This document shows positions 1 to 64,000 of a stretch of DNA of 64,000 bases, one piece after another (positions within the stretch are counted from its first letter, which is position 1; every line of letters starts with the position of its first letter). Under the pieces are notes generated by a model that saw only the letters and a list, made by a program, of their open reading frames with translations, was not told where the DNA came from and searched no databases. The DNA comes from Squalus acanthias (lineage: Eukaryota): contig CM059431.1 of the NCBI GenBank assembly GCA_030390025.1, positions 94,924,001 to 94,988,000 on the forward strand. The letters run 5' to 3'. Position numbers and translations under genes: made by a program.

Positions 1-428
1 TCTTGTAGATGGTCATTGTGGAGCGAATGTTACCTGCCACTTATCAGCCCAAGCCTGGATGTTGTCCAGGTGTTGCTAAATGCAGCCATGGACTTCTTCA
101 TTATTTGAGGAGTTACGAATGGAACTGAATACTGTGCAATCATCAGCGAACATCCCCACTTCTGACCTTATGATGGCGAGAAGATCATTGATGAAGCAAA
201 TGAAGATGATTGGGTCCAGGACACTGCCCTGAGGAACTGCTGCAGTGATGTCCTGGGGCTGAGATGATTTGCCTCCAACAACTACAACCATCTTCCTTTG
301 TGCTAGGTATAACTCCAGCCAGTGGAGAATTTTCCCCCTGATTTCCATTGACTTCAATTTTACCAGGGCTCCTTGATGCCACACTTGGTCAAATGCTCCC
401 TTGATGTCAAGAGCAGTCACTCTCACCG
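1..428 (-). mobile_element. LINE reverse-transcriptase fragment (CR1/L2 group, different family from its neighbours)
   Basis: ORF 76-486(-): LDIKGAFDQVWH...VPQGSVL.P..F..FINDL...FADD. Confidence 0.85.
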
Positions 429-429
429 C

Positions 430-960
430 ACCTGTTGTCCAGCAGGGATCTGTACTGGGCCTCAGCTTTTCACTATATTTATACATGACTTAGATGAAGG
501 AATAGAGAGCCGTATTTACAAATTTGCTGATGACACCAAGGTAGGTGGCATAGTGAATAGTGTAGTTGGGAGCATAAAGTTGCAAAGGGACATTGATAGA
601 TTAAGTGAGTGGACAAAACTGTGGCAGAAGGAGTTCAAGGTGGGAAAGCGTGAGGTCATCCACTTTGGACCTAAGAAATATAGGTCAGAGCATTTTCTAA
701 ACAGTGAGGAGCGAGGAACAGTGGAGGAGCAGAGAGATTTAAGGGTCCAAGTAAAGAAATCACTAAAAGCTAGTGGACAGGTACGAAAAATAATTAAAAT
801 GGCTAATGGAATGTTAGCCTTTATCTCAAGAGGGCTGGAAACAAAGAGGTGGAAGTAATGTTACATTTATATAAAGCCCTGCTTAGACCCCATTTAGAGT
901 TACTGCATTCAGTTTTGGACACCACTCCTTAGGAAGGATATATTGGCCTTGAAGGGGTGA
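430..960 (+). mobile_element. CR1 LINE RT fragment (5' part; continues at ~3140-3770)
   Basis: GPQLFTIFIHDLDEG...KFADDTK...LQRDIDRLSEW. Breaks off at 960 where a minus-strand CR1 tail begins. Confidence 0.9.
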
Positions 961-3135
961 ACATAAGAACGTAAGAGTTAGGAGCAGGAGTAGGCCATAT
1001 GGCCCCTCGACCATGCTCCGCCATTCAATAAGATCATGGCTGATCTTCGACCTCAACTCCATATCCCTTGATTCCTCTCGAGTCCAAAAATCTATCTATC
1101 TCAGCCTTGAATATACTCAATGATGCAGCATCCACAGTCCTTTGGGGTAGAGAATTCCAAAGATTCACAACCCTCTGAGTGAAGAAATTCCTCCTCATCT
1201 CAATCTTAAATGGCCAATCCCTTATCCTGAGACTATGCGTCCTAGTCCTAGACTCTTCAGCCATGGGAAGCAACCTCTCAGCATCTACCCTGTCAATCTC
1301 CCTCAGAATCTTATGTGTTTCAATGAGATCACCTCTCATTCTTCTAAACTTCAGAGCGTATAGGCCCAATCTACTCAATCTCTCCTCATAGCACAACCCT
1401 CTCATCCCAGGGATCAATCTAATGAAATAAAAACAGAAAATGCTGGAAATACTCAGCAGATCAGGCAGCATCTATTGAGAGAGAAACAGAGTTAACGTTT
1501 CAGGTCAATGACCCTTCGTTCTGACAAAGGGTCACCGACCTGAAAGGTTAACTCTGTTTCTCTCTCTACAGATGCTATCTGATCTGCTGAGTATTTCCAG
1601 CATTTTCTGTTTTTATTTCATATTTCCAGCATCCGCAGTATTTTGCTTTTGTATCAATCTAATGAACCTTTGTTGCACCGCCTCCAAGGCAAGTATGTCC
1701 TTCCTCAGATAAGGAGACCAAAACTGTGCACATTATTCCAGGTGTGGTCTCATCAAAGCCCTGTACAATTGTAGTAAGACTTCCTTACTCTTTACTCCAA
1801 CCCCCTTGCAATAAAGGCCAACATGCCATTTGCCTTCCTAATTGCTTGCTAACTTTCTGTGTTTCTTGTATGAGGACAACTAAATCTCTCTGAACACCAA
1901 CATTTAATAGTTTCTCACCATTTAAAAAATATTCTGTTTTTCTATTCTTCCTATCAAAGTGAATAACCTTACATTTCCCCACATTATACTCCATCTGCCA
2001 CCTTGTTGCCCACTCACTTAACACGTCTATATCCCTTTGCAGGCTCTTTGTGTTCTCCTCACAGCTTACTTTCCCTCTTAGCTTTATATTATCGCAAACT
2101 TGGATACATTGCACTCGGTCCCTGCGATACCCCAATAGTTAAAGCCTGCCAGCTGGAAAATGACCCGTTTATCCCTACTCTCTGTTTTTTGTCCATTAAC
2201 CAATCCTCTATCCATGTGAATATATTATCTCCAACCTCATGAGCCCTTATCTTACTTAACAACCTTTTATGTGACACCTTATCGAAAGCCTTTTGGAAAT
2301 CCAAATATACTACATCCACTGGTTCCCCTTTATCTACCCTGCTAGTTACACCCTCAAAAAACTCTAATAAATTTGTCAAACACGATTTTCCTTTTCTAAA
2401 ACCATGTTGACTCTGCCTAATTATATTATGATTTTCTAAGTGCCCTGTTACCACTTCCTTAATAATGGATTCCAGCATTTTCCTGATGACTGATGTCAGG
2501 CTAACTGGCCTGTGGGTTCCTATTTTCTCTCTCCCTCCTTTCTTGAATAGCGGCGTTACATTTGCTACCTTCCAATCCACTAGGACCATTCTAGAATCTA
2601 GGGAATTTTGGAAGATCACAACCAATGCATCCACTATCTCTGCAGCCACCTCTTTTAGAACCCTAGGATGTAGGCCGTTAGGTCATGGGGATTTGTTGGC
2701 TTTTAGTCCCATTAGTTTCTCAAGTACTTTTTCTCTACTGATATTAATTACTTTAAGTTCCTCACTCTCATTCGCCCCTTGGTTCCTCATTATTTTAGTA
2801 TGCTTTTTGTGTCTTCTACTGTGAAGACAGATACAAAATATTTGTTTAAAGTCTCTGCTATTTCCTTATTCTCCATTATAATTTCTCCTGTCTCAGCCTC
2901 TAAGGGACCAATGCTTACTTTTGCTACTCTCTTCCTTTTTACATATTTGTACAAGTTCTTACAATCTGTTTTTATATTTCTTGCTGGTTTGCTCTCATAT
3001 TCTATTTTCTCCCCTTTTATCAATTTCTTTGGTCATCCTTTGCGGGTTTCTAAAGCTTTCCCAATCCTTAGGCTTACTAATATTTTTCGCAACATTATAA
3101 GCCTCTTCTTTTAATCTAATACTATGCTTAACTTC
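961..3135 (-). mobile_element. 5'-truncated degenerate CR1 LINE (ORF2 RT region + 3' tail)
   Basis: acataagaac tail at 961. ORFs 1034-1471, 1785-2135, 2089-2649 and 2790-3023 carry CR1 RT motifs (QHGF.KGKSCLTNL, YLDFQKAFDKV). Confidence 0.95.
1427..1652. mobile_element. Penelope-derived fold-back insert (family P1) with degenerate hammerhead motif
   Basis: ~95-bp inverted arms (1423-1517/1526-1620) plus a tail; 14-bp TSD atcaatctaatgaa (1413-1426/1653-1666). The core GTT-CTGACAA-AGGGTC-ACC-GACCT-GAAA at 1518-1552 is mutated. Confidence 0.75.
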
Positions 3136-3139
3136 TTTC

Positions 3140-3770
3140 GGTCTTTAGGGAGCAGTGCAGATTCCCCAGAATTATACCGGGCTAAAAGATTAAATTATAA
3201 GGACAGGTTTCATAGACTAGGCTTGTATTCCCTTGAGTATAGAAGATTAAGGACATAATTCTGCTGAAGAAACATGTGAGGGGAATGCAAAACCAAGCTG
3301 TTTGTAAACAGGAGATTCAGGAGTTTTCTGCTGGGATGTGGTTCATGTTCAAAGTCTCTGTGACAATGTGATCCAATGACCATCAAGAATCAATGCAGCT
3401 TCATCTCTCTCTAATTGAGGTGTTTAAGATGATTACAGGATTGGATAGAGAAACTATTTCTTGTGGATGAGTCCAGTGCAAGGGGGTATAACCTTAAAAT
3501 TAGATCTAGGCTGTTCAGGGGTGATGTCAGGAAGCATTGCTTCACTCAATGGGTAGTGGAAATCTGGAACTCTCTGCCCCAAAATGCTGTTGAGTCTATG
3601 CCAATTTAAAATGTCAAAACTGAGATTGATAGTTTTTTATTAGGCAAGGGTATTAAGGGTCACGGTAGCAAGGCGGGTAGATGGAGTTAAGATACAGATC
3701 AGCCATGATCTAATCGAATAGTGGAAGTCTCGAGGGGCTCAATGACCTACTCCTGTTCCTATTTTCTTAT
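3140..3770 (+). mobile_element. CR1 LINE 3' end (continuation of 430-960), with unrelated insert ~3255-3410
   Basis: Degenerate CR1 C-terminal coding motifs, then the 3' UTR stem-loop ending ctcctgttcctattttcttat. Confidence 0.75.
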
Positions 3771-4215
3771 ATAAACAGTTTAACAAATGTTTTGCATTTC
3801 TATGGGTGTCAGTAGAGTATACTTTTAACCATCAGCTCTCTCCAATTAACACGCGCGAAGCTCATTTTCCACACATATTCTGTTGCACAGAACCTTGCCA
3901 GTCGCCAACCTGTATTGGAAAATCACAGGAAGTGTGCGCATGGAAAATGACCCCCTATAGCTCATGAATAGGTGACTGGATTTAGAAGCCCAGCGATGAT
4001 GTCAGGTTTTGTTTCACAAGAAGGGAGGATCAGATGACTGAGTTTTATTTTGTGACATAAAAGGGACTGAATAGTAGGTGGGTGTGATGGGAGTTACCAG
4101 TCATTATCTTCACCAGTATCATTCTCTCTCTGACTAAGGACTTTTAAAGACCTATGTCTAACGTTACCATCGAGATCTTTTTGATTGAGTCTTTGAACAT
4201 TGTATTTTAAAAAGC

Positions 4216-4223
4216 ATGAATAG
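4216..4223 (+). CDS. Candidate first coding exon (ATG AAT AG) of CD80/CD86-like gene
   Basis: aagcATGAATAG|GTGAGA has A at -3, a good donor and a phase-2 end. It joins the phase-2 start of exon 5242-5294 to give M-N-R-S-E-R-L. A similar ATGAATAG|GTGAC at 3964-3971 is an alternative. Confidence 0.45.
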
Positions 4224-4237
4224 GTGAGAATTTTTGA

Positions 4238-4259
4238 TTCACTTTCGAGTTTCACTTCT
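4238..4259 (-). promoter_or_regulatory. Possible tandem IRF/ISRE-like motifs just inside the putative first intron
   Basis: Minus strand reads AGAAGTGAAACTCGAAAGTGAA (GAAANNGAA-type repeats). Motif match only. Confidence 0.2.
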
Positions 4260-4819
4260 ATGACTTTGTAGACTGTAAAAAATAACAATTTACTGTTCTA
4301 TGAACTTAAGCATAATTTATTTCATTTTTCTCACATCTGTAAAGGAATGGTAAGTCAATTAAAAAAATTAGAGTGAATATACCCTCATTCTAAAATTGTT
4401 TATTGTAATGAACCACAACTGACCTGATCCTGCCTCTGTCTAGATCAGCTGGCATGCTAAGCATTACAGGGCCCCTGTGGCATCTGTCACTGTGTTACAC
4501 ACTGCCTGAAACTGCAGAAGAGGAGCTGCAATCTAATCAGCCTGCACTGGGCAGCCTGACTTGTTACTCCTCTTGAAATGATATTTTTAGAAATTGGGAG
4601 GTTAGTAGTGGTACTATCACAATGTTAACAATCTTACCACCAACACAAAAAGGCAAAGGCTTCTTTAAATTAAATGTCTCCCTGCATTCCAATGAGCAGA
4701 AGTTTTATGTCAGTGCTTAAGGGATATGAAGATGTTAGTCTTGCCTCTTTAAATCAGTAAATTTGTACAAATATAGTTATGAAGAAAGACTTGCAAAATT
4801 GGTGGTTTTAGTATGGGAG

Positions 4820-5185
4820 TAGAGAAGATTAAGGGAGGACCTAATAAAGATTTTCCAAATTATGAAATGTTTGACAGGGAAGATAGTGAAAAATTGACAA
4901 ATCGGTAGGATTATCATTAGAAGAATGAAGGTGGAAGTTAGAAGCGAACTTTTCACACAGAGGGTTATTAGACCACAAGGGGATATTGAGGCAGAGACTA
5001 TAACATCATTTAAAAGGGAATTGGATAATTATTTGAAATTTGAAAAGGACGAATGTGAAAGGATATGGGAAAAGGGTAGAAATAGAAGTAGAGTAGACAG
5101 CTCCATTTGTAGAGTTAGCAATGGCACAGGTACGATGAGCCGAATGGCCTCCATCTGTGCTGTAAATTCTTTGCTAAAATTCTAA
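4820..5185 (+). mobile_element. Old CR1 3' fragment
   Basis: LFTQRV...AETITSFKRELDNYL and a CR1-type 3' UTR. Confidence 0.7.
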
Positions 5186-5241
5186 AGATCATAAGCATAT
5201 AGATTTTTAAAAACTTATTTTTTGTTATTTTTCAACTCTAG

Positions 5242-5294
5242 GTCTGAGAGATTGGCACTGGTTGCAACCCTAGTATTCAGCATTCTAAAGCACG
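5242..5294 (+). CDS. Signal-peptide (leader) exon of B7-family CD80/CD86-like gene
   Basis: Polypyrimidine tract tttgttatttttcaactctAG, then 53 nt, then GTAAGT. Encodes SERLALVATLVFSILKH, phase 2 to phase 1. Splices in frame to the IgV exon and completes a signal peptide ending VLA-AG. Confidence 0.75.
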
Positions 5295-6062
5295 GTAAGT
5301 GCAGAATTTTTATGGGATAGATTTCCGTGTTCACTGCTTGGGCAGAGTGGATCGCCCACTCATTATACAACCCACTTGTTTTCATTTCCAATGGAAAAGA
5401 ACATTGGGTGGGTTCTATAAAAAGAGGAAAATCCCACCAGATTACTGGCCAAGTAGTGAACATGGAAATCTATCTCTCCAACCTAGTTATGCCTGTGATG
5501 TTCTGACTATAATGTTGAGATCAAACATTGTCACCATGACCATATGGTCATGCTAATGAATGCCATAAAAACCTTACCTTTGTAGACAAACTTTAGAGTT
5601 CCTGGCACAAGTCTGCTGCAGTGTAAGTGCTTTTCCCACCTTTTATACTGGTATATTTCTGACGCTTTGGGAGTGTTGTTCCCATGTGTGGTAATTGGGA
5701 GCAGCTTTCTGCAAACATTCCAACATTCCCCTCTTCCCAAACACCAGCAGCATGAGACTATGACCCAGGCTGGGAGTGGAGATGCATTGGCAGGCATATC
5801 CGAATGAAACTTTATAAACCAAAGCAATTATTTCATACACATACACCCAGTGCGTACCCCAACACATACACTGGTTCTGAAATGAAAGTAACAGAATGCT
5901 ACATTGTTCAAGTGTTTTAAAATTTCTCTGCCCATGTTCCCCTTCTCTTTCTCCCCCCCCCACCCCCCTTCCCATGAAGGTATTGACATCCTGTTGGACT
6001 ATAATTCTACATTTACTGATAATCGTCTAGTATCTCTTGCAAATTGCCATGCTGTCAGACAT

Positions 6063-7195
6063 GATTCAGTGATAGTGCCTTGAGTCAGTTGGTCGTGGGT
6101 TCAAGCCCCTCTCCAGAGACTTGAGTATGTAATCTAATCTGAGACTTCAAGGCAGCACTGAGGGAATCACTGGACTGTTGGAGGTGCCATCTTTCAGATG
6201 AGGTGTTAAACTGAAGCCCTGTCTGCCTTCTCAGGTGGACATAAAAGATATTGCCGCACTATTTGAGGAGCTGGACAGTTCTCTTTGGGGGAAAAATTAG
6301 GTTGATTTGCACCTAAGAGGGCGCTAACGGGGCGCAAATCAACTAGCGCCTGGGCGCGGTGCCGCTAACGCCTCCTGTGAAATTCAGCGGGAGGTTAGCG
6401 GCGGCGATAACCGTTAGTGCCCCATGGTGCTGCGCCGCCGGCGATGACATCATAGCCATGCCCAGTGCCCCGCTCGCGCCCCGGCCGTGATCTCCGGTAG
6501 CGCCACCTGACTTACTACCGGACGCTATGTCCAACAGAGTCAAGGGGGCCTAACTGCGGCCGGGACGGCGTAAATTAAAGGCGAGGTGCCGGGCGGCCAT
6601 TTTTGTTGCTGGCTGCCTGCCAGCACCTGCCCCCGTTGCTGTCCCCGATCTCCTGTGAAGCCCCCCCCGGGGTGCCGGCTGCGCTCTGTGAGCCCGGCAC
6701 TCCTCTTGAGTCTTTGCTCTTTTGCCGGCACTCCGATCCCTGGTGGCCCAGCGGGGCCCCGGGTCATGCTGCGCCAGGCCCCTCCCCTTTAATAAGGGGC
6801 GGAAGGCCTGCAGTACCGCGGTGCGACATGCCGCAGAGCGTGGCACTGCTGCACGTAATGCCGTGATATTCACTCACAGCACCCCAAGAGGGAGGTGGGG
6901 CGCTTCCAGTAGCGCCCTGCCTCCCTCTTGGGGCATGACCAGTGAATTTTAGCGTCCCGGCGAAATTAGCGCCCCGAAGGGGGCACGACCCAATTTTGCC
7001 CCCTTAGTGTCTTGGTCAACATTTATCCCTTAACTACTCCTATTAACACAGATTATCTGGTCTCTTATCTCATTACTGTTTGTGGAACCTTGCTGTGAAT
7101 AAATTGCTGCGTTTGCCTTCGCTACTATTCAAAACTATTTATTGGCTGTGAAGTGCTTCGGGACATCCCGAGGATATGAAAGGCGCTTTATATTC
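6063..7195 (+). mobile_element. tRNA-headed Deu-domain SINE (SacSINE1/AmnSINE1-like), split by MITE 6287-7003
   Basis: B-box gggttcaagccc; ggaggtgccatctttcagatgag...ctcaggtggacataaaagat. Resumes at 7004 with gtgtcttggtcaacatttatccct...aaaggcgctttata. Confidence 0.8.
6287..7003. mobile_element. GC-rich Harbinger-type MITE (family M1)
   Basis: TIRs GGGGGAAAAATTAGG / CCCAATTTTGCCCCC; 3-bp TSD ttt/tta; interrupts a SINE. Confidence 0.8.
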
Positions 7196-7984
7196 TTGCT
7201 ATGGCTTATATGTTAGCCTTCATAGTGACTGACAGAAGCTTTTCAACAGCTTGCGAATAGTCAATGAAACAGTTAATATCTAATATTTATTAGGGAATTT
7301 CCCTAACAGGCGGTGTTCATCTTTCTGATCCTCTTTTATATGTAGGACCTCTCCATATTTTTAATCTGTTCTCAACACAATAGCCTTAAACTAGTTTCAT
7401 CAAAAATCCACCCACTGCTCCCCTCCAGCCCACAGCTTTACAGAGCCTTGAGAAGCAGACTCAACGCAATGGGCTTCTTAGCTTCATCAACGGCCTGAAG
7501 GAGGTCATTAAAAGTGATATTGCTCTTTTTACTGATGACACCATTCTCTGCCCCATCTGACAGGCAAGTGCCGACCGAGTCACTGTAAGTAGATACAAAC
7601 AGAATTCAATAGTGAGAGGGTAAATGATGTTACACTTAGTACAGGGAATGTAAAGTCAATATTCTGATGAGAAAGATATGCATAAGAATGCCTTACTAAC
7701 TTTATAACCTAGAAATTGTGTAACTCCACCAGATGAAGTTTCAACTGTCAGAATTGGGTGCAGGCTCAGTGCGCCCAATTGCCGCAATTCTGATTTTCCC
7801 TCCATTAATTTAAACCTGGAGTGCCACAAATGATTGCGGAGGGTGAGGGTCCCAGGGTGGCAGTGTCCCAGATTATTTTTGTGGGCCACAGAGGAGCACT
7901 TTGGGCCCCACAAAAATAATTCCAAACTTAAAGGAGGTGGACCTCTTTTCCTCTATCGCCTGTGGCACTGATCTAAGAGTGCAC

Positions 7985-8374
7985 TCGATTTCAAAATTCT
8001 CATCCTTGTTTTCAAATCCCTCCATGTCCTCACCCCTCCCTATCTCTGTAATCTCCTTCAGCCCCACAACCCCCCGAGATATCTGCGCTCCTCTAATTCT
8101 GCCCTCTTGAGCATCCCTGATTATAATCGCTCAACCTTTGGTGGCCGTGCCTTCTGTTGCCTAGGCCCTAAGCTCTGGAATTCCCTGCCTAAACCTGTCC
8201 GCCTCGCTACCTCTCTTTCCTTCTTTAAGACTCTCCTTAAAACCTACCTCTTTGACCAAGCTTTTGGTCACCTGCCCTAATTTCTCCTTATGTGGATCGG
8301 TGTAAAATTTGTTGCCTTGGGACGTTTTACTACATTAAAGACGTTATATAAATACAAGTTGTTGTTGTTGTTGT
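7985..8374 (+). mobile_element. L2 LINE 3' end
   Basis: ttcaaaattctcatccttg...ggtggccgtgccttc...ctctggaattccctgcc...ttaaaacctacctctttga, ending in a (ttg)n tail. Confidence 0.8.
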
Positions 8375-8524
8375 CGCACGGATCATGTTCCGAACAGTTC
8401 CAACCTAAAATGGCAATCAGCGTCCTAGGACTTTGATTTGCATATTAAAAGGGGCCTACCAACTGAAACAAGCAGGCACTTTGGGCACCCAGTGGTAGGC
8501 CCATTTCAAAATCTTAGAATCATA

Positions 8525-9417
8525 GGGGGAGAAATTCGGTATCGCCCTGTTTGGGGCGCAATTATCGGCCGGGCGCAAAGATTAGCGCCTGGCACTAATT
8601 ATTGCCACCGACTGCAAACTTGACTTTTATCGCCCCTGGAGGTGATTGGAGCGCTAAATCAGGTGCTTCACACCTGTCCTAAGGCGCAAAGGCCGAGGAG
8701 CGAGGCGCTACCTCAGAGCGCTGGCGAAGCTCATGTAATGTCAGTCAGCAATGGAACACACACACAATGGCACGGGCCAGTTCTTAAAGGGGATGGTTAA
8801 TCTCACTTTCCATCCACATCCTGCTAATTGCAGCCTTGAATCTCGGCCTGGAGAGACCTGCACATCAAATCTGCGGGAAAGAACAATGGTGAGTACCAGG
8901 GAAAAAGCTCAGAGTGCAGCCCCCACAGTCTCTTTTAAATCGATACAAGGAATGGCAAATCAAAATGAACCTGCAAAGTGCTGCTCAGTACCCAAAACTC
9001 CTTCACTCAACGTTGAAACTCTCCAGAAGTCTCTCTCTCTCTCTCTCTGAATGCGTAGTTCAAAAATGGCACCAACGATAAAAGGCAGGAAGCGGTCACC
9101 TTTAAATAGCGCTCCCCCTTTCCCTTCATGACTGCAGAACGCTCCACTCAAACTGTCGTTGCTAGCGTCAGGCGGTAAGGCAGGGGGCGCCACTCAATAT
9201 CCGCTCCGGGGCGCTACCGGGGTGTTGCGCACTCGACTGACGTCACGATCTGCCGGCGCAGGAGATCGTGGCAGTAGTGTTTAGCGCCGCCGCAAAATGT
9301 CTAGTTAATTTGGCGAGCGGCGCAAACATCGCCGCGCCTGGGCGCTAGATGCTTTGCGCCCCATTAGCGCCCTCTTAAGGCACTAACGGGAGGCGCAACC
9401 AACTGAATTTTTCCCCC
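8525..9417. mobile_element. GC-rich Harbinger-type MITE (family M2)
   Basis: TIRs GGGGGAGAAATTC / GAATTTTTCCCCC; perfect ATA TSD; inserted in a CR1 agaatcata tail that continues 9418-9540. Confidence 0.85.
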
Positions 9418-11139
9418 ATAGAATCTTACAGCACAGAAGGAGACAATTTGACCCATTGTGCCTGTGCTGGCTTTTTGAAAGAGCTGTCCAATTCGTCCCA
9501 CTCCCATGCTGTTTCCCAATAACCCTGCAAATTTTTCCTTGGTGCCGGCCACATTATGTTGGTTATAAGGTAACCGACCCCATTTTGAGGCCGTTACCGC
9601 CCCATTAAAGTCAGGCGTAACAAGTGAAAATCGGCCTCATTGAGTGAAAATCCATACCACCAGTGGAGTTTTGCAATTTCAGGGCTCATGGGATCACTCA
9701 CAAATATTGGATCCTTGGCATCTGATCCATAGTGAGGCAAATAAATGGTGAACATGACTGGTGAAAGTATTCGGCAACTCTGGTGTTCACATCCACCCTG
9801 CAGTAATCTTGTTTGGCTGGCTGCAAAATGAAAACCATTTCTTCCTACTGGACACTGTGCCAACTAAAGTTACTTCTTTGGGACAGGGACCTAAGATTTC
9901 CATGACCCGCCCAATTTTCTTCTTCTGTTGAGCTTCTTCTGCATCCTTTACTCCCTTCCATTGCACCCCAGGCCCAAGGAAATGCCGGGCTACTGTTTAT
10001 TCTTCCATGATCCAAAGACTAGAAGAGTACAAGAGGGCTCCTGTCAATTGCAGAAAGCTATTAAAGTAACAAAGGTTTTCAATCGCTGTGCACTCCAGTT
10101 GATGAGGATCAAGGCTTTGCTTACGGCGGGGGTTAGGGGGGGTTGTCCTTTGGCACTGTGTATGAAAGAAATATCTGAGTAAAGCCTGAAAACATAACCA
10201 GGGCTTTGATCATTATCCACTGATACCTGCAGAAAGTGCAAACGCCAAGTGAGAGCTTGGCTGTGATGTCCAAATAATCTGACTCGGCTCAAACATGAAG
10301 AGTGAGTGGGGTACTGGAGGGCAGCTGGTGCCTTTCAAACCCAGGAAGGAGCAAACACTTTTGGAAGGAGAAGGAAGGAAAGGGAAAACTAGGAGGAAAA
10401 GAAAAGATTTCTGAAATAAATTTTACAAAATCTATACAGAATTTCAGTGTCAATGTTTTACACACTGTATATGAAGCTAAAGGGCTGATTTCCCAATTGA
10501 GCACTCCCAATGCTCACAGAGAGTACTTGTCGGGAAATCATCAGCTCACAGTGCCAAATGTTCTGTCCATTTAAATTAATGGTTCCTAACCAGCGCTTCC
10601 TGTGGGCAGTGTTCCAGTCCTGGAACACTCAATCAAGGAATCAGCCCTAATATCAGCGCTGTCACTTGGAACTCTTATCTCTTGTATGCAGAAGTTTAGT
10701 TGAGGCAGAGCTGTTGCAGGGTGTATTAATCTATTTGAAATCTTTGACTTTCCGTTAGTATCTCTGCACTATCTCTCTTAGCAGACGATTTTCTGTTGTC
10801 TCAGAAACTGTCAGCGACATTCATGAGACAGCTGTTGGTGGCTGCAACCGATTGTTTTTTATAGCTTAACAAACCGGAACCCAAACCACCTCGAACCCAC
10901 TGACTTCCGGTTTTAACAGAGACAGGACAGGTCCAGGCAACCAACCCACTCCAGGAGGCAGGTCACTCATTTAAATATTTTAATGAGCCTCAGATTTTAC
11001 TTCCATTTTAAATTTTACGCCGGCCGGCCCAAACCTGCCCACTTTTGGGGGTAAAAATTCCCCCCAGCATTTGGATTATGAAGGAGATTATCCAGAATTC
11101 CCAGGAGTGATGGTGTTGATATGGACAGTGGCCGTTGCC

Positions 11140-11400
11140 TCATGTAATGAAAACAGGCACCATGACATCAATATGTTAATACCCATATACTGTCTGTTAG
11201 AGCACGTGGGACCACATAGAAAAAGAGGAACAGCCAATTACAGGTGATTCATCCTTCAAATAACCCCTGGACATTCCCAGTAATGCTTACATACCAAAGA
11301 AGGATGAGACAGTTCTGTGCGGATTACAGAAAATCAAATGACCTAATGGTAATAGATGTGTACCCTATAACTCGTACCAAGAAGATCCTCATAAAACTAA
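11140..11400 (+). mobile_element. Highly degenerate Gypsy LTR-retrotransposon RT fragment
   Basis: Frameshifted VIHPSNNPWTFPV...PKKDE..FCADYRK.NDLMVIDVYPITR resembles Gypsy PS.SPWASPV.LVPKKDG.R.CVDYRKLN..T..DAYPLPR. Confidence 0.65.
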
Positions 11401-11561
11401 TCCGCAGACTCTAACAAGTGTGTGTTCATTATCATGTTATTAGTTTACTCTCTGAAAAGTCCAGTTACTGATCCAGCCAGCTGTTAGCTCCCTTTGATAG
11501 TCTGCTCACCTTCTCAAGTTACCATTGCAGTGATGTTGCTTTGTGGGAGATGCGGGTAATT

Positions 11562-13333
11562 GGGCTGCGATTTTACTAACCTCTGCGGGTCCGGGGCGGG
11601 CAACATCAGTGGCGGGTCCCGACCCCACTGCCGTCTCCATCCCGGCCTCTGAAATTAATTTCTCTTGATTGGGCTTGTCCGTCCAGCGCATTTGCCGGCC
11701 AATTAGAGGAAGCGGGTCTGGTGATGTAATTTTATGACACGTCATTAGCCGGTTTCCTTAAAGGGACCATGGCCAACTTTATTTTCACATTTGTGCTGTC
11801 AGTGTTCTACAGCATTGAGGTGCTGCTAACACTGACAAGCACTGCACAGAGGTGCAGGGCTGCACCCAGGCTCTTCCATGACTCCCTCCAATGCTTATGG
11901 AGGGAGTCACAGCACGCAGGGAGGTCCTCTTCCCTTCCCATGGGCGGAAAAGACCTCCCCAGAAGATCAACACAGCCTGGTTGCACATTGCAGAGGAGGA
12001 CACAAGCAGGGATGTGATCAGGAGGACCTGGCAGCAGTGCCTCAAACGTTTCAATGATTTCAGTAGATCACGAAACGTTAGTACAAAGTCACACTCAATC
12101 TCATCCTGCTGTGCCTCTCATCACATCTCCATCACTCTGCCTTCCCTACCATACTCCTGCACATTCTTACTCACACCAACTTACCTTGCACCTTCACCCA
12201 TCCCTCTCTATCTGCATTATCACTTTCCCATCTCACTAGCCACCCCTCACACTCATCCTAGTACAATCATACCAACTAACAACACACAAGGGTAGGCACT
12301 TGGCTGGTTTATGCAATGTTCATGTGAAGTTTCTGTTAATGTGCTGTCAAACATTGAAACCTTTATTTTCAACACTTTGCGTTCTTGGACAGATTTGTGT
12401 GCACCTTTGGAAGTGGCTTAGTGAGTTGCCGTGAATGGTGAGACATAAGGGTACCCCCCGCAATGGGGATGAGTATGAAAGGAATGGCTTGGGCATTGTA
12501 GGGATACTTTATGGTATTAGTGTGGGGTGGTGCCAACCTGGCGCATCATGTGGCAGCCAGGATGTACAGCACCAAGTGAAGTAAATCTGACCATGGTGAG
12601 GCCATCCCTGGCCTCCCAGACAGCAATGTGCTCGGGTGCTGATGCCCTCTGTCCTGTGCAACATCAGGTGATTACGGAGAAGGTTGGTGTTGTTGTTGGT
12701 GCTGCTGGTGTGCCTGGTGCTGCTGGTGTTGGGGCTGATCGTGGTGGGATTCTGAAGACCAAGGTGAGAGAGTATAAACAGCACCCATGCTGATGGAATA
12801 GATGGCAGGTGAAGTAGAGATGACAGAAGCGATCTGTCAATGGTGAAAGAGATAATGAGGTCAGACTGGATGGAGATTTGTGTAAAGATTTGCAGTATGG
12901 TGAATCTGTTGTGGAAATGCAGTGAGGAAGAGTTTGTGGCTGAGGGAAAATATCTCTGTAAGGTGGGAGCTTTTACTGTATATTTGAATTTGTCAACTCA
13001 TCAGCTGATTCAATGGCCACTGAACCCCCGCCTCAGCTTGACAGACATGGTCCACGACCAGCGTGGACCCCGTGGGCGAGCTGTCAAATGCAGAAGGTGA
13101 GCTGAAATTCATTCTTAAGTGGCTCTAAACAAGCCACTAATTACCTGAATTGTGTCCCCCGCTGTGAACCCGCCGCTGTGTGTCGGGTCTGCTCAGAGCT
13201 CACACACCCAATATCGGGGAAAGGCGCGTGGCGGTGGGTTCACAGCAGGGTCCTGACCCGCTGGGGGAAAAAAACACTTTCCCACCTGACCCGCCACTGA
13301 TCAAGCCCGCTGACCCCCCGCAAAATCCAGCCC
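11562..13333 (+). mobile_element. Non-autonomous Harbinger, 1.77 kb internally deleted derivative (copy 1)
   Basis: Ends GGGCTGCGATTTT / AAAATCCAGCCC. Retains the Myb exon 1 relic (11820-12080) and only the transposase termini. Colinear with 45871-47641. Confidence 0.85.
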
Positions 13334-13410
13334 TTGGTGTGTGCACGGATCGGATTCTGCTTTGAAACTTTCAAAATTTCAAAGCAAGGCCACATGCCTT
13401 CTCTGAGCTC

Positions 13411-13619
13411 GATGCGGAGATGCCGGTGTTGGACTGGGGTGGACAAAAATGAGAAGTCGCACAACACCAGGTTATAGTCCAACAGTTTTATTTGAAATTA
13501 CGAGCTTTCGGAGCTCTGCTTTCGGAGCACTGTACCTGACGAAGGAGCAGAGCTCCGAAAGCTCGTAATTTCAAATAAAACTGTTGGACTATAACCTGGT
13601 GTTGTGCGACTTCTCATTT
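13411..13619. mobile_element. Penelope-derived fold-back insert (family P2)
   Basis: Perfect 76-bp inverted repeat 13445-13520/13546-13621; 12-bp TSD ttctctgagctc (13399-13410/13620-13631). Confidence 0.85.
13533..13567 (+). ncRNA. Minimal type I hammerhead ribozyme motif (Penelope type)
   Basis: TAC-CTGACGA-A-GGAGC-AGA-GCTCC-GAAA-GC-TC-GTA: intact core, 5-bp stem II, palindromic AGCT stem III, stem I TAC/GTA. Confidence 0.75.
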
Positions 13620-14165
13620 TTCTCTGAGCTCATTCGCTCTATTTTTATCACCATGCTCAATGATTCAAGGAGGAGCCTTACAGCCAGAGTGCCACCTGCT
13701 GTCTGCACTGCCGGCAAGCTGTTCAAACTGCACAGGTCATGCACATCCACTAAAAGCTTTCATCTGGGAACTTCTCTTGCAAGTGATTGTGCACTAGCGG
13801 GTTGATTTTCCGCCTCTGTGTTTCTGGAAGGTGCCTCTCTAACTGGCTGCACATATCGGAAACTCAGGTGTGCAATTCGTATGATTTTCCAACCATTTAA
13901 AGTAATGGGCAGGAAATCCTGTGCAGCAGCAAAGAGATCTCTGATACACATTACCATGCGAGTGAGGCTCCCTGCAAGCAGTACAAAGTCAGAAAACTAC
14001 CCCAAAAAGGTGTACACTCCAGAAGACTAAGGGTGCATTTTTACTGGAGCCAGAAGTTTGTGATTGGCAGCTACAGAATCAGTTCCAGCCAGGCAGCACC
14101 TCTTTTATACTTCCCAGCTCCTGTCTGGCTCCAATTCGTGGCTTCTAATGGCCAGGACAGTGCTT

Positions 14166-14830
14166 CATAGAATCATAGAATCATAGAAAGTTACAGCACG
14201 GAAGGAGGCCATTTCGGCCCAGCGTGTCCGTGCCGGCCAACAAAGAGCTATCCAGCCTAATCCCACTTCCCAGCTCTTGGTCCGTAGCCCTGCAGGTTAC
14301 AGCATTCCAAGTGCACATCCAGTACTTTTTAAATGTGGTTAGGGTTCCTGCCTCTACCACCCTTTCAGGCAGTGAGTTCCAGACCCCCACAACCCTCTGG
14401 GTGAAGAGATTTCCCCTCAAATCCCCTCTAAACCTTCCCCCAGTTACTTTAAATCTGTGGCCCCTGGTTTTTGACCCCTCTGCGAAGGGAAATAGGTCCT
14501 TTCTATCCACTTTATCTGGGCCCCTCATAATTTTATACACCTCAATAAGGTCTCCCCTCAGCCTCCTCTGATCCAAGGAAAACAGACCCAGCCTATCCAG
14601 TCTTTCCTCATAGCAAAGATTCTCTACTCCCGGCAACATCCTTGTAAATCTCCTCTTTACCCTCTCGAGTGCAATCACATCTTTCCTGTAATGTGGTGAC
14701 CAGAACTGCACGCAGTACTCTAGCTGAGGCCTAACTAGTGTTTTATACAATTGAAGCATAACCCCCTGCTCTTGTATTCAATGCCACGGCTAATAAAGGC
14801 AAGCATTCCGTATGCCTTCTTAACCACCTA
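14166..14830 (-). mobile_element. CR1 LINE 3' end (catagaat-tail family)
   Basis: ORF 14181-14759 LYKTLVRPQLEYCVQFWSPHY...FTQRVVGVWNSLP; (catagaat)n tail. Confidence 0.95.
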
Positions 14831-15384
14831 TACCCATATGGAGAGCTTGGCTCCTAGTGGTTACTTTTTAAATCTTCTGGAGTCAGGTCTGGAATTATAC
14901 TGTCACTATTACAATGCAAAATTAACAATATAACTGCACCATAAGATGGTAATTAGATCAATGAGAGTTGCTAGGCTGCAGTGAAAAGTTATTAAGAAAG
15001 CATTCACCTCAGAAAAAATATTCATGAATTTTTACAAAAGCATGCTCCTGATGTGGAGCCTCACCTATTGGGAGTACAGATTAGGAAATAATGGGTGTGA
15101 TCCCCAAGACTTTTGATCCACTGATTTCAATGAACAGAAATTCATATGGAATGTACCTGTGATTTCCTCATATGTGCTCACGGGGGCTGAGGCTCCACTC
15201 CAGAAGTGCACATTCATAGCTATAACCTTTATATTTCATCCTTAGCCATCAATAATGAGGTGGAGCTGAACCCCACACCTTAGTTCTCCTATCTGCGAAG
15301 TCTTTCTTTAACAGTGTGCTTATGGATCAATAATTACAAGCATGCATCAAGACGGTGTGTTGAATGTATGGGCTTCTACATGAG

Positions 15385-16818
15385 CCCAGAAAGTCAGGAT
15401 GTACAATCAATATGGGTGGAGCTAACAAATAGCAAAGGACAGAAGGTGGGTGTAGTATATAGGCCCACTAAAAGTAGTTACAGTGTTCGACAGGGTATAA
15501 ATCAGCAATTAGAGGATGATGAACAAGGATAATGCAATAATCGTGGGGAACTTTAATCTTCAAATAGACTGGGCAAACCAAATTGGCAAAAATAGTTTGG
15601 AGGACAATTTCATGGAATGCAGGTGCATTTGAGACAGTTTTCTAGAAAAATATGTTGAGGAACCAACTAGGGAAAAGGCTATTTCAGATCTAGTATTGTG
15701 TAATGAGACAGGGTTAATTAGTAATCTTATAGTAAAGGAATACATTTAAACAAAGCCAATTATGAGGGACATGAAGGTAAATAAGCAACGGTGGACATTT
15801 AAATAAGTCATTCATAATTCTCAACAAACATACATTCCCTTGAGAAATAAAAACTCCATGGGAAAAGTTGTCCAACCGTAGCTAACTAGAGAAGTTAAGG
15901 ATAGTATGAGATTAAAAGAAGAAGCTTACAATGTTGCCAAAAAGAATAGTAAGCCTGAGGATTGGAAGGGTTTTAGAAATTAACAAAGGATGACAAAGAA
16001 ATTGATAAAGAGGGAGAAAATAGAATGAAAGTAAACTAGCAAGAAATATAAAAACAGATTGTAAGAGCTTCTACAAGTATTTAAAAAGAAAGAGATTAGT
16101 GAATGTAAACATGGGTCCCTTAGAGGCAGAGACAGGAAAAATTATAATGGTAGAGATGTTAAACTAATATTTTGTATCTGTCTTCACAGTAGAAGACACA
16201 AAAAACATACCGAAAATAGTGGGGAACCAAGGGTCTAATGAGAGTGAGGAACTTAAAGTAATTAATATTTGTAAAGAAAAAGTACGGGAGAAATCGAACT
16301 GAAAGCCGACAAATCCCGTGGACCTGATGACATACATCCTACAGTTTTAAAAGAGTTGGCTACAGGGATAGTGGATGCATTGGCTTTGATCTTCCAGAAG
16401 TCCCTAGATTCTAGAACATTCCCTGTGGATTGGAAAGTAGCAAATGTAACTCCAGTATTTAAGAAAGGAGGGAGAGAGAAAACAGGGAACTATAGACCAG
16501 TTAGCCTGACATCAATAGTAGGGAAAATGCTAGAATCTATTATTAGGCACGTGGCAATAGGGCACTTAGAAAATCATAATAAAATTAGGCAGAGTCAACA
16601 TGGTTTATTGAAAGAGAAATCATGTTTGACAAATTTATTGGCAATTATAAGGGTGTACTAGCAGGGTAGATAAAAACCAATGGATGTAGTATATTTGGAT
16701 TTTCAAAAGGCATTCGCTAAGGTGCTGCATAACAGGTTGTTATACAAGATTGGGGGCCATGGGATTGGGGGTAATATATTAGCGTGGATTAAGTATTGGT
16801 TCCTGGATAGAAAACAGA
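15385..16818 (+). mobile_element. Degenerate CR1 ORF2 (endonuclease to RT), left half; interrupted by Harbinger
   Basis: SIWVEL...GVVYRP; ORFs 16356-16661 and 16680-; breaks at DRKQR. Confidence 0.9.
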
Positions 16819-17112
16819 GGCCAGAATTTTCCATACCTGGGCGGGTCAAATGCGGGCAGCTGGCGTGGCGGGTCGCGACCCCGTTGTTGCTTCCATCCTG
16901 CTGCTGAGATCGACTTTGCGATAATGGGTCCTATTAAGCCCGCCCTACGTGTTACCCGGCCCAATTAAATGGAGCGGGTCTGATGATGTCATCCATGATG
17001 CGTTTTCAGCCGGGATATTTAAAGGAGGCATGGCTACATTGCATTTGAAGGTTCATCTAGGAGTGTGCAGGTAGCACACTGGAGGTTTTGATTACTCCAA
17101 GCAGTTGGAGAG

Positions 17113-18700
17113 ATGGCTGCACAGAGGCAGAGGGCTTCACCCAGGCTCTCCGATGACTCCCTCCATATGCTTGTGGAGGGAGTCAGAGCACGCAGGGAGG
17201 TCCTCTTCCTTTCAAATGGGAGGATGAGACAGGAAGCAAAAAGAGCCTGGCTCCAAATTGCAGAGGAGGTCAACAGCAGGGATGTGTTCAGGAGGACCTG
17301 GGTGCAGTGCCACAAATGTTTCAATGATCTCATTAGATCAGGAAAGGTGAGTAGAAAGCCACACTCAACTTCATCCTGCTGTGCCTCTCATCACCTCTCC
17401 ATCACTCTGCCTTCCCAACCCTACTCCTGCACATCCTTACTCACACCAACTTACCTTGCACATCCACCCATCTCTCTCTCTCTACATTATCACATCCCCA
17501 TCTTACTTGCCACCCCTCACACTCACCCTCACTCTAATGCAATCATACCAACGGACAATACACAAGGAGGCCACTTGGCTTTGCCACCCCACTCTATCAT
17601 AGTCTCCCTCTAAAGATGTAACCCATCCATTCCTTACACTCATTCCATCACTCACACTCAAACTTCTCTTCTTGCCCTCCTTGCAGGAGAAGAGAGCCCA
17701 AAATAAGAGGGAGAGGGAGAGAACTGGAGGTGGCCCTCCATCAATTGCCACCCTCACAACAGCAGAGGAGGCTGTGTTGGAAGTATCGGGAGTGGCCGAG
17801 CAGCTGGAGGTGGGAGATGGAGAGAGGGGGACATCTCAGCAACCTGGTGGCAGAATTACGTATCATACAGCTACATGGCATACAGCAGACACTCATATGG
17901 GGACTGATGTCATCAGCCACTGAATGGTCATTATGTGCATAATGGTATCTTACCCATTCTTCATATGGCATATCTAACTCATCACTTTACTCTCCCACGG
18001 GTCCATCAAAAGCACCCCCCCCCCCCACCCCCCACTGTCCAGGTGGAAGAGGAAGACGACTCCTCAGAGGAGCCTCCAGTCTCTGAGGGTGCAGCGCCAC
18101 CAGACTTGAGCGCACCCAGCACCAGCGCAGAGACGCACACCTCGGTGGGTCCCACACAACATAGAGTAGTGTTGTCACCGGGTCCGTCACAAATCACAAG
18201 TGAGCAAGAGCAGATGGTGGAGACTGGGACAGCAGTGGACACTCCTCGCTGGAAGGTGCAGGACGCCATCCAGAAAGAGGGCAATCCTGGAGGGGCAGGA
18301 AGAAGTGTAGGAGGCTCTGACAGGTTTGCGACTGCAATGTCTGCAAATGTTCAGAGAATGGAGGAGTCCATCTCCACATGAGCACCACCGTGTCGCAGGC
18401 GATGGCGACTGTAGGCTCCTCCATGGATAGGATGGCCACTTACATGGAGCAGCTAATGCGTTACTCACAGGAGCACATGGTCTCTATGGAGAATAGATGG
18501 CTATCTATGTCATAGACATCCTCTCTAGGAGGGATGTCAGCGTACACGTGGGTCCTCATGGCCTCACTGATGTGCAGCAAGGTGCTCTCCAGCTCCTTGC
18601 TCGCAGGAAAGTGCGGGTGGCCCATGAGAGGAATGACGGTGAGAGGGGGGACATGGAAGTGTGGGCTCCTCACAAAGCACTTACACTTCTCCCCCGTTGC
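17113..18700 (+). pseudogene. Harbinger Myb/SANT-like DNA-binding protein gene, 3 exons (17113-17346, 17687-17846, 18001-~18700)
   Basis: MAAQRQRASPRLSDDSL.MLVEGV...AWLQIAEEV...RTWVQC.K.FNDL|gtgagt; ttgcag|EKRAQNKRER.RTGGGPP. The exon 3 acceptor is mutated (acgg) and there are stops/frameshifts. Confidence 0.8.
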
Positions 18701-18996
18701 CAGGTAGATTCACAAGGGTAGCCACTTGGATGTTTTATCCAATGTTAATGCCAAGTTTCCGTTAATGTGATCTCAACCATAAAATTCTTTAGTTTCACCA
18801 CTTGGACAAATTTGTGTGTACCTTTGGAGGTGGCTTAGTGAGTTGCAGTGAATGGTGATACATAACGGTACCTCCAGCAATGGTGGTCAGTGTGAAAGGA
18901 ATGGTTTGGTCATTGCAGGGATCCTTTATGGTGTTGCTGTGGGGTGGTGCCAACCTGGTGCAGCATGTGGCAGCCATATGGATGTATTGCGTAAAG

Positions 18997-20231
18997 TTAT
19001 GTAAATCTGGCCATGATGATCTGACAATGTGCTCGGGTGCTGGTGGGATCTGGGCCTAAGGTTCCTCCAACTCCTGCTCCTCCTCATCTTCCAGCTTATG
19101 CTCCTCCTTCTCCTCCTGCTCCTCCTCCTCTGAAGAGGCTGTGCATTCAGTGCCTAGCTCCTCATGCAGTGCCAATCCTCGCTGCTGCGTTATGTTGTGC
19201 AGGGCGCAGCAGACCATGACAATTCTGGAGACCTTGGCTGGTGTGTACTGAAGGGCTCTTCCAGATCTGTCAAGGCCTCTGAAGCGCATTTTGAGCATGT
19301 CCATTGTCTGCTCTTTGACACATCTGATGGAAATGTGGCTTTCATTGTATGTCTCCTGCGTCTCAGTACTTGGCCTCCTCAGGGGTGTCATGAGCCACGT
19401 CTTCAGTGGATAGCCCTTGTCTCCAAGCAGCCAGTCGGAAAGTCTATTTGGAGGAGCAAAGAGCTGAGGGAGGGTGGACTGGCGCAGGACAAAAGATTCA
19501 TGGCAGCTGCCAGGGAATTTGGTACACACATGCATCATGATCTCCCTATGGTTTCAGACCAGTTACACATTGAGGGAGTGGAAGTTCTTGCGGTTGACAA
19601 AGCCTCCTGGGTGATGATGGGGTGCCCTGATGGCCACATGTGTGCAGCTGATGACGCCCTGCTCCTGTGGGAAGCCAGCCAGAGTGGCAAAGCCGAGCAC
19701 CCGCTCAGTAACACTGGCTTCATCAGTGGCAAAGTTGATATAATTGGCTGATTTCTCAAAGAGGACATTGGTGACCTGTGTGATGCATCTGTGGACGGCC
19801 GACTGCGAGATGCCGCAAATGTCTGCTGCAGATCCCTGGAAGGAGCCTGAGGTGGAGAGGTTGAGGGCAATGGTGACTTTGACAGCCACTGGTAAGGCGT
19901 GTCCACCCGCTCCTCTGCGCTTCCGGTCTTGCTCCAGCAATGTGCAAATGTCTGCGATGATCTGGCGCGATAGCCTGAGCCGCCTTTGACACTGCTGCTC
20001 AGTCATGTTGAGGAAGCTCATCCTCTACCTCTATACCCTGTGTTGGGGGTATGGCCTCCGGTGCGGTGCAGCTCTGCGCTGATGCCCTCTGTCCTGTGCA
20101 GCATCAGGTGGTTGAGGAGAAGGTTGGTGGTGTTGTTGTTAGTGCTGATGGTGTGCCTGGTGCTGCTGATGTCAGTGCTCATCGTGGTCCGATTCTAAGG
20201 ACCAAGGTGAGACAGTATAAATGGCACCCAT
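18997..20231 (-). pseudogene. Harbinger (HARBI1-like) DDE transposase, disrupted
   Basis: ORFs 19563-20021 and 19056-19538: [40 protein letters not shown]; frameshift near 19550. Confidence 0.9.
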
Positions 20232-20601
20232 GCTGATGGAGTAGATGGCAGGTCAAGTAGAGATCAGAGGAGCAAGCTGTCAATGGTGTGATAGGTTGTA
20301 ACAATGAGGTGAGACTGGATGACGACTTTGCTGGAAACACTTGCATCCTGTAGAATGCTAAATGTGTGCTGGGAATGTAGTCAGCAACAGCTTCTACCTG
20401 AGGAAAATGATCAGCTGTGAGGTGGGAACTTTTGTCGTACATTTCATGCTGTCATCTAATCAGCTAGAGCCATGGCCACTCAACTCCAGCCTCAGGCTGA
20501 CAGATGTGGTTCCTGAGCTGCGTGAATCCCGTGGGCAGCCAGGGAAATTTGAATGGTAGGCTGAAAAAGGCGCTTAAGTGTCTGACATGTACCTATTAAT
20601 G

Positions 20602-21108
20602 TCAGTGTTCTTGCTCAGGCCAACATCCCCAGCATTGAAGTTTTGACCACGCTCGATCAGCTCCGATGGACGGGTCACATCGTCCGCATGCCCGATACGA
20701 GACTCCCAAAACAAGCGCTCTACTCGGAGCTCCAACACAGCAAGAGAGCCCCAGGTGGGCAGAGGAAACGCTTCAAGGACACCCTCAAAGCCTCCTTGAA
20801 AAAGTGCAACATCCCCACTGACACCTGGGAATCCCTGGCCCAAGACCGCATAAAGTGGAGGAGAAGCATCCGGGAAGGCGCCGAACACCTCGAGTCTCTT
20901 CGCCGGGAGCAAGCGGAAGCCAAGCGCAAACAACGCAAGGAGCGCACATCAACCCAAGCACCCCACCCACCCACCCCTTCAACCACCGTCTGCCCCACCT
21001 GTGACAGAGACTGTAGGTCCCGCATTGGACTCATCAGTCACCTGAGAACTCATTTTTAATGTGGAAGCAAGTCATCCTCGGTTCCGAGGGACTGCCTAAG
21101 AGAGAGAG
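20602..21108 (+). mobile_element. RTE-clade LINE 3' end inserted in Harbinger
   Basis: QLRWTGHIVRMPDTRLPKQALYSEL...GGQRKRFKDTLK...CPTCDRDCRSRIGLISHLRTH; (ag)n tail; possible aatg TSD. Confidence 0.9.
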
Positions 21109-21291
21109 AATGATTTGAATTAGGTCGCCCGCCTCTACCAGTCAGGTCGCTGCCGCACCGGCAAACATGCCCGAGGGAAAGGCGCGTGGGGGCAGGATGA
21201 CGGCGGGTTCCCGACCCGCTGCAACTTATTTCAAATTTCCCACCCGACCTGCCTCCGATTGCGCCCGCATGGACCCCAGAAAATTCCGGAC

Positions 21292-22258
21292 AGAGAATAG
21301 GAATAAACGGGTCATTTTCGTGTTGGCTGGTTGTAACTAGTGGGGTGCCGCAAGGATCAATGCTTGAGCCTTAGCTATTTACAATCTATATCAATGACCT
21401 AGATGAGGGGACTGAGTGTAATGTATCCAAGTTTTCTGATGATACAAAGCTATGTGGGAAAGTAAGTAAAGAGGCTGCAAAGAGACATAGAGTGGGCAAT
21501 AAGGTGGCAGATGGAGTATATTGTGGGGAAATGGAAAATTAGCTACTTTGGTAGGATGAATAGAAAAGCAGAATATTTTTAAAAAGGTGAGAGACTAGTA
21601 AAGGTTGGTATGCAAACAATAAGGAAGGCAAATGCTATGTTAGCCTTTATTGCAAGGGGGTTGGAGTATAAAAGTAAGGAAGTCTTGCTGCAATTATATC
21701 AAGCTTTGGTGCACAGTTCTGGTCTCCTTACCTAAGGAAGGATATACCTGCCTTAGAGGGGGTGCAACAAAGGTTCACTGGATTGATTCGTGGGATGAGA
21801 GGGCTGTCATATGAGGAGAGATTGAGTAGAATGGGCCCATATCCTCTTGAGTTAAGAAGAATGAGAGGTGATCTCATTGAAACGCATAAAAGTCTTAACG
21901 GGATTGACAGGGTAGATGCTGGGAGGCTGTTTCCCCTGGCTGGGGAGTCTAGAACCAGGGTCACAGTCTCAGGGTAAGGGGTCGGCCATTTAGGACTGAG
22001 ATGAGAAGAAATTTCTTCACTCGGAGGGTGGTGAATCTTTGGAATTCTCTACCCCAGTGGGCTCTGGTGGCTCAGTCGTTGAGTATATTCAAGACTGAGA
22101 TCGATAGATTTTTGGTCACTAAGGGAATCAAGGGATATGGGATAGTGCAGGAAGGTGGAGTTGAGGTAAAAGCTCTGACATGATCTTATTGAATGGCGGA
22201 GCAGACTTGAGGGGCTGTATGACCTACTCTTGCTCCTGTTTCTTATGTTCTTATGTTT
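21292..22258 (+). mobile_element. CR1 right half (continuation of 15385-16818) with 3' tail
   Basis: ggggtgccgcaaggatc...; ORFs 21762-21977 and 22001-22183; ends ttcttatgttcttatgtt. Confidence 0.9.
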
Positions 22259-23432
22259 TTAGCACGTGTAGGGGTTGATGTTCCACATATGCACTGGTGA
22301 CCTGGAACTTGCAGTTTCTCTCTGTGCCCTGCTGGCGGGTAATGTTCTTCACCTGCAGTGTGTTCAAACTGATACCATACTGACTCTACAGAGGTAACTT
22401 TTCTAGCTGCAGTTCTACAATATATTAGTACCATCAAATATTTTGGATTGCTGAAAGGCATGGACTTGCTACTGACGGTATGTTAACAAATTAAACATAT
22501 GTCACCTTCGATCAATGCTAAACGTCAAATAGCAAGATAAAATCACCGATGGAAACCTCCTGTCATGAACCAGTAGAACAAGTAACAAAGTGCCAAATTT
22601 CCAATTTTTTGAACATTTTCCACAGGAAGGATATTAAAAGAAAAGTTACATTTAAGGGTTGTGTTTTAAAGCAAAATGTAATCACATGAATTCCAACAAA
22701 GGTACTGAGATGATAGGTGGCTAAAGTACTAATGAGCTGAGCTTTGACGTTAGATCCTTAAAGACTGAAAACAAAAAGCAATTCAATATTCTGTTTCAGT
22801 AATCAATAAACACCTCACCCCCAGTGGTTTTGGAAATCTATGGTCCCAGGTGTGGTTGGCAGGCCTTCTCTTCTAACGATGAACATAGTGAGATAAAAAG
22901 AGAGATAGAGTCACAAGAGTCAGTCAGATTTTTAAAACAGAAAACTGCTAGCATAAACTTTGACCAGGTTCAGAAGTTTAGCATGCAGGAAACTGGTTAG
23001 GAGTTACTTTGTTTGAATCATCTACCCATAATGTGGGGATGCATAGCAAATACATTAAAAAAAATTCATTTTCGAGATATGGGCGTCACTGGAAATTGTT
23101 GCCCAACCATAGTGGTCCTTGAGAAAGTGATGGTGGGCCGTCTTCTTGAACCGCTGCAGCCCATGCGGAGCTTGAGCACAGAGCTTGGAGACAGAGCTGG
23201 GTGAATCGCAATCGGAGTGGACCGCAAGCAGAGTGGAAGAATGTGGTGATAGTAGGGATTCGGTGGAGAGGAGGAAGGCGGCTTCTCATGTCCAACTGAA
23301 AAAGGAGGAGTGGAGCCACAGAACCCGAGGTGTAGGGTGTGGTAATGGGGTCAGCCTTCGCTTTCTGACTCAGTGAGCGGTTCGAAATGCTCCCACGCCC
23401 CTGGTTCCTAGACTTTGGACTTATTTAGGGGT

Positions 23433-24528
23433 TGTGAACAAAAATGCAGTAGACAACAGGTTCTGATGAAAGAATTTTGACTTTATTAAAAGAAAAAGGT
23501 AACAAACTTAAAACACACTTAATACTTAAACACAGATTGGGGAGCACACGGTACAGGCGAGGGAGAAAGACAATATACCAAACAAAAACCTTATCCCTCC
23601 CAAAGATCCCACTATCTAGCTAGGTTTTTGGTTTCAGGAGATTAGGGATAATGCTCACCAACGAATCCTTGACAGGATTTTAGAGTCTTTTGATTCAAAG
23701 ATTTCGTAAGGCCATTGTTGCTGCGAGGTGTCCGATGGTCACTGAGGCAGTCGCTCTGGTTTCTTCTTGTGTGATGGTCTGTTTGCTGGCCTTCCTCCTC
23801 GTGGCTTGTAGTGGTTTTGCTGGAGCAGGGGGAGAGCTGTGCCGGCGTTGTCAGCGAGTCCAAAAGAGAAAGAGTTTTGGGACAGGCTTTCAATTATATT
23901 GTCTTTTTCGCGCCCAAAAACCCCTTACTAAAACGGTTTCCTTTAGGTTGCAAATGAGCCTTGCTTAGTCCATTGTCTAGTTTTGGCAGGCTTGCCAGTT
24001 CCGTTGGCTTTAGCTCAGTGTTAAACATGTCCTGATCGTTTTCTGATTTAACACAGCCTTATCTACGCGCCAAATCTCAACCCTATTGTCCTAGGTCTTT
24101 TGGCGGGCTTTTAAATCTGTCCTGTGGATACCTGGTTGATTGGTTTTTGATGAAGTACTAAATGTTTTATTGATTTCAAAAGAGGTCTTGGATTATTCAT
24201 ATTGTCTTTTGTGTTGTGAGGCTTTTGGTTTTGTCTTTTCCTCCTTGATAGGAAAGGCAGTGGAAACACTGCAGACAGCTTACTACACTGCTTGGCCACG
24301 CCCCTCTGCAGCCTGTGTGTCTGTGAAAGGTGTCTTTCCCAACAGTAAGATTCGAAAAGTCATTTTCCTCAGGGTTTTTCTTCCCTGATCTTTAAAATGT
24401 CCCAAACTGAGGTTTTTACATCAAATCACTTCACTTAGGTCCCATCATCCCAAGTTTGTATGAAAGGTCCAAAAATCACTCCCTTTTGGGCTCTGTTCGA
24501 GTTTCTGGGGGATTTTGCGAAGCCTACA
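23433..24528 (-). mobile_element. Possible solo LTR (~1.1 kb) inside a CR1 5' UTR
   Basis: TG...CA termini (tgtgaac / cctaca); AATAAA on the minus strand near 23485; non-coding. No clean TSD. Confidence 0.35.
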
Positions 24529-24599
24529 GAGGATTCTAAGTTAAGTATCTAAAAATCTAATATTTAGGTTCTTTATGTTTAGTATTTCAATGGTTCTTG

Positions 24600-26570
24600 T
24601 TAAACTTGAGTAAATAATTTTGTCTTTTTTCTCTCTAAGTTAGGGCAGTGGCTTAAGCTAAGAAGTTTAGTTAGTAGTCTAATAAATAGAGGTATGGCAG
24701 GGCACCTCAGTCCCTTCGAATACACATCCAGTGCCATGTGGGAAGTCCTGGATGCTTCTCGTGTCCTGGAATGCAGTAGTGATAGGGGATTCAATAGTTA
24801 GGGGAACAGCCAGGCACTTTTGCGGCCGCAGACGTGACTCCAGGATGGTATGTTGCCTCCCTGGTGCCAGGGTCAAGGATGTTACTGAGCGGCTGCAAGA
24901 CATTCTGAGGGGGGAGGATGAACAGCCAGAGGTCGTGGTCCATATCAGTACCAATGACATAGGTAGAAAGAGGGATGAGGTCCTGCGGGCAGATTTTAGG
25001 AAGCTAGGAAGAAGATTAATTAGCAGGACCTCAAAGGTAATAATGTCCAGATTACTCCTGGTGACACACGCTAGTGAGTACAGGAATAGGAGGATAGAAC
25101 AGATGAATGCGTGGCTGGAGAGATGGTGCAGGAGGGAGGACTTTAGATTCCTGAGGCATTGGGACCGGTTCTGAGGGAGGTGGGCCCTGTATAACACTGT
25201 ATGAGGGTTGCACCGCAACAGGGCCGGGACCAATATCCTTGTGGGGAGGTGTGCAAGTGCTGTTGGGGAGGGTTTAAACTAGCTTGGCAGGGAGATGGGA
25301 ACCTGAACTTAGATTCAGAAGGGAGAGGAGCAAAGCTGGAAATGGAAGGCAGTAAATTAGTAAGTGAGTTTGGAAGGCCGAGGAAACAAAAGCTAGAAAA
25401 TAGACAACAAAGGGGTTTGACAGTGCTTAATGGTATATACTTCAATGCAAGAAGTCTAGTGAATAAGGCAGATGAGCTGAGGGCACAGATAGACACGTAT
25501 GATATCATAGCTATTACTGAGACATGGCTGAAAGAAGGACAAGAATGGCAGCTCAAAATTCTTGGTTACAGAGTTTACAGACGAGATAGAGAGAGGGATA
25601 AAAAAGGAGGGGGGGTCGCATTATTGTTTAAAGAAATAATTACAGCTGTGAGGAGGGATGATATGTTAGAAGGATCATCAAATAAGTCCATATGGGTTGA
25701 ACTGAAGAACAAAAAAGGGGCAATCACACTGCTGAGAGTGTACTATAGGCCCCCAAATAGTCAGAGGGAGAGAGAAGAGCAAATATGTTGGGAAATTTCT
25801 GAGATGTGCAAAAACAATAGGGCAGTAGTTGTAGGGGATTTCAACTACCCTAATATTAACTGGGAGAGAATCAGTGTAAAAGGTATAGAGGGCGCAGAAT
25901 TCTTAAAATGCATTCAGGAGAACTTTTTTAGCCAGTACGTAGCAAGCCCAACAAGAGAGAGGGGGCGGTTCTGGACTTAGTTTTAGGGAGTGAAGCTGGT
26001 GGCAAGGGTATCAGTGGGAAAGCATTTTGGTGGGAGTGATCATAATTTAGTTAGATTTAGCATAGTTATGGAACAGGACAAAGATAGACCAGGAGTAAAA
26101 GTTCTTGACTGGGGAAAGGCCAATTTTACAAAGCTGAGATGTGATTTAACAAAAATGGACTGGAAACAGCAACTTGAAGGTAAATCAAGAGCAGTGGGAG
26201 GCATTCAAGGAGGAGATAGAAAGGGTTCAGAGCAAATATGTTCCCACAAAGAAAAAGGGTGAGACTCCCAAATCTAGAGCCCCCTGGATGTCAAGGGGCC
26301 TACAGGGTAGGATAAGACAAAAAAGGGAAGCTTATGTCAGCTACCTAGAGCTAAATACTGCAGAAAGCCTAGAGGAGTATAGAAAGTGCAGGGGTGAAAT
26401 TAAAAAGGAAATTAGGAAAGCAAAGAGAGGGCATGAAAAAATATTGGCAAGTAAAATCAAGGAAAACCCAAAGATGTTTTATAAATACATAAAGAGCAAG
26501 AGGATAACTAAAGAAAGAGTAAGGCCTATTAGAGACCAAAAAGGAAGCTTATGTGTGGAGGTTGATAAAA
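24600..26570 (+). mobile_element. CR1 5' portion: ORF1 (SGNH esterase, deleted) and ORF2 APE endonuclease
   Basis: ORF1 start MAGHLSP..SSAMWEV at ~24694; VVIGDSIVRG...CCLPGARVKDV...VVVHISTNDIG; ORF2 YFNARS...IAITETWL...VVGDFNYP...SDHN. The 5' UTR probably extends to ~23180 beyond the LTR-like insert. Confidence 0.9.
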
Positions 26571-27488
26571 AGGGAGAAAATGGAATAAGCGACTAAATTA
26601 CCAAGAAATATAAAAACAGATTGTAAGAGCTTCTATGTATGTAAAAGGGAAGAGAGTAGCAAAAGCAAACTGGTCTCTGAGAGGCTGAGACAGGAGAACT
26701 TATATTGGGGAACAAGGAAATGGCAGTGAACTTAAATAAATATTTTGTATCTGTCTTCACAGTAGAAGACACAAAAATAGTGGGGAACCAAGGGGCTAAT
26801 GAGAGTGAGGAACTTAAAGTAATTAATATCAGTAGAGAAAAAGTACTTGGGAAACTAATGGGACTAAAAACCAACAAATCCCCTGGACCTGATGGACTAC
26901 ATACTGGGATTCTAAAAGAGGTGGCTGCAGAGATAGTGGATGCATTGGTTGTGATCTTCCAAAATTCCCTAGATTCTGGAAAGGTGCCAATAGATTGGAA
27001 GGTAGCAAATGTAACCCTGCAATTCAAAAAAGGAGGGAGAGAGAAAATAGGGAACTACAGGCCCGTTAGCCTGACATCAGTCATTGGGAAAATGCTGGAA
27101 TCCATTATTAAGGAAGTGGTAACAGGGCACTTAGAAAATCATAATATGATTAGGCAGAGTCAATGGTTTTATGAAATGGAAATCGTGTTTGACAAATTTA
27201 TTAGAGTTTTTTGAGGATGTAACTAGCAGGGTAGATAAAGGGGAACCAGTGGATGTAGTATATTTGGATTTCCAAAAGACATTTTATAAGGGGCCACATA
27301 AAAGGTTGTTACACAAGATAAGGGCACATGGGATTGGAGGTAATGTATTAGCATGGATAGAGGATTGGTTAATGGACAGAAAGCAGAGAGTTGGGATAAA
27401 TGGGTCATTTGCAGATTGGCAGGCTGTGACTAGTGAGGTGCCACAAGGATTAGTGCTTGAACCTCAGCTATTTACAATCTATATTAAT
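26570..27488 (+). mobile_element. CR1 RT fragment (second family fused to the previous element)
   Basis: ORFs 26705-27214 and 27171-27527: KSPGPDGLH...YLDFQK...VPQGLVLEPQLF. Confidence 0.9.
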
Positions 27489-27504
27489 TTCTATGATTCT
27501 ATGC

Positions 27505-28152
27505 TGAAGGTTCTCCCACAGTGCTGATACGTAGGGAGTTCCAGGATTTTGACCCCCCCACGAGGCCTCTGATGGCCTTCCCAGGCCTCCCCTGCCAATG
27601 ATGATGATGAGGCCGCCCACGATCCTCCAGCACCCCTGCTGATCCTCTGCACCCCCACCGATCCCTGGACGACCCTCCCCATGATCTTTGATCCTCCCGA
27701 TCCCCAATCCATCCCCCGCGATCCACGATCACCTCCTGTGATCCCCGCTTGCCTGCGATCTCCGATTTCCCTGATCCCTGACCACCCCCCATCGCCTGCC
27801 GATCCCCTGCCGATCCTGCAACACCCACCCTGCCGATCCTCTCTCCCGCCGATCCAGACCCCCTCCCGCCGATCCCATCCCCTCTCCCACCGATCCTTGA
27901 CCCCCTCCCACCGTTCCCGACCCCTCTCCCGCTGATCCCTGACCCCCTTCCAGCGATCCCTCCACCGGACCGACGCCTCGCAACTTTCAAGCTGGCTGGC
28001 TGTGGGCGGGAAACTAAGGCCTCACATTCAAATTAGGCCCTGCCAGTAAAATTGGCAGGGCCTGTAGGAAACCCAGCCTTCCGGGTTTCCCGCCCGCCTC
28101 GGACCCCTCACCCCACCGCACCCAACCCGCCTCCCTGAACAAAATTCCGGAC
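27505..28152. mobile_element. Partial Harbinger-type MITE with internal C-rich CCGATC repeats
   Basis: Right end AAAATTCCGGAC matches the family A terminus; degenerate ccgatc repeats at 27640-27960. Confidence 0.6.
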
Positions 28153-28169
28153 ATTATGTTTATATTATA

Positions 28170-28935
28170 GAACCTAGAGTACTGTGCATCGTTCTGGTCT
28201 CCATATTACAAAATGGATATAGAGGCACTGGAAAAGTTGAGAAATAGATTTACATAAGAACATAAGAATTAGGAGCAGGAGTAGGCCATTTGGCCCCTCG
28301 AGCCTGCTCCGCCATTCAATAAGATCATGGCTGATCTGATCTTGGCCTCAACTCCACTTCCCTGCCCGCTCCCCATAACCCTTGAATCCCTTATCGTTCA
28401 AAAATCTGTCTATCTCCACCTTAAATATATTCAATGAACCAGCCTCCACAGCTCTCTGGGGTAGAGAATTCCACAGATTCACGATTTACAAGGATGATAC
28501 CAGAACTGAGAGGTTATAACTATCAGGAAAGACTGAGCAAGTTGGGGCTCTGTTCTCCAGAAAAGAGAAGTTTGAGGGGTGACCTAATAGAAGTCTTTAA
28601 AATTATGAAGGAATTTGAGGGGTAGACGCAGAGAAGATGTTTCCACATGTGGGGGAATCCAAAACTAGGGGCCATAAATATAAGATAGTCACTAATAAAT
28701 CCAATAAGGAATTCAGGAGAAACTTCTTTACCCACAGTGTGGTTAGCATGTGGAACTTGCTACCACATGGAGTAGTTGATGCATTTAAGGGGAAGCTAGA
28801 TAAATAAATGAGGGAGAAAGGAATAGAAGAATATATTGATAGGGTGAGATGAAGTAAGGTGGGAGGAGGCTCGTGTGGAGCATAAAACCCAGCATAGACC
28901 TGGCCAAATCGCCTGTTTGTGTGCTGTAAATTCGA
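28170..28935 (+). mobile_element. CR1 3' fragment with nested minus-strand CR1 tail (28255-28482)
   Basis: RFTRMIPELRG..YQERL; the nested piece is flanked by an 8-bp TSD gatttaca (28247-28254/28483-28490). Confidence 0.85.
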
Positions 28936-29784
28936 TGTAATTAACGATCTGTATCGGGCCTCACCGTACCAGGTGTTCTTTCAGTTCACCTTTGAGAGGA
29001 TTAGAGAGGGAAAATACACAAATATCTCGTTCAACTCACAAAGGGGTACTATTTTTACACCCCGAGCTATCATATTGTTAGATATTGGGCAATACAGGCA
29101 TAACCTTAGACATAAGAGGCTCAGAGTGCTTACAGGATGGACAAGTACAGCTGTAGTCAAGAGAATATCAAAATAAAGACCCTGAATTTACAACAGTGAT
29201 GTCCGACAAAGTAGAACTTCTTTGGGTTAGCCTTATCGTTGGATGCTGGACAGTAAAACCAAAGGAGTTCCTTTGGTGGCCAGAACAAGTTGGACAATAT
29301 ACACTCAAAGCATATGATGACAACTGAGAGGACACAGCACTGAATAGTCCACAATGGCACTGTTGAGCATGCTGGTTTCTCTCGCTTTGAAAACAAATAC
29401 CAAGTTGAGCAATATTTGTGAATCTGGCAAAACCACAGAACAACTGCTTAATTCTAGTCAGTGACCAGTGCAGTTGTCACCTTGAGCCCAGTGGTACAAT
29501 AGAGGGCTTCGAGAATATCTCCTGTTATTTCTGTTTTTGTTCTTTTTTTTGTCTGCTGGGATCTTAGCCTGGTGTGAAATCCTGGATGTAAAATGAAAGC
29601 TGATGTAATGATAATGTTGTACTTGCAGTGAAATATATTGAAGGGAGGAGTGGCAGTCTTGTTTGTGACAGGCAGCAGGTTCAGATAGTGGACTTCAGTG
29701 AGCGGCCCTGAGAGCAGGCAAGGCATAGGGAAGCAAGAGAACATTTGAATCAGCAACAGTGAAGGCTGAGGCAGGTATGAGGTA

Positions 29785-30047
29785 AAGAAAGAAAGACTTG
29801 CATTTATGTAGTGCCTTTCATGAACTCAGGACATCCCAAAGTGCTATACAGCCAATGAAGTACTTTTGAAGTGTAATCACTCAAGGTTACACAAACAGCA
29901 ATCCGTTTTTTTAATGATGTTGGTTGAAGGCTAAATATTGGCTAGGACACTGGGAGAACTCTCCTACCCTTCTTCGAAATAGTTCCGTGGGATCTTTTAT
30001 GTCCACCTGAAAGGGCAGACAGGGCCTTGGTTTAACATCTCATCCCA
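29785..30047 (-). mobile_element. Deu-domain SINE fragment
   Basis: Reverse complement of the SINE at 54437-54785 (aaagacttgcatttat...gatcttttatgtccacctga). Confidence 0.8.
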
Positions 30048-32994
30048 TTGACCCTCATCTCCATGAATAAAAGCTGTTAAAAAAACATAGGGGATTCTTG
30101 GCATTATAAATAGAGGCCTATGGACAGAAATTTCTGGGGTCCATGTGGGCGTGATCGGAGGCGGGTCGGTTGGGGAACCCGCCATCATCCCGCTCCCACG
30201 GGCCTTTCCCTCGGGCGCATGTTCTGGTGCGGCAGCGACCCGAATGGCAGAGGAGGGCGACCTAATTTAAATCATTATCACCTTGTGGTCAGACCCTTAA
30301 GCGCCTTTTTCAGCCTACCTTTCGAATTTCCCTGGCTGCCCACGGGATTCACGCAGCTCGGGAACAAAGTCAGTCAGCCTGAGGCAGGAGTTGAGTGGCC
30401 ATTGATTCAGCTAATTAGTTGACAGCAAGAAATGTACTATAAAAGCTCCCACCTCACAGCTGATCACATTCCTCAGGCAGAAGCTGTTGCTGACTGCATT
30501 CCCAGCACAGATTTTGCTTTCTACAGGCTGCAAGTGTTTGCAGCAAAGTCGCAATCCAGTCTCAACTCATTGGTAGAACCTATCACACCATTGACAGATT
30601 GCTTCTGTCATCTCTACTTGACCTGCCATCTATTCCATCAGCATGGGTGCCATTTATATTGTCTCACCTTGGTCCTCAGAAATGGACCAAGATGGGCCCC
30701 AACACCAGCAGCACCAGGCACACCAGCAGCACCAACAACAACACCACCAACCTTCCCCTCAAACAACTGATGCTGCATAGGACAGAGGGCATCAGCGCAG
30801 GGCTGCACCACGCTGGAGGTGATACCCCCAACACAGGGTATACAGGCAGAAGATGAGCTAGCGAGTTGAGGAACAGGGAGAGAGTGCAGATAAACACGTG
30901 GCTGCAGGGATGGTGTAGGGGGGAGGGTTTCAGTTATGTGGATAATTGGAGCACATTCTGGAGAAGGTGGGACCTGTACAAACAGGACGGTTTGCACCTG
31001 AACCAGAGGGGCACCAATATCCTGGGAGGGAAATTTGCTACGGCTCTTCGGGGGGGTTTAAACTAATTTGTCAGGGGGATGGGAAAAAGGGCTGTAGTCC
31101 ACGAGCTAGTGGTGAGTGTAGGGAGGTACTGAGGAGGGTATCAAGGTCGCAGGAATGTACCGGCAGACAGGAAGATGGCTTGAAGTGTGTCTACTTCAAT
31201 GCAAGGAGCATCCGGAATAAGGTAGGAGAACTTGGAGCGTGGATTGGTACTTGGGACTACGATGTGGTGGCCATTACGGAGACATGGTTAGAACAGGGAC
31301 AGGAATGGTTGTTGGAAGTTCCGGGGTATAGATGTTTCAGTAAGAGTAGGGAAGTTGGTAAGAAAGGTGGAGGAGTAGCATTGTTAATCAAGGATAGTTT
31401 AACAGCGGCAGAAAGGCAGTTCGAGGGGGATCTGCCGTCTGAGGTAATATGGGCTGAAGTTAGAAATAGGAAAGGAGTGGTCACGTTGTTAGGAGTTTTC
31501 TACAGGCCCCCAAATAGTAATAAAGATGTGGAGGAAGAAATTGCAAAGCAGATTATGAATAGGTGTGGAGGTCACAGAGTAGTTGTCATGGGTGACTTCA
31601 ACTTTCCAAATATTGATTGGAACCTTTATAGGTCAAACAGTTCGGATGGGATAGTTTTTGCACAGTGTGTGCAGGAGGGTTTCCTGACACAATATGTGGA
31701 TAGGCCGACAAGAGGTGGGGCCACGTTGGATTTAGTACTGGGTAATGAACCGGGCCAAGTGTTTGATTTGTATGTGGGAGAGCACTTTGGAGATAGTGAC
31801 CACAATTCGGTAACTTTCACTATTGCAATGGAGAGGGATAGGGCCATACGGCAGGGCAGGGTTTATAATTGGGGGAGGGGTAATTATGATGCGATTAGGC
31901 AAGAATTAGGGAGTATAAGATGGGAACAGAAACTATCAGGGAAAGGCACAAACGAAAAGTGGAGCTTTTTCATGGAGCAATTACTGCGTGTCCTTGATAG
32001 GTATGTCCCTGTCAGGCAGGGAGGAAATGGCGAGTGAGAGAACCATGGTTCACAAAAGAGGTTGAATGTCTAGTCAAGAGGAAAAAGGAAGCGTATGTAA
32101 GGATGAGAAAACAAGGTTCAGTTGGGTCGATTGAGGGGTACAAGGTAGCAAGGAATGAGCTAAAAAAAGAGCTTAGGAGAGCTAGGAGGGGGCATGAGAA
32201 GTCCTTGGCGGATCGGATCAAGAAAAACCCCAAGGCTTTTTACTCTTATGTGAGAAATAAAAGAATGACCAGGGTGAGGGTAGGGCCGGTCAAGGACAGT
32301 AGTGGGAACTTGTGCATGCAGTCAGAAGAGATAGGAGAGGTGATGAATGAATACTTTTCGTCAGTGTTCACCGAGGAGAGGGGCCATGTTCTTGAGGATG
32401 AGAGTGTGATAAAGGTGGATAGGCTGGAGGTGGTAGATGTTCTGAGGGAAGATGTTTTAGCAATTTTGAAGAACCTGAGGGTCGATAAGTCCCCTGGGCC
32501 AGATGGGATATATCCTAGGATTCTTTGGGAGGCAAGGGAGGAGATTGCAGAGCATCTGGCTTTGATCTTTGGGTCCTCACTGTCCACGGGGATGGTGCCA
32601 GAGGACTGGAGAGTGGCGAATGTTGTTCCTCTCTTCAAGAAAGGAAATAGGAATGACCCTGGTAATTATAGGCCGGTTAGTCTTACTTCGGTGGTTGGTA
32701 AGATAATGGAAAAGGTCCTGAGGGATAGGATTTATGACCATTTGGAAAGGGGCAACATAATCAGGGATAGTCAACACGGATTCGTGAAGGGTAAGTCTTG
32801 CCTAACAAATTTGATTGAATTCTTTGAGGAGGTAACTAAGTGTGTAGATGAAGGTAGAGCAGTTGATGTCGTATACATGGATTTTAGTAAGGCGTTTGAT
32901 AAGGTTCCCCATGGTCGTCTCATGAAGAAAGTAAGGAGTTGTGGGATAGAGGGAAATTTGGCCGATTGGATAAGTAACTGGCTATCTCATAGAA

Positions 32995-33100
32995 TTGAGA
33001 GGTCGCACAACACCAGGTTATAGTCCAACAGTTTTATTTGAAATCACAAGCTTTCGGAGCTATCGATTGCTCCTTCCTCAGGTGAAGTAAATTAGATATA
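32995..33100 (-). mobile_element. Penelope-derived insert (family P2) disrupting CR1 RT
   Basis: 9-bp TSD ctcatagaa (32986-32994/33101-33109). Removing it restores WLSHR-RQRVVVDG. Same sequence family as 13411-13619. Confidence 0.9.
33044..33085 (-). ncRNA. Minimal type I hammerhead ribozyme motif
   Basis: Minus strand: TCAC-CTGAGGA-A-GGAGC-AATCGATA-GCTCC-GAAA-GC-TT-GTGA; stem I TCAC/GTGA. Confidence 0.75.
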
Positions 33101-35479
33101 CTCATAGAAGGCAGAGGGTGGTGGTGGATGGAACATTTTCGGACTGGAGACCAGTTACCAGCGGTGTGCCACAGGGGTCGGTGCTGGGTCCTCTGCTGTT
33201 TGTGATTTTTATCAATGACTTGGAGGAGGGGACTGAAGGGTGGATCAGTAAATTTGCTGATGACACCAAGATTGGTGGAGTAGTGGATGAGGTGGAGGGC
33301 AGTTGTAGGCTGCAAAGAGACATTGATAGGATGCAGAGCTGGGCCGAAAAATGGCAGATGGAATTTAACCCTGATAAGTGCGAGGTGATTCATTTTGGTA
33401 GGGCAAATTTGAATAAGGATTACAGGGTCAACGGCAGGGTTCTGAGGAACGTGGAGGAGCAGAGGGATCTGGGGGTTCATATCCACAGATCTCTGAAGGT
33501 TGCCACTCAAGTGGATAGAGCAGTAAAGAAGGCCTATGGTGTGTTGGCGTTTATTAACAGAGGGTTTGAGTTTAAGAACCGTGAGGTTATGCTGCAACTG
33601 TACAGGACCTTGGTGAGACCACATTTGGAATATTGTGTGCAGTTCTGGTCACCTCACTATAGGAAGGACGTGGAAGCATTGGAAAGAGTGCAAAGGAGAT
33701 TTACCAGGATGCTGCCTGGTTTGGGGGGGAGGTCTTATGAGGAAAGATTGAGGGAGTTGGGGCTTTTCTCTTTAGAGCGGAGGAGGATGAGAGGCGACTT
33801 AATAGAGGTTTATAAGATGAGGGGGATAGATAGAGTGGATGTTCAGAGACTATTTCCTCGGGTAGAGGCAGCTGTTACAAGGGGGCATAACTATAAGGTG
33901 CATGGGGGGAGATATAGAAGGGATGTCCGAGGTAGATTCTTTACTCAGAGAGTGGTTGGGGTGTGGAATGGACTGCCTGCTTTGATAGTGGAGTCGGACA
34001 CTTTAGGAACTTTCAAGCGGTTATTGGATAAGCACATGGAGCACACCAGAGTGATAGGGAGTGTGATAGCTTGATCTTGGTCTCGGACAATGCTCGGCAC
34101 AACATCGAGGGCCGAAGGGCCTGTACTGTGCTGTACTGTTCTATGTATCTATCTATGTAACATGACTGAGCAGCAGTGCCAAAGGGGGCTCAGGCTATCG
34201 CGCCAGGTCGTCACAGACATTTGCACATTGCCCGAGCAAGACCTGCAGCCCAGAGGAGCGGGTGGACACGCCTTACCAGTGGCTGTCAAAGTCACCAGCG
34301 CCCTCAACTTCTTCACCCCAGGCTTCTTCCAGGGATCTGCAGCAGACATTTGCGGCATCTCGCAGTCGGCCATCCACAAATCCATCACACAGATCACCAA
34401 TGCCCTCTTTGACAAGTCAGCCAATTGTATCAACTTTGCCACTGATGAAGCCAATGTTACTGAGCGAGCGTTCAGCTTTGCCACGCTGGCTGGCTTCCCA
34501 CAGGTGCAGGGCATGATCGACTGCACACATGTGGCCATCAGGGCACCCCATCATAACCCAGGAGTCTTTGTCAAATGCAAGGGTTTCCATTCCCTCAATG
34601 TGCAGCTCATCTGCAACCATAGGAAGATCATCATGCATGTGTGTGCCAAATTCCCTGGCAACTGCCATGACACTTTCGTCCTTCGCCAGTGCACCCTCCC
34701 TCAGCTCTTTGCTCCTCCAAACAGACTTTCCAGCTGGCTGCTTGGAGACAAGGGCTATTCACTGAAGACGTGGCTCATGGCAACCTTGAGGAGGCCAAGT
34801 ACTGAGGCTGAGGAGAGATATAATGAAAGCCAAATTTCCACCAGATGTGTCATAGAGCAGACAATGGGCATGCTGAAAATACGCTTCAGATGCCTTGACA
34901 GATCCGAAGGAGCCCTTCAGTATGCACCAGCCAGGGTCTCGAGAATCATCATGGCCTGCTGCGCCCTACACAACATAGAGCAGCAGCGAGGATTAGCGCT
35001 GCATGAGGATCAAGGCACTGAGCGCACAGCCTTTTCAGAGGAGGAGGAGGAGGAGCAGGAGGAGCATCAGCTGGAAGATGAGGTGGAGCAGGACATGGAG
35101 GAACCTGAGGCTCAGATCCCACCAGCACCCGAACACATTGCTGCCCAGAAGGCCAGGGATGGCCTCATCATGGCCAGATTTACTTAACTTTACGCAATAC
35201 ATCCATATGGCTGCCACATCCTGCACCATGTTGGCACCACACCACACCGTAAAGGATCCTACAATGACCAAGACATTCCTTTCACACTGACCACCATTGC
35301 TGGAGGTACTGTTATGTCTCACCATTCACTGCAGCTCACTAAGCCACTTCCAAAGGTGCACACAAATTTGTCCAAGACCAGAAAGTGGTGAAACTAAAGA
35401 ATTTTATGGTTGAGATCACATTAACGGAAACTTGACATTAACATTGAATAAAACATCCAAGTGGCTACCCTTGTGAATC

Positions 35480-38400
35480 TACTTGTGTGTCATCTTTCTC
35501 TTACGCGTGCTTCTACGAGGTGCTACCCCTGTGGCTTCAGCAGAGGTAGAGGCAGCCTGCTCACTTCGCTGCTGCGACTGCTTAGACACTATTGGAGGAC
35601 GTCCTCTGGGTTTTAGAGCCTGTGATGGTGCTGCCAACGTCTGCTCCTCCTGCAACTATGCAGGGGCAGACTCCATCGCTGTCCGAGGAGGCACCTGGGG
35701 CTCTGACTGAGGGGTAGCAATGGGGGAGAAGTGTGAGCGCTTTGTGAGGAGCCCATACTTCCATGTCCTCTCTCACCATCATCCCTCTCATGGGCCACCC
35801 GCACTTCCCTGCTAACAAGGGACTGGAGAGCACATTGCTGCACAGCAGTGGGGCCATGAGGAGCCACGCCTATGCTGACATCCCTCCTAGAGGAGGTCCA
35901 TGAGCCTCTGCCATCTATTCTCCATAGAGACCATGTGCTCCTGTGACTGGCGCATTAGCTGCTCCATGTAGGTGGCCATCCTATCCATGGAAGAGCTGAC
36001 AGTCGCCGTCGCCTGCGACACGGTGGTGCTCATGCTGGAGATGGACTCCTTCATTCTCTGCACATTTGCAGACATCGCGCTCGCAAAACCTGTCAAAGCT
36101 TCCAGCACTTCTTCCTGCACCTCCAGGATCACCCTCTTCCTGCACCCTCCGTCGAGGCGTCTCCACTGCTGCCCCTGTCTCCACCATCTACTCTTGCTCA
36201 CTTGTGAGACACCAGGTGACAACACTACTCTATCTCGCGTGGGAACCACCGAGGTGTGCGCTGGTGCTGGGTGCGTTTATGTCTGGTGATGGTGCTCCCT
36301 CAGAGGCTGAAGGCTCCTCTGAGGAGTCGTCTTCCTCTTCCTCCTGGGCAGTGGGGGTGGGGAGCTCTTGATGGACCTGTGGGAGAGTAAAGAGATGAGT
36401 TAGATATGTCATATGAAGACTGGGTACAGAGACCATTATGCACATGATGACCATTCAGCGGCTGCTGACATCAGTCCCCATATGAGTGACTGCTGTATGC
36501 CATGTAGCTGTATGATATGTAATTCTGTCACCAGGTTGCTGAGATGTCCCCCTCGCTCTGTCTCCCACCACCAGCTGCTCGGCCACTTGCAATACTTCCA
36601 AAGCAGTCTCCTCTGCTGCTGTGAGGGTGGCAAATGATGGAGGCCCACCTCCGGTTCTCTCCCTCGCCCTCTTATTGTGGGTTCTCTTTTCCTGTAAGGA
36701 GGGGAAGTAGAGAAGTTTGAGTGAGAGTAATGGAATGAGTGTAAGGAATAGATGGGTTACATCTTTAGAGGGAGACTAGGATAGAGTGGGTGGCAATGCC
36801 AAATGGCCTCCTTGTGTGTTGTTACATAAGAACATAAGAACATAAGAAATAGGAGCAGGAGTAGGCCAATCGGCCCCTCGAGCCTGCTCCGCCATTCAAT
36901 AAGATCATGGCTGATCTGATCCTAACCGCCAATCTACTATCTATCACAGAACCATCTCCTGCATCTAACAGAATTGCACACACGAAATAGGAGCAGAATC
37001 AGGCTACACAGTCCCTGGGCCCGCTCCACTACCCACAGGGCCATGACCGATCCGAACCTAGACTCATGTCCAAATTCCTGCCCGCTCCCCGTAACCCTTA
37101 ATGCCCTTTACTTCTAGGAAACTGTCTATTTCTGTTTTAAATTTAATTAATGTTGTAGCTTCTACAGCTTTTTGTGGCAGCATATTCCATGGACCTACCA
37201 CCCTCTGAGTGAAGTAGTTCCTCCTCATCTCAGTTTTGAAAGAGCAGCCCCTTATTCTAAGACTATGTCCCCTAGTTCTCGTCTCACCCGTCATCGGGAA
37301 CATCCTCCCCGCATCCACCCGATCCAACCCCTTCACAATCTTATATGTTTCAATAAGATCGCCTCTCATTCTTCTGAACTCCAATGAGTAGAGTCCCAAT
37401 CTACCCAACCTCTCCTCATATGACCACCCCCTCATCCCCGGGATTAACCGAGTGAACCTTTTTTGCACTGCCTCGAGAGCAAGGATGTCTTTCCTTAAGT
37501 AAGGACACCAAAACTGTATGCAGTATTCCAGGTGCGGTCTCACCAATACCTTGTACAACTGAAGCAATACCTCCCTATTTTTATATTCTATCCCCCTAGC
37601 AATGAAAGCCAACATTCCATTTGCCTTCTTAATCACTTGCTGCACCTGCATACTAACCTTTTGAGTTTCGTGCACCAGGACCCCCAGATCCCTTTGCACT
37701 TCAGTACTCTCCAGTTTCTTGCCATTAAGATAATAAATTGCTCTAGGATTTTTCCTGCCAAAGTGCATCACCTCACACTTTCCAGTGTTGTATTCCATCT
37801 GCCAAATCTCTGCCCACTTACTTAGCCTGTCTATGTCCCCTTGCAGGTTTTTTATGTCCTCCTCACTCACTACTTTCCCTCCCATCTTTGTATCATCTGC
37901 AAATTTTGATATGTTACACTTGGTCCCTTCCTCCAAATCGTTAATATAGATTGTGAAGAGTTGGGGACCCAGCACTGACCCCTGTGGAACACCACTAGTT
38001 ACTGATTGCCAGTCTGAGAATGAACCATTTATCCCAACTCTTTGCTTTCTGTTAGATAGCCAATCCTCTATCCATGCCAGAATATTACCCCCAATCCCGT
38101 GATTTTTTACCTTAAGCAATAATCTTTTGTGTGGCACCTTGTCAAATGTTAGTTGATAAGATTGCACTAGGATGAGAGTGAATGTGAGTGGTGGCTAGTG
38201 AGATGGGGATGTGATAATGTAGTGAGAGAGAGAGAGGGATGGGTGGACGTGCAAGGTATGTTGATGTGAGTAAGGATGTGCAGGAGTAGGGTTGGGAAGG
38301 CAGAGTGATGGGGATGTGATGAGAGGCACTTCAGGATGAAGTTGAGTGTGGCTTTCTACTCTTCTTTCCTGATCTAATGAGATCATTTAAACATTTGTGG

Positions 38401-38595
38401 CACTGCACCTCCTGACCACATCCCTGCTTTTCACCTCCTCTGCAATTTGGAGCCAGCCTCTTTTTGTCTCCTAGGGAGGTCTCTTCCGCCCATTGGAAGG
38501 GAAGAGAACCTCCCTGCGTGCTCTGGCTCCCTCCACAAGCATATGGAGGGAATCATCGGAGAACCTGGGTGCAGCCTCTGCCTCTGTGCAGTCAT
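35480..38595 (-). pseudogene. Harbinger Myb/SANT gene of copy 2 (exons ~38364-38595, 36532-36691, ~35480-36376)
   Basis: Reverse-strand homolog of 17113-18700; frameshifts and a mutated exon 1 donor. Confidence 0.75.
36825..38146 (-). mobile_element. Young 5'-truncated CR1 in Myb intron 1
   Basis: Unbroken ORF 37064-38167 (FDKVPH...FADDTK...LEYCIQFW); (acataaga)n tail; TSD tgtta (36820-36824/38147-38151). Confidence 0.95.
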
Positions 38596-39055
38596 GTATC
38601 CAAGTGTTTGGAGCAATCAAAGCCTCCAGTGCAGTGACTGCCCACTCCTAGAGGAACCTTCAAATGCAATGTGGCCACGGCTCCTTTAAATATCCCAGCT
38701 GAAAACACGTAATCGATGATGTCATCAGACCCGCACCATTTAATAGGGAGAGGTAGCATGCAGGGCGGCCTTAATAGGCCCCATTAGGGCAAAGTCGATT
38801 TCTGCAGTGGGATGGATGCAAGAACAGGGTCGCAACCCGCCACGGCGACCACCCGCACCCGACCCGCCCAGGTAAAGACAATTCCGGCCTTAGAGTACAA
38901 AAGCAAGATAGTTATGCTAAACCTTTATAAATCACTGGTTAGGCCTCAGCGAGAGTATTGTGTCCAATTCTGAGCACCACTCTTTCAGAAGGATGTCAAG
39001 GCTTTGGAGAATGACTTCAGTTATGTGAAGAGACTAGAGAAGCTGGGATTGTTCT

Positions 39056-40380
39056 GGGAAGAGGAGGAAGCAGAAGGAAGGATGCAACCCAGACAGCCCC
39101 TTTGTGGCCGGGATATCTGGGATGGAATCATCCGTCTGCGGTACCAGTGACCACAACCCCAATTCCCCTTTCAACATTTGTCCTACACCTTACCTTCCCT
39201 CTGTTACTGACCATCACAACATCCTCTTGGCCACGATGCTGAAATAAAAGTAGCGCTGCCGCGGCTTCAAAAATATCACCCTCACCCTGTCAGACATACC
39301 CAAGGTTGAGGCCGGGGTGTGAGCGCGGCGCTGCACACAGCGATGACGTCATCTCCGGCGGCGCAGCGCCATGGGGCGTTACTGGCTACCGCCACCACTA
39401 ATCTCTCGCTGAATTTTGCAGAAGGCGTTAGTGGCGCCGCACCCAGGCGCTGGGGGATTTGCACCCCATTAGCGCCCCCCCGGGGGCGCTAATGAGAGGC
39501 GCAAATCAACCCAATTTTTCCTCTTAAGAAATCAACTCATCACCCTTATGCACTCTCTTAGTGACTGTCTTGTGTGGGCCTTTGCCTATCCTACTGATGT
39601 CACACAGTGCTAACCCAGTGGCTGCAGCATGGCTGGTGGAAGGCTGCTGACTTTCAGAGGGGTTCACTGCAAATGGCCACGCTGGTTGACCTTGTGGAGC
39701 TGGTGGCTGGGAGTGTCACATCGAGTGTTTCTTCTTCTCCTTCTTCTTCACTCTCCTCTCCCTCTTCTTGGCCAACCACTGGCCGGGCAGGCTGCAATCC
39801 TTGGGTGTGTGAAATGAGGAAGGCACAAGGATGGAGTTGTGGTGAGGGAGGGCGGGAAAGCAAGAGGTGCATGCCAGAAGGAGGATAATGTATGAGGATA
39901 CCAGCATCTTGTATCCTTCCAGTCCTGCCGCTGGCCAAAGGCTCAGCCATGCCCCTGCCAAGAATGGCCAGCACCGTCTCCTCTAAAGGGGTGAGGTTAA
40001 GCTAGGAATGGGAGGTGTGCCTCGTGATTGGTACAGATTGTTGGTAGGTGAGTGATTGGAGGGGGGGAGTTGTGCATTAAGCAGTGTGTGAGGCTAGTGA
40101 TGCAGTTGGTAGGAGATGGTTTTTGAAGATGCTTTCATTGACCTTGACCAGTGGTCTGAGGTCATGAAACTTCTTTAGGCACTGGAGCCAGGTTGTGGGG
40201 TCGACACTGCTGGCAGTGACGGCCTCGGTGATGTGGTTTTTTCTGGAGGGCCTCCTGGCTCCTGTGGGTAGAGGGCCTCTCTTGCAGTGTTGACCCTCTG
40301 CACAAAGCTGGAGTGCTGCGTGTGAGACCCTGGGTGCCCCGTCCCTGGCTTGCTGAGCCATTTCTTAGCACAGAAGCACT
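39056..40380. mobile_element. Fragmented Harbinger family B (transposase 3' end +, Myb exons -) with an M1 MITE end at ~39250-39523
   Basis: 39090-39250 resembles 49500-49660; ORF 40077-40361(-) MAQQARDGAPR...TWLQCLKKFHDL; M1 terminus aacccaatttttcctc. Confidence 0.7.
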
Positions 40381-40935
40381 TTTCCCATTTTATGAGGTTT
40401 GGAAGGGAATTCAGCTTTAAGAATTGAAGACTTCCATTTGGGACTTATTTTTAATGTTAATTATTTTTTTAAAGGCAGTAAGAGCTGAAAATTGCATTTT
40501 TTACCTTCATTTTTATTTTTATTAGTTCAGAAGGCTTTTAGTGCATTGCCCTTTTAATTTCCCACGATGCCGCGCTTCCTTGGCTGTTGGATGCTGGAGC
40601 GCCACTTCTAGACGGCAGCTTCGACTCCCATGCTTGCACTAATGCCACCAGGAGGGCGTTACACGGTATGTTAGCGCTGGGCTAAACATCTTTAGCCCCC
40701 AGCCTGAATCTTGTAGCGCTTTGTCCATTCTTAGCGACCATTAACCCGAGGCTGCGGTGACACCGGCAATTCTCGTGGCGGACACAAGTTTTTAACCCTA
40801 TGATTCTAGTCTAAAATGGTTCTCGCAAGAGTCATAAAAAGCTTGCAAGAGCTTGTTAATGACCATGAATGTGTTGTTAAATGCCTGTTAATAAACAAAT
40901 GTAGTTTTCCTCTATGAGTGGTATAAAAGAAGATT

Positions 40936-41272
40936 GGGGCTAAAAATATCGGGGTGAGGGGTGGGGGTTACAGGACACATCCCAGCATAAGTGAAAGGAC
41001 ACGCCTGCCCAAGACCTCCGCCACTAATGCCCCCCAGGTTTGCGGAATCGGGGGTAGGTGTGCATTTCAAGTGTGAATGATGGATGCCCGCAGCACTAGG
41101 GCTACATTTAGGGCACCAGCTTACCCGCAGCGCAACCTGATGGTTCTGTGAGGGGTTCGGGAACTGCCGGTGGTGGGAGTCCAGGCCCATACTCCTCCTC
41201 CGCCACCCCCCCATTGGCCCTTTCACCAGAGTTATAATGGGAGTTTACCGGAAAACCAATGGATATTCAGCC
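40936..41272. mobile_element. Short Harbinger-type MITE
   Basis: Imperfect TIRs GGGCTAAAAATATC / GATATTCAGCCC; GC-rich interior. Confidence 0.5.
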
Positions 41273-42972
41273 CTGTTGTGTTTGCTATCATTCAGAAAGT
41301 GAATAAACTCGCTCTGAAAAAAAAGAGCAAGATCAGGTGAGCAACTAGTTCTTAATGAAAAATGATCAGTGGCGTATTTAAAGGGGAATGTGGTCACACC
41401 TTTATGAAGCTGACTCCCGCTGGAAACCTGTAGGTTGTTTACTACACATGCAGTTCAATTTCAACGGCATAGATTTTTATAAAAAAATCCAAAATTTCAC
41501 TATGATAGCAAACAGCAGAAATCCACCCTCAGTATGAAATTTATGTTTGGGACGCAAAATTACCTTATTCATAATCCTTTGAATAAATTCTGTTTAGATA
41601 TTGGACTTGAGTGCAGAATCAGATTAATTACAATTCAGAGTCAATCATAATCTCTATATAGAGCATCAGCCATTCAAGATCAAAGGTTCAGTTATGGTAA
41701 ATTAATTTAAAATTAATTCACTTGGAATTGTTTTATGCAGAAGTAAAATTAAAGCAATTATATAGCGTGTCTTATGTATCCTTTATTTTTATGTTATATT
41801 TCAATTCTACTTTGAGCTGATTTCTCACTCCTACAGTTTTATTGGGGTCAATTTTAACTCCCCTCAGCCAATGGGAATGGTGAGTGGGAGGGGGTAAAAT
41901 CATTCGAGTCCACTTACCAGCCCAACGCTGCACCGTTCCTGCCCTGTGACATCTTATCTTCACTGACTTTGAAGTTAGCCGAGGCTCCTACTGCAGGCAG
42001 GTGGGAGCTCAATTTAAATCTTAATGTTGTGACACGATTATGTCATTAGCGGCGTGACCGAATGTTAACTTCCACATTCGGAAGACCCACATGGGGCCAA
42101 CCCCGACCTCTTCCCTTGGAGAACAGTGTGAAGTAGTGGATAGGATTCGCAGGCTGATTAACAGTTTGACAAGCCGTACGATACCGTTCCTTCCATGCCT
42201 GTAACCGTCTGTATGCTAGTCGATAGGGTGGCTAGTCCTATATGGCAGGAGGGATTTATGGGTACGCACAACCCATATGGTGAGAGGGGGCCACCCACAC
42301 CCAATGGATGTGAGTGTTCCGCTGGATGTCAACCCAGAATTCAGAGGTGGAGCTCCACTCAGAGCTGGTCTTCACTCGTAGGGACTATCTCGAGCTTGGT
42401 CTCAATGTTCTTGGTTCATCTTTCTCTTGATCCTTCAGAATCTCTGTGGTTCACGCTTTATTGTTGTAGGAATAAATCCATTTGTTTGTTTTCCCTCTCT
42501 TAGTCATTCATCATTTATTATAGTAATGTTGTGCTGGAGGCGAAATGATTCGGTGAAGGAAGCTGTGTCCCAGCATGGATTTGTACATGTGTGAAAGTGA
42601 GAGAAAGTCAAGGAGGAAGAAGCTTTATTATAACCTCAGTGCTCATGAGAAAGAATATATAAATATAAATAGTCACGAATATTTGTGTATATCATCAGAT
42701 ACTTTACAGCAGTAGCTTCAACAACAACTTGAGATCATAAACCACTAGTCACGTAGAAGAAATTATCAGAGCATTTAACAAGAGTAAGAGGCGGTCCTTA
42801 AGTGGGCAGTGAAGAAAGATTGAAAGCACAGGAGTGCTTATTCCAGCTCCACAGCAGTCCTGAGGGCTGCTGTCAGCCGCGATCAGCCCTCCTCCTGTTG
42901 TCCTCTTCCCCGGCTCTTACCTGAGAGCTGCTGCCAGCAAGGCAGGTGGCCCAAAATTAATCTGACAAAATT

Positions 42973-43106
42973 ATTCTGATGAACGGTGATCGAGCTGAAA
43001 CGTTAACACTGTTTCTCTTTCCACAGATGCTGCCTGACCTGCTGAGTATTTTCAGCGTTTTCTGTTTTTATTTCAGATTTCCAGCATCCGCAGTATTTTG
43101 CTTTTG
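42973..43106 (+). mobile_element. Penelope-derived fragment (family P1) with hammerhead core but degenerate stem II
   Basis: TTCTGATGAACGGTGATCGAGCTGAAACGTTAAC followed by the same tail as 1553-1650. Confidence 0.75.
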
Positions 43107-43800
43107 CTGTAGTGGCTCAAAATTAATTCCTGCACAAGGACGAACAGCCTGTGGAGGCGTGATAAGCACCGATAGCTCATCCAGATTCTTTAGATAAGCC
43201 CCGAGGCCCAATTTCAGGCATGTTGCGGCCTCATCGCGCTGATTAATTTCTACCCCACATCTGTTGGCTAAAACGTTGAGTAACAATTGCTACATTTTAC
43301 AAAAACATATAACTTAACAAAAAGTAATTTCAGGCAACAATGCTGCAAAGAATTAGCACTGCATTACTTGTAGTAGCCCAAGTAACAAGAAAGGAGCGGT
43401 GATGATTAGTTTGTTGAACAGTTAATGAACCTGCCAGCTTGCCACAACCCACTGGATCTGCCATAGAGCGGAGAAAGTTGGCCAAAAAACACACACCGAA
43501 TACCAAGTATGGACCCCGTCACCAGCCACAGAGGCAAGATTTGTTCCCTCACCTCTAGTGATCCCATTGACATCTCAGCAGAGGGGAAAACCTTAAGTCA
43601 GTACAGATCCTGTCTATTTAAACTGCAAGGACTGAAGGTTTTGGATTGCTGTCAGAAGAAACTTCTAAGGATTTATTTTCCGATTGTCTACAGCCACAAT
43701 TTTCCATTCTTGAGAAATGGCCTACGCACAGTTCATTTCCTGATAAGGACTCCTGGTAGGCACGGATGCAGTCTGGTTGGTTATGCCATCAGCAAACTTA

Positions 43801-45200
43801 GGCCAGAATTTTCCCGTTGCCGAGCATGCGGGTTTGGGGGGTGGGTCAGCAGTAAAAATCGCGGAAATTGCCAGCGCGTCAGGAACCCGCCGTCATCCCG
43901 CCGACTTCCGCATTTAATTCGGGCGTGTTTCTCAGCGCACCACCGACCCACTTGGAAGAGGTGGGCGACCTCATTGAAGTACTTAAATGCTTGTTGAGAG
44001 ACCCTTAAGAATCTTTGAAACATCAGGTTTTGGCTTTAACTTCTTGAGCGCGGGATTCACGCACCTCGGGAGCATTGCCTGTGAAGGGGAGGCAGAAGCT
44101 CAGTGGCCAATGTGCGAGTCCATTCAGTGGCAGCTGTGAAAAACACATAAATACTCCCATTTATGCACATTACACCTGCTTCCTTGTCTAATGTAAAGGC
44201 TCTTGTGCAGAGATTTAGCTGTTAGGAATTTGCAGGTCATTTCTACAACCTCGGAAGCCACTCTCACCACATTGCAAGTCACTATCTGAACATTGAAGGA
44301 TTGTACCTCTGATCTTCACTTTACCTGCCATCTATTAGATCAACATGGGTGCCGCTTATGCTGTCTCACCTTGGACCTCAGAATTGGACCAAGATGAGCC
44401 CCAGCACCAACAACACCAGCACCAACAACACCAACAACACCAGCAGCAGCCACAACACCAGCAGCCTTCTCCTCAATGACCTGATGCTCCACAGGAGAGA
44501 GGGGGTGAGCACAGGGCTGCACTGTGCCGGAGGCGATACCCCTAACACAGGGTATACAGGCAGAGGATGAGCTTCCTGGGCATGACTGAACAGCAGTGCT
44601 TCAGGAGGCTCAAGCTATCATGCCAGGTCATCGCAGACATTTGTAGCTTGCTGGAACAAGACCTGCTGCCCAGAGGACCTGGTGGACATACCTTACCAGT
44701 GGCTGTCAAAGTCACCACTGCCCTTAACTTCTTCACCTCAGGCTCCTTCCAGGGATCTGCAGCAGACATTTGCAGGATCTCACAATTGGCTGCCCACAGA
44801 TGCATCACCCAGGTAACCGATGCCATGTTTGACAAGTCAGCCACTTATGCAAACTTTGCCACTGATGTGTTACTGAGCGGGCGCTCGACTTTGTTGCTCT
44901 GGTTGGCTTCCCACAGGTGCAGGGCGTTATCAACTGCACACATGTGGCGAACCACAAGAGCTTCCATTCCCTCAGCTCGTCTGCAACCATAAAAAGATCA
45001 TCATGCATGTGTGCACCAGATTCCCTGACAGCTGTCATGACTCTTTTGTGCTGCGCCAATCCACCCTCAGTCAGCTCTTCACACCTCCAAACAGACTTAC
45101 CGGCTGGTTGCTTGGAGACAAAGACCTGAAGACGTGGCTGATGACACCCTTGAGGAGGCCAAGTAATGAGGCCGAGGAGCGTTATAATGACAGCCACATG
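43801..45200 (+). mobile_element. Truncated Harbinger (A-related subfamily) with transposase pseudogene 44345-~45200
   Basis: tta|GGCCAGAATTTTCC terminus; ORFs 44567-44992 and 45003-45221 with [11 protein letters not shown] and WLLGDK. Confidence 0.85.
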
Positions 45201-45589
45201 TTCCCTGTACTTTCCTCCTAGTTTTCTAGGACATTGTAACTGTGTTCATAAGAAAAAAATGTATAAATAAAGCAATGAGACTGTTTCTCTGGATCTCATA
45301 TTTGAATGGAAAAAGTGACGTTCAAATATATTCAATAGAATTTCATATTATTTGCTTTTTCTCTTGTTGCGATTCTCTTTCCTTGTCTGCTTTATTTTTT
45401 TGTAGTCTCTTTGCTTCTCTGTTTCTCCCTGTCTTTCTCTGCTTGTCATTCTCACCCTGTGGTTTGCTCCCCACACAATTCTTTTTGTTTCTTATTGCAC
45501 TGTTTTCAGTCTGCACTGTTGACTGCTCTGGCCTTGATGACCCTGGCCCCATCACAATTATTTTTGCTGCACACCTTCACATCATGCCA

Positions 45590-48520
45590 GATGAAAGGTT
45601 GTTACACAAGATAAGGGTTCATAGGGTTGGGGGTAATATATTAGCATGGATAGAGGATTGGTTAAAGGACAGAAAACAGAGAGTAGGAATAAACAAGTCA
45701 TTTCCAGGTTGGCAGGCTGTTACTGGTGGGATACCGCAAGGATCAGTGCTGGGGCCTCAGCCATTTACAATCTATATTAATGACTTAGATGAAGGGACCA
45801 AGTATAATGTATCCAAGTTTACTGACGATACAAAGCTAGGTGGGAAAGTAAGCTGTGAGGAGGACACTAAGGTCGTGATTTCCCCTACCTCGGTGGGTCT
45901 GGTGTGGCCGGGGTCGGTGGCGGGTCCCAACCTCGCTGCTGGCTCCAGCCCGCTGTCCAAAGTGATTTTACGTTGATTGGGCTTGTTAAGCCCTCCCAGC
46001 GTGTTTGCCGGCCAATTGAAGAAAGCGGGTCTGATGATGTCACTTGACGCGTCATCAGCCGATTTCTTTAAAGGGACCATGCGCAAATTTATTTTGATAG
46101 TTGTGCTGTCAGTGTTCTACAGCATTGAGGTGCTGCAAACACTGACAAGCACTGCACACAGGTGCACTGCTGCACCCAGGCTGTCCCATGACTCCCTCCA
46201 TATGCTTATGGAGGGAGTCACAGCACGCAGGGAGGTTCTCTTCCTTTCACATGGACGGAAGAGACCTCCCCAGGAGACCAACACAGCCTGGTTGCACATT
46301 GCACAGGAGGACACAAGCAGGGATGTCGTTAGGAGGACCAGGCTGCAATAGCGCAAACCTTTGAATGATTTCAGTAGATCACGAAACGTTACTGCAAAGC
46401 CACACTCAACCTCATCCTGCTGTGCCACTCATCACATCCCCATCACTCTGCCTTCCCTAACCTACTCCTGCACATCCTTACTCACACCAACTTACCTTGC
46501 ACCTCCACCCATCCCCCTCTATCTACATTATCACTTCCCCATCTCACTAGCCATCCCTCACACTCACCCTCATCCTAGTGCAAGCTTACCAACTAACAAC
46601 ACACAGGCACGTGTGTGTTTTAGCCAATGTTCATGTGAAGTTTCTGTTAATGTGCTGTCAAACATTGAAACCTTTATTTTCAACACTTTGCGTTCTTGGA
46701 CAGATTTGTGTGCACCTTTGGAAGTACCTTCGTGAGTTGCCGTGAATGGTGAGACATTACGGTACCCCACCCCGCAATGATGATGAGTGTGAAAGGAATG
46801 GCTTGGGCATTGTAGGGATACTTTATGGTATTAGTGTGGGGTGGTGCCAAACTGGCGCATCATGTGGCAGCCAGGATGTACAGCACCAAGTGAAGTAAAT
46901 CTGGCTATGGTGAGGCTATTCCTGGCCTCCCGGGCAGCAATGTGCTCGGGTGCTGATTCCCTGTGTCCTATGCAGCATCAGTTGATTGCGGAGAAGGTTG
47001 GTGTTGTTCTTGGTGCTGCTGGTGTGCCTAGTGCTGCTGGTGTTGGGGCTGATCGTGGTGGGATTCTGAGGACCAAGGTGAAATAGTTTCAAGGGCACCG
47101 ATGCTGATGTAATAGATGGCAGGTGAACTTGAGATGACAGAAGCGATCTGTCAATGGTGAGAGAGGTTGTTCCAATGAGGTGACACTGGATAGAGAATTT
47201 ACTCCAAACACTTGCAACCTGCATAAAGGTCAATCTGTCTTCCAAATGCAGTAAGCAACAGCTTCTGAGCTTGGAAAGTGAACAGCTGTGAGATGGGAGC
47301 TTTTATAGCACATTTGCAGCTGTCAAGTAAAGAGATGATTTCATGCTAACACAACTCCTGACCTGCTTACCTGACGTGATCCCTAAGCAGCGTGAAACCT
47401 GTGGGCGACCTCGTAAAATTTAAAGGTGAGCTCAAAATAGTGGCTGTTAACAATCTCTTAATCACCTAAATTGCCTCCCCCGCCGCTTGGTGTCGGGTCT
47501 GTTCAGCGATGACAGACCCGACAACTGTGAAACTAGCGTGGTGGCGGGTTGACAGCGGGTTCCCTACCCACTGTCAAAAAAAAAGTTTCCCTCCTGACTC
47601 GCCACCAAACATGCCCGCTGACCCCCCAGAAAATTTCCCCCAAAGTGTCTGCAAAGGGATATAGACAGGTTAAGTGAATGGGCAAGAAGTTGGCAAATGA
47701 AATATAATGTGGTGAAATGTGAAGTTATTCACTTTGGTAGGAAGAATAGAAAAACAGAATATTTTTTAAATGGTGAGAAACTATTAAATGTTGGTGTTCA
47801 GAGGGATTTGGGTGTCCTTGTACATGAAACACAGAAATTTAGCATGCAAGTACAGCAAGCAATTAGGAAGGCAAATGTATGTTGGCCTTTATTGCAAGGG
47901 GGTTAGAGGATAAGAGAAAGGAAGTCTTGCTGCAATTTTACAGGGCTTGGAGTACTGGAGTACTTGGAGTACTGTGCACAATTTTCAGCTCCGTACCTAT
48001 GGAAGGATATACTTGCCTTAGAGGGGCTGCAACGAAGATTCACTAGATTGATTCCTGGAATGAGAGGACTGTCCTACGAGGAGAGATTGAGTAGAATGGG
48101 CCTATACTCTCTGGAGTTTAGAAGTATGAGAAGTGATCTCATTGAATCATGTAAGATTCTGAGGAGGATTGACAGGGTAGATGCTGAGAGGTTGTTTCCC
48201 CTGGCTGGAGAGTCTAGAGCTAGGGGGCATAGTCTCGGGATAAGGGGTCGGCCATTTAAGACTGAGATGAGGAGAAATTTCTTCACTCAGAGGGTTGTGA
48301 ATCTTTGGAATTCTCTACCCCAGAGGGCTGTGCATGCTGAGTCTTTGAGTATATGCAATGCAGAGATTGATAGATTTATGGTCTCTAAGGGAATCAAGGG
48401 ATATGGAGATCGGGCGGGAAGTGGAGTTGAGGTCGAAGATCTGCCACAATCTTATTGTATGGCTGAGCAGGCTCAAGAGGCCGTATGGAGCACTCCTACT
48501 CCTATTTCTTATGTTCTTAT
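45590..48520 (+). mobile_element. CR1 RT/3' fragment split by Harbinger 45871-47641
   Basis: IPQGSVLGPQ...KFTDDTK..VSCEEDT|...LQRDIDRL; tail ttcttatgttcttatg. Confidence 0.9.
45871..47641 (+). mobile_element. Non-autonomous Harbinger, 1.77 kb (copy 2)
   Basis: Colinear with 11562-13333; TSD taa/aaa inside a palindromic GACAC-nnn-GTGTC target. Confidence 0.88.
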
Positions 48521-50760
48521 GCCAACGGAGTTGAAGATTGGACCGTATGCATAGAGAAAAAAGAAACTGTGGTATCCTGCAGCCACGATGGCAGCAGTCT
48601 GAGCTTGCATGGCAGCAAGCTAAGCTTGCATGACAGAAGTCTGAGGAGCTCACCAAGGATGTCCTCACTGAAATCTGCCACCTGCTGCAGCCACAACTGC
48701 AAACTCAGGGCAGGACAAGGAACACATTGCCAGTGGCTGGAGCAGGAGATATATGCAACATCTCCCAGTTTTCAATCCACTGTTGCATAGTAACTGAGGC
48801 TCTGTATTCCAAGAGAGCTGAATACATTTCATTCACTCTGGCCCGAGAGCAGCAGGTGGGGCGGGCACACGGCTTCACGAGGATTGTAGGTTTCCCCATG
48901 GTACAGGGTGCCATTGACTGCACGCGCGTCGCTTTGTGGGCGCCACATGTAAACCCTGAGATGTGCCACAACCAAAAGGGATTCCACTCCCTCAATGTGC
49001 AGCTGGTGTGCGGCCATACTCAGTGAATCATGCAGGTGAATGCCGGTATCCTGGCAGCAGTCATGATGCCTTCATTCTGCGGTAGTCTGCTGTGCCATCT
49101 GCATTTGAGCCACCACGACAAACCAGAGGGTGGCTACTGGGCGACAAGGGCTATCCATTAACACCATGGCTCATGACTCCAGTGCACAACCCATGCACAC
49201 ATGGTCAGCATTCATACAATGATAGCCATGTTGCCTCACAAAATATCATTGGGCAGACCATTGGCATGCTGAAGTAACGCTTCCGCTGCCTGGACTGCTC
49301 TGGAGGAGCCCGGCAGTACTTGGCAGAGCAGGTGTCGAGATTCATGGTAGTCTCCTGCATGCTGCACAACCTTGCCACCATGAGGGCAAAGCCCTTGACA
49401 ACAGCTATATAGTGACCAACTGAGAAGCAGGAAGAGGAGGAAGTGGTGGAAGAGGAGAAGGAAGAGGAGGAGGAGGAAGAAGAAGGGAGTAGGCAACTTA
49501 GACAGCCGCTTTCTGGACGGGCTATCCGTGACCAACTCACCCGGCTGCGATACCGGTAAATGCAACCCCAATTCCCCATTCCCCAACAGTCCCACACCTT
49601 ACCATCCCTCTGTCACTGACCATCACAGCGTCTGCTTGGCCACCATGCAAAAATAAAAGCCAACACAAAATAAATTCCAGAACAAAGTTATAAATCAAAC
49701 AATGTCATATTGCATACAAGCATCAACAGATCACCCTTGTACATTCCCTTAGTGCCTGCCTTCTGTGTGCCTTTGCCTGTCCTAGTGCCCCTACACAGTG
49801 CTACCCCAGTGGCTACAGCATGGCTGGTGGAAGGCTGCTGACTTTCAGTGGGGGAGACTGCAGATGGTCTTGGAGAACGACCTTGAGCAGCTCTGGGCCT
49901 AGAAGGCCCAGCTTTGGACTGCATCATCTCTTCATGGGTGGCAGCAGTCTGTGCTGGCAGGCTGACAGGCAACAGCAAGGGCACTGGCGGAGTGGCAGGG
50001 GTGGGAGGATGAATGCTGTCCTCCTGAGAGAGGGCAGCAGGTTCATCCTCCACGGTGCCACAACCACTCACCTGGGGCAGCGCCTCAGCAATCCTGGTAA
50101 TCTGTTGGAGGACAGATTGCTGGACTGCTGTGACAACCTGCAAGCCCCTTTGAACCGTGGTATCTGCAGCCACAGAGGCAGCAGTCTGAGCTTGAGTGGC
50201 AGCAAGCTGAGCTTACATGGCAGAAGTCTGAGCTTCCACAGCATCACCCAGACATTGGCTGGCTTCTGCTTGTGCTACAATGGAAGCTGAGACATTGTCC
50301 ATCAGACGCTGCATCATGGTTGGGTCCACAGGTTTGCTAATGGAGTTGGCCACCACTTCCATGCTGGAAAGGATGGACTCCCAGCTCTGTGCAAAGCCCT
50401 TTGCCAAGTTGGTGCTGGACTCCTCCATGCTCCTTGACATTCATGGCCTTCTTCCGTAGCCCGTCCCATCGAAGTGCTCATCTGAGTCCTCTAAAGCAGA
50501 ACTCATGCATGACCTCACCCTCCAGTGAGCTGGCACCTGCAATACCCTTGTCCCCTGCCCTGGCTGCAGGTCACTCATACCCGATGTCTCATTACGTGCA
50601 GATCTCGCCTCTAAGCTATCCTTTAAATTATGCGCAGTGTCAGTATATGAGCTGGTGGCTGCGAGTGTGAAATCGAGTGACGGTGCTGTCTTCATCATCA
50701 CTACCTTCTTCCTCTTCCACCTGTTGCTCTTCCACCACTGCCTGGCCATGGGGATGGGGG
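48520..50760. mobile_element. Degenerate Harbinger family B: transposase (+, ~48650-49558) and Myb 3' exons (-)
   Basis: DICNISQ..IH...[41 protein letters not shown]; acidic tail; convergent ORFs 49688-50173 and 50213-50440. Confidence 0.85.
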
Positions 50761-51721
50761 AAAGTAAGAGGTGCATGCTTACACCATCTGCAGCTTGTAA
50801 ATCAATGCAGATCTGTTTCACATTCCTAGTTTTGTTCCTCCTGCGCAAAGGAAGGAAAAATGGATGACAGACATACTCTATGAAATAGCTAAGGGTGAAG
50901 TTAAAAGAGACAAAGGAGATTTGATGTTCAACATGTCCAACCAATGCATAGCAGCAATCAACAAAACCAATGGAATGTTGAGCTACACAGAGCCCACACA
51001 GTGGAACACGGGTCAGCGGAGGTAATGAACAAACTGTAAAGTGTTCTGGTCTGAGTGCCGTCCCCATGGCTTATAGAAGTGCGATCGTGCAAACACGATT
51101 TGCCCCTTATACGCGATGGCCAGGATAACATGGTAGCGCTTTAGTTGCTTGTATTTCAGGTTTTGTAGGCATTAATATAATATATAAATAGGACAGCAGT
51201 CCAAATAAAATTATTACTATTGGTTAAATCCGAGGGGTAATCTTCTGCTTAGATCGTAAACGGCAGTTTCAGGTCACCCTCACAGCCTGAAGATATAGAG
51301 AGCACCATCCCTTTAAAGTAGTGTTTCTTTAAATACAAGATATAAAGATACCAGGAATGCAGTTGAGAATTCAGATTAATCATGAGTCCTCTCCACCCCC
51401 ACCCCCTCCCCCACCCCCAAGTGATTTGTTATTAAATGGAGATGATAGAAGTAAACAGAGTGTAAAATACAAGCAACACTGCCTGAAACTGACAGTGAAG
51501 CGATCCATAGGTCACTGCTCTGATGCACCCGTTTCCAAACTGGACCTCCAGGGTCATCAAGTTTCTGTATTGCTTCATTACTTGTTGCCTGACTAGCACA
51601 TTACTTCCATTGCTATTTATTAATGAAATGAGAGCACTGTTTTCCTTTGGGTGGCTGACTGTGTCTTTCTGAAGTTAGGACAGGGGGCTCCTGGGAATGT
51701 GTCAATCTTTGCAATGTGTAC

Positions 51722-53670
51722 TTATAGAATCATGGAATGACACAGCACAGAAAGAGGCCATTCAGCCCATCGTGCCTGTGCTGACTCTTTGAAAGAACTA
51801 TCCAATTAGGCCCACTCCCCTGCCCTTTCGCCATAATGTAACACCCCTATTTAAGAAAGGAGGGAGACAGAAAGTAGGAAACTATAGACCAGTTAGCCTA
51901 ACATCTGTCATTGGGAAAATGCTGGAGTCCTTCATTAAGGAAGCAGTAGTAGGGCATTTGGAAAATCATAATGCAGTCAAGCAGAGTCAGCATGGTTTTA
52001 TGAAAGGGAAATCATGTTTAACAAATTTGCTGGAGTTCTTTGAGGATGTAACGAGCAGGGTGGATAAGGGTGAGCCAGTGGATGTGGTGTATTTGGATTT
52101 CCAGAAGACATTCGATAAGGTGCCACATAAAAGGTTACTGCATAAGATAAGAGCTCACGGAGTTCGGGGGTAATATATTAGCATGGATAGAGAATTGGCT
52201 AACTAACAGAAAGCAGAGAGTCGGGATAAATGGGTCATTTTCCAGTTGGCAAACGGTAACTAGTGGCGTGACACAGGGATCGGTGCTGGGGCCTCAACTA
52301 TGTACAATCTACATTAATGACTTTGATGAAGGGACCGAGTGTAATGTAGCCAAGTTTGTGGATGATACAAAGATGGGTGGGAAAGCAAGTTGTGCAGAGG
52401 ACTCAAAGAATCTGCAAAGGGATATAGACAGGCTAAGTGAGTGGGCAAACATTTGGCAGATGGGGTATAATGTGGGAAAGTGCGAGGTTATTCACTTTGG
52501 CAGCAAAAATAAAAAAGCAAATTATTATTTAAATGGAGAGAGATTACAAAATGCTACAGTTCAGAGGGACCTGGGGGTGCTTGTGCATGAAACACAAAAA
52601 GTTAGCGTGCAGGTGCAGCAAGTAATCAAAAAGGCAACTGGAATGTTGGCCTTTATTGCAAGGGGGTTGGAGTACAAAAGCAGGGAAGTCCTGCTACAAC
52701 TGTACAGGGTATTGGTGAGACCACACCTTGAGTACTGCGTACAGTTTTGGTCTCCTTATTTAAGGAAGGATATACTTGCATTGGAGGCAGTTCAGAGACG
52801 ATTCACACGGTTGATTCCTGAGATGAGGGGATTGACTTATGAAGAAAGGTTGAGCAGGTTGGGCCTATACTCATTGGAATTTAGAAGAATGAGAGGTGAT
52901 CTTATTGAAACATATAAGATACTGAGGGGGCTCGACAAGGTAGATGCAGAGAGGATGTTTCCCCTCGTGGGGAAATCTAGAACTCGGGGGCATAGTTTCA
53001 GAATAAAGGGTCGCCCTTTTCGAACTGAGATGAGGAGGAATTTCTTCTCTCAGAGGGTTGTAAATCTGTGGAATTCTCTGCCCCAGAGAGCCGTGGAGAC
53101 TGGGTCATTAAATACATTTAAGGTGGAGATAGATTTTTACAAGATAAGGGAGTGAAGGGTTATGGGGAGCGGGCAGGGAAGTGGCTTTGAGCCCAAGATC
53201 AGCCACGATCTTATTGAATGGCGGAGCAGGCTCGAGGGGCCAAGTGGCTATTCTTGCTCCTATTTCTTATGTTCTTATGTTCTTATAACCCTGCACATTT
53301 TTTCCCCTTCAATTATTTATCCAATTCCCTTTTGAAAGTTACCATTGAATCTGCTTCCACCACCCTTTCAGGCAGTGCTTTCCAGATCAGAACAACTCGC
53401 TGTGTAAAAAACAATTCTCCTCATCTTGCCTCTGGTTCTTTTGCCAATTACTTTAAATCTGTGTCCTTTGGTTACTGACCCTTCTGCCACTGGAAACAGT
53501 TTCTCCTTATTTACTCAATCAAAACCCTTCATGATTTTGAACACCTCTATCAAATCTCCCCTTACCCTTCTTGCTGAATGAAAAGCAACCCCAGCTTCTC
53601 TAGTCTCTCCATGTAACTGAAGTCCCTGGTACCATTCTCGGCACCCTCTCTAAGGCCTTGACATCCTTCC
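51722..53670 (-). mobile_element. CR1 3' end (minus) split by a plus-strand CR1 at 51836-53285
   Basis: atagaatcat tail at 51724; resumes at ~53286 with ataaccctgc; ataa duplicated at the junctions. Confidence 0.8.
51836..53285 (+). mobile_element. 5'-truncated CR1 (RT + 3' tail)
   Basis: ORFs 51919-52173 and 52268-53155; (ttcttatg)n tail. Confidence 0.95.
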
Positions 53671-54436
53671 TCTATTCCTATGATGCTCAGAATCCATCCA
53701 TTCATACACAGCCCAAAATAAACATAGCACTTAAGACGCTATAACTGGTAACTTTGAAATTGAGGTTAATGTAAATGGCTAATGCTTATCACTTTTTGAC
53801 CTATATAAGTGGCTGCCCATTTTAAACCTGGATGTTTTAAGTGGAGGGAACTATTGTGTCGATTCCAAGAAACAAGAACAGCATTCAAGCACTGGAGGCA
53901 ATACAGAGAAGAGCCATAAGCTGATTTTTTTTCGAGGTTAATTAGTATGGAAAGTGTAAATTCAGAAAATGGCTTTAATCTAAATTATAAGAGTAAGTCA
54001 AGGGGAAACACGTTCAAACAATAAAAAGGTAAATTTAGGACTGAAGTTCTTTTCACACAGAGAGTGATCACCGCATGGAATGGCTCCCTAATGGAGCAGT
54101 GGAGGTGAAAACCCTGGAATCATTTAACAAGCAATTAGATGTTGCAATGGAAGGGTTCGTTCGGGTCATTCTGGATGAACAATCTCAGATTGGCTGAATG
54201 GCCTTCATTATCTAGTGATCCTATTCTTGCACTGCCAAAAAAAAGTCAGCCACAGAGGAACACATATAGCAACTCCTATATTCAGAATTTAGATTATAGC
54301 AATCAAATCTATAACTTTAAGAACTTTCTGAAAGGCCAGAACATCACTGGTCTTTATCGTTCATTTTATAAGGGAGAGCTGGGTGCAAGACGATCAGGAA
54401 ATTTCATGAGCGCTCATTTCCATCTCATAGGCGTCA

Positions 54437-54785
54437 ACTGTGGCTCAGTGGTAGCACGCTTGCCTCTGAGTCAAAAAGTCATTGAGTCAAAAGGTCATTG
54501 ACACTTCAGTGCAGTAATGAGGGAGTGCTCGTCGGAGGTGCCATCTTTTGGATGAGATGTTAAACCAAGGCCCTTTTGCCTACCTGGTGTAACCAATATT
54601 TACTCCTCAGCCAACATCACTCAAACAGATTATCTGGTCATTATCTAATTGCTGTTAGGGGGACCTGGCTGTGCACATACATACAACAGTAACTGTACTT
54701 TATTACAGTACTTCATTGGTTGTAAAGCACTTTGGGGCCTCCTGAGGTTGTGAAAGGTGCTATATAAATGCAAGTTCTTTCTTTA
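54437..54785 (+). mobile_element. Deu-domain SINE
   Basis: tgtggctcagtggtagcac A-box; ggaggtgccatcttttggatgagatgttaaacc; ends aaaggtgctatataaatgcaagttctttc. Confidence 0.8.
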
Positions 54786-55071
54786 CTACCATAAAATTTC
54801 CCATTGAAATGATGCTCTTGCACATCTTGGGTAAGATAACTTTAGACCGAATAATGCTGTTGGTTGGAAAATGTTCCCTGTGGTGACTTAACCAAAACTG
54901 ATCCAATTCGGGACAACTTAGGTTTGGAATTCAGTTTTACACTCAGTTCCATTGTATTATAATATAAAAGCATGAGATAGTTCAAAATTAGTAAAGGCCA
55001 TTTTTAATATTTAGGCTCATTTTCCTTTTGCTGTGTTCTTCTTAAGCTCTTATTTGTATTTTTTTCCATAG

Positions 55072-55413
55072 TGTTGGCTGCTGGTTGGTCAGTTCCAGCA
55101 GTACCTGGGACATCAGTGGACCTACCGTGCCGTTTTACAGCGAACAAAGGTGACAATACCAATCATCTCCGTGTAACCATGCAGATGTCCAAGCCACTCA
55201 AAGTCGTCCATTCATTTCATTCTGGAAAGGATGACCTAGCACTTCAGGATTCTCAGTATAAAAATAGGACCAAATTTGTGTTGCCCAGATTTGTTGTCCA
55301 GCTCTCCAAAGTCTCAATCTCTGATGACGGACAGTATGAATGCATCATTCAAGTGAGAAGAGGAGACGAATACACAAAATATCATTCCTTTAAATTTCAT
55401 CTAGAACTTGTAG
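55072..55413 (+). CDS. IgV-domain exon of B7-family costimulatory ligand (CD80/CD86-like)
   Basis: ttttttccatAG acceptor and GTAAGT donor; 342 nt, phase 1-1, open frame. Motifs DLPC...VHSFHSGKDDLALQDSQYKNRT...L.KV..SDDGQYEC. The segment from RTKF to LELV aligns without gaps to the CD86 V-domain C-terminal half as I recall it. Confidence 0.9.
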
Positions 55414-55579
55414 GTAAGTTATTGAGTTACTTGTTCCTCTTCAGACTTCACATCTTGCCTACTTTACTCTGTTTATCTCCCTTTCAGGGCATTCAGTATG
55501 GGTATTTTTTTGGTAACTCCACTCCCAGCACAAGTCTTACTTAAAACCTCAGAATGACCACTTTCTGGCGCTCTTAATT

Positions 55580-55910
55580 TTTATTTAAATTTGTTCTTGG
55601 GATGTGGGCAACACTGAACCTCCCAGTTCCACATTCAGGATTGACCCATCCCTAGTTGCCCTGGAAGCATTAAGATTCAAGTATATAGAGTGGGATTAGA
55701 GTCAATGTAGGCCAGACCAGGTAGGAGTGACAGGTTCCCTTCCCTGAAGGAGGACAGTAGTGAATGAGTTTTTTTTAATGACAATCCAGTAGCTTTCATG
55801 GTCATTTTATCTGGTGCCAGCCCACAAATGACCAGATTTACTAAATTCAATTTCCAATTTCTCATGGTGAGAACCTCTGAATTGCTGGTCCAGTATCATA
55901 ACAACTAGGT
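55580..55910 (-). mobile_element. SINE-like repeat (related pieces at ~23070-23170 and ~57160-57370)
   Basis: Recurrent motif gggatgtgggc...ccatccctagttgccc...ggccagaccaggtagg..cccttccctgaagga. Confidence 0.5.
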
Positions 55911-56269
55911 TATGTACCTTCACACTTAAAGGGAGTAGAGACGGAAATAGGGCTACAATGCTGTAACTCCAATTCTCAAACCCATGCACCCTTTGAGCAT
56001 GGCTTTCCGATAGGAAAATGGGATTGGTGAATTTACCATCATGCCAGGATTTATGATGGAGTTAGGCTGCAGTTATATTACACTCAAGGTCTGAAACCAG
56101 CAGCTATTATGTGCAAAGTGCAGGCAGAAAGACCAGTTATACCATAGACTGCAAATAAGACTCTCTCTACCAGAAGAGAGCATCAGTTGCTATCTTTTAA
56201 TGTTAGGAGAGCTCATGGAACAGTCTTGTAATATTAAAATGACTCAGGACAGGCTGCGCAAATGGGACA

Positions 56270-56457
56270 CCTTTCCACCTCTCTATCGTTCTTTAATATG
56301 CTCCATAAAACCTACCTCGTTGACCAAGCTTTAGGTCACCTGTCCTAATGTCTTCTTCTTTAGCTCATTGTCAATTTTTTTGTCTGAATACTTGTGAAGG
56401 GCTTTGGGATGTTTTACTACATTAAAGGTGCTATATAAAGGCAAGTATTTGTTGTTG
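56270..56457 (+). mobile_element. L2 3' end fragment
   Basis: Matches 8210-8374 (aaaacctacctc..tgaccaagcttt...ttaaaggtgctatataaa...ttgttgttg). Confidence 0.75.
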
Positions 56458-58469
56458 TACAGTAGGCCTGGCTCACTTTATATTGGGTCTCGAGCCTCAT
56501 TTAAATTATACCAGCGAGCTGCAGACCCCTACTGGGCATCCGCAGGCAGCTTGCCGGTGAAGAGGCCTGGAATATTTTGCTGCAGCGTTGCTGAAAGCAG
56601 CCCTGAGATAAGTCATTAAAGGGGAAGGGAAGGTGACCGGGAGGGGGGTGCGACTGGGAGGGGGACGATTTTGTGGAGAAGGTGGGGGGGGGTTTGGTGG
56701 TATATGTGGCGATTGGAAGGGGGAGGATGAGCAGTGGCTGGCAGCGGCTCATGGTTTCAATGCAGAGCCAGGAGGAGTACTACTGCACCTCCTGGTGTCA
56801 CATTCAGGTCGGTACATTTTTAAAATGTACCTTTTTGGTGGCGGCCTGCAGGACCCCTTTAAGGACCGCTGGTTAGGCCACATATAAACCTGGTTTTCTG
56901 AATCCAGCTGGTAACCCAATCTTTCACAGGGGGCCTCAAACAGGCTGTTGGCCCCTTATTTGAATATGCAAAGGATCTAAAGCTTGTTTCTGGTGTGGGC
57001 CCTGGATGCCTATTTTTTTGCCTGTACCAATATGGTGGGCAGCGCACTTCCAGCTCATAATGATCTTCCTGCCTGCTATATTGGAGGCTTAGGAATCCAT
57101 TTAGCACCCGAAAAAACAGGTGCGACACTATTACATTTCCAGACTTCCATGTTTAAAATCTTTTCTCTTGAGATGTGGATGCCACTGATATGGCAGCATT
57201 TATTATCCATCCGCAGAGCTAACCACATAGCTTGGACTCGAGTCACAACTAAGTTATCACGACAATCCACCAGCTCCCACGGTCATCTTTTCCTGGTGCC
57301 AGGCCATAGATTATCAGATCTATTGAACTGAATTTTGCAACTTGCCATGGTAGGATTTGAACTCCTGCGGGTCTATCTTATCTCTCCCACCTGCCTGGTG
57401 GAAACCAGATGGTGGTGGGGGTTACAGTTTACCCACTCCTTTCTTGCCCTGATCTGGCCAACTGCAATTTTAAATTACAGGCGGCGAGGACACACGCCCC
57501 AAACTAGCGAGGACCTCTTTAAATATGCAGATCGGGCTCTGATTACATCATCAGGGTCCGATCTGCTATTATAATCTGAGGCCTGAGCAGGGGAGCAGTG
57601 ATGGCTTCCCCACCAGGAAAAACCTGCTGGAAACAGCAGCCAGGGCCAGAACAGACCCAGCAATGTAATAATTAAAAAACATTTTTTAGTATCCTTGCGG
57701 GCCATGAGGTGCAGTAGTTCTCCTCTGGGTCCACAAGGTGACATTCGGCCTCCCTGTCTGAGATTTCCCCTTCAGCCGGGCAGCCGCTTCCCGCCGACTT
57801 CCTAGCCTCCCCACTACTGCTCCTGGACTGGCGGCTGCTTGCTTTGCCGCGTTCTTGCCTGAGATTTAAAACCAAGCCCTGATCTCTGGGTTGGTTAGGC
57901 TAGTACCATAACCACTAGGCTACATTATCCCTTAGAAAGTAGTGCCTTTTAAAGATTGGAGTTATATTGCACCCATGGCCAAGCCCAAGTGCTAGGAGAT
58001 AACCAGTTGGTTTCAGTGCACTTAGGAATCAGATTTTCAAGTTAACGACCACTTTTACATCAATACAAATCCAAAACTGCTTTGAGTATAACTGCAGTCT
58101 TAGACTGGTAATGATAGAATTAATCTGTGTTAATTTCTTGAGTTATTTTATGGGATTGAAAATATTTATGGAATAGAAATGTAATACAAGCAACATAATA
58201 GATCCTAATGTGACACCAAAATTTGCTTGAGATAATAACGACTATTAAAGAAACTGATTGATGTCATATATAAAGTATTTAGATATAACCAACCTCAAAG
58301 CAGGAACAAGAAGTGTCACTGTATGATCAGTTATCAACCTGCCTTCCAACTGAGTTGGGAGCCCAAACTTTTAAAGCTTACCCTGATATTTCATCTGTGT
58401 TGTTAACGGCCTCTAAACTGTGCCCCCACCCCCCACCTGCCATAATAAATGCTCTCAATCTGCCCATGG

Positions 58470-59300
58470 AGGAGGAGGAGGAGGAGGATTAAAGATTAAA
58501 AATATTATTACAACATTAGCAAGAGAGGATATAGATAGGGGAAAGCAATCAGCGCAGATTCTATGGTTAGAATTGAGGAATAAGAGAGGACTTAAAACTG
58601 TCTACAGGCCTCCTGATAGCAGCAATGAAGTGTCCGAATATATTAATTCAGAGATTAGAGAAGCTTGTAGCAAAAGCAGAGTTGTTTTAATGGGAGACTT
58701 TAATTTTCATATAGATTGGGACGAGCAGAGTTAGAAAGGTAGTGATTTTCTTGAGTGCATTCGAGATAGTTTTCTGGAGAAATATGTTCTACAACCAACA
58801 AGAGGGCAGGCCATACTAGATTTGCAATGAGTAATGAGCCAGACTTAGTTAATAATCTTAAAATAAGAGAATATTTATCTGACAATGATCATAAAATGAT
58901 CGAATTCAATGGTAGGTTTGAAAAGGAGACACTTAAAACAGTTACTAAGATTCTAGATTTTGGTAAGGTCAACATTAACTTTAACGGGATGAGACAGAGA
59001 CTGGCGACAGCAAACTGGTCAAAACTGTTATCAGGTGAAAATACAGATGAACTTCAAAAAAGTTCAAAAAATAATTTGTTTAATACAGGACCAGTTTATA
59101 TGCCTAAGGGGCAGGACTTCTACTTATCAAAAAAACAGCCATGGTCGAGAAAAGAGGTGAGAGGTAACATTAAACTAAAGGAAAGAGGTGAGAGGTAACA
59201 TTAAACTAAAGGAAAGAGCATACAAAGGTGCAAAGAATAGTGTAGATCTAGGGGACTGGGACAGATATAAAGAACAGCAAAGGGAGACAAAAAAGATAGT
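58470..59300 (+). mobile_element. Old CR1 endonuclease fragment
   Basis: LWLELRNK..VYRPP...VLMGDFN; SDNDHKMIEF. Confidence 0.8.
59151..59212 (+). repeat. Perfect 31-bp tandem duplication
   Basis: aaagaggtgagaggtaacattaaactaaagg x2. Confidence 0.9.
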
Positions 59301-59745
59301 ACATAAGAACATAAGAACATAAGAAATAGGAGCAGGAGTAGGCCATTCGGCCCTTCGAGCCTGCTCCGCAATTCAATAAGATCGTGGCTGATCTTCTACC
59401 TCAACTCCACCTTCCTGCACTAGCCCCATATCCCTCGATTCCCTTAATATCCAAAAATCTATTGATTGCTGTCTTGAATATACTCAACGACTGAGCATCC
59501 ACAGCCTTCTGGGATAGAGAATTCACAACTTTTTGAGTGAAGAAATTTCTCCTCATCTCAGTCCTAAATATCCGGCACCTTATTTTGAGACTGTGACCCA
59601 TAGTTCGAGACTCCCCAGCCAGGGGAAACATTCTCCCAGTATCTACCCTGTCAAGCCCCTTAAGAATTTTATGCGTTTCAATGAGATCACCGCTTATTCT
59701 TCTAAACTCTAGGGAAAAAAATGCCTAGCCTCCTCAATCTCTCCT
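59300..59745 (-). mobile_element. CR1 3' end
   Basis: (acataaga)n tail; ORF 59401-59631. Confidence 0.9.
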
Positions 59746-62700
59746 CATAGAATCATAGAATAGTTACAGCACAGAAGGAGGCCATTCGGTCCGTCGAGCC
59801 CATGCTGGGTCTCTGCAAGAGCACTTCAGCTAGTCCCAATACCCCAACCTTTCCCCGTAGTCCTGCAAATTTTTTTCCTTCAGGTACTTATCCAATTCTC
59901 TTTTGAAAGCCACGATTGAGTCTGCTTCACCACCCTTTCTGGCAATGCATACGAGATCCTAACCACTTGCTGCGTTAAATAGTTTTTCCTCATGTCGTGT
60001 TTAGTTCTTTTGCCAACCACCTTAAATCTGTGTCTTCTGGTTCTCGACCCTTCCGCCAACGGGAACAGTTTCTCTTTATCTACTCTGTCTAGACCCCTCA
60101 TGATTTTGAACACCTCTATCAAATCTCCTGTCATCCTTCTCTGCTCCAAGGAGAACAACCCCAGCTTCTCCAGTCTATCCACATAACTGAAGTCCCTCAT
60201 CCCTGGAACCATTCTCGTAAATCTATAAGGCACCCTCTCTAAGGCCTTCATAACATCCTTCCTAAAGTGCGGTGCCCAGAATTGGACACAATACTCCAGT
60301 TGAGGCCAAACCAGTGTTTTATAAAGTTTCATCATAAGTCCCTTGCTTTTGTACTCTATGGGCTGGATTTTGATACTGGGGCGGGTTGGGGTCGTGTCAT
60401 CCACTTTTCGTGTTATCCACCCGACTGCAATTGGATGTGGGAGATTGATGCAATTTTTACCTAATTGGGCAATTGAGTTCCAGCATGTGGGAACCAATGA
60501 ACCAATTAGTGTTTTCAGTCTGAAAGTCGCCTCTGATGATGTCATCATTGCTGCTGCATTGAAGGTCTTCAAAGACTGCCTGGCCTTTGCTGTGAGGGGA
60601 CCTGGATGCAAAATGAGCAGCAGCAGCCCTAAGTCTGCTCCCAGATATTTTTACACCACCACTTCCAGATATGTCTCCTCCCCATCCATCCATATATGCA
60701 TCCATCCACATAGCTAACCAGCCAGCCAGCCAGCCAGCTCCAAATGTGCTCCAGCCAGCTCCCGCCAGGTTTCACATTCATGGTTCAGAACAGGCGTGCT
60801 TCATGTAGAAAAAGGGTTAAAATCATAATAGACTTTCAAAATGGCATTATAGAGGCCATTTAGTGCTTGTTAAGGGCCTCAACAGCCTATCCCGCCTCTA
60901 AGAGGCGGGACAGAGTCGGGACCAGCAGACACGATTTAATGAAAATTGCGTGGAGGCGGGATGGAGGCAGGCTTGTGCCCGCCCGCCAGTTTTCGCAATT
61001 TTAACCCCCCACACGCCTCCAAACCCACCTCCACGGGTCAATGAAAATCCAGCCCTTTGCCTCTATTTATAAAGCCCAAGATCCTGTATGATTTTTTAAC
61101 TGCTTTCTCAAACTGCCCTGCCACCTTCAACGATTTGTGCACATATGCCTCCAGGTCTCTCTGTTGATGCACGCCCTTTAAGATTGTACCCTTTAGTTTA
61201 TATTGCCTCTCTTCGTTCTTCCTACCAAAGTGTATCACTTCACACTTTTCTGCGTTAAATTTCATCTGCCATGTGTTCGCCCATATCACTATCCTCCTCA
61301 CTGTTCACTATACTTCCAAGTTTTGTGTCATCTGCAAATTTTGAAATTGTGCCCTGTACTCCCAAGTTCAAGTCATTAATATATATCAAGAAAAGCAGTG
61401 GTACTATGTAATGACCCCTGGGGACCACCATTGCATACCTTCCTCCAGTACAATAAACAACCGTTCACTAATACTCTCTGTTCCTGTCGCTTAGCCAATT
61501 TCGTATCCATGCTGCCACTGTCCCTTTTATTCCATGGGCTTCAACTTTGCTGGCAAGCCTATTATGTGGCATTTTATCAAACACCTTTTGGAATTCCATG
61601 TACACCACATCAATTGCATTGTCCTCATCAACTGTCTCTGTTACCTCATCAAAAAACTCAATCAAGTTAGTCCAAAACAATTTGCCTTTAACAAATCTCT
61701 GCTGGCTTTCCTTAATTAGTCCACACTTGTCCAAGTGATTGTTAATTTTGCCCCTGATTATCGTTTCTAAAAGGTTCCCCACTACCGAGGTTAAACTGAC
61801 TGGCCTGTAATTGTTGGGTTTATCCTTACACCCTTTTTTGAAGAAGCATGTAACATTTGCAATTCTCCAGTCCTCTGGCACCACTCCCGTATCTAAGGAG
61901 GATTGAAAGATTATGGCCAGTACCTTCGAGATTTCCACCTTAACTTCCCTCAGCATCCTAGGATGCATCCCATCCGGTCCCAGTGACTTATCTACTTTAA
62001 GTACAACCAGCCTTTCTAGTACCTCCTCTTTATCAATTTTTATCCCATCCAGTATCTCCACTACCTCCTCTTTCACTATGACTTTGGCAGCACCTTCTGC
62101 CTTGGTGAAGACAGATGCAAAGTACTCATTTAGTGCCTTAGCCGTGCCCTCTGCCTCCATGCGTAAGTCTCCTTTTTAGGTCTCCTAATGGGCCCCACCC
62201 CTCCTCTTATTACCCGTTTTACTATTTTTATGCCTATAGAAGACTTTTGGATTCCTTTTCATGTTAGCTGCCAATCTATTTTCATACTCTCTCTTTGCCT
62301 CTCTTATTTCCTTTTTCACTTCCCCTCTGAACTTCCTATATTCAGCCTGATTCTCACTTGTATTCTCAACCTGACATCTGTCATACGCACCCTTTTTCTG
62401 CTTCATCTTACTCTTTATCTCTTTCGTCAGCTAGGGAGCTCTGGCTTTTGTTGCCCAACCTCTCCCCTTCGTGGGAATGTACCTCGACTGTACCCAAACC
62501 ATCTCCTCTTTAAAGGCAGCCCATTGTTCAATTACAGTTTTGCCTGCCAATCTTTGATTCCAATTTACCCGGGCCAGATCCGTTCTCAACCCACTGAAAT
62601 TGTCCTTCTTCCAATTAAGTATTTTTACTCTAAATTGCTCCCTGTCCTTTTCCATAACTAATCTAAACCTTATGATACTATGATCACTGTTCCCTAAAAG

Positions 62701-63290
62701 TTCCCCATCTGACACTTACACCACTTGCCCCATCTCATTCCCCAGAACCAGATCCAACAATGCTTCCTTCCTCGTTGGGCCGGAAACGTACTGATCAAGG
62801 AAGTTCTCCTGAGCACACTTCAAAAATTCTTCCCCCTCTCTGCCCTTTACACTATTACTATCCCAGTCTATATTAGGATAGTTGAAGTCCCCCATTATCA
62901 CTACTCTATAATTCTTGCACCTCCCTGTAATTTCCCTGCAAATTTGCTCCTCTATATCCTTCTCACTAGTTGGCAACCTATAGAATACACCTAGCAGTGT
63001 AATGGCACCTCTATTAGTTCTTAACTCTAACCAAATAAATTCTCTCCTTGACCCCTCCATGACATCATCTCTCTCCAGTATTGTATCATTCTCCTTAACC
63101 AATACTGCCACCCTTTCTTTCTTTCCTTCCCTATCTTTCCTGAACACCTTATATCCAGGAATATTTAATACCCAATCCTGCCCTCTTTTGAGCCAGGTCT
63201 CTGTTATTGCTACCACATCATGTGGCTATTTGTGCCTGCAGCTCACCAACCTTAGTTAACAGGCTTTGTGCGTTTACACACTTGCACTGT
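59746..63290 (-). mobile_element. Degenerate near-complete CR1 ORF2 (APE+RT), split by MITE 60360-61055
   Basis: ORFs 62716-63216 (VAITETWL, MGDFNYP), 62431-62715, 61468-62160, 61038-61301 and 59880-; catagaat tail. Confidence 0.93.
60360..61055. mobile_element. Harbinger-type MITE
   Basis: Perfect 12-bp TIR GGGCTGGATTTT / AAAATCCAGCCC; TSD tat/ttt. Confidence 0.85.
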
Positions 63291-63411
63291 AAACCTCTCT
63301 TAGACCTTCTTGTACTCTCAAGTACAATACCCCAACCCAGGAATCAGTCTGATGAACCTTTGTTGCTCTCTCTCTAAGGCAAGTATATCTTTCCTTAGGT
63401 AAGGAGACTAA

Positions 63412-63757
63412 AGGGGAAAAATTCAGTTGGTTGCGCCTCCCGTTAGCGCCTTAAGAGGGCGCTAATGGGGCGCAAAGCATCTAGCACCTGGGCGCGGTGA
63501 TGTTTGCGCCGCTCGCGAAATTAACTAGACATTTTGCGGCGGCGCTAAACACTACCGCCACGAACTCCTGCGCCGGCAGATCGTGACATCAGTCGAGTGC
63601 GCAACGCCCCGGTATCGCCCCAGAGCGGATATTGAGTGGCGCCCCCTGCCTTACCACCTGCCGCTAGCAACGACAGGTTGAGAGGAGCGTTTTGCAGTCA
63701 GGAAGGGACTGGGAGCGCTATTTAAAGGCGACCGCTTCCTGCCTTTTATTTGCCCCA
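63412..63757. mobile_element. Deleted M2 MITE in a CR1 fragment
   Basis: Reverse complement of 9078-9417; TAA TSD (63409-63411/63758-63760). Confidence 0.8.
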
Positions 63758-63823
63758 TAATCTGTACACAGTATTCCAGGTGTGGTCTCACTAAGGCCCT
63801 ATATAATTGCAGTATGACTTATT

Positions 63824-64000
63824 GGGAGAGAAATTCAGTATCGCCCCATTTGGGGCACAATTATCGGCTGGGCGCAAAAATTAGCGCCTGGCGCTAATTA
63901 TCGCCTCCGACTGCAAACTTGACTTTTTTCGCCCCTGGATATGATTGGAGCGCTAAATCAGGCGCTTCACACCTGTCTTAAGGCGCAAAGGCCGAGGAGC
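63824..64000. mobile_element. M2 MITE left end (runs off the window)
   Basis: Near-identical to 8525-8700. Confidence 0.85.

Follow-up and report, generated by a model that had tools for sequence, protein, structure and literature searches.

A split-leader B7-family gene of Squalus acanthias, a candidate counterpart of CD80/CD86 in cartilaginous fishes

Introduction

Among the B7 ligands, CD80 and CD86 appear to be set apart from the others by a short segment between strands D and E of the IgV domain, and in CD86, as in ICOSLG, the leader is split by a phase-2 intron. The two genes lie in the gene orders TIMMDC1-CD80-ADPRH-PLA1A-POPDC2 and ILDR1-CD86-CASR. A 2026 survey describes the conservation of CD80/CD86 beyond amniotes as poor and suggests that other vertebrates may rely on alternative molecules (PMC13262535). 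The CD28-family receptors of cartilaginous fishes were catalogued in 2024; the passages concerned leave their ligands open and describe, in Chondrichthyes, several extra CD28-family receptors with unknown ligands (PMC11599192).

Here we describe a gene that begins in a 64,000-nucleotide stretch of Squalus acanthias DNA, hereafter the window. It shares with CD86 (human 1I85, 5YXK, 8HXB; lungfish XP_043927884.1) the IgV-IgC build, the IgV length and the loop spacing, but differs in sequence (approximately 25-33% identity) and in chromosomal neighbours. CD80 (human 4RWH, 1DR9, 1I8L) comes next to CD86 among the fold matches (TMq 0.76-0.81); its sequence scores, 24.4 bits for the IgV and 24.1 for the IgC, are below those of CD86, CD276, MOG and PD-L1, and no ADPRH, POPDC2 or similar neighbour was found near the shark gene. 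The ICOS ligand (B7-H2, 6X4G) and CD276 (B7-H3, 4I0K, 9LME) are also V-C2 B7 ligands and give the highest IgC scores (38.9 and 42 bits, respectively); unlike the shark gene, they carry long-loop IgV domains, as aligned here for CD276. The orthologue of Callorhinchus milii, the elephant shark, resembles the Squalus gene in its leader, its exon joints and an extra pair of IgC cysteines, but also possesses a transmembrane segment and a short tail, for which no counterpart turned up in the Squalus DNA.

Results

Structure of the gene

The window contains the 5' half of a real, transcribed B7-family gene with a split leader approximately 50 kb before its IgV exon. A sequence-only reading had proposed three short exons with canonical splice sites and phases 2 and then 1, and such a distance between leader and IgV; both are confirmed on the forward strand (Table 1). 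The coding stub of exon 1 consists of the ATG and five more bases, which give Met, Asn and the first two bases of an Arg codon. Exon 2 encodes the hydrophobic core of the signal peptide (SERLALVATLVFSILKH), and exon 3 its last residues followed by a complete IgV domain, which Pfam assigns to the V-set (E 6.3e-8; 33.2 bits against a cut-off of 26). Intron 2 is full of repeat-derived open frames, LINE reverse-transcriptase, Harbinger-like and others. The 5' UTR of exon 1 reaches upstream of 4216.

Table 1. Features of the B7-family gene of Squalus acanthias; positions are those of the window except for the IgC exon.
Feature	Position	Strand	Description
Exon 1, coding part	4216..4223	+	ATGAATAG, then donor GTGAGA; A at -3 of ATG
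Intron 1	4224..5241	+	1,018 bases, phase 2; GT...AG ends; pyrimidine-rich before 5242
Exon 2	5242..5294	+	53 bases; pyrimidine-rich tract and AG upstream, donor GTAAGT downstream; ends in phase 1
Intron 2	5295..55071	+	49,777 bases; GT...AG type, phase 1
Exon 3	55072..55413	+	342 bases; ...TTTTTCCATAG upstream, donor GTAAGT downstream; phase 1 at both ends
Intron 3, first 8.6 kb	55414..64000	+	continues past the window end
IgC exon	C7:95,001,016-95,001,312 (L010:3016-3312)		13,016-13,312 bases beyond the window end; phase 1 at both ends; splice sites seen

The IgC exon lies outside the window, 21.6 kb downstream of the IgV exon, and was found with XP_007890001.1 of Callorhinchus as the query (tblastn, 57.9% identity, 1e-29); it matches the Pfam domains C2-set_2 (1.3e-11) and C2-set_3 (4.8e-11). 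The gene thus has the B7-family layout, an N-terminal V-set domain followed by a CD80-like C2-set domain in separate phase-1 exons. Of the downstream exons that the sequence-only reading proposed to look for, the IgC was recovered, but a transmembrane exon was not: between the IgC exon and GJA8 there was no convincing transmembrane or cytoplasmic exon. The sole transmembrane candidate, at L010:5600, lies in T-rich sequence of repeat-like appearance.

Use of the IgV acceptor and selection on exon 3

A 260-base contig from run X1, whose kind is recorded as 'RNA?' (a guess), matches 55071-55182 with zero mismatches, and its first 148 letters are off the genome there. This break coincides exactly with the IgV acceptor at 55072, which is therefore in use. 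The contigs of runs X1 and X2 are confined to exon 3, whereas the DNA contigs of runs X3 and X4 run through it. In these DNA contigs, which come from related organisms, seven of the eight differences in exon 3 are synonymous. Both the use of the IgV acceptor and purifying selection on exon 3 are therefore observed. With regard to the exon junctions proposed for an RNA check, this RNA-like break documents the acceptor at 55072, and the contig evidence reaches the acceptor side alone; no read across the exon 1 junction was observed.

The leader exons

Splice and hydrophobicity rules alone do not make the leader unique upstream of 55072, where three one-exon leader candidates (22278, 29354 and 34090) and one exon-2-like candidate also exist. 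Of the exon-1 word ATGNNNAGGTRAG the window has a single copy where 0.27 would be expected, and 23 of 100 shuffles contain one or more; in a scan of some 55,500 window positions with the Callorhinchus leader exon 2 ties for the top score. These observations, and the fact that the X1 contig supports the acceptor and not a particular upstream partner exon, would suit a genuine IgV exon preceded by two chance look-alikes, the true first exon lying elsewhere. We regard this as improbable. Compared with the leader of XP_007890001.1, 7 of the nine opening residues are identical, as are 10 of the opening 20, and the Arg across the exon 1/2 joint and the Val across the exon 2/3 joint are placed alike in the two genes; the Callorhinchus protein likewise starts Met-x-Arg-Ser-Glu. 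Furthermore, exon 1 precedes exon 2 by 1 kb, with the strand and phase that the joint requires, and the rival candidates at 22278, 29354 and 34090 bear no resemblance to either Callorhinchus N-terminus. On account of the match to the Callorhinchus leader, the contig break at 55072 and the synonymous differences in exon 3, we accept the leader as beyond chance.

The elephant-shark orthologue and its name

Two Callorhinchus entries, XP_007890001.1 and XP_007890004.1 (isoforms X1 and X2), carry the NCBI name 'CD276 antigen homolog'. The Squalus gene model is 50.4% identical to the former over 230 aligned residues covering leader, IgV and IgC. Searched against the shark genome, XP_007890001.1 matched the IgC exon with 108.1 bits and the IgV exon with 91.1, the next match being at 41.1 bits; judged from sequence comparison, the two genes are one-to-one orthologues and the shark gene appears to be single-copy. 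In a library of 1.84 billion proteins, the sole close relative of the window IgV was the Callorhinchus protein (84.5 bits), and the next single-domain matches, at 40-47 bits, came from many different B7 groups. It had been supposed that automated annotation could miss the 5' end of such a gene; the NCBI model of the elephant shark does have the leader, but the gene was indeed named a CD276 homolog.

Identity with CD276, as that name proposes, can draw on phmmer, in which human CD276 scored highest both for XP_007890001.1 (47.7 bits, two-domain chain) and, at 42 bits, for the IgC exon. However, another shark V exon, on contig C502, scores 86.7-91.1 bits against two-domain CD276 chains, compared with 31.1-31.7 bits for the window IgV in the search of PDB chains. 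In addition, the alignment of the window IgV to CD276 needs a 5-residue insertion, and forcing the gene into a CD276-like clade, one that was named after the tree was seen, costs 18.5 log-likelihood units (p-AU 0.035). We consider the CD276 identity close to refuted, the V exon of the true orthologue being that on C502. With the shark's true CD276 V exon located elsewhere, the database name does not fit the Callorhinchus orthologue and is misleading.

Likeness of the IgV domain to CD86

The window IgV aligns with human CD86 over 99 residues (12-110) with one single-residue gap and an ungapped D-E segment, whereas CD276 and MOG require the 5-residue insertion and their alignments end near residue 93-95. 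The features singled out by the sequence-only reading (YKNRT, the short D-E segment, CII after the F-strand Cys and a His before the G strand) are all found in the CD86 alignment. Counted from the Tyr of Y-x-x-R-T to the F-strand Cys, the D-to-F spacing amounts to 29 residues in both the window IgV and lungfish CD86 and to 30 in Callorhinchus, whereas 301 of the 339 B7/BTN-type motif instances among stored relatives have 34; the long form with GNASL is present in all three other shark B7-type V exons that were read. By its sequence, then, the window IgV has the short D-E form of CD80/86, without the G-N-A-S-L insertion.

The predicted structure is consistent with this. An AF2 model of the IgV (pLDDT 88.1), computed from an input alignment of three rows, one of which was lungfish CD86 and may bias the model toward CD86, retrieved CD86 at Foldseek ranks 1-3 (TMq 0.89, 0.89 and 0.82; the best at 1.4 A) and CD80 at ranks 4-6 (0.78, 0.77 and 0.76). 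MOG and PD-L1 were lower by E-value, with TMq 0.73-0.79 at ranks 7-9 and 11-12. The predicted fold is thus closest to CD86 and then to CD80, in a model whose three-row input included lungfish CD86.

The lungfish protein XP_043927884.1 is a genuine CD86, which matches the human protein with 95.6 bits (CD276 and ICOSL being the next families). Searched against the shark genome, its top two matches were the window IgV (42 bits) and the IgC exon of the same gene (32.5), the next being at 31.8. In the reverse direction, the window IgV placed lungfish CD86 at 43.3 bits amid the crowd of 40-47 bits. In phmmer searches with the IgV, CD86 (36.8 bits) was no higher than MOG (37.6).

IgC, phylogeny and synteny

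For the IgC exon, no special closeness to CD86 among the B7s could be detected: CD276 was followed by ICOSL, PD-L1 (31 bits) and CD80 (24), and CD86 was not among the 60 best matches listed. With XP_007890001.1 the phmmer scores were highest for CD276, with ICOSL at 39.2 bits, CD80 at 34 and CD86 at 33, and in a protein-language look-up (Atlas) 'ICOS ligand' clusters took ranks 1-3 (0.97, 0.97 and 0.96), with CD80 and CD276-like clusters at 0.96. These rankings, with human ICOSL second to CD276 for the IgC exon, would favor a cartilaginous-fish ICOS ligand, and ICOSLG too has the split leader. We nevertheless find this identity unlikely. ICOSL was absent among the best 60 PDB matches of the IgV exon, CD86 and CD80 lead the fold matches, and the short D-to-F spacing is shared with CD86. 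The passages of the 2024 catalogue on chondrichthyan receptors report no ICOS-type features (PMC11599192).

In the best maximum-likelihood tree, lungfish CD86, the only CD80/86 sequence in a set without mammalian, bird, frog or teleost references, is the sister of the window and Callorhinchus sequences, with 68% bootstrap and 45% SH-aLRT. The phylogeny that the sequence-only reading had called for thus gives the expected sister group, but with weak support and one CD80/86 sequence to judge by. The synteny that it had also proposed to check was not that of CD80 or CD86. Instead, the IgC exon is followed after 82 kb by a GJA8-type connexin, and BCL9 lies at +0.55 Mb, in a neighborhood corresponding to the human 1q21-type block, with GPR89 on the same contig. 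POPDC-type and two LSR/ILDR-type matches were located on contig C5, and ADP-ribosylhydrolase matches on C3, C2339 and C498. This failure of CD80/CD86 synteny bears on orthology and not on function.

These neighbors, the weakly resolved position in the tree, the single close relative amid mixed B7 groups and the extra chondrichthyan receptors with unknown ligands mentioned above would all agree with a separate B7 lineage in the 1q21-type block. Such a lineage could be an ancient CD80/86 paralogue lost or unrecognized in bony vertebrates, or specific to chondrichthyans, and may serve another CD28-family receptor (CD28X, CD28H-like or others). We think this possible, though doubtful. The short D-to-F spacing is common to CD86, the top structural matches are CD86 and CD80, and lungfish CD86 has no better match in the shark genome; moreover, a MYPPPY receptor must have some ligand, and the best candidates scored included no second V exon of CD80/86 type.

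Receptor exons in the same genome

On a contig other than that of the B7 gene, at C3:111.88-112.15 Mb, three CD28/CTLA4-like V exons follow one another, with the motifs MYPPPY, IHPPPY and MHPPPY. The same three-gene receptor arrangement is described for Chondrichthyes in the catalogue (PMC11599192).

Discussion

In our judgment, which is evenly poised, the gene is a single-copy, transcribed chondrichthyan B7 gene and most likely the counterpart of CD80/CD86, presenting to MYPPPY-type receptors. Its two tiny leader exons (8 coding bases and 53 bases) would be spliced over the 50-kb repeat-filled intron to the IgV exon, and the IgC exon would be joined next. The product would most likely be a cell-surface glycoprotein, probably anchored in the membrane of antigen-presenting cells, and the GFCC' face of its IgV may be presented to the proline-rich (MYPPPY-type) loop of CD28/CTLA4-like receptors. 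The phase-2 split of the leader is present in both the shark and the Callorhinchus genes.

Equivalence with CD80/CD86 is unproven; the CD80/86 reading is partly supported, and orthology to them is inferred. The gene could be orthologous or co-orthologous to them, or represent a sister gene that has disappeared from bony vertebrates. The proposal that the window encodes a CD28/CTLA4 ligand, fitting CD80/CD86 better than B7-H3, holds for the CD86-like spacing and fold of the IgV, for the insertion needed by CD276 and MOG, and for the receptor exons present in the genome, but it does not extend to orthology with CD80/86 as judged by tree, IgC and synteny.

As a worked example, the gene shows how a start codon can sit in a coding stub of 8 bases, 51 kb away from the first domain that can be recognized. 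It is possible, though less likely than not, that in sharks and chimaeras a CD86-like ligand beside GJA8/BCL9 serves the MYPPPY receptors, the block being either the ancestral home of CD80/86 or that of a sister B7 lost in bony vertebrates. If this were true, either the location of tetrapod CD80/86 would be secondary, or a sister B7 from the early genome duplications would perform co-stimulation in cartilaginous fishes. A shark and a chimaera gene with a CD86-type IgV are now in hand, and three MYPPPY-type receptor exons have been located in the shark genome, such that the question of whether sharks have B7-1/2 co-stimulation becomes a direct binding and expression experiment.

Exon structure and leader

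The sequence-only reading had placed here a gene with a leader split between two short exons and an IgV exon far downstream, and the three exons, with their splice sites and mutually compatible phases (2 after exon 1, 1 after exon 2 and 1 after exon 3), are borne out by the sequence itself (see table). The window corresponds to C7:94,924,001-94,988,000 of the shark genome. Exon 3 encodes a 113-residue V-set Ig domain (Pfam V-set, E 6.3e-8), whose best one-domain match in a HMMER search of 1.84 billion proteins (256 hits) was isoform X2 of the elephant shark Callorhinchus milii orthologue (XP_007890004.1; 84.5 bits, 49% identity). Intron 2 measures 49,777 bases and is crowded with open frames derived from repeats, reverse-transcriptase and Harbinger-like ones among them; several of the reverse-transcriptase frames are of CR1/L2 type.

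Ab initio evidence alone leaves the leader non-unique. Upstream of the IgV exon, a loose scan returned three further one-exon candidates and one more that resembles exon 2, the single copy of ATGNNNAGGTRAG in the window compares with 0.27 expected, and the exon-2 peptide reached only a joint-top score when the window was scanned with the Callorhinchus leader. It is the direct comparison with Callorhinchus that decides and takes the leader beyond chance: isoform X1 (XP_007890001.1) and the predicted shark leader agree in 7 of the first 9 and 10 of the first 20 residues, and in both species an arginine spans the first exon joint and a valine the second. The alternative candidates resembled neither Callorhinchus N-terminus. 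We consider the leader part of the gene model very probably correct, and the IgV and IgC exons certain parts of the gene.

Of the IgC and transmembrane exons looked for downstream, the former was located 21.6 kb away, beyond the window, by tblastn with isoform X1 (57.9% identity, 1e-29); its borders are in phase 1 and it matches Pfam C2-set_2 and C2-set_3. Three scans for transmembrane or cytoplasmic exons between the IgC exon and GJA8, each requiring a hydrophobic stretch as well as a phase-1 acceptor, gave 0, 1 and 3 candidates, none convincing. A search of the whole genome (3.7 Gb) with isoform X1 gave 108 and 91 bits for the two exons of this gene but only 41 bits for the match that followed, so that the genome holds a single copy, orthologous one-to-one to the Callorhinchus gene. 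On contig C16, an open frame of 494 residues aligns with both domains of isoform X1, V and C (27% identity, 41 bits), with no intron between them; it may have arisen as a retrocopy or may be an atypical B7-like gene without introns.

Coordinates of the gene and of other features (bare positions, window; C, contigs of the shark genome G000; L, segments of it)
Feature	Location	Strand	Remarks
Exon 1, coding part	4216-4223	+	ends ATGAATAG; GTGAGA next
Exon 2	5242-5294	+	pyrimidine tract and AG upstream, GTAAGT downstream
Exon 3 (IgV)	55072-55413	+	long T-rich tract and AG upstream, GTAAGT downstream
Paired repeat copies, intron 2	e.g. 17,037-18,483 and 35,890-36,775		same family, opposite orientation
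Harbinger-like transposase frames, intron 2	19,059-20,024; 34,075-35,184; 44,546-45,245
IgC exon	L010:3016-3312
Simple repeat	L016:665-2958		~71 kb past window end
GJA8 (Cx50)-type connexin	L018:4641-5849 = C7:95,082,641-95,083,849	-	Connexin 1.3e-101, Connexin50 1.8e-22
BCL9 domain	C7:95.56 Mb		+0.55 Mb
GPR89-type exon	C7:99.2 Mb
PTR2-type transporter	C7:101.9 Mb
POPDC-type exon	C5:142.0 Mb
Two LSR/ILDR-type exons	C5:143.8 Mb
B7 V exon, long loop	L034:744-1073 = C5:145,144,5xx	-	69.7 bits to human VTCN1
CD28H-type V exon	L035 = C5:145,187,786-145,188,091	-	EIPPP loop
CD28/CTLA4-like V exon 1	L036:1411-1758, C3:111.88 Mb	+	Pfam V-set_2; F-G loop MYPPPY
CD28/CTLA4-like V exon 2	L037:1474-1824, C3:112.07 Mb	+	Pfam V-set_2; F-G loop IHPPPY
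CD28/CTLA4-like V exon 3	L038:1468-1827, C3:112.15 Mb	+	Pfam V-set_2; F-G loop MHPPPY
CD276-like V exon	L003:1477-1851 = C502:~72.6 kb	-
Intron-less B7-like frame	C16:13,300,557-13,301,714	-
Mannosidase gene and B7/BTN-type V-exon cluster	C16:66.40-66.50 and 67.20-67.26 Mb

Transcription and selection

Contigs from four sequencing runs were placed on 54600-55900 only; two of the runs, X1 and X2, are recorded as 'RNA?', a guess. In the 260-base contig of run X1, letters 149-260 equal 55071-55182 with 0 mismatches, and letters 1-148 lie off this stretch. Exon 2 ends in G, and base 55071 is likewise a G, so the contig breaks at the predicted acceptor, 55072. The IgV acceptor is in use, and its splice partner would be exon 2, judging by the Callorhinchus leader. 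The 177-base contig of run X2 falls entirely within exon 3 (55230-55406). Runs X3 and X4 represent other organisms; their contigs cross both borders of exon 3 (54957-55608, 18 differences) and are genomic DNA of relatives. Of their 8 differences within the exon 7 are synonymous, a pattern typical of purifying selection on a protein-coding exon.

Relationship to the B7 types

The raw sequence scores are ambiguous as to B7 type. For the IgV domain they were 37.6 bits to MOG, 36.8 to CD86, ~31 to CD276, 28 to VTCN1, 25 to PD-L1 and 24 to CD80, and for the IgC domain 42 to CD276, 38.9 to ICOSL, 31 to PD-L1 and 24 to CD80. The word-indexed protein searches gave no match for the window IgV among longer proteins, and isoform X1 and lungfish CD86 each recovered their own cluster only. 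An ICOSL identity, a minor rival, is favoured by the feature look-up (Atlas), in which ICOS-ligand clusters rank first; with the IgV alone, the same look-up returned generic V-set clusters only.

Five results, namely alignment, spacing, fold, the lungfish CD86 search and the tree, point to CD80/86. The IgV aligns with human CD86 over 99 residues, which take in the D-E segment as well as the G strand, with a single one-residue gap, whereas alignment with CD276 and MOG requires a 5-residue insertion and ends before the G strand. Between the Y-x-x-R-T tyrosine and the F-strand cysteine, the spacing is 29 in both the shark gene and lungfish CD86 and 30 in Callorhinchus, against 34 in 301 of the 339 motif instances among the relatives collected. 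A spacing of 30 or less occurs in 18 further instances, which come from proteins that are very long or have several domains, from butyrophilin-like repeats of teleosts and from a small number of other teleost proteins; three more B7-type V exons of the shark were examined, and all are of the long form. In a Foldseek search with the AlphaFold model of the IgV (pLDDT 88.1), CD86 took ranks 1-3 (TMq 0.89, 0.89, 0.82) and CD80 ranks 4-6, a likeness to be read with the caution that lungfish CD86 was among the 3 rows of the input alignment. That lungfish protein (XP_043927884.1) scores 95.6 bits to human CD86, by which measure it qualifies as a true CD86, and its top two matches in the shark genome were the IgV and then the IgC of this gene. 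In a maximum-likelihood tree of 30 rows, in which it is the sole representative of CD80/86, it is sister to the shark and Callorhinchus genes, with support of only 68/45 (bootstrap/SH-aLRT). Within the collection of papers searched, there was no description of a chondrichthyan CD80/86.

The elephant shark model carries the name "CD276 antigen homolog", and CD276 gives the highest IgC score; nevertheless, this identity is nearly excluded. With 87-91 bits to the two-domain CD276 chains of human and mouse, a V exon on contig C502 likely belongs to the shark's true CD276 (B7-H3), and forcing the present gene into the CD276-like clade, a group defined after inspection of the tree, gave p-AU 0.035. 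The open frame of the C502 exon continues into a long run of ~10-residue Ser/Thr/Pro/Arg-rich repeats. The suspicion that automated annotation could miss the 5' end holds in part: the gene is already modelled in the elephant shark, leader included, but under a misleading name.

Chromosomal neighbourhood

An intact, single-exon GJA8-type connexin lies on the opposite strand 82 kb beyond the IgC exon, ~95 kb past the window end. Together with BCL9 and GPR89 it marks a human-1q21.1-like block. GJA8, BCL9 and GPR89 are grouped in human 1q21.1, and a literature listing agrees for GJA8, GJA5, BCL9 and ACP6.

Neighbours were sought by Pfam in 314 kb holding 1,807 open frames of at least 60 residues, 619 of them without a look-alike in the region. 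We scanned 130 of the 150 longest among the 619; the 20 omitted were 5 frames from a G-rich simple repeat, 2 from a tandem repeat, 11 from the window and the 2 Ig exons. A further 64 frames, 60-94 residues long and located upstream of exon 1, were scanned as well. These scans yielded just the connexin, a retroviral-type integrase and two sub-cut-off matches, and found no upstream neighbour within 50 kb. The ~2.2 kb G-rich/C-rich simple repeat past the window is open in five reading frames and yields pseudo-proteins, rich in Gly/Trp or in Pro and as long as 719 residues, a trap for ORF callers.

Relatives of the human CD80/CD86 neighbours lie on other contigs, the POPDC and LSR/ILDR types on C5 and ADP-ribosylhydrolase exons on C3, C2339 and C498, so that synteny with human CD80/CD86, proposed as a check, is absent here. 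The assignment to CD80/86 stands in part: the gene is a B7-family member with an IgV of CD86/CD80 type by alignment, spacing and fold, but neither the tree support nor the synteny carries it further, and we place orthology with CD80/CD86 at about an even chance. The main rival, with which this neighbourhood agrees and to which the alignment, spacing, fold and lungfish CD86 search run counter, is a sister gene, either ancient or specific to the lineage, in a 1q21-type block.

Candidate receptors and other B7-type loci

On contig C5, the CD28H-type exon and the long-loop B7 V exon lie 43 kb apart, near POPDC- and ILDR-type genes, and may represent a receptor and a B7 ligand as neighbours. On C16, some B7/BTN-type V exons form a small cluster, and ~0.7 Mb away lies a gene for a class-I alpha-mannosidase (Glyco_hydro_47), an arrangement that recalls the human genomic pair MAN1A2-VTCN1.

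The three CD28/CTLA4-like V exons on C3 are consecutive. A three-gene CD28/CTLA4-type cassette of Chondrichthyes has been described (Quiniou et al., 2024; PMC11599192), and the C3 trio is this cassette. The gene studied here is the best candidate ligand in this genome for the MYPPPY receptors, and it is of moderate relevance for comparative immunologists.
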